From the NCBI RefSeq assembly GCF_023055435.1, contig NW_025964361.1, positions 57,784,001-57,848,000 on the forward strand: 64,000 nt of DNA. The letters are read 5' to 3'. The notes below the pieces were generated by a model that did no database searches, was not told the DNA's origin, and worked only from the letters and a program-made list of their open reading frames with translations. Of the stretch, positions 1 through 64,000 are shown piece after piece. This DNA comes from Haliotis rufescens. Taxonomy: Eukaryota. Both the position numbers and the translations under genes were made by a program. Within the stretch, counting starts at the first letter, position 1. Every line of letters starts with the position of its first letter.

Positions 1-83
1 GGCTTTCCTCCTGCATTAAGCTGACACTCAGTGATATTACTGATAGTTAAAGCGGCGTTAAACCCAACTAACTCACTCACTCA
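1..83 (+). mobile_element. 3' end of SINE family 3
   Basis: Matches the tail of the full copy at 23117-23397 (aagctgacac..gtgatat...aaagcggcgttaaacccaact(cact)n). Confidence 0.75.
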
Positions 84-297
84 ATATAGTCACTAAATCC
101 CTACAATACTTTAGTTACACATATCCTATTTTTTTCTAGAAGATAGAAGTTTAGTTATGCAGTGTTAGTTTTCAGTCAAGAAATAGCAGTCGGTATAATG
201 TAAAATTGAGCGATTCAAATCCCTGAAGACAGTCAACCCATCTATGGATCTCCACCTAATGCTTCCATTCCGATGTTTCGATAAACGTAATTTCACC

Positions 298-1474
298 ATG
301 CCAGTACGAGTTCCTTCATCAAGCAAGTACGAGTACCTTCAGCAAGCCAGTACTAGTACCTTCAGCAAACCAGTACGAGTACCTTCAGCAAGCAAGTACG
401 AGTGCCTTCAGCAAGCCAGTACTAGTACCTTCAGCAAACCAGTACGAGTACCTTCAGCAAGTCAGTACGAGTACCTTCAGCAAGCAAATACGAGTACCTT
501 TAGCAAGTCAGTACGAGTACCTTCAGCAAGCAAGTACGAGTACCTTCAGCAAGCCAGCACGAGTACCTTCAGCAAGCCAGTACGAGTAACTTCAGCAAGC
601 AAGTACAAGTACCTTCAGCAAGCGAGTACGAGTACCTTTATCAAGCCAGTGAGAGTACCTTCATCAAGCCAGTACGAGTACCTTCATCAAGCCAGTACAA
701 GTACCTTCATCAAGCCAGTAGGAGTACTTCATCAAGCCAGTACGAGTACCTTCATCAAGCCAGTACAAGTACCTTCATCAAGCCAGTACGAGTACCTTCA
801 TCAAGCCAGTACGAATACCTTCATCAAGCCAGTGCGAGTACCTTCATCAAACCAGTACGAATACCTTCATCAAGCCAGTACGAGTACCTTAAGCAGGCAA
901 GTACTGCGAGTACCTTCATCAAGCAAATACTGCGAGTACCTTCATCAAGCCAGTACAGCGACTACCTTCATCAAACAAGTACTGCGAGTACCTTCATCAC
1001 GCAAGTACTGCGAGTACCTTTCTTTAAGCAAGTACTGGGAGTGACTTCATCAAGCCAGTGTGAGTACCTTCAGTAAGCAAGTACAAGTACCTTCAGCAAG
1101 CCAGTAGGAGTACTTCATCAAGCCAGTACGAGTACCTTCATCAAGCCAGTACGAGTACCTTCGGCAAGCCAGTACAAGTACCTTCAGCAAGCCAGTGCGA
1201 GTACATTCATTAAGCCAGTACAGCGAGTACCTTCATCAAGCAAATACTGCAAGTACCTTCATCACGCAAGTACTGCGAGTACCTTTCTTTAAGCAAGTAC
1301 TGGGAGTGCCTTCATAAAGCCAGTGTGAGTACCTTCAGTAAGCAAGTACTGCAAGAACCTTCATCAAGCAAGTACTGCGAGTACCTTCAGCAAGCAAGTA
1401 CTGCGAGTACCTTCAGCAAGCAAGTACTGCGAGTACCTTCAGCAAGCAAGTACTGCGAGTGCCTTCATCAAGCC
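298..1474. repeat. 23/26-bp minisatellite
   Basis: Tandem AGTACGAGTACCTTCA(G/T)CAAGCC units (23 bp), with 26-bp variants (+TGC) in the right half. Explains ORFs 244..1044 and 1325..1537. Confidence 0.95.
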
Positions 1475-1672
1475 GGTGCTGAACGTTGCATAATAAAATA
1501 TACAGAAGTAAAACTCATGACACCGCCGTCAAGGTAGCTCCTAAATGTCACTGAAGATGTTGATTCAAATAATGTTTGCGACATGTCAAAATTGTACAAC
1601 ACTGCAACCGTAAAACAATATAAGTCTCATACAATATAAAGATAGTATAACAGGATATTCACAGCTGGTTAC

Positions 1673-2089
1673 CTCCACATCGTCCTCACGTAATCGACTC
1701 AAACCACGAAAGTTGGATTTTCCCAAACTCCGTTGAAGATCCTCGAAACTGTTGTTTCTCTCGAGTTTAACTTCCGCTTCTATGTCAATATTCACGGCTG
1801 TCTGTATATAGGTATCTGTAATGTCTTGTTTAAGTGACGAATGTCTACGTCTGAGCACTGGTCTTTTCTCTTTCACGGGGTTTTGGGGTGGAGAAATCGG
1901 AAGGGTACCTCGCACCACCACTACCGGGTCAACCAGATAACGCTCGAATACTTCCTGTCTTGAGGGGCCGTAATGTATAATTGACTTGAACTTTTGTCTC
2001 CGCGGTCTTTCTGAATAATTGGTAGGATGTTGTGTCGGCTTGATCTTTTGAAGCATGACTGGATGCTCCAGTGGGGGTAGTTTTACCAT
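1673..2089 (-). CDS. Probable first coding exon of an uncharacterised minus-strand gene
   Basis: Non-repetitive 139-codon frame MVKLPPLEHP...REDDVE with ATG context AACATGG. It ends at a phase-0 donor GAG|GTAACC (1673/1672). No recognisable domain. Confidence 0.5.
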
Positions 2090-2365
2090 GTTAAGTATGT
2101 GATCACGCTAGTCCAAGATGTTTAACTCTTAGTAGTGTGCATAGTATCCGTTAATTGATCCCATGCAGATCCAAAGAGAATGTTAACATCCATTCCGAAG
2201 GTTAACCCTGAGACCATCAACTTGATCCATGTTACAATCAGTAATGGAGCAACAACGAAATTCCACAACACAAAAAATAGTTATTATCCTTTTCAAATGT
2301 TGATAAAAAATTCCAGTTCTTGAAAATATTTTTTCCACAGTTTTTAAAATCGTCCCACAGAATAT

Positions 2366-2470
2366 TCCTGGGTCCAATCTTTACACATTCCTGGGTCACA
2401 TCCTCACACATGCCTGGGTCAAATCCTCACACATTCCTGGGTCACACCCTACACGTCCCATTTCACACAT
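2366..2470. repeat. Short ~22-23-bp tandem repeat
   Basis: About 4 copies of cacacattcctgggtca(a/c)atcct. Confidence 0.75.
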
Positions 2471-4602
2471 AAAGTCTCCAGCGAACCACCATATGACCGT
2501 ATGTGTTACACTGTGTGACTAGAGCACGCACCTCGCTCCTTGTACGCAAGCAATTAACTTTCCCATGCATTTATAACTTACTTCACGGCCGACATAAAAA
2601 AGGTGTGATAAACACGTTCACCACGCCACGTTCTTTAAGCCAGTTCGTCATTTAACCCGACCTCTGGCTACACGACACTGGAAATCACTGGAAGCCTCAC
2701 TTTTGGACAAAGGATTGACAGTGTTGGTGCAACCCGCTCCTTTCAAGCGCTCAATCCTTCATACAAATAGCTTCTTTGCCCTTGTGACTTTCATAGTTAC
2801 CAATGAAAAGCGGACTATTTGTAGCAACGAGGTTGTAAACTGGTCATTAGTCCATGAAGATTATCTTGCCTTGTCTCATTGTTAGGTGGGGATTTGCCCC
2901 GTTATCTGTTTGTGGCTCTAATAGGCTCAAAGGGTTTGATGAATGGCATATATGTTCCCAGGCTTGTGTGGAAGAAACACGGATAGCCCATCAACACATG
3001 CTAGAATTCTATCGTCCACCGCCATGCTGCTATCTTCATGAATGCGTATGTAAATCCATGTATTTCGTATGTCATTGAGCTGAAGCGGTCGTTGGCTGTC
3101 AAGACATGTTGAATGTCGTTTCAGGTTACAAATAAATAGCCTAATGTTATTACTTTGTACATTACTTTTGTGGAATGTATTATGTTGGTTCCGCTGAACA
3201 AGGTAAACAGGGTGAAAGATCGAATCAGTGCCAAGACATAACAGATTGAACGTCTACATAATTATACAGGGAAGTTATGACGAGATGATAATATTAACAC
3301 TCTTTCAGTATTGATACGATGTGATTACAATCATGGTATAAGGAAGAGAGGTTGACGTAGTTCGTAGGTATTTTTACAAACTATGCGTGTAAGATCGCTT
3401 ACATGTCAAATGCAGTATGTGCCAGATGCATAATACCAACACAAACATGAGTCATTAATATTGTTATACGCAGAATCATCAAGAATACAGTGCCAAAAGG
3501 ACCAAGGGACGGCGCCAACGTAAGTCTTGACAGAACCTATTGGAAGTTAGCATAAAATCACATCATATTGAAAGTCAATCCTGTCTTCACTGCAACATCT
3601 ATACCCCTTAAAGATATAACCAGCAATTGATAGCACGAGCAACGAGTCGAATGACATTCTGTCAGCCAACGCACGCATGGTGATCCGGCCCCGACTTATC
3701 GTTTGTTTCGAGAAATCGAGGCCTGCCCTCCAGTTAGCCGCCTTTTGTTGGGGGTACTTGCAAAAGGACGGATCAACAATGCATGCTTCACGTTTCGGCT
3801 GTCGTCACTCTCAAATATAGAGCAAACTAATAAGATAGTGGATGAATGTGTTTAACGCCACAGTCAGTAAAATTCTAGTTGTAAACAATCGAGTCTGGAC
3901 CAGGCAAACCATTGACTGACATTATGATTAACGATCCACGATATTGTGGAACAGCTCTCCGTGCCTGACCTCCCGGTTGTCTTCAATCGACGAGCTGGCA
4001 TGACCTAATATTATCCGGATCCTCAAGATCCTTGTTTTATCCCCTTAGTGCCGTGCTACCGGACGGGTAACAACAAGTACCATCTTTAACGTATTTCGGT
4101 ATAATGCGACCAGATCACTTGTAGTTGAGAAACTGATAAACAATCAATTATTTTATTATTTATTTTATTTATTATTTATTAATTATTTTACTGTATTTAA
4201 TTATCTCATATGATTCATATTAATGTCAGTAACAGTGCACGATATACCGACACAGCTAACTTGCCACTCTTTCATACAAAGAAGCAACCTGACCACTGCT
4301 TCTCTTTAATTCACTTATGACAAGCTGGCATGACCCATTCTTCTCCGGTATCCCCAAGTACATGCACCTATTGTCCAAATCCCCATAACTTTGTTTGAGG
4401 AACGCGAGCCGGGAGTCAGCATGCCTCAGATAGCTGCGGATTGGATGTCCCTAATGTCCATCTTCAAGTGGTCATCCAGATCATTATCTATCTGTGTAGG
4501 ACACTCAATAATCTTTTAACCTACCGGGTGATTTTACCGTAAGTGTCACGCATTCTTGTTCACCTAGTTTGTAGACCACTGGTATTGAATGTATTGGAAG
4601 AG

Positions 4603-4780
4603 CGAGTGAGTGAGTGAGTTTGGGGTCAACGCCGCTTTGAACAGTATTTCTGTTATATCACGGCGCGTCGGTTTAATGTGGGAGGAAAGCCCGAAGTGAT
4701 TCAGTTCTTAGACGTTTCCACTTTGGTGAAACCCACAAGCACGGGTATGATGCTGATAAACCTAGAAACATAACTGAGGT
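4603..4780 (-). mobile_element. SINE family 3, partial
   Basis: (gagt)n tail and body matching 23117-23397 in reverse. Confidence 0.75.
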
Positions 4781-5420
4781 GTATTCAAAGGGCTTGCATG
4801 GATATAATTTGTGATAAAGGTTGATAACATAGTTAATGATATGAAGAAATCATCGTTAAAAAAATAACAACAGAACCTTATTCCGAGTCAACTGTTGATG
4901 AACTTCAGGTGAGGTGTGGCGGGACATAGATACCCCTCTCAGACATAGCATTCTGACTCCAAGCCGAACAGTCCCTGTATTATGTCGTTAATGCCAGGCA
5001 GGGTAACAACAAGTACCATATTTTAACATATTTTGGTATGACACGACCGGGGATCTTATGTAGCTGAGAAATGTAAAACAATCAATACATATTATTATGG
5101 TAGTTTATCATGTAATATGATTCATATTAATGTCAATATTAGTGCATGGTATATAGAAACAGGAAGCTTGTCACCCTTTCATACAAAGAATTAAACTTAC
5201 TACCACACGGTGTTTATACATGTATACGGAATTTAACTGCATGTACGACACGGTTCGTGGGCAGCAAACAGGACCTTTCATGAATTACACTCACACAAAG
5301 CGAGAATAGTTTTACGACTATCGTTACTTCTCATATACTTTAACACTCCCACTGACGTCGAAAATGATGGTAATGTTCTTTGTAAGTTTGGAAGAGGGTC
5401 CCGGGTCTCGTTCAACATAA

Positions 5421-5592
5421 GGGGGCGGTCGGGTAGCCTAGTGGTTAAAGCGTTCGCTCATCACGCCGAAGATCCGGGTTCGATTCCCGACATGGGTACA
5501 ATGTGTGAAGCCCATTTCTGGTGTCCCCCGCCGTGATATTGCTGGAATATTGCTAAAAGCGGCGTAAAACCATACTCACTCACTCACTCACT
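5421..5592 (+). mobile_element. tRNA-Asp-derived SINE (family 1)
   Basis: A box TAGCCTAGTGG, B box GGTTCGATTCC, (cact)n tail. Target-site duplication (TSD) ctcgttcaacataa on both sides. Confidence 0.93.
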
Positions 5593-5899
5593 CGTTCAAC
5601 ATAAAGACTTTTGCACTGTGACTATCATACCTCATTCTACCGTAACCTCTACCCTGTCGTCTAAGGCGCAGCAATTCGCTGTTAAGGGTTTCTCTTGGAT
5701 ACGGAAAAATGTATATATGATCGTGGGTTTCAACGACATGGTAAACGTCAGAGACCTGCAGCACCTCGGGGTCTTCTCTCACAGTAAGATGACAAGCTGA
5801 TAAGTGGAATATTGTTCAAAGCGGCGTTAAAAATCAACTCACTCATTCATAATAACTTTGACTAACGGCAGTGTTAAAGTCGTTTTCCTAATTCGGCAT

Positions 5900-6179
5900 C
5901 CACCTCTGTGGTCTAGCGGTTGAGCATCCGACCGGGGAGCGGAAGGTCCGGGGTTCGATCGCCGGGAGCGTCATGCCAAAAGACGAAACCAAAAGATTGT
6001 ACTTCTTTTTACCATGTCTGGCGCTCGGCATTAAGGGGATAAAAAAAGGACTGTTCGATTCGGGGTCAGTATTCTGTATCTGAGTGGGGTATTCAAACTG
6101 CGGCATGGTATCTCAGTGGGTTAGCACTATAAAAATCGGCATTAGTCCAGACTAGTACAAGCAGACACACATGTACGAA

Positions 6180-6211
<32 letters not shown>

Positions 6212-6280
6212 GACACGTGCACGCACGTCGGTATATAAGTGCAATAATCTTGAACGTTAAACCCCATTTCACCTCACCAC
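5900..6280 (+). mobile_element. tRNA-derived SINE family 2 (central segment resembles the Meta-SINE domain)
   Basis: B box GGTTCGATC, core tctggcgctcggcattaaggg, internal (gcac)n. Homologous to 8102-8451 and 12618-12975. Confidence 0.85.
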
Positions 6281-7277
6281 ACCTCCAAAATCGGCGTTGC
6301 ATTGCATTGTTTTTCGTCTGTTGGTTTAAAACTGTTGTAATTCTTATGCTTCAACACAAGTCGTAATGCTTTTATCGTTATGTGGAATGGCTGTCACGAC
6401 TATGTACATGAACTTACATGATTCATAGATCATAGTTCATACTTCCATATGCTTACGACAGTCAGTGCACCAACATCGCTTTGTGAAACACTTTCCAGCC
6501 CCAGAAACTGCAACATTGCGGCTGGCATCTGCTTTGTAACCCGGATCGTTAACGGTTTCATACGGTTTTAATTGGAAACGAGATTCGAAAGCAATGAACT
6601 ATAACAATTGTCTGACACGTACTTGTATTTTAGGCTCAGCTTCTTCCTGCGGCTCCGGCTGTGGCGATGCGATGACGTCATCCTGGGCATGCGCACTAGA
6701 GACTGACATTCTGCGATGCCTGTCATGTCTGTGCGTCCTGGAAGACGTTCGTGGAGCTGTGCTGGAAGACAGAACACCAACATTTTCTCAAATTACAATA
6801 ATATTTCTCAGGAGCTTAATGCAACCAAAACATTATCCACTATTTATTGATTGCGTGATTTATTTGGAGTGATTTGAATGGGTGCCCCCGGTGCGGCAGG
6901 TTATGCTCACCTTTTTCTTTGAGCACGGGGTATCATCATATTTGGTAGTGATTCATAAATACATGCATATGATAAAGTCGGAATCGCACAATCGATCATT
7001 GAAAGGGTTTTGTTGTTTTTATTAACTCCGCTTTCTTCACTATTATTCAGTTATATCACTTAATGTTGACGAAGGTCCAGACTGACAGAGGCCGCAGACG
7101 TTTATAACTTGTGTGAAGCACACGATACGTGACATTGTATTGACGCACCAATTATGCTGATTAATCAAGAATAGAACCCAGTATCAGCGGATCCTGCCAA
7201 CTAAGGGACGTAGCTCTACACGATAAATTGTTACGTCTCAGAGCATTGGCCAGCCCTGTCACCAAGTGAAAGCCTTG

Positions 7278-7333
7278 TCATCATCAACATCATCATAATC
7301 ATCATTATCATCACCATCATCATCATCATCATT
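7278..7333. repeat. (ATC)n microsatellite
   Basis: Imperfect tcatcatca run abutting the 3' end of the RLE retrotransposon. Confidence 0.9.
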
Positions 7334-8035
7334 ACAGATTAAAATAAAAAATGCAGCAAAGACGGTTTGGGTGATCCTGGCACAGTCAGGCTGGGTAGGC
7401 TCATCATCACCTCAGGGCCCTTGCCCCCTCTACACGCAGCCCAGACGGCGAATGGCAAACCCACTCAGAACTTTTCAGAGAATGTGAAGACTCCCGAACA
7501 CTGCAGCCTTCTGCATTACCCAGATTGTCAGAAGGGCTGTATTCCCGGTAGCAAACCCGGGTACTCTCCCAATGCCAGTCAACAGATTGGGAGGTACCAA
7601 ACCTAAGGCACTGGGGGAGTCGGACAACTTGGAACTTCGGATGCAAGCGTGACATTTCGAAAGCCAGGTCCGCATATTTGTCATGTTTTTCCTCAATCTT
7701 GTCAATCACATTAGTGTCAAAGGGGACAGAAAATTCAATGATATAAATGATTTCATTGGATTTATCAAAAAGGACAAGAGCAGGTTTGTTGACCTGGATG
7801 CGTCTTAGGCTGTAAACGGGCCTATTCCAAAGAATTTTGTATTCATCATTTTCCATGACGCCCTCTACATATTCCGGGTCGTACCATGGGTGGACCTCTG
7901 TGTCAAAACCACAAGCATGACGAAGACGGTAATAAAATGATCGAGCTACACCATCATGTCGTTTGAGATACTGTGTTTGTGTCAAAGCTGGGCATCCACT
8001 GACAATGTGTTGGACAGTCTCATTGTCGTCAATTA
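7334..8035 (-). mobile_element. 5'-truncated RLE-type non-LTR retrotransposon (R4/Dong-like)
   Basis: ETVQHIVSGC (knuckle remnant), RHD, KPALVLFDK (PD motif mutated), IIEFSVP and KHDKY form a restriction-like endonuclease domain. Frameshifted near the C terminus. Confidence 0.85.
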
Positions 8036-8101
8036 GGATTGTGTTCAATCAAATTGGCAAATTATAAACGTGGTGCAGTGCTTAGACGGATTGCCCTTTG
8101 A

Positions 8102-8451
8102 TGAGGTGAAATTGGGTTTAACGTCGCGTCCAAGATTATTGCACTTATATAGCGACGTGCATGTACGTGTGTGTGTTTGTGTGGCTGTTTGTACTAGTCC
8201 GGACTGATGCCGATTTATAGTGCTAGCTCACTGAGATACCATGCCGCAGTTTAACATGAATACCCCACTCAGACACAGTATACTGATTCCGAGCCGACCA
8301 GTCCTTGTTTTACCCCCTTAATGCCGAGCGCCAGACAGGGTAACAACAAGTACCATCTTTTAACGTCTTTTGTATGAAGCGGCCGGGGATCGAACCCCGG
8401 AACCTTCCGCTCTCCGGGCGGACGCTCTACCACAAGACCACGGAGGCGGTC
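8102..8451 (-). mobile_element. SINE family 2, full length
   Basis: A/B boxes on the minus strand. TSD ccctttgatga. Confidence 0.92.
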
Positions 8452-10652
8452 CCCTTTGATGATACTCACTGGCATGGCTTCAAGGCCTCAGTAAAACCTT
8501 CTAAAACTTTTACGGTAGACATGTGGAGGACAAAATGTTATCAGGTGACCACTTGATTTGCCTTTGAATGTGTTTGTGACGGATGACACAGGTGGTGCAA
8601 TATACGCTCACCTTTTCGCGAACACCTGGTAGCATTACTATTTGATAGTGATTCTTGAACACTTGTTTATGATATGGTCGGAATCTTACAATCGACTCTG
8701 TTTTCGGCATAGATTTCTGATGGATATGAACACTGTTTTGTCGCTTTTATTTGGTACTGACAAACCCGGGATCATAAAGGGCGAATCTGGAATTCGACGC
8801 TGCGATTATAGGATCCTGGCACGCCAGAGGGACGCAACTCTGTTCAGTGAATTGCGGCTCCTAAGAAGACTTTGCCACATATGCCCCTAAGTATAACTGC
8901 AAGTTATGACGGTAACACTACACAAACTGCACTCTTGTAGATATCACCTCATACATGTATGATTTTTTTATTTGACATTTTTATTTGACCTTTGCCCCCG
9001 AAACATACATCATTTTATCTCATGTGCAACAAGTGTATACACATACCAGATGTGCCTGTTTCAATGAGTCAAACTTTGTCTTAGGATTTATGTGAAGTGT
9101 ATAAATACAATATTGTAGTAAATAGTCCTCAGGTGACAGGAACATCGACTGATCTGACAGAGAGGTGAAATGAACACCTGTTACTATATTTCGTTGCTAG
9201 TAAATACACGAAAGGGAAAACGCGCTTGTCAATTCTTTTTTATTTTTCAACTTCATGGATATAGATTCGTACAGACTTATCGAGGCCATCGCGTTTGTGT
9301 CGTTGACGAATTGTGCCCAATTAAAAATAGGTTTAAATAGATAGCCTTGCTACCAGAAACATTTTATTTTATTTGAGGTGTACTTGTACGAATATCGTAC
9401 ATCACAATATAAAGTTTGAATTTTAAACATGAAATCTGCACGTACCTGTCATGGTGAACTTTTGTGAAGGTAATTTTCACTTCGTTGTGTCCTCCCTTCA
9501 TTTCGACTGTATTATCTCGACATTTACTCGACAAACAGTAAGAAGCCACAGAGAAAATATAATCCACGTATTCACCGTCAGCGTTTTAAGAACATATTTC
9601 TTGCTCCAAATCGATAATTGAATTTATGTTTATGTATATTCACGTAATGATTGAATACCGCTCCCTATAATACAGTAAAACACCAACACAGTAGAGCACA
9701 AACCATAAACACAACTACGACTGATCGACTTAACGACGACTGTTTTCAACAAAAAGAATATTTCATAGCTAATATAAATCATCTACACATAAAAGAATTA
9801 TTAGTGTGAGGCAAATAAGAAGATAATATCAAATCGCCCGGACACACTAGCATTTTGTTATTAGGCTCCTTGCAGTACTTGGGAATGTTTACCGTCCTAT
9901 CCTATGTTGAACGAGGGGTTAGTCAAGGAGGCTTGCTCTGCTTTTGAGTGTTTGGCTTTTGATAACCGCGAGAGTGTTATTTGATATATATCGGTATATC
10001 TTGTCTAAAATACAGACGGGACTTTTAATGCTTGTGGTTGTTGATACAGGTAATTCGTCTAGCTCCCGTTGTAAGAGACGTGTCAAGATTTGACGGGGAA
10101 TGTAAATACACTTTTCCATTTAATCTGGCAAATCGCGGAATGGGTTTAATACTAAATGGTTGAGTCACTGTGTGGTTTCATTTACGAGAGTCTGTTCGTA
10201 GTGACGATTATGACGTAATGATAAGAAGACGGTAAACATGAGCTCCCAGTGTATGGCCCAGTACTGAGTAGACAGGGTCTAGCTAGCGTTTCTGTCTAGT
10301 GTTTGTAATATATATCACTCGTTAAGACATTCACGTTCAGCATTATTCACAGAATTCTGTAGACGTACTGTAGGGACGGTAATTGTGGTTTAAACAACAT
10401 TTGTTTTCTTCAAAATGAGCAATGCCTTTTTGAAGACCTCCTAGTTATTAGTCCTAGTTATAATGCTCTTGTCGTAATAAAGTGGATCTTGGTTATGATA
10501 AGTTAAGACCGGGCTATGCTGGTGCGTCTTCGTACCCCGATGGTGGGAATCGGTGTTCACACTATCGACCACTGGGTGTCTGTTCCCATCGTGACTCAGT
10601 CAAAAGTCGTTGCGGTAATATAACGTGACTACGTCTAAATTTACTCCAATAA

Positions 10653-12131
10653 TATACTCTTCCAAAAGTAGACTGGATACTCGGAAATAATTTATATTTC
10701 CAACATGGTAAGACATGTTAATTTTTGGTAATAGTTGGTAAAAGTCTAGTAATGATAATAATGAACGAACTGGGAACACGTTACAACAGGTAATGGTAAA
10801 TTGGCAATTTTGGATTAGTTGTGCGTAATACTGCCACGATTTGTCAAACATTCATTCACTCGACGAGGCATACTGTGTATGAGTCCCGCAATGGCAATAT
10901 GAAGTCGTCTATCCTACTCCTCTTGCAGCGCCTAGCTAAGTTCAGCCAACGTTGTCAGCGGCCAATGACGTTGACGCACACGTCTCCCTATCATGTCCCA
11001 GACGTCTTGAATGGGGAAAAGGTCTAGGTTGAGTGCTGGCATGGCATTCTGTGGATGTTGTGCTGCTTGAGGTGAGCAATGACGATTCGTGTACGGTGTG
11101 TCGACCCACACGCATTGCAAACGGACAACAAGTCAGTATGTTGTCGCGATAGTCTGGTGATTCTTCCTTGCACAATAAGGAGTAGGGTTCACAGTCATAG
11201 TCATGTCACCCCACAACATAACGGGTCCACTTACAAATATGTCATTAAGTCTAAGGTTGTCATTGGCTTGATGTTCATTTGGACGTCGCCAGGCAAGCGC
11301 AACGTGAATACGGACACATGAAAACATATGACCAGCGACAATTACCCCAGTTTTGACGTTGTGTACGCTATAGACCTCTGTTGGCAATGTGACGATTTGT
11401 AAGGGGCGGCACAACAATGGAGATGAACAAATCGTCCGACCCGTAACTCGATCCCAGTTGCCGGATGAACGTTTGCAGCAAATCTGTGTCGCCGTTTGAG
11501 AGCCGGCTTTCGGATTAATTGATCCTGTGATCTTGTTGTTGACCTGGGACGCCCTGAACGAGGTCGATGGTCAACATTTTCGATTTGATGGTACCTATGC
11601 CATAGTCTGCCAATCAGAGACTGTGAAACGTAATGGCCAGTTCTCAGCATACCAATAGCCTGTAGACGTTCCGCGCATGGAAGAGGCGACATCCCCAGTT
11701 CATGCAGTGAATGAAATCAAGTAAATTGCATCTGTATGATGAGCAGAGGCAATAAATGAGGCATAAATACTGGACCACAGAGATTTATCAACCTTCCTTG
11801 AAAGTGTCAAAATCAGGCATGACACATAACGCATGTGCAAACTAGTATAGGACGTGTTTTGGTGTTAAGGTTTACAGACATAAACGTTCTATCACATGAC
11901 GTTTGTCGTCAACACTTATCTTTGTTGAAAGTGTCAAAATCAGGAATGACACACAACGCACGTGTGTGGCGCTACTGCGTAATGCACGTGCAAACTAGGA
12001 TGTGTTTTGGTGTTAAGGTTAACATACATAAACGTTCTATCACATGACGTTTGCCGTCAACACTTATCTTTGTTCTAATACTTGGCATTAACATGTATAT
12101 TTCATGATCCCCTACTTTTTAAAAGAGTATA
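10653..12131 (-). mobile_element. Degenerate Tc1-like DNA transposon
   Basis: Terminal inverted repeats (TIRs) tatactcttccaaaagtag / ctactttttaaaagagtata. Transposase fragments ERLQAIGML, RPRSGRPRSTT, DLFPIQDVWDMIGRRV. Internal ~125-bp duplication near 11800-12070. Confidence 0.85.
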
Positions 12132-12617
12132 TTTGCACACTATTATAGAAATCTTGAACAGGGGAAAGATCCTCGCACGCTGTACTCAAGTGGTTAATAT
12201 CTATATCTCTTACCCATATGGTGAAGAGACATGTTGTGAGATACGTGTGTCGTACAAGGTTGACCTCGTTTTATTCGGTTTTACTCGCTGAGGACATACT
12301 GTGGCTACACTGTCGGGCAAAAGAAAATATTCCCCAAAGTTCGGTGGCTAAAACGGAAACAAACAAGACATGGTTATTCGATGGTGATGTATTTGAATCA
12401 GGTATCACGTAAGGCGATAGAAAAAATTGTCCTGCAATATATTTTCGTTCATAGAAATAGTGACGAGATTTCTTCAAGATTGACACTATATTAATCAAAA
12501 TAGGTACGTCTATTACTTCAAATTCGCTTTCGATTCTACATCAATTATGCCCAGATGAATAACTGACAATTTGCAATCGAGCTATATCCATAGGTCACGT
12601 ACATATAGACTAAAGAT

Positions 12618-12975
12618 AGGTGAGGTGAGGTGAAATTGGGTTTAACGTCTCGTCCAAGATTATCGCACTTATATAGTGACGTGCATGCACGTGTATGTGT
12701 GTGTAGCTGCTTGGACTAGTCCATACTGATGCCGATTTATAGTGCTAGCTCACTGAGATACCATGCCGCAGTTTAACATGAATACCCCACTCAGACGCAG
12801 TATACTGACTCCGAGCCGACCAATCCTTCTTTTAGACCCTTAATGCCGAGCACCAGACAGGGTAACAACAAGTACCATCTTTTAACGTCTTTTGTATGAA
12901 GCGGCCGGGGATCGAACCCCGGAACCTTCCGCTCTCCGGGCGGACGCTCTACCAGTAGACCACGGAGGCTGTCTA
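12618..12975 (-). mobile_element. SINE family 2, full length
   Basis: Near-identical to 8102-8451. Confidence 0.92.
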
Positions 12976-13100
12976 GACAACAGATACAGCGGGTTGTCGT
13001 GATCAAAGCACTTATGAGCGTGATGCACCCAGCAACTTGTAACTTTGATATAATGTAAACACTCAACGTGGCGAAATAAACCAATATAATATTTGGAACG

Positions 13101-14635
13101 ATATCTAAATTCGGCGGCAAAAGAAAGTATAGGTCGAGTTCCATGATCGATAAAAAAATAACAAGAAGAGGTTTTGTTGTGAATTATAAAATAATCTAGG
13201 TAGGGGTAACAAATGGTTGATCAACCACAGTTTGAATGAAATTGTGCAATCACAGGTAATGTAAGCTCAAGGTAAACAATGGTGGGGTAAGAAATTTCAT
13301 TTTCAAAAGTTGTCTGAAATGTCACCAAAAAATTATCAGACTACAAGTTAATTGTCGACACAGTTGCCTTCAATAGCGTGTATGACCTCCAGCTGCCTCA
13401 ATGCATGCTGTGGAACGCCGCCTCATCGATGACGTCAGTCTTCTGATGACGTGGACTGAAATCCGTTGCCACTCGTCTCTCAGGGTCTGCTGCAATTCTT
13501 GTCTGTTGACGGGAGGCTGATGGCGTGCTCTAATCTGTCTGTCAAGATGGTCCCACAGATGTTCAATAGGATTCATATCGGGTGAGTGGGCAGGCCAGGG
13601 CAAAACGTCAACGTTCTGCAGGTTTAGAAAGTTCCGAGTCAGTCTTGCAGTATGGGGCCTGGCATTGTCGTGTTGAAACAATGTCCCCTGCTGTTGGTTT
13701 TGTAAGAACGGAAGCACAACTGGCTGCAACACTTAGTCTCTGTACTGAACAGCGTTCAGGTTTCCCTGTATAATCACCAAATCAGTCTTCTCATCTCCAC
13801 AAGTATCGCCCCACACCATGACATCTCCCCCGCCGAATGGATGGACCTCTCGAATACACGCCGGAGCCAAACGCTCCCCTCTGCGTCGATAAACTCGTTC
13901 TTTGCCGTCATTTCGAAACAAGTTAAACCGGCTTTCATCAGTAAACAGCACTCGACGCCAATTTCTCACTTGCCAGCGTCGAACCTGCCTCGCCGATCGC
14001 AGTCTGAGGCGTCGATGTTGAGCAGTCAGTACCATTCCTCGGAAAGGACGATACGCTCGGATTCCAGCAGCATGAAGTCTTCGTAGAACTGTACGTTGGG
14101 TAATGGGATGTCCCAACGCTGTTGCTGCCGTCGCCGTCGCCGTTACGAATCTGTTTCGCAGGTGAATGAGCCGTATCTGACCGTCTTCCAGTGGTGTTGT
14201 CACTCGGGGTCGTCCCTGTCTGCCTGTACCGTTGAATCAGCCTGGCTACTGTCAATGGTGTACAACCAAACCTTCTGGCAATTTGGACCTGTGTTGCCCC
14301 CATTTCGGCCATACCGATGGCTCTCTCTCTCTGCTCCTGTGACAGTCGTGGCATGTCTTTTGTGTGCCTTCATCACGTGTGGTAATACCCTGCAGACGAA
14401 CGCATTTATACAGCTAACATGCACGTGCAGTTTATGCCATAGGCGGAGAACCTGTTTCACCATTTTGTTGTCACCGCACGAGCGCCGTCGAATGTGGCGC
14501 GTTCGGGTGAGGTGTTTTTGGTACCTGTTCCTGGGCAGTCATATTCCGAATACCCACTTTCCACTTGTTATCGCTGTTTTTAGGAAAATTACAAATTGCC
14601 AACCTATACTTTCTTTTGCCACTTAGTTTAGATAT
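13101..14635 (-). mobile_element. Tc1-like (DD34E) transposon, nearly intact
   Basis: 34-bp TIRs with 4 mismatches (atatctaaa..ggcaaaagaaagtataggt). Transposase 13370-14354: MPRLSQEQRERAIG, FTDESRF, FQHDNARPH, SPDMNPIEHLW. One frameshift near 14210 and one stop at 13733. Confidence 0.95.
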
Positions 14636-14854
14636 ACGTCGATTGTCAGGACTGAGCCACCAGTGTCCCGTTTAAAACATGTCTTGTGGTATAAGATATA
14701 ACTGTTCTCATTCCGACCTTGCCCTTCGTGTGAAGCCGTCACTGTAACAATAAGCAGCCTCGAGTTACACTTCTTTAGTAAACCAAGGGTGGTATAGTGT
14801 GAAACGTGAGGGGTATAGGGTGGTATAGGGTGATACAATGGTGCTATAGGATTA

Positions 14855-15132
14855 GTGAGTGAGTGAGTGAGTTGGGTTTAACGCCGCTTTTAACAGTAGT
14901 CTAATGATAGCGCGGCGTGCTTCTATAATGTTGGAGGAAATCCCGAAGTGATGCATGTCTCAGACGTTTACCACTTCAGTGAAACCCACGAGCACGTGTA
15001 TGGTGCTGACAAACCTTGAAACATAATCGGGGCGAACCGGGATTCGAACCCACAACTATATCATACGTCCAAGGGACGCAACTCTGCACAGCGAATCGCG
15101 GCGCCTAATACGCCTGGGCCACCCGTGCCCCC
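14855..15132 (-). mobile_element. SINE family 3, full length
   Basis: Reverse match to 23117-23397. Confidence 0.88.
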
Positions 15133-15272
15133 TTACTGTAGGATGAATAATCGTTATTTCAAAACGGTAACGATGGGATTTATATTAAACGGATGCAGTC
15201 AGGAATCTACATATGCATATATTTTCTTACATATCTTCTGCGTACTATCAACAATTTGTTTGAATTTCCATT

Positions 15273-15396
15273 AGTGAGTGAACGAGTATAGCAATATCAC
15301 CTCGGGGGATACCAGAAATGGGCTTCCCAAAATGTACCAATGTCGGGAATCGAACCCGGGTCTTCGGCGTGACGAAACAGCCTACCCGAGCGCCCG
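15273..15396 (-). mobile_element. SINE family 1, degenerate
   Basis: Contains gggaatcgaacccgggtcttcggcgtgacg, with internal deletions. Confidence 0.8.
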
Positions 15397-16161
15397 AATT
15401 ACCATTAGGATTCTTAAATAAAGATGTTTATCGTATTACTGACCAACACGAAAGGAACTTTTTATTTATGCGTTTGCGTGCTAAGTAGAAATGTCAGTAA
15501 AGCCCATCTGCGTGACCGTTCCGGAACATTTAATACACAGCGTTTCAATAGTGCATTGACAAATACAAGTGACCAGAATACCTGCTTCACACCACTCTGA
15601 CCTCCATTGTGTTTCTTCGTGTGAATACCGGTTCGTCCTGATTATGTTTCTAGCCTTGTCAGCACCATATCCGTGTCGTGGGTTTAACCAAAGTGGTACA
15701 CGTATATGACCTTCACCACTTAGGCTCCCCTCGCATCACACTGACATACCGTGATATAACTGAAATAATGTTCAAAGCTGTGATATAAAAAAGCTACGCG
15801 CTAAAACGCAAAGAACAATGAAGTGCGAAGCGTGGTTTATCTCATGATAAAACATTGTTCTATGATGACGTCATTTCTGGATATTCGAACATGCCCTCGC
15901 AAACTGATGACGTCGTAAATTAGACGATGCTATCTTTGAGAGGAACGTATCTTGTGAGTTGTATACCCCTTAGTTGTAGCTGGACAACGTAGATAAACGC
16001 AATTGGCTGTATACTGTCATTTGTACTGAACATTTATGTGACGACGCGAGAGTGAGCTAGTGAGTAAGTTGGGTTTAACATAATCGGGGCGAACCGGGTT
16101 TCGAACCCAAAATCACAAGTTTCTGGCATGCCCAAAGGACGCAACACGACTGCCACCTACT

Positions 16162-16162
<1 letters not shown>

Positions 16163-16211
<49 letters not shown>

Positions 16212-16220
16212 ACACACACA
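16163..16220. repeat. (CA)n microsatellite
   Basis: Directly visible. Confidence 0.97.
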
Positions 16221-16903
16221 GAGTTAGGGTGTCGTCTGATCTTGTAGTTTTTAAGTAGTAGCTAGTGACAAAAAGGTATACGACATTATTACCTACCGAA
16301 CCTGAAATACGTAGTACTTAAGTGTTTCGTTTGAATGTATTCCGTCCCGTCAAATAGTCCACCTGGTCACATTGGACTTAAGAGATTTTACGACAGCTTT
16401 AATCGTCGAAGACATTGTCACAAGGGACGTAACACGATTCTAGTAGACATTGAAAAGTTCGCATTATTTGTCAAGATAGGAGGACATTTACCCTTTTATG
16501 CCACAAATAGCACAAACGTGAAATCAGTTCACGTTGCAAGGCAGTAAGTACATACGTGTTTTGCCAAGCAAACATACATTATTGACAAAGAGGCGGATCG
16601 GACATACACCATTATTACAAGTTATAAACGTACAGAACCATTCAATTGAACCAAATTGAATTCATGTACAACAGGTGCAGGAAGAGGATGGGAACGATGT
16701 TCATTATAACACCGTACATCAAATATTACAAACAAATATTTCAAAGTTTAGATCATAGAATAAATTAAATGTTACACCCTTCCCGGGTTCCGCTTCGGTG
16801 GCTATTCATTGCCGTTGGTCGTGTTTTGTGTGAAACAGACATACGGTTTATTTATTAAGCGAGACTTATCCTGAATCACCATGTATCTTCCTGGTTATTC
16901 AAC

Positions 16904-16967
16904 ATGGCGGACGCGAGGAGTCTAATGTACGGTGTCGTGATGTCAGGATGCATACAGCTAATACTTG
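16904..16967 (+). CDS. A1 exon 1, signal peptide
   Basis: AACATGGCG start context, MADARSLMYGVVMSGCIQLIL, donor G|GTGAGA. Paralogous to 43562-43628. Confidence 0.75.
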
Positions 16968-19900
16968 GTGAGATACATCTTACATACACGTGCCCTTCAG
17001 CTTAGGCAATCTTAGGAGGACATTATGATCTGTAGTTGATAAAACTGCGATATCTTGCATTAGGATGAGCAGGGATGTAAAGAAACTTCTTAACAGTTAA
17101 AATAATGTGAAAACCGTGTGTGCATTTGTCAGCGTTTATATATACCTGCTATTATACTTCTGCAACAACAATTTGGACATTTGTCAGTGTTTAATTAACG
17201 TGGGCTTTATCATGATCATGCTCGAGAGGTAAATTTGGAGATTATGTTTGTACTTTTGTCAATGCTTAATTACCGTATTCGACGTAATAAGCGCCTCGCT
17301 CTAATAAGCGCCCACGGCGATATTTCCGGATATATTAGAAGTGAACAATCCCAATTAGCAGCCCTTACGATTGATCAATGTACACAAGACTTATTTATTC
17401 GTGTATAATGCGCACTCGTGTGTTATATGCACCCTTAATTAAAGGTAATTAATTTTTGGAAAATGTATCTGTCGTGTAAAATACGCACAGACTTTTATTT
17501 TGTTTCATTTCAGGCTGTTAGCATAAATCATGAAATTTACGATCTTTCACCAAAATTATATTTTAATGAGACCCCTATTTCTAACTTTGAGAGCGCCATG
17601 GGCGCTTATTACGTCGAATACTTCTCCCCAGGTACATGCTCACCGGGAACTTTTGGTGATTCCTGCTTCTACTCCTGTCACTGTGGAGACTCCTGTGACC
17701 AGACAACAGGAGTTTGTGGAGGTGACTGTGATGCTGGTTGGGTGGGAGGAAGAGGAGAAAACTGTCAGAAAGGTATAGTCGCTTGCACACGGAGTTCGCA
17801 ATATAGCCACGTTTGATGACAACTTCACAGGCGTGGACCTGTCATAATATTTTGACATGCATTGTGATGGAACGAACATAGAGAAATTCGTCAAATACCG
17901 ACCTGTTGAATCACCAATCTGAACATGAATGCTTGCTGTTATGAATCTGTATGGCCTGAGGCTTGGGAAAACACATTACCGTTACAGGGTCTATTGTCAT
18001 GGGATACACTGGGGTTTTCATTTGTTTCAATGGAATTGGAAACAACATATAAGATTACAAATTCCAAAAATATAAAATTAAGTAGCTGAAATCAATGGTT
18101 AATTGTCATGGAAACCGGCACAAATAAACATTTCCAAAACTGCTAAATAACAAAAGTCATCGTTCATGGCCAGACTGAGATCTTTGAAAATGTTAATCAG
18201 GAAGTATTGAACGGTCTTTCAGTTATGGATGGAAGAACGGACAGACGCACAAATTCCCATACCCCCTCCTGCTTCGTGACGGGGGATAATAACTCCTTTG
18301 CATAAGAGCTGAACAAAGAAGAAACATTTCCGCCATACCCAAAATAACATTCAAACGTAACACAGAGTTCATCAATAATCAATAGTACATGTATCTTATG
18401 CTTTTGGTTCTGTGTTGAGTTGGACATTGCAGAGTGAACTGTAGGTTATAATTGCAGGTTTCAAGAGGCAAGCATGTTATCCCTGTAACTCAAATTGCAA
18501 ATTTTAAGGATGCATTAACACTGAATACTGTCTAGAATGAGTGAGTGATAATGGTCATAGGTCGCTATTAGCAATATTCCAGAATGTCAGAATATTAGGT
18601 GTGGTTGGCATCCATTTGCCTCATTCCTACGGTCCTCTCTCTGTGTTGTGCAGTTAAACGTGGCATATCTTTTGTGCCTTTGCCTGTGATGTTGTGGCAA
18701 CTATTCATTGCATTTTGTGCCAGTCCTGCACATGCATCATCTTGGCTGTTTTCTGATATCATTTGGATTTATTTCGTCAAATCCAATTTTCAAGTGCATA
18801 CTTTCTTTTACTCGGCAGTTTTATCAGGATCATCACATATCAGAATTAGACTACGCGTGACAGCAAGCATAAATGTTCACACCAAAAACTGTTGAAGTAT
18901 GCATTATTAATATACTCTTCAAAAGAAGAAAAGCACAGGTAGATTTTTAGTTGATTTATTTTACCTAATAAAGTCGATATATTTAATCTAATATCATAGA
19001 TACAAATATGAAATTTTGGAGCTCGATAGTCACATGTTGTCGTTGTACAAAGGCATTGAAAACTGTTCATTGTTCATCACATAAGGCCACAAGGTTGCGC
19101 TGAACTCAGTATCTCGTGTGACCGCCCCGGGCAGCAATCACGGCTTCGCATCTCCTCGGCACTGACTGGATAAGTGTACGAATTCTGTCCTGCGGAAATC
19201 TGCGCCATTCTGCTTATAACGCGTTGGCCAGATGTGGGAGTGCCTGCGGCGTGTACTGACGCTGACGTACACGTCGATCGAGTTCCACCTAGAGGTGTTC
19301 GATTGGGTTGAGATCTGGAGATCTCGACGGCCAGGGCAAGGCGTTGATGTTGGCATTATGAAGGTTGTCTACCGTGTTACGAGCTGTGTGCTGTGGAGCG
19401 TTGTCCTGTTGAAACAGCTCCCTCTGGCGGGAAGGAGGTGAGGTTGAAGAATTTGATTCATGTAGCGATTTGCTGTCATATTTCCCTGAACCACAACCAA
19501 GTCAGATCTCGTGGTATAGGATATGGCCCCCCAAACCATGACACTACCGCCACCGAATTTGCCGAATTTACGTACACAATGTGGGGCAAAACGCGCATTT
19601 CGTCGACGATAAACACGTTGTCTTCCATCTCTAAGGTGAAGAAGAAATCGTGATTCATCGCTAAACCACACTCATCTCCAGTTCCAATTCCAAGGCTGTC
19701 AGGTAAAGCACCAACGCAAGCGTCGCTGTCGATGGATCTGTTGCAAAACAGGGACGATCTTCTGGGTCGGATTCCCCTCGCGAAGATGGTTCCTGACAGT
19801 CTGGTCCGATATCCTCCTGAAACCAGGGATGCGTCCTGCAGTCTCCATAGCTGTTGCATTGCAATGACGTAGGTGGAACAGTCGAATGTAGGGTCCTATG

Positions 19901-22900
19901 CAGGGGAGGTAACTCTTGGTCGGACGGTTCTCGGACGGTCTGCAGTGGAATTGATATGTGTGTATCGGTCACAAAGGCACAATGGTGCTGTGGTTGACGT
20001 CAGGTCACCAACATTTTCCAATAGCATATATCCAATTCATATACCGGATTTTTTGTGAAGTCAGGTTGAACAACATACTACATGTGCGTTTCTTTTTTTG
20101 AAGAGTGTAATTTATAGGCACAATATCGACTTTAAGAAGACAAATGGCGGCCATCTTGAATTTTCGGTGGCTTACGATTTGTCTTCTTAGTTACCCAACG
20201 GCGACCAACCATACATCATTTATCATCATTTCACACCGCTCCACTATATAACAATTATTAAAAATAGGTTAAAATTAGAAGTGATTGCTCTTTTCATGCA
20301 GAAAACGTAGCCTACAATAAAAACGCAACATCTCCTTATCGACTGTTCCCAAGTGACCCTCCCTGGTCTGCAGACAACGCTGTAGATGGGAACAGGGACC
20401 AGGATGTGCAGGGAAACTCCTGCTTCCACTCTGCTGACAGCGTTCAAGCTGTGTGGACAGTGGACCTGGGACAGCAATACAGGATACATGACGTCAGGAT
20501 ATACAACCGGGCAGGATGTCAGTATTATACCCAATTTCATTGATTTTCGTATCTTCTTTTGTTACATGTACGTACATGAAAGATGGAGCAAACTTTTAAT
20601 GGGGTAACTATTACTTGTAATTATCTATTAACATTTAGCTCTTCAACAGCGTTGACGTGAAGGTACAATTGTAATTGTTATCTGAGACACACATATATGC
20701 ATGTGACACCAAAGATCATCTCTGGACTTTTGTATTTTATCTACCTCTATCTATATCTGTATACCATACATACCTACATCTAAATGCAGGAATATCGGGT
20801 AGACGTCGGGAAGGATTTTAATATACTGTAGGTACCTATGAAGGCAGAGTGTATAAAAGATTTTATTACCCACCACATGATTGAAACTTTTGTAGAACAT
20901 GTTCCTTGGGAGGTCAATGTCTGACATATTTAAAGTAAAAACCTGCCGAACTCAAGAAATATATTTTTTGGCGTATGTCATACTTAACTGCACATTGTCA
21001 TACACCCTAGGCGACTCATCTGAAATTTGGTTGGAGATACTGCTTAAATAATTATAGAAAGGTAGGCGCATCCTGCCCTACCGGTGGTGCAAGCGCGGGT
21101 GTTTACAAACACATGCATAGGCAAGTCAAGTGTTCTCCTGAACAAACAAAGGAACATATGGTACAAGTTAAAATATGGAAGTTCATCGGACATCCTTTTG
21201 GACAAATTTAGATATGTCCTCCACATGTCTAGAATAAAACGGGCCTTGAATGATGTAAACCTGATTAAACAACTTGTGAACCCCTTGAAATCAACTTTGA
21301 AAGAGCATACAATTACTGTTATGAAACGAGGAATCGTACAATATAACACTTTGTTTAGACATCCAGCATGTCATATGACATGTCAACTCAATGGAATTTT
21401 CCAAAACTAGTCCCAGCGTCCCCGAACCACTCCCCAACTCTAGAAGATCTAGAAGATCGTCCTTCAAATAATTGAAATTTAAGAGACACTGCTATTCTCT
21501 ATATTAACTTTAAAAGCACGAATAGGAATATAAAGCCTGATATTAACCACCCCATTTGTGATATAGTTAAGGACTGACTGTGTATTTCTTTCGGTAGATT
21601 GAGGCATGAATAAAACCGATGCCCAAACTGAGAGAATCCGTGTCTCGATAACGTGCCGGCTAGCAATGAACTCCCAAGACATGAAATGTGGGGCCTGGAA
21701 CCCAGTCTAGCGGGAAAAAACAGGCGAGCAAGCCTGCACGTTTTCTGTTTCATTCCTTCTCGGCCTTCGGCCTCAAAGGGTAGTTTTGACAATACATTTG
21801 CATGAATTTCGCTAAATGTCATGTGCGTGTTGATAAACGGGAGCAGAAAGGGAATTATCTTGACAGTAATATTGGGATTCCCCGACATCCCATAGTAATA
21901 AAAGTAGTCCGCCTTGTTGGGCGTGGCTTATTTTTTTACTTTCATTGGGAAATAATTGCAATAACACGTGACCAATTCATCTTATGAGAGTGCAGGAATT
22001 ACAATGAACACAACGAAAATTTAATTATTGCCAAATGATGGGTGTTTACATAAAAACTCATATTTCGGAAAACCATTAACTAAAGATTTAGTGAACGTTT
22101 TGCAATAGTGTTTGTGCACCTAACACCACGTCTGTGTATAAAGCCTAATAAAAGTAGTCCCTGCTTGGTAAACTCATTTGCATATATACTGGATCGTGAT
22201 TATTGGACTGGTTCATCGCATCGCTAACACTAACCATACATGCCCTAACAATACGGGAGCCAGAACAGGTTATACATTGTATGTTGAAAATAGAGATTAT
22301 CATAAGAGCATGTTTGTGTGTCATGGTTATTTTAGGAAACGAGTGTCAGAATTCTTGTATTTCCCGAGCGAAAGCGAGGGTAATAAAATTTCGTTATTGC
22401 CCAATATGTCTAAATCCGTTAGAGGCCACCTCCAGAAAAATGCACTGATCAGGATTGGCGTCTTAGAAAACAGGAATTGTCTAATGACGTCAAGAATCTT
22501 CAGCTATGACGTCGTTTCTAGTGTGACGTCATTCCGACCTTACATCACAATAAGATTCGCAAAACGTCAACAATTCCGTCCGGATGACGTTAACAATAGA
22601 CTGGTGCGCGTGAATTGATATTTGCACACATGCACATTCGATGTTTATGAACCCGATTATTTGTATCTCTATGGGGAACCAACTGGAACAGTGTTAAACA
22701 AATATCACATCATCATGATCTTACAGAAGGAACACACATATTTTTGTTTTTCCCTGACAGATGTCACGAGGATCCAGGAGGCTGTCCTGTCTTTGAGTAA
22801 CATCAGCTCCACACACGACACCACCTGCTACACCTTCCCATCCAACATCACAGAAGGCAACTCAGTCTTTGACGTGAAGTGTGACGGGAGGGCTAGATAT

Positions 22901-25900
22901 TTGACCATAACACACAATACAACGACCCTCAATTTGTGCGAGGTTGAGATATATGGTAGGATCACACACGTTATATTTGGAGGTTAAATGTGTTTTAGGT
23001 TAAATGGAATATGAGTAATGCCTTTTCATATAAGTGTTAATGAATACATATATGTAAGTGTAATTTGCTGTAATAAATATATTTATAACGACTTAATATC
23101 ATTTACTTAAAAAATAGGGGGCACGGGTGGCCCAGTCGAATAAGGCGCCGCGATTCGCTGTGCAGAGTTGCGTCCCTTGGGAGCGCCAGAAACCTATGAT
23201 TGTGGGTTCGAATCCCGGTTCGCCCCGATTATGTTTCTAGGTTTGTCAGCACCATACCCGTGCTCGTGGGTTTCACCGAAGTGGTAAACATCTGAGACCT
23301 GCATCACTCCTAACTTTTCTCCCACATTAAGCTGACACGCCGTGATATAACTGGAATAATGTTAAAAGCGGCGTTAAACCCAACTCACTCACTCACTAAA
23401 GAAATAAAACCTTGGATTGATGAAATGGGAAAGGCAAATGGATTCAGGTACATTCTCAGTAAATATGAACATTTCTTTGAAGTGATAAAACTAATACTTT
23501 ATTACTCCCGCTATCGTGACATTCATTCAAGATATAACAAAAGCAGCATTTGTTCGGCCATACATGACATGCTGTTAATCATACTTCTTTAAGTTTGCAG
23601 TCCAGGCGTTTTCGGTGAAAACTGCAGTAATTTCTGCCATTGTTCCAATGAGCCCTGTCACCCAGTCAGTGGTGTGTGTCCTGCAGACTGTAGACCAGGG
23701 TGGCAGGGAGACAGGTGTGATACAGGTGAGGAGATTCAGTCAGTGGTGTGTGTCCTGCAGACTGTAGACCAGGGTGGCAGGGAGACAGGTGTGATACAGG
23801 TGAGGAGGTTCAGTCAGTGGTGTGTGTCCTGCAGACTGTAGACCAGGGTGGCAGGGAGACAGGTGTGATACAGGTGAGGAGATTCAGTCAGTGGTGTGTG
23901 TCCTGCAGACTGTAGACCAGGGTGGCAGGGAGACAGGTGTGATACAGGTGAGGAGGTTCAGTCATTGGTGTGTGTCCTGCAGACTGTAGACCAGGTAGGC
24001 AGGGAGACAGGTGTGATACAGGTGAGGAGATTCAGTCAGTGGTGTGTGTCCTGCAGACTGTAGACCAGGGTTGCAGGGAGACAGGTGTGATACAGGTGAG
24101 GAGATTCAGTCAGTGGTGTGTGTCCTGCAGACTGTAGACCAGGGTGGCAGGGAGACAGGTGTGATACAGGTGAGGAGATTCAGTCAGTGGTGTGTGTCCT
24201 GCAGACTGTAGACCAGGTAGGCAGGGAGGCAGGTGTGATACAGGTGAGGAGGTTCAGTCAGTGGTGTGTGTCCTGCAGACTGTAGACCAGGTAGGCAGGG
24301 AGACAGGTGTGATACAGGTGAGGAGGTTCAGTCAGTGGTGTGTGTCCTGCAGACTGTAGACCAGGGTGGCAGGGAGACAGGTGTGATACAGGTGAGGAGG
24401 TTCAGTCAGTGGTGTGTGTCCTGCAAACTGTAGACCAGGTAGGCAGGGAGACAGGTGTGATACAGGTGAGGAGGTTCAGTCAGTGGTGTGTGTCCTGCAG
24501 ACTGTAGACCAGGGTGGCAGGGAGACAGGTGTGATACAGGTGAGGAGGTTCAGTCAGTGGTGTGTGTCCTGAAGACTGTAGACCAGGGTGGCAGGGAGAC
24601 AGGTGTGATACAGGTGAGGAGGTTCAGTCAGTGGTGTGTGTCCTGCAGACTGTAGACCAGGTAGGCAGGGAGACAAGTGTGATACAGGTGAGGAGGTTCA
24701 GTCAGTGGTGTGTGTCCTGTATACTGTAGACCAGGGTGGCAGGGAGACAGGTGTGATACAGATGAGGAGATTCAGTCAGTGGTGTGTGTCCTGCAGACTG
24801 TAGATCAGGGTGGCAGGGAGACAGGTGTGATACAGGTGAGGAGGTTCAGTCAGTGGTGTGTGTCCTGTATACTGTAGACCAGGGTGGCAGGGAGACAGGT
24901 GTGATACAGGTGAGGAGGTTCAGTCAGTGGTGTGTGTCCTGCAGACTGTAGACCAGGGTGGCAGGGAGACAGGTGTGATACAGGTGAGGAGGTTCAGTCA
25001 GTGGTGTGTGTCCTGCAGACTGTAGACCAGGTAGGCAGGGAGACAGGTGTGATACAGGTGAGGAGGTTCAGTCAGTGGTGTGTGTCCTGCAGACTGTAGA
25101 CCAGGTAGGCAGGGAGACAGGTGTGATACAGGTGAGGAGATTCAGTCAGTGGTGTGTGTCCTGCAGACTGTAGGCAGGGATACAGATGTGATACATCTAA
25201 ACAGAGCATTACAATTACTGCATCGTTGATGATTAAGATTTCTCCCCCTGTTAGTTTGTTCATTAACATGTTTATGTTGTGTTGTGTTTTGTTGCTGACC
25301 AAATCAAAACCTTGTATTTTCAGTGTGTGCTGAGAACCATTACGGTGTCAGCTGTAAAGACGTTTGCTCCAACCGGAGATGTTTAGATCCGTCGTCGTCA
25401 TGTGACCGCTACACGGGGACGTGTGACAGTGGGTGTACTTCCGGTTGGACTAATGTTGACTGTGCTCAAAGTAGGAATTTGCTTTTGTTAAATACTATAC
25501 ATGTATCGTATCGTTTTATTACAGGCGCACGGCTGCATACGGTTGAAAACAAAGATAGTGTTTACTGAGCCTGAGACCTTTGTCCTGATACGCATTGTAG
25601 TACACTTTACTTGCAAAATCGATTGTTGATTTACAGGTTTTAAATAATATTTATTTTCATATGAAGATGACTTATATTAAACGTTATGCATTTGACATCA
25701 CTGCTTCAGAATAGACGACACTGGTCACATTCATATTCAAATATTTACCATGCAAAGTAATTGTATTCCAATTTTGATTATCCTATATATGAATGTAATC
25801 TGGTTCACTCGGCATGAACAAGGTTTAGATATCCATATATGTTATCGATAAACAACCAACTTGTTGATATAGTTCCACTGTAAGCTTTTCATACTCGTAT

Positions 25901-26582
25901 TTGAACAGGGTGTTCTGGGTCGTATGGGCAAAACTGCAGGGAACCCTGTTCTACCAGGAAATGCAAGGGTAGCTCACCTTGTGACCACGTTACGGGGACG
26001 TGCGTTTCCGGATGTCAGGAGGGATGGAAGGGTAAAGATTGTAAAGAAGGTAATTCCCAGATGGAAAACAGTTCAAGTAATAGGTCTAGGTAAATAAAGC
26101 AAATTAAAACTCTGTCCCAAAGCTTCTCACAGTTCTGAAAAAAATACAGTTTCAGCAACATGTAGAGGTTGACACGTTGCATATATGAGCCGTTAATGCT
26201 TTATAACCATGTCGTAAATATTGTAGGATCAATATAGTGACGTTGCCAAAAAATGGTTTCACATATTGTTTTCACATAATTTTATGGATAACGTGAAAAT
26301 GATGGAATATATGTATAATTATCGCTTTAATAAAAAACATTTATTGCAAAATTCCGATACTCACACTTGTTAATGTATTGCCATATCTCAAATAGATACA
26401 GAGTTGAGGTTAATACTTCATGCCAGATTTCTTAAATATTTCAGCCTGTGACAGTCAACATTATGGGTCTAACTGTGACAAGACCTGTGCCTCTAGACAC
26501 TGTGTGGGGAACTCTTCCTGTAACTCAACAGGGGACTGTGACAGGGGATGTGAGACAGGGTGGACACTGGGCGACTGTACAG
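16904..26582 (+). CDS. Module A1: signal peptide-EGF-F-type lectin-EGFx4 receptor ectodomain (8 exons)
   Basis: Exons 16904-16967, 17632-17772, 20302-20517, 22761-22955, 23594-23725, 25324-25470, 25909-26049, 26445-26582. All GT-AG and phase 1, joining into one open frame. Confidence 0.88.
17632..17772 (+). CDS. A1 N-terminal EGF-like exon
   Basis: GTCSPGTFGDSCFYSCHCGDSCDQTTGVCGGDCDAGWVGGRGENCQK, 141 nt. Confidence 0.92.
18911..20109 (-). mobile_element. Degenerate Tc1-like transposon in an A1 intron
   Basis: TIRs tatactcttcaaaagaagaaaagcaca / tgtgcgtttctttttttgaagagtgta. WFSDESRF and GGGSVMVWGAI motifs. Confidence 0.9.
20302..20517 (+). CDS. A1 F-type lectin domain, exon a
   Basis: ENVAYNKNATSP...AVDGNRDQDVQGNSCFHS...WTVDLGQQYRIHDVRIYNRAG, with HX26R spacing. 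Absent from the ORF track. Confidence 0.92.
22761..22955 (+). CDS. A1 F-type lectin domain, exon b
   Basis: YVTRIQEAVLSL...CDGRARYLTI...LNLCEVEIY. Confidence 0.92.
23117..23397 (+). mobile_element. tRNA-derived SINE family 3 (Leu-like head, long A-B spacing)
   Basis: A box tggcccagtcg, B box gggttcgaatccc, (cact)n tail. Many copies in the window. Confidence 0.9.
23594..23725 (+). CDS. A1 EGF-like exon
   Basis: VCSPGVFGENCSNFCHCSNEPCHPVSGVCPADCRPGWQGDRCDT. Confidence 0.92.
23663..25196 (+). repeat. 74-bp minisatellite derived from an exon end plus splice donor (20 units plus a partial)
   Basis: cagtcagt starts at 23663, 23737, 23811 ... 25143. Confidence 0.97.
25324..25470 (+). CDS. A1 EGF-like exon
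   Basis: VCAENHYGVSCKDVCSNRRC...GWTNVDCAQ. Confidence 0.9.
25909..26049 (+). CDS. A1 EGF-like exon
   Basis: CSGSYGQNCREPCSTRKCKGSSPCDHVTGTCVSGCQEGWKGKDCKE, donor G|GTAATT. Absent from the ORF track. Confidence 0.9.
26445..26582 (+). CDS. A1 EGF-like exon
   Basis: ACDSQHYGSNCDKTCASRHC...GWTLGDCT. Confidence 0.9.
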
Positions 26583-26698
26583 GTGAGGATGGCATAAAGG
26601 AGATAAGAATGGAAACAATTGAGCGCGAGTATAGACCAGGGCGACGGTCATGAGGGGCGGGGTGTGGGGGTGCGGTGGTGTGTGTGTGTGTGTGTGTT

Positions 26699-26730
<32 letters not shown>

Positions 26731-26766
26731 GATTTGGGGGGGGGGGGTATAGACCAGGGCGACGGT

Positions 26767-26897
26767 NNNNNNNNNNNNNNNNNNNNNNNNNNNNNNNNNN
26801 NNNNNNNNNNNNNNNNNNNNNNNNNNNNNNNNNNNNNNNNNNNNNNNNNNNNNNNNNNNNNNNNNNNNNNNNNNNNNNNNNNNNNNNNNNNNNNNNN
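26767..26897. other. Assembly gap
   Basis: N run preceded by (TG)n, a poly-G tract and a repeated gtatagaccagggcgacggt. Confidence 0.99.
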
Positions 26898-27156
26898 TGG
26901 GGGGTTGCAGTTTGGCGATAGGGTTGACACAGGATGACGGTCCACGAACTATCTTTAGTTGTGGTAAAATCGAGGTAACATTGCTTTACCATCGAAACAC
27001 TTTATCATGATAAAAGTAGCTTCACAGGGAAACGGGAAAATGTGTGAAAAGAAGTAAACATTTTTTTTATAGTAACAAAGACACATAGCTTCATATTACA
27101 CTTCAATGCAATAAATTGTTTGATAGGCTTTACTTAGAAGTTGACGGATGACAAGA

Positions 27157-27296
27157 TAGACACAATTTTAATGGATAACAACTTCTTTAATAATGTGAAA
27201 AGCGACGTTTCGGTATATATCCTTATACCGTTGTCAAGCAAGGAACGTCGCTTTTCACAGTATTAAAGAAGTTGTTATCCATAAAAATTGTGTCTA
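27157..27296. mobile_element. Inverted pair of Penelope-like terminal repeats with a hammerhead-like core
   Basis: ~53-bp inverted arms (27157-27209 and 27244-27296). The minus strand reads cttgacaa-cggtata-aggata-tataccg-aaacgtcg. Confidence 0.65.
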
Positions 27297-27475
27297 GCTT
27301 CAATGCAATATACACGTACGGCATGCCGATATCCATAGTATCATATATATGTACCATAAGACAAGGAAGTCAAATGACATTCTATATCGGAGGAAAAGAT
27401 CACTCAGCCATTTTGTCAAACAACGACTGAGACAAAATATCATTATGTTTGCCTACATTGTAAATCTTCACTCAG

Positions 27476-27616
27476 GTACCTGCCCACGAGGGACGTTTGG
27501 AGAGTTTTGTAATTTCACCTGTCATTGTGGAGAGACCTGTAACAGAACAACAGGGGTTTGTGAAGGTGACTGTGACCCCGGTTGGCTCGACGGAAATGGA
27601 AAACTCTGCCAGAAAG
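27476..27616 (+). CDS. A2 N-terminal-type EGF exon
   Basis: GTCPRGTFGEFCNFTCHCGETCNRTTGVCEGDCDPGWLDGNGKLCQK. Paralogue of 17632-17772. Confidence 0.9.
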
Positions 27617-30600
27617 GTTTGCTGTATACTCAGAGTGAGTGAGTGAGTGAGTATGATTTTACGCCGCTTTTAGCAATATTCCAGAAATATCCTTGCGGAG
27701 GACACCAGAAATGGGCTTCACAGATTGAACCCATGTCGGGAATCGAACCCGGGTCTTCGGCGTGACGAGAGAACGCTTCAACCACTTGGCTACCCGACCG
27801 CCCCCTGTATACTCAGATAAGCACACAAGTGTCGCTGTTGTTAGACAACAGTGGTATTGTTACATTTCAGCATTGTGTTGGGGCATGTACACCCCGAGAC
27901 CGACAACCGCTAGTCGAAAGAATTTATCATTGCACAAGTACAGAGATTTATTTTCTATGAAATACGTTTGTGTGACAATACCATATCTGCCTAAGGACCA
28001 CCCGTGGGTACGGTATGGTAACTCTACATGTGAACAGGGTCAATTATGACGTAATAAGGGGACGACGTCATATGAAACACTATGACGTCAGGATGTCAGC
28101 ACAGGCGACGACTGTCAGAAAGCTGGACTTTCTTACGAGTGGCGATTGTAATACTTTTACAAAACATTGCTACAAAACACGTAAGTTAGTAGTCCACAAT
28201 GTGCATGTAATGGCGCTACTCGATAAAATAGCTCTTATTTACAGAAAACGTTGCCTTCAAGAAACCAGCTGCAACTCTTGGTGCACTATATAATGCACAC
28301 TGGTCGGCAGACAAAGCTGTAGATGGGAACCGTGACCAGGATGTGTTCCACAACTCCTGTTTCCACTCTGCTGCTAAATTTCCAAGCGTGTGGACTGTAG
28401 ACCTTGGACAGGAGTACAGGGTACATGACGTCAGGATATACAACCGAGTAAACTGTATGTATATCTTTCGAGAGTAGTCAGTAATATCTCGCTGAATATA
28501 TGACTGAAATAATGCCGTTTCTTTTTTGTACAATGTTAACTCACTTAGTTTAGTATATGTGACGTTTTTTAGTGCCAAGTCCTCGGCCAAAAGGCACACG
28601 CATTGCAAAGTGAACGATGCACATTTTACGAAACAAACCATTATCATATATACATGTTTACCAGAAACGTTTGTCTGACCTATGGGCAGAACTATTTTTG
28701 ATGAATTAAGACGTTTATAGCAATGCTGTAAATATCGTTCTTTGTTGTCGTTCGTATTCTCCAAATCTGTTTGAATACACTACATAGATCTACCCTGAAG
28801 CAAGAATGAACAGCTTGAGATCATTTCAAGATGCAATGGGCTCTCTTCAACTCAGCACTTCCCATTTTACTGGGGATACTATGGTCATCTTCTTCATACC
28901 CTGAATATTTCAGGAAATGGCTTCATATGGTGGAGTTTATGACATTTGTTTTCATTAACACTGGAGACTTGGACATTGTTCTTGTACACTGCACCCCCAC
29001 ACACTGTAGGATCTCGCCCATAGCTATTCATAAGTCACCGATTCTTAGAAGTGCTTCTCCATAGTTCTTGGACATTCACTTTTCACAGACATTTTAGGAA
29101 ATGACAATTTATACATTAAATATTGTAGGAAAAGGTTTCTCATAAACTGAAGATTCTAGCACAACATTCTTCATATAACGGAGATTCTACTTTATTTAAA
29201 ATTTCGTTCCTCTTCGACATGATTATTTCATGCTTATAGACATTGTTCTTCAAAATATATGACATTGAATAGGTTATTCATACAGTAGTAAGAAGAGATT
29301 CTTAGACATGGTTTATCGTCGACTGGAGATTCTAAGGCATGGCTCATTATCCACTGGATATTCTAAGATAAGGATCACCATCCACTGGAGGTTCTAAGAC
29401 ATGGTTCATTATCCACTGGATATTCTAAGATAAGGATCACCATCCACTGGAGATTCTAAGAAATGGCTCATTATCCACTTGAGTCGAAGACATTGATCAT
29501 TGCAGTATCCACTCCCATGGCTGATTTTACGTACCCTTCTAATAATTCTATGTTGGGGGTACAAATGGCACAATAGATTGATTGTACGTGTGCTAAATGT
29601 TAACACACCGGAAAATGTGTAATGTGTCCACAATATGTAACTATTTACTATTGAATTTGTTCCACTGTTTATTAATTAATTTTAGAAATGTTTCCGTAAC
29701 TAACAAATGTACTTGTGAATTGAATCATTTAAGTCCAGCTTGTGCGTGTTCAAGCTGTTCAACTCTGAAAATATAACAAACTATACAGTTTACAGAAATA
29801 AATCCTTTATCATTTATTCCCTACATAAAAGTACAAGAATTGTTTTTTAGGAACCATGAGTAAAAAGTCTGATCATCAGAGTTAGAGAGATTCTTGGCTA
29901 GCTTCAAACGGAATGGGAATAGTTGATAGTTGAACAGATAGTGAGGCTGAACAAAGAGAAGGTTGGGGGGCTTTTACAAGAATGGAAAATATGGTCAGGA
30001 AGCTCACCCCAGACCAGAGTTCTGATGATAGTGACAAAATGATGATGAGAATTTAAAAGAATTATGGCAGCTTATCTGGCAAGATTGAACATTAACTAGT
30101 GTTGCGGGAGGACACAGAGATAATAGAAAGTATAAATACTTACACCATAAGCATAGATAACAGGTATCAGACGTTAAAGGCAGATGTTCAAATTTGGTTT
30201 AATGATCACGTGAAGCCGAAAAGTTCAGCGAGTTCAAGGCCTAATCTGGAGGCGAAAAAGGCAGCATTGATTGTGCGATCAGCTGCTCTGAAACAGTCAG
30301 ACCTCATTTAAGAGGAAGCTTCCACTGGAGATTTTAAGATGTGATTCGTTATCCACTGGAGATTCTAAGGCATGTATCCGCATCAACTGGGGATTCTAAG
30401 ATATGGTTCATTATCCACTGGAGATTCTAAGGCATGTATCCGAATCCACTGGGGATTCTAAGATATGGTTCATTATCCGCTGGAGATTCTAAGATATTGT
30501 TCATTATCCACTAGAGATTCTAAGGCATGTATCCTCATCCACTGGAGATTCTAAGGCATGTATCCTCATTTACTGGGGATTCTAAGACATGTATCCTCAT

Positions 30601-33600
30601 CCACTGGGGATTCTAAGACATGTATCCTCACCCACTGGGGATTCCAAGATATGGTTCATTATCCGCTGGAGATTCTAAGATATGGTTCATTATCCACTAG
30701 AGATTCTAAGGCATGTATGCTCATCCTCTGGAGATTCTAAGACACGGTTCATTATCCAATGGAGATACTAAGATATGGATCCTCATCCAATGGAGCAGTG
30801 GAGATTCTAAGACATGGGTCATCATCCACTGGAGATTCAAAGATATGGTTCATTATTCACTTGAGATTCTAAGGCATGTATTCTCGTCCACTGGAGATTC
30901 TAAAACATGGATCCTCATCCTCTGGAGAGTCTAAAACATGGATCCTCATCCACTGGATATACTAAGATATGGTTCATTATATACTAGAGATTCTGAGGCA
31001 TGTATGCTCATCCACTGGAGATTCTAAGACACAGCTCATTATCCACTGGAGATACTAAGATATGGATCCTCATCCACTGGAGTTTCTAAGACATGAGTCA
31101 TCATCCACTGGAGATTCAAAGATATGGTTCATTATCCACTAAAGATTCTAAGGCATGTATCCTCGTCCACTGGAGATTCTAAGACATGGATCCTCATCCA
31201 CTGGAGATTCTAAGACATGGATCCTCATCCACTGGAGATTCTAAGACATGGATCCTCATCCACTGGAGAGTCTAAAACATGGATCCTCATCCACTGGAGA
31301 TTCTAAGATATGGTTCATTATCCACTGGAGAGTCTAAAACATGGATCCTCATCCACTGGAGATTCTAAGACATGGATCCTCATCCACTGGAGAGTCTAAA
31401 GCATGGATCTTCATCCACTGGAGATTCTAAGATATGGTTCATTATCCACTGGAGAGTCTAAAACATGGATCCTCATCCACTGGAGATTCTAAGACATGGA
31501 TCCTCATCCACTGGAGAGTCTAAAACATGGATCCTCATCCACTGGAGATTCTAAGACATGGACCATTATCCACTGGAGATTCCGAGGCATGTATCCACAT
31601 CCACTAGAGATTCTAAGGCATGGTTCATTATCCACTGGAAATCTGGAGATTCTTAGACCTAGATCACCATCCATTGAAGATTCTAAGGCATGTATCCACA
31701 TCCACTGGAGATTCTATGGCATGGCACATTATCCACTGGAGATACTAAGACATGGATCCCCATCCACTGGAGATTCTAAGACATGAGTCATCATCCACTG
31801 GAGATTCTAAGACATTGATCATTATTCATTGGAGATTCTAAGATAAAAAATAAACTTTGGGTTATCTTACGTTTGAAAATATTTATTTCCAAGTTTGAGG
31901 CGGCCCTTAGGGTACTTTTTGCTCTTCCGTCTAGGAATATGTTGTCAAGATCAGACTCTGCAACTTGTGCGAAATGTTTCGTCGCTGTCTTGTCGACACC
32001 ACTAGGCCTCGCCACCTGAGCATGTGTTGTAAATTATTCATAAAAAATATGTATGTCCAGCAAACCGATTTTATTTTAAAGCATCTCCCCCAAAATGTAT
32101 TTAAATGTCTTTTTATTTTGACAAATTAAATATTACCTAGATCTAGGCTGATTTTGTCCGAGCATTCGGGTACTTCATAAGGGGGGCGCTCGGCGGCAAG
32201 CTTTTGCCTTTTAGGCGGCGTGTCCTTCACGCCTGTCAATAAAGACAATGCTATCTTTTACAATTTCATCTTAATTTCTTTTTTGGTATGTGTTTACGTC
32301 ATAATATGATAGCTAGAGCAGCAGACGACAAATGTCGTTTACGTGTTTGTTCAACTGATTTTTTCAAAACATATTTCTGAAGATGTTTGTGTTATTATAG
32401 TCACCAGAATTTTCCAGATTGGAGAGTATAATGTCAAAATCATCGTCACTCCATTCATTTGCAGGATGTAGATAGACTTTAGCAAAACTTCCTAGATCAA
32501 AAGTTCCAACTGACACGGAATTCGTGAGCTCCGCCATCTTTATGGGCAAGCACAAAGTGCACATGCATATCCTTACGCGGTAAAGAGGCCGTTAAGCCAG
32601 CTGTTTTAATCAGAGGGGGTTTATTGTGATTTAATAGCCTCTGACTGACCAATCTGAATTGTTATTGTGATTAAATAGCCTCTGATTGACCAATCTGAAT
32701 CGAGTAAATTCCAAATTCATGGTAGAATTTTAGATAGAGCATGCTCGATTGCACGTCTCAAGTTGTAAATGTAGAAACCAAATGTTGGAACCGCGGGAAT
32801 ATTGCTTGACATAAAGGGAAAGGGGACTATTTGAAAGTTGAAGTCACCCCTCTTTACATACATTCTTGTAGACAGTTTTTACTGCTCTGAACATTTATGC
32901 AAGGGAATTGGTTCTTGACCTTTATTGGACGATGTCAAATACTTGATATTCCTGAAACTTAACTTAGGCTTCTCTGCAAAATCCTCGTGTTTTGATTTTG
33001 CCAGTAAAAGGAGATATTCTGCTTCATGTACATAAGGAACAGATGAGCAGAGAGGGGAGCACAAATGTTTCCCATGGGGATGCCTACTTTCTACCTAATC
33101 GTTCTATCCCCAAATTGCACAAAATTGATGTTATCAGTGAAGAAGTCCAGCATTTCACAGTTCGTCTCTCAATTTCATTACAGCTGTGGTAACAACGTTT
33201 CGTAACAAATACCTAAATGGATCAACACTTGTTTGGTTCGTTTCTGAGAGTGAAAAAAAGCAAGAACATCCATTGAGTTTTAGATAATCCACAGGGTATT
33301 AATTCTACTTGACCCAAATACTTTCTGTGAATCTAAAAAGGTCATTCCTTGATTGATTTATAGATCATGGGTAGTCTTTGAAACAGGGATTTGTGGTACA
33401 TTTGCTGGACCCTGCACTTTACTATCTGTGTGCGGATGTGTAGGAGCTTTGAACTCCATCACAACAGAGGACTGGATATGCCTTTAGGTTTTAGTTTCAC
33501 ACTAAAATGTGACAGTATTGTTTCGTAGTTTTGGCAGATATATATCCTCATTTACATACTGGTCTTATATGAAGCATTACTTGCTATGTCACTTACACCA

Positions 33601-36600
33601 AGTTCGGTGATCAAACAATAAATATTGAGATACTTTCATATAATTATAATGGTTATGTTACTTCCGGCCTTGGGAGTGGGAATAACTTCAAGCTGGCGCG
33701 GACAGAACGAGTTTGTTCAAGTTCTGTTGCCTATGTTTCCTTTTCGGTGTGTACTTTCTACCAGCAACATCTCACACTGACTTAACCCACTTCGAAAGAC
33801 ATTCAACGGGTTCATCTTATCTATTGGGCCATTTCGGGAACGTTAGGAAACAAACTGCCTGAAGAAATAATTATATGTCTTTAGAATGTGGTCTTTCAGA
33901 TGTCAGCAGACTTCGTGAAGCTTTCCTCTCTCTAAGTAATACCAATTCGACCTCCAACATTACCTGCTACGTATTCCCCCCGGACACCCCAGAAACATCG
34001 AACAGCGTCTACGATGTGTCATGTGAAGGGCGAGGAAGATTCCTAACTATCACACAGAACACAAGCTTTCTCAATCTCTGTGAGGTCGAGACATATGGTA
34101 GCAAAGATGTTTTCTGTTTTCTTATAGTTTTGTTTTAAGACCTCCATTAGGATGCTTCCATTATCACAATTTATGCATGTTTCAAGCACAAACGTAAAAA
34201 CCAATTATAATACGCTATCAATTAAACATGTAATCGGTAAATAATCATTTCATTCGTAAGATTCCATAGTTTAGAGACATAGCATGGAGAGATGTGCCAT
34301 GTATCAATGCCCAACACCTTTATCGTGGAAATAAATCTCAAGCACAACGATCTATGATTTGGTTGTGCACATTGTTTTTTCACAAAAAGATGCAACTCAA
34401 ATGTTCAGTCTTAACTATATTTGTTTTTAGTTTGCAGTCATTGGTATTTTGGTGATTGTCACCGAGTCTGTCACTGTTTGAATAGACCTTGCGATCCAGT
34501 CAGTGGTGTGTGTCCTGGAGACTGCAGACCAGGGTGGCAGGGAGACAGGTGTGATACAGGTGAGGCGATTCAGTCAGTGGTGTTTGTACTGAAGACTGTA
34601 GACCAGGGTGGCAGGGAGACAGGCGTGATACAGGTGAGGAGATTCAGTCAGTGGTGTTTGTCCTGGAGACTGTAGCCAAGGAGGGCGGGGAGACAGGTGT
34701 GATACAGGTGAGGAGATTCAGTCAGTTGTGTTTGTTCTGGAGACTGTAGCCAAGGAGGGTGGGGAGACAGGCGTGATACAGGTGAGGAGATTCAGTCAGT
34801 GGTGTTTGTTCTGAAGACTGTAGCCAAGGAGGGTGGGGAGACAGGCGTGATACAGGTGAGGAGATTCAGTCAGTTGTGTTTGTTCTGGAGACTGTAGCCA
34901 AGGAGGGTGGGGAGACAGGCGTGATACAGGTGAGGAGATTCAGTCAGTGGTGTTTGTTCTGAAGACTGTAGCCAAGGAGGGCGGGGAGACAGGCGTGATA
35001 CAGGTGAGGAGATTCAGTCAGTGGAGTTTGTTCTGGAGACTGTAGCCAAGGAGGGCGGGGAGACAGGTGTGATACAGGTGAGGAGATTCAGTCAGTTGTG
35101 TTTGTTCTGGAGACTGTAGCCTATGAGGGCGGGGAGACAGGCGTGATACAGGTAAGGAGAATTCAGTCAGTGGTGTGTGTCCTTGAGACTGTACACATGG
35201 TGTTTTACAGAAGAGAAAGAGGTTTCTTTAGGGGTTAAGAAGTCACAAGAGACTTGAAATCAGAATGTCCGAAGCTAAACTGATTTTCTTCAACTTCCCT
35301 TGACAAAGGCCTTTTTAACTTAACCATTGGTCACGAATGTAACCCGGTATACCCAATCACTCTTACATCGGACACGTGTTATTTGATAACATATCTATGC
35401 ATATTCCCGCCTTAGTGTGTTCGAATGGCACATATGGACAGAACTGCCGCAGCTATTGCTCAAACAGGAGATGTGCGGGAAGCTCGTCATGTCATCACGT
35501 GACAGGGTCATGTGCTTCCGGATGTCAAGCTGGGTGGATCGATGCTGAGTGTACACAAGGTGAATGTCATTGTCAAATGTACAGACAGTCAAAAACATTT
35601 AGGGCAGGGGGGTTATGTTTGAACACTGTTTAATATTCTGACAATTGAACACTTGGATAACAATTCAGAATATCATGGGAACGAGCATACTTTGAATGGT
35701 TAACAATAAGGTTATTAGTTTCGATGAATAGTTAAAAGAAGTAGGACATTGTATAAAAGATCACTTGTTTTTAATCTTTTTGAAAAAGCATACATCGAAA
35801 CACATTTATGCGCTAAAGTTAATTTTTATATAGGATACCGCCAACCTGTACAGCAGAATCGTGTATATCGTATGTTGGCGTTCCAATGACTTCACTTATG
35901 TCTAATCGAAAATTGCTTTCTGGTCCACATTACGAAATGATTTGTGTGTGGATATGTTTCACATTTAGCTGTTAATATGGACATTACTTTGTTAGCCTAC
36001 TCGCAATACGGAGAGGGAGACGAAGACGGAGGCGAAGACGGAACAGTAGTTGCAGCATCAATATCTGTGGCAGTCTTCACTGTCCTTGTGGCTGTGCCCA
36101 CGTTCATCGGTGTTGTGGTATGGAGGAGGAGGCANNNNNNNNNNNNNNNNNNNNNNNNNNNNNNNNNNNNNNNNNNNNNNNNNNNNNNNNNNNNNNNNNN
36201 NNNNNNNNNNNNNNNNNNNNNNNNNNNNNNNNNNNNNNNNNNNNNNNNNNNNNNNNNNNNNNNNNNTGAAAAATTGTTCACTGCTGAAAAACGGTATCTG
36301 TTTTTATTACCTACGAGGGCAAACATGTCGGGGTTCAGAATCATAAATCATATGTGCCCTTGGGTCATATCACGTCACAAGAAAACAGTGTATAGTTTAC
36401 GTTATCCGGACGGCATTGTTGGTCATTCTCATCTTATTCGAGGTCGGAATGACGTCACACTAGAAACGCCGTCATAGCTGTAGATTGTTGACGTCATTCA
36501 ACAAATTTAGGTTCCGCTGCTGTGGCGACCTTGGGCGCATTGCAAGCCACGAATCGCTTAGAGAAAGCAAATTAATCGCTCATCCCGGGGTCTGCAACAG

Positions 36601-37378
36601 TTCGAAGCGCTTGCGCACTCTTCCAAAATGGCGGCGCAACTACCGCTTGGTTGCCTTGACGTAATGAAGAACGTAATAGAAGAGGCTCGATGACGAGCTG
36701 ATGAAATTTATGACTACTTTGAAGATGTTGAGCAGACTGGGGATGATGGGGTGTTAGCTGCCTTTGCTCATTTCCTCGTTGATCCAGTCAAGAATTTCTT
36801 TCTTGTTCCGCTGTCAAAGTCAGCAACCACTTTGGTTTGAGAACAAAGCGACCTCAGCCTGCGATTGTTTCGCTTGGAAGCGACTGAAAGTTATCGCTCT
36901 GTTGTAAGGCGAATCGCTGTACTTCGCTTGAAAGCGATTCGCGCTTTGCAAGGCACCCTTGGAAATACCGGAATGTAGGCACGAGTGTCGTAAACATGGT
37001 ATGTGTACATTGTGTTTGTCGGTGTTTTACAGACATCCACAAGAGGACTGTCCAGCTGATTCCCATCACTACTACAATACAACTCCTGCAGACACAGACA
37101 GAGCAGGAGAGTCTCAGGTCGCTGCTGAAGATCCAGCCGACGAAAGAGGCTACGAAGGTCTCGACGTCATGTCACGTGACAACAACCTGAACGGGAGGAC
37201 GTACTGCTCAATCGAGACCAGTAAAATAGAGAATTCCTTGTGTGTTTTTACATCTGATGACGTCGAATCACGTGACGTTTATGTTTCCACAGCAACTGAC
37301 ATATATGAGACAATCGATATACCCGAAAGCACACCACGTGACACAGCTGAAGGATATGTCAACATAGGGAGTATATAA
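27476..37378 (+). CDS. Module A2: EGF-F-type lectin-EGFx2-TM-cytoplasmic Tyr-motif tail
   Basis: Exons 27476-27616, 28245-28454, 33900-34097, 34431-34559, 35416-35559, 35996-36131, 37033-37378. Phases are compatible throughout. Confidence 0.85.
27634..27805 (-). mobile_element. SINE family 1
   Basis: TSD ctgtatactcaga. Inserted just downstream of the splice donor. Confidence 0.92.
28245..28454 (+). CDS. A2 F-type lectin exon a
   Basis: ENVAFKKPAATLGALYNAHWSADKAVDGNRDQDVFHNSCFHSAAKFPSVWTVDLGQEYRVHDVRIYNRVN. Confidence 0.92.
29295..29490. repeat. 31-bp minisatellite, left segment
   Basis: About 6 units of tccactggagattctaaga... Confidence 0.9.
29551..30315 (+). mobile_element. LTR plus degenerate gag 5' fragment, BEL/Pao-like
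   Basis: TGTTGGGG...CCCTACA-bounded 275-bp segment containing AATAAA, followed by taaaag and a gag-like peptide NLEAKKAALIVRSAALKQ. Confidence 0.45.
30321..31841. repeat. 31-bp minisatellite (~49 units)
   Basis: CTGGAGATTCTAAGACATGGATCCTCATCCA, period 31 (31201, 31232 ...). Confidence 0.97.
31860..32700 (-). mobile_element. Possible Crypton/DUF3504-type relic
   Basis: HFAQVAESDLDNIFLDGRAKSTLRA resembles the N-terminus of such proteins. Duplicated ctctga(c/t)tgaccaatctgaat near the right end. No catalytic domain is visible. Confidence 0.3.
32800..33600 (-). mobile_element. Highly degenerate CR1/L2-like RT relic
   Basis: Minus-strand FLDSQKVF (cf. FLDFxKAFD), followed by a frameshifted segment resembling RxQxVxI. 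Confidence 0.4.
33900..34097 (+). CDS. A2 F-type lectin exon b
   Basis: YVSRLREAFLSL...CEGRGRFLTI...LNLCEVETY. Confidence 0.92.
34431..34559 (+). CDS. A2 EGF-like exon
   Basis: VCSHWYFGDCHRVCHCLNRPCDPVSGVCPGDCRPGWQGDRCDT. Confidence 0.9.
34497..35193 (+). repeat. Second 74-bp exon/donor minisatellite (9 units plus a partial)
   Basis: Units at 34497, 34571 ... 35164. Same boundaries as the A1 array but a different consensus. Confidence 0.96.
35416..35559 (+). CDS. A2 EGF-like exon
   Basis: VCSNGTYGQNCRSYCSNRRC...GWIDAECTQ. Confidence 0.9.
35996..36131 (+). CDS. A2 transmembrane exon
   Basis: Acidic linker, then VVAASISVAVFTVLVAVPTFIGVVVW and an RRR stop-transfer motif. The 3' boundary is inferred because the gap starts at 36135. 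Confidence 0.85.
36135..36266. other. Assembly gap
   Basis: N run. Confidence 0.99.
36533..36958 (+). mobile_element. Non-autonomous TIR element, PIF/Harbinger-like
   Basis: Imperfect TIRs gggcgcattgcaagccacgaatcgctt / aagcgattcgcgctttgcaaggcaccc. Internal broken acidic ORF beginning MAAQLP. Confidence 0.55.
37033..37378 (+). CDS. A2 terminal cytoplasmic exon with multiple Tyr motifs
   Basis: Phase-2 acceptor tgttttacag|A. Encodes YYNT, YEGL, YCSI, YVST, YETI, YVNI, then a TAA stop. Confidence 0.85.
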
Positions 37379-37483
37379 CCGTCAAACACGATATTCCAAA
37401 CAGAGGGCCGTTGTTTCCTTTACGGATAATTTGAAGCTAGACCCAATATACAGTATGTAGAATGTCACTAGTTCTTACCATTG

Positions 37484-37993
37484 AGTAAGTGAGTGAGTTG
37501 TGTTTAACACCGCTTTAAACAGTATTCGAGTCATATCAGCTTAATGTGGGAGTAAAGACTGAAGTGGTGCAGGTCTTAGACGTTTACCACTTCGGTGAAA
37601 CCCACGAGCACGGATATGGTGCTGACAAACCTAGAAACATAATCGGGGCGAACCGGGATTAAAACCCACAATCACAGGTTTCTGGCGTGCCCAAGGGACG
37701 CAACTCTGCACAGCGAATTGCGGCGCCTTAGACGACTGGGCCACCCGTGACCCCTATTTTTTAAGTAAGTGATATTAAGTCGCTATAAATATATTTATTA
37801 CAGTAAATTACGCTTACATGTATGTATTCATTAACACTTATATGAAAAGGCATTACTCATATTACATTTAACTAAAACACATTTAACCTACAAATATAAC
37901 ATAACGTGTGTGATCCTACCATATATCTCAACCTCGCACAAATTGAGGGTCGCTGTGTTGTGTGTGATGGTCAAGTAGCTAGCCCTCCCGTCA
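37484..37993 (-). pseudogene. Inverted paralogous copy of the A1 lectin exon b 3' end, intron and SINE
   Basis: Reverse complement of ~22883-23397. Encodes DGRASYLTITHNTATLNLCEVEIY with the donor intact. Confidence 0.92.
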
Positions 37994-38165
37994 TAGGTTT
38001 CTGGCGTGCCAAAGGGACGCAACTCTGCACAGCTAATCTTACCATGGATAGCCTTTCGTGTGGAACACATTGTGTTATCTGACAATACTCTGTATAACCT
38101 TAAACGCCATGTTAATATCACTCATGGGAGTTTATATGGACTAGCTACCCAACACCTCTAGTCTG

Positions 38166-38324
38166 TGGGGGCGGTCGGGTAGCCTAGCGGTTAAAGCGTT
38201 CGCTCGTCACGCCGAAGACCCGGGTTCGATTCCCGACATGGGTACAATGTGTGAAGCCCATTTCTGGTGTCCCCCGCCGTGATATTGCTGGAATATTGCT
38301 TATAGCGGCGTAAAATCAAACTCA
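38166..38324 (+). mobile_element. SINE family 1
   Basis: TSD tctagtctgtg. Confidence 0.92.
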
Positions 38325-38684
38325 GTCTAGTCTGTGTGGTATGTACCTACATCGTGACCCTAATGTGACATTAAGTTTGCGAGTGATTTAGTGGGGTTTG
38401 ATAGTATTTCAGATGTATAACGGTGCTATCTTGAAGTTTGAGGAAACCCCAAAATGTTCAGTCAATCTGTAATCAAGCAGTCAAAGGGCAATATATTACT
38501 TGTAAAACAGAGGGGTAAAACAATTTTAACCGTTATTTAGAAATTCGTTTACAGATTTGTAAATATACATGGTTCTTTTTTTATATAATTAACCTATTTT
38601 TACTATTTAACAGACATTGGGATATAATATTTGGGTAATTAATGTATTACACAGGTATATATGTGCCCCTCATACTGAATGAAC

Positions 38685-38920
38685 AGTATCACGGCATGTC
38701 AGCTTAACATTGTATGTGGGAGGATGGCCCAAACAAAGTGATGCAGGTCTTAGACGTTCACCACTTTATGAAACCCATAAGTCGGGTATGGTGCTGACAA
38801 ACCTAGAAATATAATCGGGGAGAAACGGGATTCAAACCCACGCTCATAGGTTTCTATCGTGCCCAAGGGACCGCAACTGTGCACAGTGAATTGTGGCGAC
38901 TTAGACGCCAGGACCACCCA
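38685..38920 (-). mobile_element. SINE family 3, diverged
   Basis: Reverse similarity to 23117-23397. Confidence 0.8.
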
Positions 38921-40055
38921 GGAACTAAAGGAAAGTGTATAATATAGGTATAAATTGGAATTCGTTCTCGATAGCGTGAATATTACATAACCTTTATCAA
39001 CCTGAGAGGAACATCTTGCCAATGAATTCCTAAGTTTCCTTATATTTGTATCAGATAGAAAAGGTATATATCTTTTTATCTGTACCAAAGAACTTATGAA
39101 GACACTTTCAGATTTTTGTTCATGTCAAACATTTCCAAAACCACTATTTGTCAAATCAGAACCCAGTTATTCCTTCTATTCATGTCATAGCCATCTATTC
39201 ACATCATGTTGTAACATTTCTTGGTGTATCTCGATCAAGTCATTTTAAACAGTTTCAACCAGTAGCTAATTGTTTTGAGTTGTATATATGGAAATAGACG
39301 AAATGTACCACATTCCCGGTAAACCATTGGGACACGAATCGCCGTGGTCGGCTCAAGCAGTGGCTCTCCAGTTCGAACCTTGTTTTTTTCCAGTGAAGTT
39401 CCTATAAACTATTGCTCCTTATATGCAACCATAACATCACATGTCAACGCCAGAGAATAACCAGTCCCGATTATCCGACGAAACAGACTCCACGGGACCA
39501 AACAGCGGTGAAAAATATATCATTAATTTACATAAAGAAGTATGTATTTGTGCCTGACGCCGCACAGCACTACTCCTGCCATGCAACGGTGGCGTCTAAT
39601 CCTTTCTTTTCTGTCTGCACGTAACATTGTATATTTCTAATGTTATTGTAATTCTCCAAAGACAGTGACTATGCTAATATTTTCTAAATCTATTCAATGC
39701 TCCTCACCTATCTTTTTTCAACTGTTGACATTCTGTGTAAAAACAAACAGTTTAGTATTTGCTTCTTCCTTCAAATAGTGATGATACCAGGTGTTCGCGA
39801 GAACGGGTATGTTGCTGACAAAACTAGAAACATAATCAGGCCGAACAAGGATTCAAACTCACGGTCACATGTTTCCAGCACGCCTAAGGGACGCAACTCT
39901 GCACAGCGAACTGCTGCTGCTGTCTTTTAATTGTATTTGTCTGAATATTTCAGTTGGCTGTTGTAGTCAGTTGTCGAAGTCGATATCAGTGTACGTGTAG
40001 CATAAAGGTGTTGTGTGTGACGGATATGGGTCGGCTATTACCTTTAAACTGATAA

Positions 40056-40433
40056 TTCGGTACACAACCTAATCCTTATTTTGAAAAAGGCAAATTCGCG
40101 GAGAAGACTCAATATTGTCGGGACTATATAATTCGCTGTAATTCACGTTAAACTCAGTATACAACCTAATCCTTATTTTGTGAAATCCAAATTCGCAGAG
40201 AAGACTCAATATTGTCGTGACTATATAATTCGCGTTAAACTCGGTATACAACCTAATCCTTATTTTGTGAAATCCAAATTCGCAGAGAAGACTCAATATT
40301 GTCGGGACTATATAATTCGCTGTAATTCACGTTAAACTCGGTATACAACCTAATCCTTATTTTGTGAAATCAAAATTCGCAGAGAAGACTCAATATTGTC
40401 GTGACTATATAATTCGCTGTAATTCGCGTTAAA
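40056..40433. repeat. 97-bp tandem repeat, ~4 copies
   Basis: caacctaatcc at 40065, 40162, 40249 (10-bp deletion) and 40346. Confidence 0.93.
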
Positions 40434-41351
40434 CGATTTCCATGCATGACAAACAATGATTACAGACAAAACCGGGAAAGTTACACTGCATGGAATGTTA
40501 GTAGGGCGAGATAATTGATGCAATGTACAAGGAAAAGTAAACCGCTTAATATTGTTCCTCTATTCAGACTGAATGTGTAATGGTGGTGATATACATCCGT
40601 CATCGTATTAGAGCAGTGAGACGTTTCACATAAAAACCGAAAATATTCCACTTCTAAAGGATATATTACTGAGCGCCCCGGGGCAGATCTGTGGATGGAA
40701 GATTTCTAAATAACGCTTCCTAATTGTTTTACAATCAAACCAATCTCTCACATATGCCTGCTTATAGGTCATTGTAGTGTTTTCATTTCCCCTTTGTTTT
40801 GTGAAATATATGCCCTGTAAATAAGGATGTGTACACCTTTTCCCCAGCTTCATATCGAGGTATTCTCATTATCACAGTAAACAGGGTATAATAAGGAAAA
40901 GAGAGCAGTTCCTGTAACATCCTTGTCAAAAGTGTCCAATCGACAGCTCGTAGCCACAACTGTAATCTTCAAGCCTGTTGTTTCAAATAACTAAAATCAT
41001 TGTTATAATTGACACAGTATACTAGTATTGATAATAGTATGTATTTTGATGCAAGGCTTGTATGTAATGAGACTGGAAACAGAGTAAAATATAGGCGGAA
41101 TGTGGTGAATTTCATATCACTATTGCTCTCGCACAGGGATAGCTGTATGTATGAAATATGGGAATTTCCGTCATAAACTAGGCACTTGGTTAATTCATAC
41201 CTATAAGTACGACAATCGTGCCTCCAATGCAGCTTTATAAAACGGGGTCAAGGCTGTCATCGACATTCTACATGGATATTCTCTCATCTGCGTGAATCTT
41301 TCAATGATTTTAATATTGTTTATATTGTACTTGTGTGTTTTCCATCATGAC

Positions 41352-41531
41352 AGGAGGCGGTTGGGTAGCCTTGTGGTTAAAGCGTTCGCTCGTCACGCCG
41401 AAGACCCGGGTTCGATTCCCGACATGGGTACAATGTGTGAAGCCCATTTCTGGTGTCCCCCGCCGTGATATTGCTGGAATATTGCTAAAAGCGGCGTAAA
41501 ACCGTATACTCACTCACTCACTCACCCACTC
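41352..41531 (+). mobile_element. SINE family 1
   Basis: TSD catcatgacag. Confidence 0.92.
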
Positions 41532-41769
41532 ATCATGACAGACAGTACATTTGTGACACGAGATAAAATATCGTCAGTGTTTACCTTTAAGGCGTGGCAG
41601 GGCTACCGTTTCCCTAATGGACCGGAAACAAACTACATAAGCTTGAAGTCCATGTCCTGAACCAGTGGGTTTACATGGTGCGTGTTCAGTCCTCCGTGGG
41701 TCGTATTTATTTACATTTTTCAGCATCGTCTCTAAAAATACAAGACCTATGAATTGAAATTTTGTATGA

Positions 41770-42560
41770 CGTCCCTAAAACGTGCTCCAATGGGCACCAA
41801 TTGTGCTCCCCTTCTTGGTGATCTAATTCGTTATGCATATGAGTCGGATTTTCTACTCGGACAAACTCAAAACAAGGTAATTTGGCCAAGAAGTAACTTA
41901 AGCTTCAGTTATATCAATGATCAGACATAGCTCAAATAGCCAATTCCCTTCAAATGATTTACCCACCTGAACTAGAAATACAGGAGACCAGTGAGACCGC
42001 CTCATCTGTTTCATATATAGATCTATGCATAAAACGAGAGTATCAAAACACTCTCCGCAAGACTATGTGACAAGAGAGATGATTCCAATAATCTTTCCCA
42101 TTATTCCTGCAGCTCCAGCTCTTGGTGTGTACATTTCACAACCTTTGTGCTACAATGGAGCATACTCCTGGTACAATGGAGCATGCTCGAAGCATGCTCG
42201 ACTCTTGCTCAGAAGTTGTTTGATCAAGGTTACAACATTCAAGGCCTACGTCAAGCTTTCAAAACGCTTTATGGTACACAATTGGAGTACATTTCCAATG
42301 TTGACAAGAATGAGATGCAATTCCCTTTTTTTACTTGTACCTTACGTTTCCCTGTTCTTTTTTCAGGTGAACAATTGACCTTTGCATGTGTTTGTGATGG
42401 GTGCCACTGGTGAGACAGGATAAGCTCACCTTTGCGCGAACACCTGGTATCATCGCTATTTGATTGTGATTCCTTAACACATGCTCATGATATTGTCGCA
42501 TTCGTACAATCAACCTTTGGCAGAGATTTCATGTGAATATCGAAAAGGGTTTGTCTCTTT
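41770..42560 (+). mobile_element. Penelope-like RT relic with 3' repeat
   Basis: PMGTNCAPLLGDL, IYPPELEIQET, IPAAPALGVYISQ, LAQKLFDQGY. The 3' segment (gctcacc...gaacacctgg) recurs near 6880, 8580 and 48000. Confidence 0.75.
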
Positions 42561-43235
42561 TATTCACAAAATTCTGATCCGATTTTAAACATGGCTGCCA
42601 TTGTTATCATTTTGAATTTGTCCTTTTTGCCATTTAATCAGTTATTTATGCATGTGATGTATGCATGCTTTTGAAAAACCTGATACGCTCAAGTGTGTAG
42701 TAGACGAAATAACAAATAACATGTTTTCAACCTTTTCGATTTTCCACCTTTGGCTTTACGAAGCTTACACTTGCATGGATAAGATGGTTTTGCTGTAAAT
42801 AATCCGTACGCGTCACAACTTCCTGGCGGAATGGAGGAAGTTATCACAGATCCCACAGACATTTCTACAACTTCACGTAAATATGTGAACCTACAGTTCA
42901 CAACGCATTATGTAACTATTTATATATTGATAGTAGATATTTAACATAAAAAAATATTAAATGTATGGCTAGAGACTGAATTGAAACTGTGTGATTGAAT
43001 GAAGAAAAGCTGACTTTAACTTTCTTTCAGAATAGAAATGTCAGATGTTACGTCAATATTACGTACATGCTTTATTTGGATTACGTTCTGTGTTCCTCGT
43101 GGATCTTGCGATAGACATTATTTGCGTCCATTCAAATTTGTATGCGTATTGGACGCACTTTTTGTCGACAAACCCTTCTTAGGGTAGTATGCCTCACCAG
43201 TTTCAGTCTCTGTAATGCTTTTGACGTGTAAAATA

Positions 43236-43400
43236 GTGAGTGAGTGAGTATGGTTTTACACCGCTTTTAGCAATATTCCAGTAATATCACGGGGGACACC
43301 AGAAATGGTCTTCACACATTGTACCCCTGTCGGGAATCGAACCCGGGTCTTTGGCGTGACGAGCGAACGCTTTAACCACTAGGCTACCAGACCGTCCCCC
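43236..43400 (-). mobile_element. SINE family 1
   Basis: TSD cgtgtaaaata. Confidence 0.92.
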
Positions 43401-43561
43401 GTGTAAAATAACAGGGAAATCCGATACATCACATCTCTGCTGGGATAGCGAGGAAATCATTCATCCCTGTTTAACTACCGCCTCCTTGTATCACAGTTCA
43501 ACTGAATTGATAATATGTTTTGTAAGGCCTGCCGGGTTATACCACGTCCTTGTTGTCCAAT

Positions 43562-43628
43562 ATGGCGGGTGTGAGGACACTGTTAGTATGGATAGTTGTG
43601 GCAGAGTGTTGGATACAGCTCATAAAAG
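43562..43628 (+). CDS. B exon 1, signal peptide
   Basis: MAGVRTLLVWIVVAECWIQLIK, donor AG|GTGAGT, phase 1. Confidence 0.8.
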
Positions 43629-46600
43629 GTGAGTTGATAGTTTAACCAGGTACTTAATGATAAGGATATCAACACAAACAGTACACAGTAATCGTATCTG
43701 GATAAATAAAGGCGTTATTAACGGTTTGATTGGCATTATTACCTCACTCGCTGAGATTATCTGTTGTTGATAACTACCATGCATGTTGAGTCAACACGGT
43801 GTTCATATCCTGGTAAATAAACTAATGCTTTGGCCCCTTTACTGGATAAACACTTTCTCTATCTGGGTACATAAAGCCGTTATAACCTCAACTCCTGGCT
43901 GCCTTCTGGGTTATATCACGACCTTGTTGTCCAATATGGCTGATGTGAGGGTACTGCATGTATGGACGGTTGTGGTAGAGAGTTGGATACTGTTTAATGA
44001 TACGTGAATAAGAAAAGGAAAACGTACAACTAAATAAAGGGTATGGATACCAACTTCTGGTTTATTGCATACAGCGACGTTTTGATGTAGATTCCTACAT
44101 CCGTACCAAGCTGGAGTGCCTACAACCAAGTGATTGCAGGTATATATACTTGCTATACAACAACAGGTAATAGATAGCAAGTAACCGAAGAACACTGACA
44201 ACAAATAGCACATAGGTTATGAACACAGGGGTAGTGAAGGGTATGTACAGTCAGGATAAGGATTAAAAGTACAAAAAAGTTGACAAGCTGACTGGATACT
44301 AATTAAAAAAAGGCGATATGTTATACTCTTGATCTCTGTTGATCAAAGGTTTATGACAGCAGATTACTTTAGCTTCTGAGTGTTTTCTTTTTGTGAATAT
44401 CTGATGTTTGGTTGAGAGGATTTGGACTTTGTCAAACTGAACTTGATGGCCAGGGAGTATTTGCTGGTGATCTGAGAGCTTTGATTTGCACTCTGCTTTG
44501 GCTGTTGAAGTCTTATGTTCTTTGATGCGGGTATCTACTGGGCGGGAGGTTTCAGTATACGAGTCACCACAGTCACAATTAATTTGATTGATCACTCCTT
44601 TGGGAGGCTGTTTGTTGGTGGGAGGGTTGCGGCCATTAGGTTGGAGGATGGTACTGAGGGATTGTGAGGCAGTGAAGATGATATCGATGACGGTTTGGCG
44701 CTTAAGTAATCTACTGATTTGATGGATGAGAAGTCTTGCCAAATGGACGCAGGAGTGTTCCCGAAGGAGCGGATTCAATTTCTGATCTGGTCGGTTTGGA
44801 TTAGATATTTCTGATATATCACTTTTCAAAATGTCCCCACACTCTTCAGCATCAAAAGCCTATGTTTGATCACACTTCCTCGTGAGTGAATGGATATGGA
44901 TTTTGTCGTATAGCAGTAGTTTTGCTGGGTGCGGCTTCAGACAACAAACAAACGATTGCTTGAATGGCAGGTAGAAAAGAGTATGAGTTCCCTTATCGTG
45001 AAAACCTCATGTCATAACTCATCCATTCATATTATCTTCACCACGATTATGCTTTTTACGCCCAATTGAATGTGTTTCGGCGGTTAATAGAGATTGATTA
45101 TTCTCTGGCTTTGACGTTTGAATTACACCGTCAGCATAGCGTATCTAGCTAGACCTCAATAGACAACAGATTCCGTTACTGATCCTGTTTGTCTGTTTAA
45201 TATTTACATCCACACAAATATGCTTTTATGTTTTATCTTTTATTTTTTCATATTTTACATAAATTGGTGAAATATCGCATATGTTAGTGTGTGTTTATGA
45301 CTATATGGGGACCTGGGTAAGAATAAATCCACAGCACTCTGTTGCTCAGTGTAAGAGTCGACTTGGAGTCAGGTTCTCGATCCCGACGAATCTCAATTAT
45401 CAACATTTGGTAGGTCTGTTCAAGACTCGATTATTTACCAGTCATTGTGGTATAGTTGTAATAATGCTGATTGTGGTGTAAACAAAGAACAAACCGAATC
45501 TGTATGACTAAACTCAGAACACACTAAAAAAAACATGGGGCAGGGGGTTATCACTGTACAACTAATAATTATTATCATTCATTCATTTATTCATTCATTA
45601 TTGTTTTTTTAGCGTTGTTTCACTTAGTGTAACCTTTTGTCTTGAGAATGGTGCGCAGTCTTTTAAAGAATAAGGTTGGGTAGATATAGATACACACTTA
45701 CAATGAGTTTTGATGTACATGTATATCCCCAACGCAAAGGATTCACTCACATACGCACACCAAAGACACACACAGACACACACGTACATATATATGTAAC
45801 GTGCTCACATATACATACCTACCGTGAGCACGTCAGACTGGGAATACCATGTCAACAATTCCTTAACTGAAGTTCGCAAGCATTACACTATTCTATTCTA
45901 AAGGTGCTCCCACACAATTCAACTCCTACAACATACGTTTGTAGTTGAACAAAGACATCATATATTTATTTACAATACTGAGCGTAGCATGTTGGTATAT
46001 TGTCGGATCCATTATTTTACACGGAACAGTTTGACGAGTCACCGTTTGAAGGTTCTGCGAACTTGCTTTCGAAAGCAATAGGTTGACATTTCATAGTCAA
46101 ACTGCAACAACCATGGTAGCACCTTTAGAATACAGTACCACAACTTCTCGCGAGGACGATCTCTGCCGTAGGTCACATGTCTCAAGACAAGCAACCAGTT
46201 TTAGTGAGAATCCGTCGGACGCAAACCCGCGACCTTCGGATTGTTAGCCTGACAGCTAACCGACTGAGCTACGCCCACACTGTTAAATTTACCTAGTCAT
46301 GCCTATGACGTTACGGAACTGAACGAAAAGGGTTGAATAGGTGACGGACTCTTACCAAGGTTACGGGTAGGCATGGTGTCTCGTGACTTTAGTATACGGA
46401 CACTTACGAATGATCCCGATGCCATTTGGCACACTCGTCCCATTCCATAATCTACAAACGGTGACTCGTCAAACTGTTCCGTGTAAAATGGATCCGACAA
46501 TATACCAACATGCTACGCTCAGTATTTTAAATAAACATATGATGTCTTTGTTCAACTACAAACGTATGTTGTAGGAGTTGAATTGTGTGTATTTAGATTG

Positions 46601-49600
46601 AAGCTCCAGATTGTTAATCAGACGGCCAGTGACAACTCGACATTCGGAGGACATTTCTAAATTTGACACAACAGTGACGAAAAATATGTCGGATGCAATT
46701 TACTATTTTGTCTTAATACGAGGACTGGTAAAAAGGTTCAAAGCCTGACTAACTTTCAACGATGGGCCATTACAAAGTGAACTAGTCAATGTAGTACATT
46801 GTTTGAGTAGTTCATTGCAAGTGTATTAAGTCTGTTGAGGCCGTTTGTATATTAGTGACAGACAGTTTAAAGTGCCCTGAGGTACACAGAAATGGAAAAG
46901 AACGAGTACCTAGAAGTCATCTAGGTTTTTAAGAATAGTTCTCCCCAAGAAATTCTCCCCGTGACCGCATGTCACGAGTGTATGGGGATAGGTGCCCTAG
47001 TTATTCCACTGTTTAACGTCTTGCAGCTATGTTAAAGGCTGTGAGAACAAGTCTTGCTGATGACCCTAGCTTGGACGTCCCTCAACTTCCTTCCACCAAT
47101 GAAGATAGAAAAACTTATCCTGTCAGATAGACGTATTGCCATTGCGGCACTTGAGGAATACACAGGTCCATGGAACCATTTAAACTATTAATAATGAATA
47201 TTTACAGATGAATAGGCTCGATGGGTGCCAAAGTTTCCAAAAAACTGACATAGCCAGAGAAAGGTTTGAGCTAATTGAGGAGGATTTCGTCAAATTTCGT
47301 GATCTACCATTATGATCCCGAGTTCAAAGGTCAATCCGTGGAATGGCACCATTCCACTTCTCCGGCACCAAAGAAACGCAAGTCTTCAAGATCAGTGCGT
47401 TATCGTCTGTAATATTTTATCAAAGAAAAAACGGCGAAGAAACTGACTGCTGGAGTTTCACTATTTCATGACAATACCTTTTCTGACACCTCTCGACTTG
47501 CAAAGGCTGCTGTGCTACAATGTGGCTTACTCACCCTTAATACTCGCAAGACCTGGCACCTTCGTGGGCAGCGCTATGACGACAACGATGACCTCAAAGC
47601 TGCCGTGAATGGGTTTTTCAGGGTGGCTTCAGGAAACTTCTTCCTGACTATAATTGAGTGAGTGAGTATGGTTTTACGCCGATTTTAGCAATATTCCAGC
47701 AATATCACGGCGGGGGACACCAGAAATGGGCTTCACACATTGTACCCATGTCGGGAACCGAACCTGGGTCTTCGGCGTGACGAGCGAACGCTTTAACCAC
47801 TAGGCTACCCGACCGCCCCCCTGACTATAATTGAAAGGCTTCACTATCGATATGAGAATTGTATTGAAAAGCAGGGAGATTATGTCGAAAATAAAATTTA
47901 AAAAACTTTCACAATTGTTGGTTTTGTTTGTAAGGCTGGAAATTTTTTGTACCTCGTACCACTTAACCACTTGATCCCGTGTTTTTTCCGGTGAACAAAT
48001 GTGTTTGTGCCACCGGTGATGCAGGATACCCTCACCTCTGCACAACACCTGGTATAATCACCTGATTGTGATTCATAAACATATGCTAAGTTTGTGACTT
48101 TATTTGAGCATTTGTTAAACATACAATTCATAACCATTGATTTTCCATTTTATTCAAGCGAACCTTTATATATTTCCAAAAGTAAGAAACTATTTCGACA
48201 ACCAAATCATCCTCCTAAATATACCTGCTTGATTGTTAAGGTATGTACTTGAACTACCACTTTTATGATGATCATGCCTTTATGCCTTTCTCAGGGTCCT
48301 GTCCAGCAGGGAAATTTGGAGACCTGTGTAGCTACTTTTGTCACTGTGGAAACGACTGTAACCGGACAACTGGGGTTTGTAGCAAGGTCTGTGATAAAGG
48401 CTGGGTGGGAGGACATGGAAAAACCTGTCAAAAAGGTATAGTGTTACAAATACATTTGATAAGCATGCGTTATTGAACTGGAAAATAATAAAGACAAATG
48501 ATTAAAAGATTAGGCACATTATTTCAAAAACAGTGTTCAGCAGTTTCTCAGTAATAGTTCACCTCCATGCATGCCAGGACAGCGACAGTTTGACCATAGA
48601 TCAAACATACCCAACGTGGCTAGGGGTTATGGAACGGTATTATTTACACGATATAACGTAGTACTGAGTTGAATAATGATAAATGGCATATTCAGACAAC
48701 AACAAGCCGACAAAGAGCCTGTGGGTGCCTAGTGATGAACAAGCTAGTCGGCTCGTCTTGGCGACGGCCGGATCCAAATCACCACATCAGTCAGATGTGT
48801 AAAGCTGTGTTGGACAACACATTATTAGCGATCGTATTCGTGTCAAAATATCAAAACACAATTAATTGCAACCAACATAAAAAAACAGGGAAGACTACGG
48901 GTAATTCAACTTTAATTTCCAACTAGTGATATTGTGTGTAGATTGCACATGTCATTCTCGACACTGACCTTCTTCGTAAACATCACTAACAAACAGTGTC
49001 AAGTAATTTATACCTGAATATATGCATGTGTCCCATATAATCCCGATAACGCATATCACAGTTGTATTTCTCAAAGGATTTATAATTATTGTATGAAGTA
49101 TGAACATCGAACAAACATTGTCTTTATTATGCATAACATGGGCCTACAACAGAAAGATTCTTCTCCTTCTGGACAGTATCAACCATTCTGGTAAGGTCTA
49201 GTCTTTGTATGACATGTCTTTGAAAAAATATTGAAACAGGAAACATCGTGAAAGGAAAATCAGCAACATCTCCTTCTGGAGTGTGGGATGCTGCATGGAC
49301 TCCAGACAAAGCTGTAGATGGCAACCGGGACCAGGATGTGCTCAACTCCTGCTTCCACTCTCTTTGGAATCAGACTCATGACAGCAACACCGTTCCACTA
49401 TATAACAAATATAAGAAATAGGTTAAATTGAGAAGTGTTTGCTCTTTTCATGCAGAAAACGTGGCCTACAATAAAAACGCAACGACTCCTTCTGGACTGT
49501 ACCACCATGACCCACCCTGGTCTGCAGACAAAGCTGTAGATGGGAACCGGGACCAGGATGTATTCCACAACTCCTGTTTCCACGCTGGTCGGTATCCGAG

Positions 49601-52600
49601 TGTGTGGAAAGTGGACCTGGGACAGCCGTACAAGATACATGACGTCAGGATATACAACCGGGCAAAATGTATGTGTACGAGACAAAAGGCTGCACTCATT
49701 TCTTAACAATGGGGTCGCATGGTTAGTCTAGTGGTTTGATCTTCACGCCGAAAGATCCAGGTTCGATTCCCCGCATGGGTACAATGTGTGAAGCCCATAT
49801 CTGGTGCCCCCGCCGTGATATTGCTGGAATATTGCTAAAAACTGCGTAAAACTATATTCACTCACCCATATAACAATACAATAATATTTATATTACCACA
49901 TGTCATTAAAATATTTAGGAAGCAAACAAAACAGTCTTTCAAAGCTAACAAGCTGCTCATTGTCTTTTCAATGGAGCTTTGACTGGTAAAGATTAGTATT
50001 TGGTTCATCGAATACAAACTATGAATTGGCGTTACAGAATGTGACAAATCTTTCCATTGACGGATGAATAGGTGGAAATGATTCGTCAAGTATCAATTAT
50101 TCCATGCACACCGATGAATGAATCCGTTATTTGGCATGTGTAATAACGCGAGTTCTCCTCGGAAAGGATGTTCATTCAACGCATTTGTTCTCCTGAAACC
50201 AATGGTATTGCAACATGTTTTATTTTAATAATATATGGTGAACATACGTATTCCGATACAGGCCATGTGATGTATATAGAGAGCTCTAAAGTTCATAGAA
50301 CTTGTTACATGATTTATTTGATACAATATGCAAGGATAAATCTTGATGCAATGTAAAGTGGATATTAAGGCAACTTCAACTAAAGTGAAACATCGCCGTT
50401 GACACGTATAAGTGATCAAAATAAGGCTTGAAAAAACCCATATATCCTCCATCTCATACCTATCTTTAAAATGATCATACATCGATCACGATTTTAGATA
50501 TTTTGAGAATCCGAACCGCTGCTCTATCTGTGAGTAACACAAGAAGCACCACGTCCATCGTCCCCTGCTACACCTTCCCCTCCAACACTACAAAAGGCAA
50601 CTCTGTCTACGACGTGACCTGTGATGCGATTGGACAATACGTCACCATCAAACACGGAACAGAGACACTAAATCTGTGCGAGGTGGAGATCTATGGTATG
50701 GGTTTATTGGTTTGACTTTATTCAGCTTACAACACATGTATGACGTCACTCGTCCGTGTAAAAAATCATTATTTGTTTCAGTTGTTTGCCAATTATTCCT
50801 GACTACGATATATTGACAAAAACATTTCTGCTTCGGTGACTTATGACAGTAGGTTTTGTAATTGGGTATTAAATATTATAAACAGTTGCATAATCATTCA
50901 AGGTTAACAAAATAGTGTGTATCATTAACACAACCAATAACGAGATCAATGTTAAAGTGATTAACCATTTGGTGCAAAAAACAAATAATTCCTACTGATT
51001 CCTATAACCAGAGTCAGCACATTCTCAAAACTTTACAAGTGTGCACCATGTCCACGCACACCGTATTATACTCACACCGTATGAATACAGAGTTTCCGGT
51101 TTATTATTCAAATATATCTCTACAAAATAATGTTTTGTCCATGATTTATGGTTGAGATGTATTTCAAGTTTGAGTAAATGGGGATGTTTTAAGTTAGACA
51201 CCATACTCGTATCTGGCAGCTCCAGAAACATTCTTACTCAGGGACCGACAGTTACTTGTATGTTCGTCATAACATTATGACAACTGTCAGGTGCATTGAG
51301 CTCATTATATTTTCTTATAAAAGACACTGCTTATAACATGCATCCATAACTGTATTTTTGAGTGAGTGTTCTTGGTGTCCTGGAGGTCATGGTGCCGAAA
51401 CCCGCTATGCAGAATTCCCCTTTGGTATATGGTAATGCTTGTTGTTTTGACAAATGACTTAACATGTTTCACCAATACTGACCCGTTTTCTGGAGGAAAT
51501 GCCCATTTCACAGCGAATCATAAAAGTTCAGTAGAGTGAAGTTAAAACTGCATTTGACAAGCTCAGTATATATATTTGTATTTTCATGTTTGGAAAAGTA
51601 TATTATTGCCCTTGGTTTAAAAATCTGGAAAATAAAGGAACCCAACTCGAGGGGATGCAAAAGATGAGGACGGGACTAAAAACATAACGTTCACACTTAT
51701 TCAACGCCAGTCAACCAGAAGCTTTTACTGCTGTGACACCGAGTTCCCTGAGACTCTTGTGTGATAGATGAAGCCAACATAAATTAAGAAAAAATATTTG
51801 CGTGTAATACATCTTTGCCACCACATGTAATACACCATTTGAAGGTCTAATCCTACTTTTCATAGATATGAAAGATAAGTTTATCACATAATTTAAATAA
51901 TGCATTAATGAAGTTCATTGTAAATAGAAAATTGTAAGCTTACACATTTATAACGTGCAGATTATGGACCAAGGAAGCGAAAATTTAACGATTTGCAGCA
52001 AATATAAGATTTCATAAAATCCACTTACCCATTTCGTTTTTATTTTCATTGTTTACGTAATCGGTAATATATTTAAAAAGAATTATAAATCGTATCTGTA
52101 CAGTATCACCCTTGTCCCGATAACAGCGGCTGTCCGCTCAGTAACATCAAGAAATACCTCCGTTTTCACAGCTTCCTATGAATAACACGTCCGTCGAAGA
52201 CTGCCATGTGACACATCATTAGAAAGCTTATTTTTGTCATCCATTCGATAGTAGCCTCACCCGGAGTCTTTTCGTTACTGTAACCTGCGATTTGATGGAT
52301 AAACTTTTGTTTCTAATGATGCTTTCTTGCCGAAATCGTGATTGGTCAAATTTGAGCACGTGACCCAAGGCGGCCAATAAAATTACAGCAATGTATGAAT
52401 TTCAGATTTTGACGAATGTTATTTGTTAAATCGTGTCATTCTGAACGTTTTAAGCAGGGAATCGCGCTATATAATAAAAATATTGAATTTCATCGATGTA
52501 TCGTTCTAAGTTACGACATGTGACAAAGATTTTTTATGCATATATTTTGGCATTGAACATCGTGAGCCCAAAAATCGAGGCGACGAAAGCCGAGATGTCA

Positions 52601-55600
52601 TTTGACTTATATTACACGCGATCGCGGGAGAAGATGAAATTAATAACTTAGATGTAAGTTTGACAACTTTTAGATATATTTTATATGTAATATATGTAAT
52701 ATGTATATATGTATGTATACCTTTGTATAGTTTATTTAAAGATATGTTTGACACGTCTTTATTTTGTTCTTTGACATGTGCGATGTGGACCCGTTATAGA
52801 AGTGTGTGTCCAAGAAAATTATTTTCAATAACATTGTGGAAAATAGTGAATAATTGTTTAACTTATCAATAAAAAATATTAATTGAAATGGAATACGTAT
52901 TTCAAACAGTGAAATGTGAGAGATTTAATAAATGAATGAAATGACAGGTTAGTTCATAAAATCCTATACTATTTTGGCGTGACTACGGCATGGGCATTCC
53001 ATCGGCCTACGGGGTCTGGAGCCTCGAGGCTTCTTGGCCGGTGTACCTGCTTACTGTGTTGAAAGATTTAAAGCTGACATCTTGCGGTGTGACTCACTCC
53101 AAATTTGTACTTCCAATCCGTGGTGCAAACACGAATTTCTGTATTTCTTTGTAGCAAGTAATATTAATGTTTTACATGTACGCGAGGAAGCGGAATGAAC
53201 TCTTTACTTTTATTTTCTATTTTTAGTCTGCAGTCAAGGAACTTTTGGCGCAGATTGTAACAATTTCTGTCATTGTTCTGTTGGACCCTGTGACCGAGTC
53301 AGTGGATTTTGTACTGGTAACTGTAGACCAGGGTGGCAGGGACAAAGCTGTTCTGTTGGTAAGGAAATAGTATAACTACTGTTGACATGCAACAATACTT
53401 TATGAGAATACGATTTGATACATCCTTGAATGAAAATAAACTTTTATCCCATGCTAGGTATTAATCTTAATATTTTATCAAGCCAAATAAGAAACGAATT
53501 CCTATGCCTTTCTTTATAAGGTTCTACCCGTGAAGATCCGGGGTAGCATAGATTTTCAGCAACCCATGCTTGCCGACTAACGGGATCGGGTGGTCAGGGT
53601 CGCGGACTTGGTTTACGCATGTCATCGAACCCAATTGCATGGATCAATGTTCATGATGTCAATCACTGGATTTTCTGGTCCAGACTCGATCATTTACAGA
53701 CCGCCGTCATATAGCTAGAAAATTTGCTGAGTGCGGCGTAAAACAACAAACCAAACCAAAACGTTATAAGGTTCAAAGCTATTTTCCCCTTTACGCCAAA
53801 TTTTAATCTGTTTCAGCGGATGATCTAGACTGGTTATTCTTTTGCACTGACAATCTATATTTCACAGAGTGTGATCGGGACCATTACGGAGTCAACTGTG
53901 ACGAGACGTGTGGGAACAGGAAATGTGCTGCTGATACACCGTCACAGATTGACTTAAAACTAGTTGTAGAACACTAAACAATTCTGAGTATTAAGGTACG
54001 ACAAAATATAAAAATGGGGCTATAGATCGCCAGCAACAAGGGTAAGATCACCATACTGGGGACCAAGGGGACTTACGGTACCTCTGCTACCTGCATGGTT
54101 CCCCAGCAGGATTTACACTTCCCCGAGTTACTGGTGATTATTGCGAGTTTAGCCAGATATTAAAAGTTAACAAATATTCTGCAGTTAAAATAGAGGTAGA
54201 TATAAATATACTTTGAAAGAGGTGGTCTTACATACCCTCTCAGGGGGACAATAATTTTACGCTGCTTCAACCCCCGTCGAGGGTATAGCCACGAACAGTC
54301 TCAGATACTAATTATACACTACCGATTTATAAAATACATAACTTTTTACATCAAAATTTGTGAATGAGATCTATATCTTTTAAAAAGTTAATGATTAAAT
54401 GTGAATTAACATTGCTAAAAAGGTCCTTCACTGTTTTGACAGTAAAATATTTATCCCTTGTGATGGAAAAATCAATACAGTCAAGCAGGACATGCTTGAC
54501 TGTGATTATCTCATCACAAGGGATACAAAACGGAGGATCCTCACCTTTTAATAAATATTCATTAGTATATCTACTATGGCCAATACGACATCGTCGTAAA
54601 ATGACCTCCTCAAATCTGGACTGACAACCCAAGTAGGTGTAACCGATATTTGGTTTAATTTGATGTAATTTATTGAGACCTACATGAGTGTCCCACTTCA
54701 TCTGCATTAGATCTCTGATGTAAGATCTAATGAGAGGTTTAAAATCACTGTATGGGATAAGAAGTGGTGTCACAAATTTGTTGAGTGCTGCTTTTGCAGC
54801 AGCATCAGCCATTGTGTTACCTTTTATGCCCATATGACTGGGTAACCAACAAAAGACGATGTCGAATTGGCCAGTTGAAAGATCATTGTAAAGTTCTATA
54901 ATATCTAAAATCAGTGGATGAGTCGAAGACACATTATTTAGTGCCTGAAGGCAAGAAAGAGAATCAGAAAAGATGATATATTGTTTACATGCAGACTGTT
55001 GTTGAATGTATATCAATGCTGTAAGAATAGCATTGGCCTCAGCAGTGAAAATAGAGCTATTGTCTGGTATTTTGAGGATATTATTTTTGATCCACCGACA
55101 GTGGCACTGTCTACTTTGCCACCATCCTTGGACCCATCAGTATAGATTGAATGGTGAGTGTCATATTTATTTCTTAATTGTAAATATTCCTGTTGATAGA
55201 ATAGCTGGTTAGTGTCAGATTTAAGATAACGTGTGAGGGAAATGTCTACTTCTGGCCTCACCAACTGCCAGGGAGGAGAAGGCAAAAGTCGGTAAGGAGA
55301 GATGATGTCCAGATCTAGATTTGCAGCAGTAATATGAGATTTGAGCCGAATTCCAAGTGGAGGAACCATCTTTGGTTTCTTCTGAAACAATTCTTCATAT
55401 AGGGGATTAAAAACGGAGTCATTAGCAGGATTTGAGGGATTGGAACGTAATTTAGTAATATACTGGAGAGACAATTTAATACGGCGTTGTTTTAAAGAGG
55501 GTTCATCAGCCTCGATACACAGGCTGTCAACCGGGGAAGTCCGAAAAGCACCAAGACAAAGTCTTAATCCTTGATGGTGGATTGAATCCAGTTTTTTTAA

Positions 55601-58600
55601 ATTACTCTTGCAAGCTCCAGCATACACAATGGAGCCATAGTCCAGCTTAGAGCGAATTAGAGATCTGTATAAGTGAAGAAGGGTTTTCTGATCCCCTCCC
55701 CACTTTGAGTTTGATACGACTTTTAGCAAATCTAAGGCCTTCAGGCATTTTGCCTTTAGATATTTAATATGTGGCAAAAAAGTTAGATGATGGTCGAAAA
55801 TTAATCCTAAAAAATTGGCTTCTTTTACAATCTTGATTGGGGTGCCATCTAAAAAGAGTTCAGGAACTTTATGAGGTTTTTATTTCCGACAAAAATGGAT
55901 ACAATTGGTCTTGGTGTGTGAAAACTTAAAGCCATTTTCAAGACACCATTTATGAATTTTATTAAGACACAACTGTAATTGGCCATGGCGTTCAATAGTG
56001 CGCATATTTTTACCACGACATGAGATATTAAAATCATCCACAAACAATGACCCATCAATTGAGTCATTTTGATAGACTATTTATTTTTATACTGAACAAT
56101 GTAACAGACAAGATACTGCCCTGTGGAACTCCCTGATCCTGATTATAATGATCAGACAAGGTTGATCCAACACGAACTTGAAATTGTCTGTCCGTTAAAA
56201 ACTGCGATATAAAATGAGGCAAACGGCCTCTTAAACCGAAGTCGTGTAAATCTTTTAAAATACCATGTTTCCATGTTGTATCATAAGCTTTTTCAAGATA
56301 AAAAAAGATTGATACAGCATGCTGGCTATTTACAATGGAATTTTTAATGAATGATTCTAAACGAACCAGATGGTCAATAGTACTTCGATTTTTGCGGAAA
56401 CCACATTGAATATTGGTAATAAGATTATTGGTTTCTAAAAACCATACTAATCGGTTATTGACCATGCGTTCCATGGTTTTACCAACGCAGCTAGTTAACG
56501 AAATAGGTCGATAATTAGATGGATCAGTATGATCCCGGCCAGGTTTTGGTATAGGGATAACAATGGCATTGTGCCAGGAAGGAGGAAAGTGTCCAGTTGT
56601 CCAAATATTATCAAAAATATTTAGAAGTGTTTCTAGACATGGATTGGGTAAATGTTTAAGGAGCTGATAGTGGATATTATCAGCTCCTGTTGCGGTGTCA
56701 TGAGCTTGCGCTAGGGCAGTATTGAGCTCATGTAGTGAAAATACTTCATTGTAGTCTTCACCGTTATCTGAATTAAAATTAATAGTTTTCTTTTCTTGTA
56801 ATTTTTATATTTCTGAAATTTGGGATTATAATTGGCTGATGAAGAGCGTTTTGCTAAAGTTTCACCCAACTTATTTGCGATGTCTACTTTGTCAGTTAGT
56901 AGACCATGATCATCTTTAAGATGATGAACGCCAGAATTTGAACCCTTCGCTTTGATTCTTTGTACCATGTTCCACACCTTTGTCATTGGTGTACGGGAAT
57001 TAATCTTTGATACAAAGTTTCTCCAAGACTGTCGCCGATTTTGTTTGAACGTACGTCGAGCCTTGGCACTATTTATCTTTACATTATTTAAATTGTGTAC
57101 TGTAGGGTGACGGCGAAAGTATTTTTCAGCCTTCCTCCTACTCTTCCTAGCCTGTTTGCAATCATCTGTAAACCGTGGTTTACGATTGCGAATATGTTGG
57201 TTAACAGAGGACTTTGGAATAGTTATATCAGCAATATTATTCAGATTGTCCGTGAACAACTGAATAGGGTCAGGGACATTGATAAAAATATCAGATTTTA
57301 ATTTGTCGGTACAAAGTGTTTGAAATAATGGCCAATTGGCCTTAGTAAAATTCCACCTTGTCGCAGGTGGATCATCAGTTGGGTTAATAGCTGAAAGAAT
57401 TGTGGGGAAATGGTCACTGCCACATAGGTCATCATGGACAGACCAATCAAATTCGTTATAAATGTTTGAATCTGTGAGTGACAGATCAAGTGCAGAAAAA
57501 GTTCCTGTAGCGGGATGTAAATATGTGTCGGAACCATCATTAAAGATGCATAAATTATTATTTGAAAGAAGTTTCCCTTTAGCATTGAAGTCTGTACTTC
57601 CCCATAGAGGGTTAAGCCCATTCAGATCTCCCATAATGATACAGGGTTTTGGAAGTTGGTCAAACACATTTTGAAGGTCAGACTGCTGAAGGGAGGAAGA
57701 CGGAGAAATGTACAAGGAGCACAATGTGAAGGTTATATGCAAAGAAAGTCTAACTGCAACAGCTTGAAGGTTGCATTTAAGAGAGAGAGGGCTATGGATG
57801 ATACCCTGCCTCACTAAAATAGAGGCATCGCCAGTGGCTTTATCTCCTGGAGGTGAAAAGCAATGATATGAAGTGTACCGACGAAGATCAAATTTATCTG
57901 TATTTTTTAGATATGTCTCTTGTAAACTAAAAGCTGATGGTTGTAAATCTTGTGTCAATAATTGAAGATCACTAAAATTGTTCCTAAGTCCTCTGCAATT
58001 CCATTGTATTAAATTGATAGACTGGCTCATGGAGGTTCAACTGGGGACCGTGGTCGTGTGGATGTGCCACTTTCAGGTACTGAATGAGAAGGAGCAACGT
58101 CCATGTCAAGTGGTTCAAACGAATTTTGAACCGTAACAGGAGCTGCCAAAGGAGATGACACCTCCAAATGTTGAAGAGCTTTGGTCCTTTTCTTTAGCTG
58201 TTTCTTTTGTGTTTTTGTGAGGTGAACAACACCCTGGACTATTTCACGAGAAGAATCAGTATCTAGGGTTGTTTCTGGTTGTGGCTCCTCAGTCTGGCTG
58301 GCTGAAGAACGTTGACAATGTTGTGAAATTTGTATGTTTTCATCTAAGTTTATCTGGGCTTCATTAATCCAAGATATCACTGTTTGGTAGGAAGTCGAGA
58401 CTGATGTAGATTTAGTAGGAGTGACTGGAGAAGAAGAAGAAATTGCAGCTGAATATGTTAGACTAGTGGTAGGTGCTGATTGTGCAGGAACTAATTTCTT
58501 TGCTTCAAAATAAGAGATGTTATTTTTGCATTTGAGTGTGATAATTTTGGTCTCATGTACAAAATTCGGACAGGATTTAGAAGATGCCACATGCTCACCA

Positions 58601-61600
58601 CTGCAGTTGGCACACTTCATGTCATTTGTGCATTCGGAGCTCTCATGAGTTCCACTGCAGCGTGAGCATCTTGCTTTGTTAGTGCAAGACCTTGCACCAT
58701 GTCCAAACCTTTGACACGTATAACATCGGAGTGGATTTGGTACATAGATTTCCACACCGATGTTACAATAACCTGCTTTAATGGATTTGGGAAGTGTTGT
58801 CAGTCCAAAAGTAAAAAGATATGTGTTTGTTTTGATAATGTTTGAATCCAGTTTCCTTGTAAAACGATTTACAGAGGATACTCCTTGTTCTTGTAACTCA
58901 GATACAATGTCTTCTTCTGTCATGTCTGAAAGACAACGCGACTAGTCTCTGACAATACCTCTACACGTATTCAGTGTCTTGTGTGCTGAAACAACAACCC
59001 GGGTGTTTACAAACTGCTGTAGACCCAGCAGATTGAGCGATTGTTGCCTCTTCATACATTCTACTAAAAGTGAACCGCTCCGGAGGCGAGTAACATTTTT
59101 AACGTCTCCGCAGACACCTTGGATGCCCTTTGATACAGCAAAAGGATTAAGTTTTAATGGACTACCATCTGCAGCTTCTATGACCAAGAACCTTGGCCAA
59201 GAATCCTTTCCTAAAGTAGATACTTCTTCATCATCATCAGAAGAAGATAAATGTCTTCTCTTATTTTCTTTGGATGAACCAGATTGTGAGTGTTGAGCCA
59301 TGGTATGAGAATAAGTTTCAGCAACCTTGCTCCCCACCCACCATCGAGTGTCAACAAGGACGATGTTGCAGTGGAAGCCAGACAGCAACACCAGGGTTAC
59401 AATGATGTTATACTCCAGAAATACAGACATAAATAGCCAAGAATTCCAAAAGAAGAAATGTCTGACTGGTTCGGCCCATGACAATATTCCCAAGAAACTC
59501 GGAATTCAGAGGTCTATATCACCAGATTGGCCCATGAGCCACCGCCTTCTAGCATAGGACTCTAGGCAAAAGTAACAATACAACAGTTTTGAAAATAAAG
59601 TTACAGTTTAACATTGGACATGTGATTCAAAATAAGAGATTGTCCATGCGCAGGGCATGACATGACCAGCCGATTGTTAGAATCGGGCCCATTCTATCAC
59701 CCGTCTAGGTGAAGTAAGGGTCGAAGTGGTGTGTTGGGCAAAAGGAACACTGTTCCTGGCTCCAGTGCCCTCAACCACCAGAATCCCGTCCTCCACCGAC
59801 ACAGGGGCGCAACCCACGGCAAACGGGTTGCCCAATTCGGTCGCCTCGTACGACCAGCAATGGGGTGCTGTGGACAAATTCTACCCCGAGTCCACACGGG
59901 GGAAGAGCTATTAGCGTTACCCAGCACTCACCACGAGGAGGTTGCTCTTCACGAGTGCCCACACTTCCATGGATATATCCCCATAAATATTCACGATCCC
60001 TATTTGTTTGTTGTATAGATCTACATATCCTCCACACCCGTCACCCTCGGCAATTAAACCATTTCATTTGGCCCCTCTTAAGAAGGTGTCATATTGTCTC
60101 TCACTGGTCATTGAGCCTTAGGTAACATCTCTCAACAGCATGCTATAGTACTTCAGGGATAATTTCGTTTATTTCTTATAGACATGCTGGTGTACTTTCT
60201 TGACCACTGGGTATCTATTCCGGTGCAATATAAAATTAGATAAATAGTGTATGTACAAGTTGATCAGTACGTCAGTATGTACGTGCTACAATTACAATAA
60301 CAGAGCTATAATGTTATTGTCAGGGAACGTTTTATATGTGCCCAATATTGGGTATATCTTTACAGAATGTTCCCTTGGGACCTATGGACAAAACTGCAGC
60401 AAGCAATGTACTCAGAGGAATTGTGCAGGAAACTCGTCATGTGATCACGTTACAGGAACATGTGTTGCCGGATGTAAAGCAGGTTGGATGGGCAAAGACT
60501 GTGTGGAGGGTAAGGGCTTAAATACCATCTGTATGTAAAAGAACTTTGTGTTGTAAAGGCTCTATACAATGCGGGAACGCCGTTTCCAGAACTTTACATA
60601 CCACACTAGTATCTAAATAAAGTAACTTCCTGATGACTGGTAGATTAAATAGTACTACGTCCCTGACAACTAATCACTGCCCAAATACAATGCAGGGAGC
60701 GTCTACCGAATCTTTCCAGAAATAATATAACACAGTTATTATCATTGTTAAACAATAAAATACACTGCCATGAAACAGAACGTCAAAATGTGCATGCCAT
60801 AATCACAGTAACAGAGCTATAGTGTTATTGTCGCGGTGCGTTTTATATGTGTCCAATAACGACTTTATTTTAACAGAATGTTCCCTTGTGACCTATGGAC
60901 AAAACTGCAGCAAGCAATGTACTCAGAGGAACTGTGCAGGAAACTCGTCATGTGATCACGTTACAGGAACATGTGTTGCCGGATGTAAACCAGGCTGGAG
61001 GGGCAAAGACTGTGTGGAGGGTGACGGCTTAAAGTCCATCAATTAGTGCATTATGTCATCAAAATGTATTTTATTCCGGTTCAATATAAAAGTAGTTAGT
61101 GTATGTAAACGTTGTCAAGTACTGTTGGATCTACATGTCCACTACACCTGTCACCCTCGGCAATTAAACCATTTCATTAGGCCCCTCTTAAGAAGGTGTA
61201 ACATTGTCTCTCACAGGTCATTGAACCTTAAGTAACATCTCTCATCAGTATGCTATAGTACTTCAGGGATAATTTCGTTTATTTCTTATAGACATGCTGG
61301 TGTACTTTCTTGACCACTGGGTATCTATTCCGGTGCAATATAAAATTAGATAAATAGTGTATGTACAAGTTGATCAGTACGTCAATATGTACGTGCTACA
61401 ATTACAATAACAGAGCTATAATGTTATTGTCAGGGAACGTTTTATATGTGCCCAATATTGGGTATATCTTTACAGAATGTTCCCTTGGGACCTATGGACA
61501 AAACTGCAGCAAGCAATGTACTCAGAGGAACTGTGCAGGAAACTCGTCATGTGATCACGTTACAGGAACATGTGTTGCCGGATGTAAAGCAGGTTGGATG

Positions 61601-63705
61601 GGCGAAGACTGTGTAGACGGTAAGGGCTTTAAGTCCATCGATTAGTGCATTATGTCTTCGAAATGTATTTTATTCCGGTTCAGTATAAAAGTAGATAGTG
61701 TGTGTAAACGTTGTCCAGTACTGTTACGTGTTGATTCCCAAAATGTAACATTATGTTCATCCAGAATCTGTATGTAAAAAAACTTTGTGTTGTAAGGATC
61801 TATACAATGCGGGAACGCCGTTTCCAGAACTTTACACAACACACTAGTATCTAAATATAGTAACTTCTTGATGACTGGTAGATTAAATAGTACTAGTTCC
61901 CTGACAACTAATCACTGCCCAAATACAATGCAGGGAGCGTCTACCGAATCTTTCCAGAAATAATATAACACAGTTATTATCATTGTTAAACAATAAAATA
62001 CACTGCCATGAAACAGAACGTCAAAATGTGCATGCCATAATCACAGTAACAGAGCTATAGTGTTATTGTCGCGGTGCGTTTTATATGTGTCCAATAACGA
62101 CTTTATTTTAACAGAATGTTCCCTTGTGACCTATGGACAAAACTGCAGCAAGCAATGTACTCAGAGGAACTGTGCAGGAAACTCGTCATGTGATCACGTT
62201 ACAGGAACATGTGTTGCGGGATGTAAAGCAGGCTGGATGGGCAAAGACTGTGTAGATGGTAAGGGCTTAAATACCATTGATTAGTGAATTCTATTTTCGA
62301 AATGTATTTTATGTTTTAGGTACCAGTTCAAAATACTGATTTTTTTACATTTTATATCATGTTACAACTATGGTCGAAACTGTTCCAAGACTTGAACCAC
62401 CACACATTGCGTGGGGAATCTCAACAGGGCATTGTGTCACCGGGTGTCTTCCTTGGTGGACAGCGGTGGACTGTACAAAGGGTACACATTAATAATGAAA
62501 TTATAACAATTGTTGAATCCAGATATGTTTGTGTGATGCTATGCCATATAGATAATAGTATACAGAATGTTGGACGTGTATTATACCGAACCAAAAACGT
62601 TAAGGCTCATGAATGTTTTTGGGATATGTTTTGTAGTGCAGACTGAGCACACACATTCATAGATATATCCCCCAAAATATTCACGATCCCTATTTGTTTG
62701 TTCACTAAAGATCTACATATCCACTACACCCGTCACCCTCGGCAATTACACCATTTCATTTGGCCCCTCTTAAGAAGGTGTAACATTGTCTCTCACAGGT
62801 CATTGAGCCTTAGGTAACATCTCTCAACAGCATGCTATAGTACTGCAGGGAGAATTTCGAGTATTTCTTACAGACATGCTGGTGTACTTTCTTGACCACT
62901 GGGTATCTATTCCGGTGCAATATTAAAGATATATAGTGTATGTACACGTTAACCAGTACGTCAATATGTACGTGCTACAATAACAATAAAAAGGTTATGG
63001 TGTTATTGTCGGGGCACGTTTTATATGTGCCCAATATTGGGTATATCTTTTCAGAATGTTCCCCTGGGACCTATGGACAAAACTGCAGCAAACAATGTAC
63101 TGACAGGAACTGTGCAGGAAACTCGTCATGTGATCATGTTACAGGAACATGTGTTTCCGGATGTAAAGCAGGCTGGATGGGCAAAGACTGTGTGGAGGGT
63201 AAGGGCTGAAATTAAAGTCTATCAATTAGTGCATTATTTCTTCAAAATGTATTTTATGTTCTTGGTACCAGTTCAGAATAATGATATTATTACATTTTAT
63301 ATCATGTTTCAGCTTGCAAAGCCCATCGCTATGGTCGAAACTGTGTTAGGACTTGCGCCACCAGACATTGTGCTGGGAACTCATCTTGTAACTCCACAGG
63401 GAACTGTGACAGCGGGTGTGAGACAGGGTGGACACTGGACGATTGTACAGGTAATGGTTCTGCATGTCACCTCCAAGAGGATTCGGTCTGTTGGGAAGAT
63501 GACAGTGGAGTTACACACGGTTGATGAAGTCCAACTTCAATGCAAAGCGGGATGTATTTCTTTGCAGCTTGCAACAGTCAACATTATGGAGCAAAGTGCA
63601 CCAAGCTCTGTGTCTCGAGATACTGTGTGGGGAATTCATCCTGTAACTCTACAGGGCACTGTGACAGTGGGTGTGAGAGAGGGTGGACACAGTCAGACTG
63701 TACAG
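43562..63705 (+). CDS. Gene B: signal peptide-EGF-F-type lectin-long EGF stalk receptor (3' end outside the window)
   Basis: Exons 43562-43628, 48295-48435, 49456-49668, 50498-50695, 53227-53358, 60366-60509, 60877-61020, 61476-61619, 62115-62258, 63055-63198, 63313-63450, 63568-63705. Open if the broken exons at 49240, 53868 and 62367 are skipped. Confidence 0.82.
43936..44003 (+). pseudogene. Duplicated, degenerate signal-peptide exon
   Basis: MADVRVLHVWTVVVESWILFND. The upstream gggttata..cacg.ccttgttgtccaat is duplicated too. One extra base shifts the donor to phase 2. Confidence 0.75.
44060..44830 (-). mobile_element. Penelope-like element 3' fragment (GIY-YIG endonuclease)
   Basis: GVINQINCDCGDSYTETSRPVDTRIKEH...HSEA...INRD. 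Degenerate hammerhead-like motif near 44070-44110. Confidence 0.8.
45894..46589. repeat. MITE/foldback structure with ~135-bp inverted arms
   Basis: 45911-46048 is inverted relative to 46455-46589. A separate 15-bp inverted repeat tattctaaaggtgct / agcacctttagaata spans 45894-46132. Confidence 0.85.
46717..47958 (+). mobile_element. Degenerate mariner transposon
   Basis: TACGAGG...CCTCGTA ends. IYHYDPEFKGQSVEWHHSTSPAPKK, LFHDN, GQRYDDNDDLKAAV, CIEKQGDYVE. Confidence 0.85.
47656..47820 (-). mobile_element. SINE family 1 nested in the mariner
   Basis: TSD ctgactataattga. Confidence 0.93.
48295..48435 (+). CDS. B N-terminal EGF exon
   Basis: GSCPAGKFGDLCSYFCHCGNDCNRTTGVC...GWVGGHGKTCQK. Confidence 0.92.
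49240..49386 (+). pseudogene. 3'-truncated F-type lectin exon a
   Basis: GNIVKGKSATSPSGVWDAAWTPDKAVDGNRDQDVLNSCFHSLWNQTHDS, then a switch to intron sequence. No donor. Confidence 0.9.
49456..49668 (+). CDS. B F-type lectin exon a
   Basis: ENVAYNKNATTPSGLYHHDPPWSADKAVDGNRDQDVFHNSCFHAGRYPSVWKVDLGQPYKIHDVRIYNRAK. Confidence 0.92.
49710..49865 (+). mobile_element. SINE family 1, diverged
   Basis: B box and tail conserved. Confidence 0.85.
50498..50695 (+). CDS. B F-type lectin exon b
   Basis: YILRIRTAALSV...CDAIGQYVTI...LNLCEVEIY. Confidence 0.92.
53227..53358 (+). CDS. B EGF-like exon
   Basis: VCSQGTFGADCNNFCHCSVGPCDRVSGFCTGNCRPGWQGQSCSV. Absent from the ORF track. Confidence 0.92.
53525..53763 (+). 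mobile_element. SINE family 4 (5'-truncated)
   Basis: TSD ttataaggttc, tail ccgccg...cggcgtaaaacaacaaacc. Related relics near 3840-4030 and 45310-45495. Confidence 0.8.
53868..53944 (+). pseudogene. B EGF exon truncated by the LINE
   Basis: ECDRDHYGVNCDETCGNRKCAADTPS, then non-EGF sequence and a stop. Paralogue of 25324-25470. Confidence 0.88.
54351..58030 (-). pseudogene. LINE ORF2 (APE-RT-RNase H), frameshifted
   Basis: IQWNCRGL, LQET, GDLN, GSDH; QCGFR, LEKAYD, GVPQGS, LFVDD; YTDGS, FSDS, WLPSH..GN..AD; CIPC...HVLLDC. Confidence 0.93.
58027..59301 (-). pseudogene. LINE ORF1 (gag-like, three CCHC knuckles) with one in-frame stop
   Basis: CYTCQRFGHGARSC, CSRCSGTHESSEC, CANCSGEHVASSKSC. 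TAG at 58942-58944. ATGA overlap with ORF2. Confidence 0.92.
60366..60509 (+). CDS. B EGF exon, copy 1
   Basis: ECSLGTYGQNCSKQCTQRNCAGNSSCDHVTGTCVAGCKAGWMGKDCVE. Confidence 0.9.
60877..61020 (+). CDS. B EGF exon, copy 2
   Basis: Near-identical to copy 1, with a weaker donor GTGACG. Confidence 0.82.
61476..61619 (+). CDS. B EGF exon, copy 3
   Basis: Near-identical, donor GTAAGG. Confidence 0.88.
62115..62258 (+). CDS. B EGF exon, copy 4
   Basis: Near-identical, donor GTAAGG. Confidence 0.88.
62367..62480 (+). pseudogene. Decayed EGF pseudo-exon
   Basis: Homologous to 63313-63450, but the acceptor is lost (ttacaa vs tttcag), with deletions and an in-frame TGA. Confidence 0.8.
63055..63198 (+). 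CDS. B EGF exon, copy 5
   Basis: ECSPGTYGQNCSKQCTDRNC...GWMGKDCVE. Confidence 0.9.
63313..63450 (+). CDS. B EGF exon
   Basis: ACKAHRYGRNCVRTCATRHCAGNSSCNSTGNCDSGCETGWTLDDCT. Confidence 0.9.
63568..63705 (+). CDS. B EGF exon
   Basis: ACNSQHYGAKCTKLCVSRYCVGNSSCNSTGHCDSGCERGWTQSDCT. Confidence 0.9.
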
Positions 63706-64000
63706 GTATGCACTTGTAATCTCCTTCTGTAAGGGTAATTCGGGTAGTAAACAGCAGTCAGGAGAAATAAGGCAGTAACTATTCTCAGCATTGTTAATAT
63801 ATCATGAACGGAGCTTTCTTTTGGTTTCAATACTCTGTCATAATATAACCAAACATAACATATAACCTTACCATCTCTATTATCATATATCTTTGTTGAT
63901 GACAATATCTTCACAGAGTCCTCAGCAAGAATATGTCATGGTGTGTGCATCAATACTGTCACAAGCAGGCTAAAATTATCCATGCATTCATAATTCCTCC

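What the first reader, a model, noticed from the sequence alone, without database searches (positions are those of the whole stretch)
16904..63705. Tandem cluster of diversifying F-type-lectin/EGF membrane receptors with a Tyr-signalling tail
Seen: three paralogous modules share the order EGF-lectin-EGFn. A1 and B have a signal exon; A2 ends in a TM exon and a Tyr-motif tail. Stalk length varies (4+, 2, 8+), every ectodomain exon is phase 1-1, and exon debris is scattered through the locus. Known: F-type lectins are glycan pattern-recognition domains (also used in oyster bindin), and EGF-stalk receptors with Tyr tails (CED-1/Draper/MEGF10, SCARF) drive engulfment. Inference: this is a birth-and-death family of variable glycan receptors for immune, allo- or gamete recognition. 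An automated pipeline would likely label them only MEGF10-like.
Basis: partly seen in the sequence, partly recalled or inferred. Interest (0 to 1): 0.88.

Follow-up and report, generated by a model that had tools for sequence, protein, structure and literature searches.

The report
Abalone lectin-headed paired signalling receptor cluster
The window holds two real red-abalone genes from a family of at least 57 close lectin-exon copies: membrane receptors with a fast-changing fucose-lectin head on an EGF stalk, joined inside the cell either to an ITAM-like tyrosine tail or to a tyrosine phosphatase, which resembles vertebrate paired immune receptors, but function and expression were not tested here.

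Summary
All the exons exist on the + strand with AG/GT borders, and all 23 intact ectodomain exons are phase 1-1.

- A1 and A2 are one RefSeq gene (XP_048243462/3, named "MEGF10/11"). Its order is signal, EGF, F-lectin, 4 EGF, EGF, F-lectin, 2 EGF, TM, then a 116-aa tail with two YxxL/I-x13-YxxI pairs.
- The RefSeq model bridges both N runs in frame.
- Module B is not a Tyr-tail gene. It runs past the window into intact tyrosine-phosphatase exons. Its third EGF exon is cut off beside a LINE, and its last exons are inverted.

The lectin is a true F-type lectin (AAA E 2.7e-14; fold TM 0.74). It keeps the His/Arg/Arg triad but lacks Asp81 and the Cys-Cys pair.

Genome-wide there are at least 57 close copies of the lectin exon. 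About 29 lie in the last 2.2 Mb of this chromosome, with ITAM-tail and phosphatase-tail genes interleaved. Ectodomains of opposite-tail genes are 81-82% identical.

The binding loops CDR1-3 give dN/dS 1.6 against 0.5 for the framework; a cross-validated version reaches 1. The lectin-EGF-phosphatase architecture occurs across molluscs, and I found no paper on it.

First-reader notes s1-816427 and s1-810476 describe the same kind of receptor on other DNA of this genome.

The parts
16904..16967 (+). Gene A exon 1: start codon and signal-like peptide, 21 codons plus 1 base, donor GTGAGA
   Evidence: N-terminus of RefSeq P0151/P0016
17632..17772 (+). Gene A, first unit: EGF1 exon, phase 1-1
20302..20517 (+). 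Gene A, first unit: F-lectin exon 1 (CDR1-3, His52 and Arg79 equivalents). Skipped in RefSeq isoform X2; its donor GTCAGT departs further from the consensus than the GTATGT of the other two copies
22761..22955 (+). Gene A, first unit: F-lectin exon 2
23594..23725 (+). Gene A: first post-lectin EGF exon of unit 1
23663..25173 (+). 74-bp minisatellite, 20 copies, built from the exon's 3' end plus its donor site
25324..26582 (+). Gene A: three further EGF exons (25324-25470, 25909-26049, 26445-26582)
26767..26897 (.). N run 1: intronic, with no coding sequence across it in the RefSeq model
27476..27616 (+). Gene A, second unit: EGF1-type exon, spliced to 26582 in the RefSeq models
28245..28454 (+). 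Gene A, second unit: F-lectin exon 1
33900..34097 (+). Gene A, second unit: F-lectin exon 2
34431..34559 (+). Gene A: post-lectin EGF exon of unit 2, followed by the same 74-bp minisatellite (34493-35193, 9.5 copies)
35416..35559 (+). Gene A: last EGF exon
35993..36134 (+). Gene A: acidic linker, transmembrane helix and RRR stop-transfer. The exon runs about 3 bases into N run 2 (36135-36266)
37033..37378 (+). Gene A: cytoplasmic tail exon with stop codon. Motifs YEGL-x13-YCSI and YETI-x13-YVNI
43562..43628 (+). Gene B exon 1: signal-like peptide, donor GTGAGT
48295..48435 (+). Gene B: EGF1 exon
49456..49668 (+). Gene B: F-lectin exon 1
50498..50695 (+). Gene B: F-lectin exon 2
53227..53358 (+). 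Gene B: EGF2 exon
53868..53977 (+). Gene B: third EGF exon. Family homology stops at about 53945; the RefSeq model P0010 reads on to a stop codon here
54351..59493 (-). Frame-broken LINE (endonuclease, reverse transcriptase, RNase H) lying where the rest of B's third EGF exon should be
60366..63198 (+). Gene B: five near-identical EGF exons (60366-60509, 60877-61020, 61476-61619, 62115-62258, 63055-63198) from a recently duplicated 1.1-1.24 kb two-exon unit
63313..63705 (+). Gene B: two membrane-proximal EGF exons (63313-63450, 63568-63705). TM, juxtamembrane and phosphatase exons follow 0.2-7.3 kb past the window end
49224..49418 (+). Debris: decayed copy of lectin exon 1 just upstream of B's intact one
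37891..38121 (-). Debris: fragment of lectin exon 2 on the opposite strand

Best explanation
The locus is the proximal edge of a large tandem family of single-pass membrane receptors in red abalone.

Build of each receptor. A signal peptide is followed by one EGF module, an F-type lectin head and a stalk of 2 to 9 MEGF-type EGF modules. All of these are encoded by phase 1-1 exons. Inside the cell the receptor carries one of two signalling ends:
- a short tail with one or two ITAM-like YxxL/I...YxxL/I pairs, as in gene A here; or
- a catalytic protein-tyrosine-phosphatase domain, as in gene B here, the next gene C, and others.

Shown: the gene structures; the identity of the lectin; the size and layout of the family; the two tail classes; near-identical ectodomains on opposite tails; and excess amino-acid change in the loops that ring the sugar pocket.

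Inferred mechanism. The lectin head binds fucosylated or related glycans. Its fine specificity is set by hypervariable CDR1-3 loops and an unusual CDR4. Ligand clustering of ITAM-tail members would allow Src-type phosphorylation and recruitment of a Syk/Shark-type kinase, which activates the cell. Phosphatase-tail members with similar heads would remove phosphotyrosine at the same contact sites. The two classes would then act as a paired activating and restraining set.

How diversity arises. Tandem duplication, exon duplication and loss, and tail exchange generate variety, and the uniform 1-1 phase makes these changes tolerable.

The two genes in the window. Gene A is an unusual two-headed fusion of two such units. 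Gene B is a decaying member.
For: Gene models:
- RefSeq proteins P0151/P0016 (gene A) and P0010 (5' part of gene B) map at 95-100% identity, mostly 100%, onto the exons I had predicted independently.

Lectin identity:
- Pfam PF22633 E 6.6e-30.
- Solved F-type lectins FBP32 E 6.6e-18 and AAA E 2.7e-14, with His52, Arg79 and Arg86 aligned.
- AlphaFold2 model pLDDT 81.6. The top ten Foldseek hits are all F-type lectins; 1k12 has TM 0.74 and rmsd 2.6.

Family size and layout:
- At least 139 lectin-exon hits, 57 of them close, with about 29 on C583 between 57.80 and 59.92 Mb.
- 19 phosphatase-type juxtamembrane exons and 11 Tyr-tail exons alternate one-to-one with lectin exons.

Phosphatase members:
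- B's phosphatase exons keep the WPD loop and the HC-X5-R motif.
- P0021 matches PF00102 at E 1.6e-81.

Pairing of heads and tails:
- P0164 (ITAM tail) and P0165 (phosphatase) are 82% identical over 490 ectodomain residues, and their tails are unrelated.
- P0160 and P0171 are 81% identical over the ectodomain.
- On the ectodomain tree, tail type needs at least 12 changes over 44 rows, no fewer than label shuffles give.

ITAM-like motif:
- Present in 11 of 15 tails. Composition-preserving shuffles give a mean of 0.13 and a maximum of 2.
- Conserved in paralogue tails that are only 35-38% identical overall.

Selection on the lectin:
- CDR1-3 dN/dS 1.60 (1.27-2.02) against framework 0.52 over 26 independent pairs. 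dS is similar in both classes, 0.13 and 0.10.

Precedent: ITAM-Syk-ERK signalling has been shown in oyster haemocytes for CgIgR (PMC6994640).
Against:
- Gene A's own Tyr pairs are spaced 13 residues apart, just outside the canonical 6-12.
- CDR4 lacks Asp81 and the Cys82-Cys83 pair that contact fucose in AAA. Fucose binding is therefore unproven. One sub-clade has also lost the His and the first Arg.
- The CDR borders were set after I had seen the alignment. With columns chosen on other paralogues, dN/dS is 1.41 (0.95-2.1) and 1.06 (0.69-1.66), so relaxed constraint is not excluded.
- Gene B is damaged.
- The RefSeq models are predictions, and the single-gene reading of A1 plus A2 rests on them and on the absence of a signal, TM or tail exon between the two units.
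- Opposite signalling by the two tail classes is an analogy, not a result.
Confidence: 0.6

Rival explanations
1. These are ordinary cell-adhesion or developmental receptors. In this reading the lectin-EGF receptor phosphatases and their short-tailed relatives read endogenous glycans during tissue patterning, neural wiring or shell and mantle biology. They would have no role in non-self or gamete recognition, and the loop variation would reflect relaxed constraint after duplication.
For: - The lectin-EGF-phosphatase architecture is old and occurs across molluscs: octopus, oysters, scallop, clams, mussels and snails.
- Receptor phosphatases are classically adhesion and guidance molecules (general knowledge).
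- Cross-validated dN/dS intervals include 1.
Against: - At least 57 close copies lie in tandem arrays with lineage-specific clades.
- The variable positions sit in the loops that ring the sugar pocket, and dN exceeds dS there.
- Both patterns are typical of recognition families under changing ligands, not of conserved developmental receptors.
Confidence: 0.22
2. These are gamete-recognition or self/allo-recognition molecules. The variable F-lectin heads would act on sperm or egg surfaces, or in self-recognition, as the F-lectin bindins of oyster sperm do.
For: - Oyster bindin is a diversifying F-type lectin (PMC5712786).
- Abalone is a classic system for fast-evolving fertilisation proteins (general knowledge).
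- The CDR loops show dN/dS above 1.
Against: - Bindins are secreted acrosomal lectin repeats. These proteins are membrane receptors with ITAM-like or phosphatase tails, which points to signalling in somatic cells.
- No gonad expression data were obtained.
Confidence: 0.08
3. The window's copies are largely non-functional: decaying duplicates and annotation artefacts. Gene A would be a read-through merge of two dead or partial genes, and gene B a pseudogene. Any functional relatives would lie elsewhere in the cluster.
For: - B has a truncated exon beside a LINE and inverted terminal exons.
- RefSeq isoform X2 of gene A skips half of the first lectin domain.
- A 20-copy donor-site minisatellite sits in gene A.
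- Gene A has long branches and no clear orthologue in three other abalone species.
- No RNA evidence was obtained.
Against: - All 17 coding exons of gene A that are fully readable in the window are open, with intact splice sites and matching phases.
- Both of A's lectin units keep the fold-defining cysteines, the cation motif and the basic triad.
- The tail keeps all four YxxL/I motifs.
- B's phosphatase exons keep the catalytic motifs.
Confidence: 0.1

Closest known systems
F-type lectins (eel agglutinin AAA, striped-bass FBP32, oyster bindin)
   Same: - The jellyroll fold is the same.
- The His/Arg/Arg sugar-binding triad is kept.
- The AVDGN cation motif and the structural cysteines are kept.
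- Isoform variation is concentrated in CDR1 and CDR2, as in eel and oyster isoforms.
   Different: - Here the domain heads a membrane receptor, between one EGF module and an EGF stalk. It is not a secreted lectin or lectin repeat.
- CDR4 is one residue shorter. It lacks Asp81 and the vicinal Cys82-Cys83, with a Tyr in their place.
- The domain is split by a phase-1 intron inside CDR4.
MEGF10 / Draper / CED-1 / PEAR1 (the names RefSeq gives these genes)
   Same: - MEGF-type EGF repeats and a single TM helix.
- A tyrosine-based tail. Draper signals through an ITAM and the kinase Shark (from my own knowledge).
   Different: - No EMI domain is detected.
- There are far fewer EGF repeats.
- There is no NPxY motif.
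- An F-lectin head is present.
- These genes are not orthologues of MEGF10; the name reflects EGF similarity only.
Vertebrate paired immune receptors (KIR, Ly49, LILR, SIRP, paired Siglecs)
   Same: - They form tandem, fast-evolving clusters.
- Near-identical ligand-binding ectodomains are joined to opposing signalling ends.
- Tail type is scattered over the ectodomain tree.
   Different: - The head is an F-type lectin on EGF modules, not an Ig or C-type lectin domain.
- The ITAM is in cis, not on an adaptor.
- The putative restraining arm is a covalently fused phosphatase, not an ITIM that recruits one.
- Opposite function is not shown.
Receptor-type protein tyrosine phosphatases (RefSeq calls the neighbour 'RPTP epsilon-like'; CD45 and CD148 as functional analogues)
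   Same: - A single TM helix.
- A D1 phosphatase domain with the WPD loop and the HC-X5-R motif.
   Different: - The ectodomain is EGF, F-lectin, then EGFn instead of fibronectin, Ig or MAM modules.
- The genes form a large tandem family.
- The roughly 250 residues after D1 match no Pfam family.
Oyster CgIgR (ITAM receptor that signals through Syk and ERK; PMC6994640)
   Same: It is a molluscan haemocyte receptor with an ITAM in its own tail. It shows that the downstream machinery exists in molluscs.
   Different: CgIgR has five Ig domains, no lectin or EGF modules, and no phosphatase-tailed twins have been described for it.

Membership tests
F-type lectin domain | Significant sequence similarity to solved F-type lectins | tested here: met
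   P0010 (gene B) matches FBP32 at E 6.6e-18, AAA at E 2.7e-14 and lectinolysin at E 8.6e-9. Pfam PF22633 matches above its cut-off in both units of gene A.
F-type lectin domain | F-type jellyroll fold | tested here: met
   The AlphaFold2 model has pLDDT 81.6. Foldseek ranks 1-10 are all F-type lectins; 1k12 has TM 0.74 and rmsd 2.6 A over 146 columns.
F-type lectin domain | Basic triad His52 / Arg79 / Arg86 that binds fucose 4-OH | tested here: met
   The triad is aligned and present in A1, A2 and B. 46 of 55 intact close paralogue exons keep the His and the first Arg.
F-type lectin domain | Typical CDR4 of the motif H-X24-R-X-D-X4-R/K, with Asp81 and the vicinal Cys82-Cys83 | tested here: not met
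   CDR4 reads R-(A/V)-(G/N/K)-Y-x-x-R. It is one residue shorter and has no Asp and no Cys-Cys. Domains with atypical motifs are accepted as F-type lectin domains in the literature (PMC5712786). This lowers the claim of fucose specificity, not the claim of membership.
F-type lectin domain | Cation-binding motif h2DGx and the structural disulfides (Cys50-Cys146, Cys108-Cys124) | tested here: met
   The motif (A/V)VDG(N/D) is present in 54 of 55 exons. The four cysteine positions are nearly invariant in alignment A3 (C110, C164, C182, C201 of P0010).
F-type lectin domain | Binds L-fucose or fucosylated glycans | not testable with these tools
   This needs recombinant protein and glycan arrays.
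MEGF10 / Draper / CED-1 | N-terminal EMI domain followed by a long run of EGF/laminin-EGF repeats | tested here: not met
   The Pfam scan of P0151 returns only the lectin families at E up to 0.01 and no EMI domain. Gene A has 8 EGF modules in all.
MEGF10 / Draper / CED-1 | NPxY motif in the tail | tested here: not met
   Gene A's tail has none. Only 2 of 17 family tails have one.
ITAM-bearing immunoreceptors | YxxL/I - 6 to 12 residues - YxxL/I in the cytoplasmic tail | tested here: inconclusive
   Gene A has two pairs with a 13-residue spacer. 8 of 15 family tails fit the 6-12 spacing and 11 of 15 fit 6-14, while shuffles give a mean of 0.1 and a maximum of 2.
ITAM-bearing immunoreceptors | Tyrosines are phosphorylated and recruit a tandem-SH2 kinase | not testable with these tools
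   The only precedent is oyster CgIgR-Syk (PMC6994640).
Receptor-type protein tyrosine phosphatase (gene B and its neighbours) | Intracellular PTP domain with the WPD loop and the C-X5-R catalytic motif | tested here: met
   P0021 matches PF00102 at E 1.6e-81. B's exons 0.7-7.3 kb past the window end keep WPDH and HC/SAGIGRTG. None of these exons lies inside the window.
Paired receptors (a concept, not a homology family) | Clustered genes with near-identical ectodomains and different signalling ends | tested here: met
Paired receptors (a concept, not a homology family) | Opposite signalling outcome on shared or related ligands | not testable with these tools
   This is inference only.

The most novel reading that the evidence does not exclude
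Molluscs may have an invertebrate counterpart of vertebrate paired immune receptors, built from different parts. A hypervariable F-type lectin head on an EGF stalk would be wired either to a cis ITAM (activating) or directly to a tyrosine phosphatase (restraining). In abalone this set has expanded into a roughly 2-Mb array at the chromosome end, which diversifies through shuffling of phase 1-1 exons and positive selection on the sugar-binding loops.
Probability: 0.35. Interest if true: 0.82.

Novelty: new variant of a known kind. Interest (0 to 1): 0.64.

Why it matters
Invertebrates lack antibodies, and how they obtain specific and balanced recognition is an open question.

This family could offer a concrete, testable system. 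It has dozens of receptors whose sugar-binding loops change fast. They come in look-alike pairs with an activating-type tail or a built-in phosphatase. A fused phosphatase as the restraining arm would be a different solution from the ITIM motifs of vertebrates.

Practical points:
- The RefSeq names for these genes (MEGF10, MEGF11, draper-like, RPTP epsilon-like, uncharacterized) hide one coherent, mollusc-wide family. Annotation and expression studies in farmed abalone, oysters and clams currently split it across unrelated labels.
- The locus is a clear example of how a uniform exon phase allows duplication, loss, fusion and tail exchange without breaking the reading frame.

Tried and rejected
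Steps that failed or gave nothing:
A local script BLAST used the whole window only as the subject, never as the query.
- The look-up of sequencing runs found no holder on record as RNA. Two runs guessed to be RNA hold 6-7% of the words. That is compatible with exons only, but it is not evidence.
- A DNA search for a second copy of A1's signal exon found nothing. B's signal exon was found at the peptide level instead.
- No signal exon was found between A1 and A2. This argues against two separate genes.
- A search with gene A's tail among proteins of similar length found only gene A itself. Paralogous tails appeared only in the six-frame genome search, at 35-38% identity.
- Pfam on single EGF exons gives only sub-threshold DSL hits. 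I did not take these as Notch-ligand homology.
- Literature searches for this architecture returned nothing specific. Bishnoi 2015 is not held, and one search was malformed.

Readings I rejected:
- ITAM tail and phosphatase as alternative 3' ends of one gene. Each lectin exon is followed by exactly one tail type before the next lectin exon, and the paired proteins differ by 18% in the ectodomain.
- MEGF10 orthology (see the membership test).

Exons were searched one by one by reference, and database proteins returned by those searches stood in for the spliced products.

Full report
**Source and layout.** Earlier notes of this scan name the genome as red abalone. The database proteins that match the window come from Haliotis rufescens RefSeq. 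The window is C583:57,784,001-57,848,000 of a 59,995,430-base contig. Two N runs lie at 26767-26897 and 36135-36266.

**Checking the observation.**
- A pattern scan of all six frames found 17 MEGF-type EGF units between 17.6 and 63.7 kb, all on the + strand.
- Every unit has an AG acceptor that leaves two leading bases and a GT donor that leaves one trailing base. Every length is a multiple of three.
- The lectin is split into two exons in each of three copies, with the same phase-1 borders. The three copies are 72-74% identical in exon 1 and 55-63% in exon 2.
- Signal-like first exons lie at 16904-16967 and 43562-43628 and resemble each other.
- A TM exon starts at 35993. A 114-codon tail exon ends at a stop codon at 37376-37378.
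- Exon debris is real: a decayed lectin exon 1 at 49224-49418, a lectin exon 2 fragment on the minus strand at 37891-38121, and a decayed signal-like ORF near 43936.
Post-lectin stalk lengths are 4 and 2 in the two halves of gene A, and 9 in B with one exon broken.

**Gene models and the gaps.** A profile of the three lectin exon 1 translations, searched against 1.84 billion proteins, returned the locus's own RefSeq models.
- P0151 (XP_048243462.1, 827 aa, "MEGF11 isoform X1") and P0016 (XP_048243463.1, 755 aa, "MEGF10 isoform X2") cover A1 and A2 as a single gene.
- P0010 (XP_048243469.1, 286 aa, "MEGF10") covers the 5' part of B.
- They map at 95-100% identity, mostly 100%, onto my exons.
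- X1 contains the first lectin exon 1 with the junction I had predicted. X2 skips that exon.
- The model splices 26582 to 27476 across the first N run, so that run is intronic.
- The second N run begins two bases into the codon after the RRR stop-transfer. The model adds one residue and then enters the tail exon in frame. Coding continuity is therefore supported, with about three coding bases and the donor hidden. I did not fill them.
- No signal exon lies between A1 and A2, and no TM or tail exon follows A1.
- Gene A thus reads: signal, EGF, F-lectin, four EGF, EGF, F-lectin, two EGF, TM, tail.
- Among close abalone relatives it is the only model with two high-scoring lectin domains. Its two units are each other's nearest relatives on long branches.
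- Both units share a 74-bp minisatellite at the same exon end.
- This points to an old internal duplication or a fusion of two neighbouring genes.

**Gene B.**
- Homology of B's third EGF exon stops at about 53945. The RefSeq model runs on to a stop codon.
- A frame-broken LINE on the minus strand follows at 54351-59493.
- The missing half of the exon was not found.
- Downstream come seven more EGF exons. Five of them come from a 1.1-1.24 kb two-exon unit whose copies are 94-98% alike.
- Past the window end I fetched 70 kb. B continues there with a TM exon at +204, a juxtamembrane exon at C583:57,848,680, and phosphatase exons that keep WPD and HC/SAGIGRTG.
- B's last exons lie inverted at +12.5 to +14.5 kb.
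- B is therefore a phosphatase-type member in decay. Because every ectodomain exon is phase 1-1, skipping the broken exon would keep the reading frame. I could not test whether that happens.
- The next gene downstream is P0021 (XP_048243461.1, "RPTP epsilon-like", 1093 aa). It has the same ectodomain plan plus a PF00102 domain at E 1.6e-81.

**The lectin.**
- Pfam places it in PF22633/PF00754.
- Against solved structures it matches FBP32 (E 6.6e-18), eel agglutinin AAA (E 2.7e-14) and bacterial fucose modules.
- An AlphaFold2 model of P0010 (pLDDT 81.6) finds F-type lectins as its ten best structural matches.
- In the AAA alignment, His52, Arg79 and Arg86 are conserved. So are the cation motif and the cysteines of both structural disulfides (read against PMC5712786).
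- Asp81 and the vicinal Cys82-Cys83 are replaced, and the loop is one residue shorter.
- It is an F-type lectin domain with an atypical CDR4. Its sugar specificity is open.

**The family.**
- Lectin exon 1 has at least 139 six-frame matches in the genome, 57 of them close. Fourteen lie at C583 57.80-58.27 Mb and fifteen at 59.22-59.92 Mb, which is the last 2.2 Mb of the contig.
- A phosphatase-type juxtamembrane exon has 19 matches and the Tyr-tail exon 11.
- In the first sub-cluster each lectin exon is followed by exactly one tail exon. There are five Tyr-tail genes and eight phosphatase genes, interleaved.
- Tyr tails that are only 35-38% identical keep the same tyrosine motifs.
- Among 15 full-length short-tailed family proteins, 11 carry YxxL/I-x6-14-YxxL/I and 8 fit the canonical 6-12 spacing. 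Shuffled tails give a mean of 0.13.
- Gene A has two such pairs with 13-residue spacers.
- Opposite-tail genes share ectodomains: P0164 and P0165 are 82% identical over 490 residues, and P0160 and P0171 are 81% identical.
- On an ectodomain tree of 44 abalone sequences, tail type needs at least 12 changes, no fewer than random labels. Species form their own sub-clades rather than one-to-one orthologue sets.
- The lectin-EGF-phosphatase plan also occurs in octopus, oysters, scallop, clams, mussels and snails.

**Diversification.**
- Aligned paralogue exons have a fixed framework and three variable stretches. Through the AAA alignment these stretches correspond to CDR1, CDR2 and CDR3, and they are loops in the model.
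- Over 26 independent nearest-neighbour pairs, Nei-Gojobori dN/dS is 1.60 (bootstrap 1.27-2.02) in these loops and 0.52 (0.39-0.72) elsewhere. dS is similar in the two classes, which argues against misalignment.
- I fixed the loop borders after seeing the alignment, so I cross-validated. Columns chosen as variable on other chromosomes give 1.41 (0.95-2.1) here. The reverse test gives 1.06 (0.69-1.66).
- Positive selection is likely but not proven.
- One sub-clade (C583 57.99-58.23 Mb) has lost the His and the first Arg.

**Interpretation.**
- Shown: gene structures, lectin identity, family size and arrangement, two tail classes on similar heads, and loop-focused amino-acid change.
- Inferred: glycan binding, ITAM signalling through a Syk-type kinase, and a counteracting role for the phosphatase twins. 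The only molluscan precedent for the kinase step is oyster CgIgR (PMC6994640).
- I found no paper that describes this architecture. The two F-type lectin reviews list CTLD, pentraxin, CCP, TM and FA58C as partner domains and mention neither EGF stalks nor phosphatases. Bishnoi 2015 could not be read.
- First-reader notes on other DNA of this genome describe the same kind of lectin-EGF-ITAM receptor.

**Verdict.** The genes are already in RefSeq under uninformative names. What appears to be new is the reading of the family as paired ITAM and phosphatase F-lectin receptors.

Noticed in passing
window 23663-25173 and 34493-35193: A 74-bp minisatellite (20 and 9.5 copies) is made from the last 49 bases of an EGF exon plus the first 25 bases of its intron, so the consensus donor is repeated many times. 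Each unit also holds an AG...GT-bounded 39-base piece in phase 1-1. The RefSeq models use only the first donor, and reading through meets a stop codon after 41 codons. The repeat is absent at the same exon of genes B and C.
   Followed up: partly
window 54351-59493 (minus strand): A LINE with endonuclease, reverse-transcriptase and RNase H pieces in broken frames, plus two upstream ORFs, one of them with CCHC knuckles. It lies exactly where the 3' half of gene B's third EGF exon is missing.
   Followed up: partly
L002 (C583:57,858,001-57,868,000), about 12.5-14.8 kb past the window end: The last three coding exons of a phosphatase-type gene lie inverted, next to a direct copy of the final exon. 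This is a local rearrangement at the 3' end of gene B.
   Followed up: partly
C583 57.80-59.92 Mb of a 59.995-Mb contig: The family fills the terminal 2.2 Mb of the contig in two blocks of opposite orientation. This may be a subtelomeric array. The 58.27-59.22 Mb stretch between the blocks was not examined.
   Followed up: no
L021-L026 (C583 57.99-58.23 Mb): A sub-clade of six paralogues has Asn/Gln in place of the sugar-binding His in five of them, and His-Gln in place of Asn-Arg. It contains both ITAM-tail and phosphatase-tail genes in alternation.
   Followed up: partly
window 30321-31845: A 31-bp satellite (about 49 copies) lies inside the 5.4-kb intron that splits the second lectin domain of gene A. 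A shorter array of the same unit is at 29295-29500.
   Followed up: no
window 292-1474; 11133-14354; 19369-19972: A 23-bp satellite that is open in one frame, and Tc1/mariner transposase remnants on the minus strand (HTH_Tnp_Tc3_2, E 7e-9). One of these remnants lies in gene A's first lectin intron.
   Followed up: partly
P0021 residues 846-1093: About 250 residues after the phosphatase domain match no Pfam family. They are conserved among the phosphatase-type paralogues and may be a degenerate second phosphatase domain.
   Followed up: no
P0001 (Nucella lapillus, 2865 aa): The best hit of the lectin profile is a dog-whelk protein with 37 matched lectin stretches, an extreme tandem F-lectin array.
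   Followed up: no

Follow-up and report, generated by a model that had tools for sequence, protein, structure and literature searches.

Gene B and its truncated lectin exon

The window analyzed here is a stretch of 64,000 nucleotides from Haliotis rufescens (contig NW_025964361.1, positions 57,784,001 to 57,848,000). It contains gene B, a member of an abalone EGF / F-type lectin receptor array that forms a sugar-sensing receptor gene cluster; features of B and of the paralogue gene A are listed in Table 1. Inspection of B reveals two copies of lectin exon a in succession. As originally predicted, a divergent exon a starts at 49240, after an AG, and encodes 45 lectin-like codons, and an intact exon a follows at 49456-49668 with AG/GT borders in phase 1-1, although the latter is itself a mosaic. 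Further downstream, B is interrupted by a LINE, whose ORFs contain endonuclease-, RT- and RNase H-like stretches when read by eye, and is damaged again by a 3' inversion. Gene B is probably non-working as a receptor in this assembly. Since B is cut by these two events, the intact receptor that carries the patched exon is gene C, which lies 43 kb downstream of B.

Table 1. Features of gene B and of the donor-side gene A (window coordinates)
Feature	Position	Strand	Remarks
Gene B exon 1, signal peptide	43562..43628, end approximate	+	tblastn of NCBI model P0001
Gene B EGF exon	48295..48435	+	102/141 nt identical with gene C counterpart
Intron end of D/E ('NIAKGK') clade type; start of block common to B and C	49108..49239	+	81-87% to six D/E-type genes
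Lectin exon a lacking its 3' end (D/E type), with an acceptor but no donor	49240..49376	+	
Left junction, 10 nt common to resident exon loop and A intron 2	49367..49376	+	18843-18852 in A, 9/10
A-type intron 2 remnant	49378..49386	+	matches 18858-18866; followed by ~140-nt deletion relative to gene C
A1-type intron end; acceptor used by predicted NCBI model	49387..49455	+	contains in-frame TAG 49419-49421 for read-through from 49240
Intact lectin exon a	49456..49668	+	213 nt, AG/GT, phase 1-1; in predicted NCBI model P0001
Gene B lectin exon b	50498..50695	+	141/192 aligned nt identical with gene C's
Gene B EGF exon cut by insertion	53869..53944	+	NCBI model stops just behind
Non-LTR retrotransposon (LINE), ~6 kb, interrupting gene B	53945..59950, right end approximate	-	
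Left part of A intron-2 segment seen at the B/C junction	18843..18912	+	donor side
A-specific 1.2-kb element bounded by 32-nt terminal inverted repeats	18911..20109	.	presumably Tc1/mariner-like
A1 intron end	20110..20301	+	donor side; 84% to gene C over 218 nt
Exon A1a	20302..20517	+	nearest relative of 5' part of intact B and C exons

The truncated exon was examined for signs of use. Predicted NCBI models P0001 and P0002, one for each member, skip it and join the EGF exon directly to the intact exon. A search in B for a phase-1 GT between 49240 and the stop found none, and the read-through frame meets a TAG at 49419. Because a usable donor is lacking and the stop intervenes, the 49240 exon does not appear to be an alternative exon, and in B it is likely a dead pseudo-exon. 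Its copy in B retains W, DGN and CFH. The acceptor at 49240 is similar to working D/E acceptors, and pyrimidine content (0.41 versus 0.56) is non-discriminating since working acceptors reach as low as 0.37. Difference counts for truncated versus intact exons (11/117 versus 5/126, Fisher p 0.12) and dN/dS (0.64 versus 0.41) fail to establish decay; a quicker decay of truncated exons is not significant.

The junction between the two copies is not an assembly chimera, because short-read contigs bridge it and gene C carries a diverged copy of it. Record 6 of X1 spans 49342-49433 with 0 differences, and records 12 and 13 of X14, which bear another organism label and come from another study, span the junction with 4 and 10 differences. 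A chimeric joining of two paralogues during assembly is thus extremely improbable. It could draw on run X3, which leaves 49376-49511 uncovered despite clean cover at 48900-49142 (0 differences), but a hole in filtered contigs proves nothing, and a shared origin of X1 and X14 from the assembly's own sample is unlikely given the different label of X14. X3 was counted neither way, as was run X7, which covers the region with no bridging piece among the matches listed. A deletion allele suggested by joints 49280>49518 was rejected; these joints originate from intact D/E-type paralogues, since the 15 letters between them match the C279:2318586 type.

A patch of A1-type sequence shared with gene C

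Local alignments of B against A intron 2 place 49367-49387 at 18843-18866, left of the element found in A alone, with a score equalled in 9/300 shuffles. Exon homology ends at ~49376 and A-type sequence begins at ~49367, such that the left switch falls in a 10-nt microhomology near 49367. The break originally placed near 49387 instead marks where a later deletion in B ends. From there, 49387-49670 matches 20233-20519 (84.7% over 287 nt, E 2e-85), with 61/68 identity to A1 across the 68-nt intron end, in keeping with the predicted switch to the A1 intron end (~20234-20301). The A-type intron end and acceptor occur in 3/8 genome matches, namely A1, C and B. A1 itself is intact, and the actual donor may be a lost A1-like paralogue.

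On the resident side, the intact 49240-type exon that the original prediction proposed to look for in haplotypes or paralogues is present in none of 52 genome matches, so we infer its resident parent. The closest relative is C279:71828, at 88% in the 5' part. A protein search with the truncated exon returned 2 candidates, 0 of them at E 0.001, which is weak evidence. For the empty site of an outgroup, D and the C279 genes served as paralogous stand-ins only.

Gene C presents a longer form of the B junction, where the acceptor-to-acceptor spacing is 428 nt compared with 216 in B, and the two junction copies have diverged to 87% in the intron end. C is of D/E type left of the junction (75-76% over ~1 kb) and again right of the exon (72-83%), where it has a D/E-type intron 3, an exon b at 85-91% and a next EGF exon at 92-93%. 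A-type sequence is confined to 92128-92554 (window-extended numbering). The C junction contains filler that matches A at 18859 in 16/19 positions (0/1000 shuffles) as well as a 62-nt repeat fragment. The truncated copy in C has no DG[ND] motif, which is present in 41/41 full exons, and its read-through frame is open for 141 codons, passing one weak phase-1 GT.

Because the flanks of C are D-type on both sides, the A1-type piece is an inserted patch, comprising ~260 nt of intron and at least 72 nt of exon derived from an A1-like gene of that contig, and not a one-step fusion. Exon replacement from a paralogue, as first proposed, is supported, whereas its origin in gene B through one non-allelic crossover or deletion is not. 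A one-step non-allelic recombination or deletion that joined the 5' portion of a D-type gene to the 3' portion of an A-type gene is quite unlikely. Viewed in B alone, with paralogues ignored, the sequence does switch from D/E to A type, and five C279 genes resemble such fusions, with a dead EGF and an exon a of another clade upstream. However, C regains D/E type downstream, A-type intron 3 is absent from both B and C, and a fusion would require another crossover, in the reverse direction, within this same exon.

The intact exon is A1-type in its 5' part, which holds CDR1, and D/E-type from the loop after CFH to the 3' end. The right-hand switch is unlike between B and C, and its exact placement is impossible. 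Up to CFH, the 5' parts of B and C are 96% identical (123/128 nt), compared with the flanking EGF exon and exon b identities of Table 1. The patched CDR1 would be 2 residues longer. Where a different sugar-binding half-domain had been predicted, the swap appears to have altered mainly this 5' part of exon a, which is less than a whole half-domain.

Probable origin and spread of the patch

Trees were built for exon a and for the flanks (signal, EGF and exon b; 19 proteins). The flank tree places C with D (support 99/96) and rejects the groupings B+C (p-AU 0.0018) and B+C+A1 (p-AU 0.0029). The exon-a tree places B and C nearest one another (83%, support 80/85), and a position of C with the D/E clade is not rejected (p-AU 0.08). 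Because the flanks of B are not C-like, B likely received the block second-hand. The B intron at 48440-49110 has no further genome match, its sole match being itself, and B introns outside the block match none of the sequences compared, leaving the ends of the B tract unmappable. An orthologue search for B with exon b returned 7 proteins (best non-self 76% over 69%). The flank tree gives B no resolved place, and H. rubra and H. asinina proteins are thus no more than candidates for showing its native exon a.

We favor the reading that a germline DNA-repair patch, consisting of a paralogue intron end and a 5' lectin exon, left the 49240 exon as its scar, and that the block was copied into B later; this account is likely. 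A D/E-type ancestor of gene C would have been broken inside lectin exon a, and repair synthesis would have copied an A1-like paralogue from within the exon back through ~260 nt of intron 2, with one end resolved via homology inside the exon and the other at the 10-nt microhomology. The product runs from resident 5' exon to donor intron end with acceptor, mosaic intact exon and resident intron 3. Given the 1-1 phase of exon a and the acceptor supplied by the patch, splicing would skip the donor-less resident piece, and the receptor would keep a whole lectin domain with a changed CDR1. The predicted preservation of frame thus holds via the new acceptor only, since read-through from 49240 hits the TAG. 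The block 49108-49680 would then have reached gene B via further ectopic conversion. Later, C would have gained its 62-nt repeat fragment, B lost ~140 nt and A gained its transposon, and the loop after CFH may have been exchanged again in B, C or both.

Several features of a capture by synthesis-dependent (SDSA-type) repair are present: the inserted copy is short, A1 as its likely linked donor is intact, microhomology (9/10 nt) lies at the left, C holds repeat-derived filler, and poly(A) and TSD are absent. A spliced RNA intermediate is excluded because the donor sequence is intronic. One-sided invasion, in which homologous and non-homologous repair are coupled, is known from induced breaks in cells. 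The abalone case resembles it in that one end was apparently resolved by homology on an ectopic template and the other by end joining; here, the process is deduced from a product already fixed in the germline.

Contig C334 (887.5-888.1k) holds a further, independent patch of like anatomy (resident-donor-resident). There, an exon with a resident 5' and a donor 3' part is followed by the start of donor intron 3 fused to the end of donor intron 2, and then by an exon with a donor 5' and a resident 3' part; the switch points lie ~80-100 nt apart. The two exons are full-length and in frame, have AG/GT borders and lie 105 nt apart. The permuted order is exactly what would be expected if a donor exon with flanking intron bits had been released as a small DNA circle, or had undergone tandem duplication in the donor, before recombining into the resident exon, after which the first copy lost its 3' end. 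This other route to the same product is unlikely for B and C, which have no donor 3' exon or intron-3 sequence behind the truncated exon but join donor intron 2 directly at the microhomology. At C334, the distance between switch points is unexpected from one clean crossover.

The original prediction had offered, in the alternative, a remnant of tandem alternative lectin exons. The C334 pair also bears on this idea, whether the 49240 exon is taken as a remnant of such mutually exclusive exons or as one still in use. Exon a is phase 1-1 (40/41 lengths are divisible by 3, the lone exception being a mis-set end), predicted NCBI isoforms of gene A (P0005 versus P0029) differ by in-frame skipping of exon a, the C334:887k pair is in frame with AG/GT, and the 49240 acceptor is like working D/E ones. 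Tandem exons are nevertheless very unlikely: B has a stop and no in-frame donor before it, C has lost the calcium motif (DGN), and the intron ends are unrelated, while 5' identity across clades is 57-59%, a pattern at odds with tandem duplication in place. At C334, the first exon carries substitutions at sites that 24 proteins keep invariant (the S preceding CFH is P). The full set of acceptor, donor and open frame for each exon, as expected of Dscam-like exons, is incomplete in B, where no phase-1 GT precedes the TAG, and the first exon is truncated in both B and C; judging by sequence, the set is complete only at C334:887k. Abalone arrays might recurrently "cassette patch" exon a in the germline, leaving the old exon upstream, with the C334:887k pair spliced mutually exclusively to give two sugar specificities per gene; we regard this extension as quite improbable. 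If true, the C334:887k stage would represent a way in which Dscam-like alternative recognition exons can be born.

Relation to known systems and the lectin domain

That tandem arrays undergo ectopic repair and conversion is well known, and the process is familiar from the reshuffling of immune gene families. The present case is an unusually readable record of a binding-loop swap in an invertebrate recognition-receptor family: the donor and the resident clade can be named, as can the junction and the later spread, and C334 provides an independent recurrence of the pattern. No description of this abalone family or its exon shuffling was found in the literature searched, with subscription journals and supplements outside its scope. 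A close mechanistic likeness is the SDSA repair-mediated duplication described by Pace et al. 2009 (PMC2671141), which captures up to ~600 nt of nearby DNA at breaks; those captures are likewise short and have ends marked by microhomology, filler and deletions. Donors described there lie mostly within 5 kb and are unrelated to the acceptor site, and two captured whole exons are unconstrained (PMC2671141). In contrast, the abalone donor is a paralogue at a distance of tens of kb, one end was apparently resolved in a homologous exon, and the captured acceptor and half exon replace the resident one.

Oyster bindin, as outlined by Vasta et al. 2017 (PMC5712786), similarly has an F-type lectin domain encoded by two exons, and recombination of its halves yields new sets of binding loops. 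Bindin recombines in the mid-domain intron, whereas in abalone one switch falls within exon a and the other in the intron preceding it, with the old exon left as a scar; bindin is also a sperm protein, while the abalone genes encode EGF / transmembrane / phosphatase receptors. The abalone family further resembles snail receptors tied to parasite resistance. The Biomphalaria LG5R "scavenger class F-like" receptors of subgroups 1B and 1C are clustered and single-pass with a fucolectin and EGF-like ectodomain, some have two phosphatase-like domains, and their structurally unstable region is linked to schistosome resistance by association (PMC13712769). The likeness concerns clustering and domain content, and the available text on LG5R (PMC13712769) describes no exon-level replacement.

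Similarity to F-type lectins is indicated by phmmer (3cqo, E 6.6e-18; 1k12, E 2.7e-14) and by Foldseek, where a model with a mean pLDDT of 58 has 1k12 as its top match (E 4.7e-10). F-type lectins are characterized by a cation motif, h2DGx (PMC5712786), and a fucose motif, HX24RXDX4(R/K). The cation motif is found in 41/41 full exons, as AVDGN in the intact exon of B. A His-Arg-Arg triad is found in 5/5 models checked, with a His-Arg spacing of 25-27; the fucose motif deviates, as the two arginines are separated by five residues and the motif's acidic position holds a residue that is not acidic. Fine glycan specificity has been proposed to be set by the CDR1 loop (PMC5712786), and genes C and D form a natural pair for asking whether the CDR1 swap alters it.

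Junction and truncated exon in gene B

Inspection of gene B, one of the tandem EGF/F-type lectin receptor genes A to D, reveals a truncated exon a ahead of an intact one (window location G000:C583:57784001-57848000, C583 being our handle for the contig). The original prediction of a divergent lectin exon is borne out by an AG followed by a start at 49240 and 45 lectin-like codons, but its homology ends near 49376 rather than 49387. The predicted switch to sequence of A1, the first lectin domain of gene A, likewise stands (84.7% over 287 nt for 49387-49670), although A-type sequence begins earlier, near 49367. Frame preservation does not extend to read-through from 49240, which meets a TAG stop at 49419.

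A chimeric assembly as the source of the junction is contradicted by bridging contigs in two of the four short-read runs checked, X1 and X14, and by a diverged, longer version in gene C. One X1 contig spans 49342-49433 with 0 differences, though the sample behind X1 may be the one used for the assembly itself. Two contigs from X14, which carries another organism label and belongs to another study, span 49329-49531 (4 differences) and 49329-49458 (10 differences). Run X7 covers the stretch with no bridging piece among those listed, and X3 has a hole in its cover at 49376-49511.

By sequence, the truncated exon a would be unused in both B and C. None of the 9 GT dinucleotides between the acceptors of B yields a phase-1 donor ahead of the TAG stop; the DG[ND] motif, present in 41/41 full exons, is absent from the truncated copy in C; and in the single NCBI models of B and C the second exon a follows the EGF exon directly. 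The model of B (P0001), which NCBI assigns to Haliotis rufescens, is identical to the intact exon a and its neighbouring exons. Counting against non-use, decay of the truncated exon was not significant (p 0.12), and the read-through frame of C stays open for 141 codons and contains one weak phase-1 GT.

Anatomy and proposed transfer of the patch

To the left of the patch, gene C presents D/E-type (resident) intron 2, a truncated D/E-type exon and a 62-nt high-copy repeat (best 40 scored of 1527 candidate genome matches), which we read as SINE-like. The repeat is followed by A-type (donor) intron and the intact exon; beyond these come D/E-type intron 3, exon b and an EGF exon. The A-type intron end with its acceptor accounts for 3/8 genome matches (A1, C and B), while the remaining 5/8 span 62-91 nt of its inner, repeat-like part. 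A 1.2-kb element bounded by terminal inverted repeats sits in the gene A intron, and a 19-nt filler in C has its source left of this element (16/19, 0/1000 shuffles), the best non-self match within 204 kb. The source of B 49367-49387 likewise lies left of the element, with a score equalled in 9/300 shuffles. From these matches, the patch comprises ~70 + 190 nt of intron together with the 5' part of the exon. Its left end lies within a 10-nt stretch of similar sequence in the two parents.

By site painting, the intact exons of B and C are A1-type through CDR1 but end as D/E-type sequence on the 3' side, and B switches earlier than C. Since the loops after CFH are nearest to different paralogues (C279:71828, on another contig, for B and C583:57967762 for C, each 83%), small later exchanges in these loops are suggested.

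Up to CFH, exon a of B and that of C agree at 123/128 positions, and their intron ends agree at 59/68, versus 102/141 and 141/192 in the flanking exons. A flank tree built on signal, EGF and exon b (19 proteins, a single one for each gene, chosen from 35 by leaving out isoforms and partial models) groups C with D (99/96), and a B+C grouping on these flanks was rejected (p-AU 0.0018). B and C are nearest to each other in the exon a tree. D/E-type sequence of gene B is limited to 49108-49680. The block would have entered gene B by a second, ectopic transfer. When read from the alignment, the 68-nt intron end shows similar numbers of changes private to B, to C and to A1, which places both transfers far back and close together in time.

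The receptor array and its lectin domains

The lectin domain of the array is an F-type lectin by sequence and by fold, with at least 52 exon-a-like matches in the genome; clade labels (NIAKGK, NVAYNK) were coined in this analysis from first residues. The genes encode a signal peptide, EGF, the lectin domain (exons a + b), further EGF repeats and a transmembrane segment, and many carry two phosphatase domains.

Coordinates of the array genes and of both gene B exons a
Feature	Position	Remark
Gene A	16904-37375 (window-extended)	two lectin domains
Gene B	43562 to ~78800 (window-extended)	
Truncated exon a	49240-49376	gene B
Intact exon a	49456-49668	gene B
Gene C	~87200-109000 (window-extended)	
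Gene D	120005 to ~146000 (window-extended)	

Exon a holds CDR1-CDR3 by alignment to eel agglutinin, and the CDR1 brought by the patch is 2 residues longer than the resident CDR1. This loop is proposed to determine fine specificity in F-type lectins (PMC5712786), and a specificity change through the new CDR1 is plausible. The intact carrier of the patch is gene C (P0002, 1093 aa). Gene B is interrupted at 53944 by a 6-kb non-LTR retrotransposon (53945-59950) inside an EGF exon, its last phosphatase exons are inverted (76498-78486 window-extended, just outside the window), and its 286-residue NCBI model is without a membrane anchor. Elements related to this retrotransposon adjoin lectin exons on contig C334. 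Recent tandem multiplication of EGF exons is seen in gene B at 59957-63257; identity between the blocks reaches 96%, and one copy is broken.

Genes C (85000-111000) and D (118000-148000, both window-extended) share 88-93% identity along most of their extent, whereas the introns around their lectin exons reach only 72-83%; the pair reads as a homogenised backbone with a divergent binding module. Between them (112953-115089 window-extended) lies a remnant ~80% like exon 1 and intron 1 of B (43501-45715), at which no lectin exons were found. In gene A, NCBI isoform X2 (P0005) skips exon A1a (20302-20517) while keeping the frame, so that half of the lectin domain remains. Both lectin modules of gene A are followed by 74-bp tandem arrays (23663-25195, 34493-35196) whose source is an EGF exon 3' end, and the end of exon A1b with its intron (22882-23400) has an inverted ~90% copy at 37481-37998, just beyond the gene.

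Known processes and recurrence

The patch ends in B and C fit repair-mediated capture (PMC2671141). The gene B observation is real and is accounted for by a known class of process. One-sided invasion is another known repair process of comparable kind. Half-domain shuffling is described for oyster bindin, an F-type lectin (PMC5712786), and the abalone architecture matches subgroups 1B and 1C of Biomphalaria LG5R, for which unequal crossover and conversion are put forward by the authors (PMC13712769). A literature search at index-entry level found no description of the abalone receptor family.

The history of the patch is well resolved, with one independent repeat. An extra upstream exon a occurs in at least 8/51 lectin domains examined, from three events, a lower bound because many loci were read with 1.5-4 kb flanks only. 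Sequence of C334:762636 type (90.7% over 1059 nt) makes up the left flank and the start of the first exon at C334:887.5-888.1k; C334:72144 type (91.4% over 339 nt) occupies the middle, and the right flank returns to 762636 type (90-93%). The locus (L080, C334:887529-888060) holds two full-length, in-frame exons a that are reciprocal mosaics of two paralogue types. In the first (207 nt, AG/GT, 105 nt ahead of the second), the 3' end is of donor type and conserved positions carry substitutions. This pair is the family's best candidate for alternative use or circle-type insertion; a bolder reading of it, in which alternative lectin exons originate from pairs of this kind, is quite improbable.

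Five C279 genes (75056, 102416, 134473, 2315731 and 2334856; one examined in detail) carry a dead EGF and a dead exon a ~3 kb upstream of the working ones. These dead exons belong to a third clade. The genes have their 5' end from one clade and the rest from the C/D clade, and look more like gene fusions.
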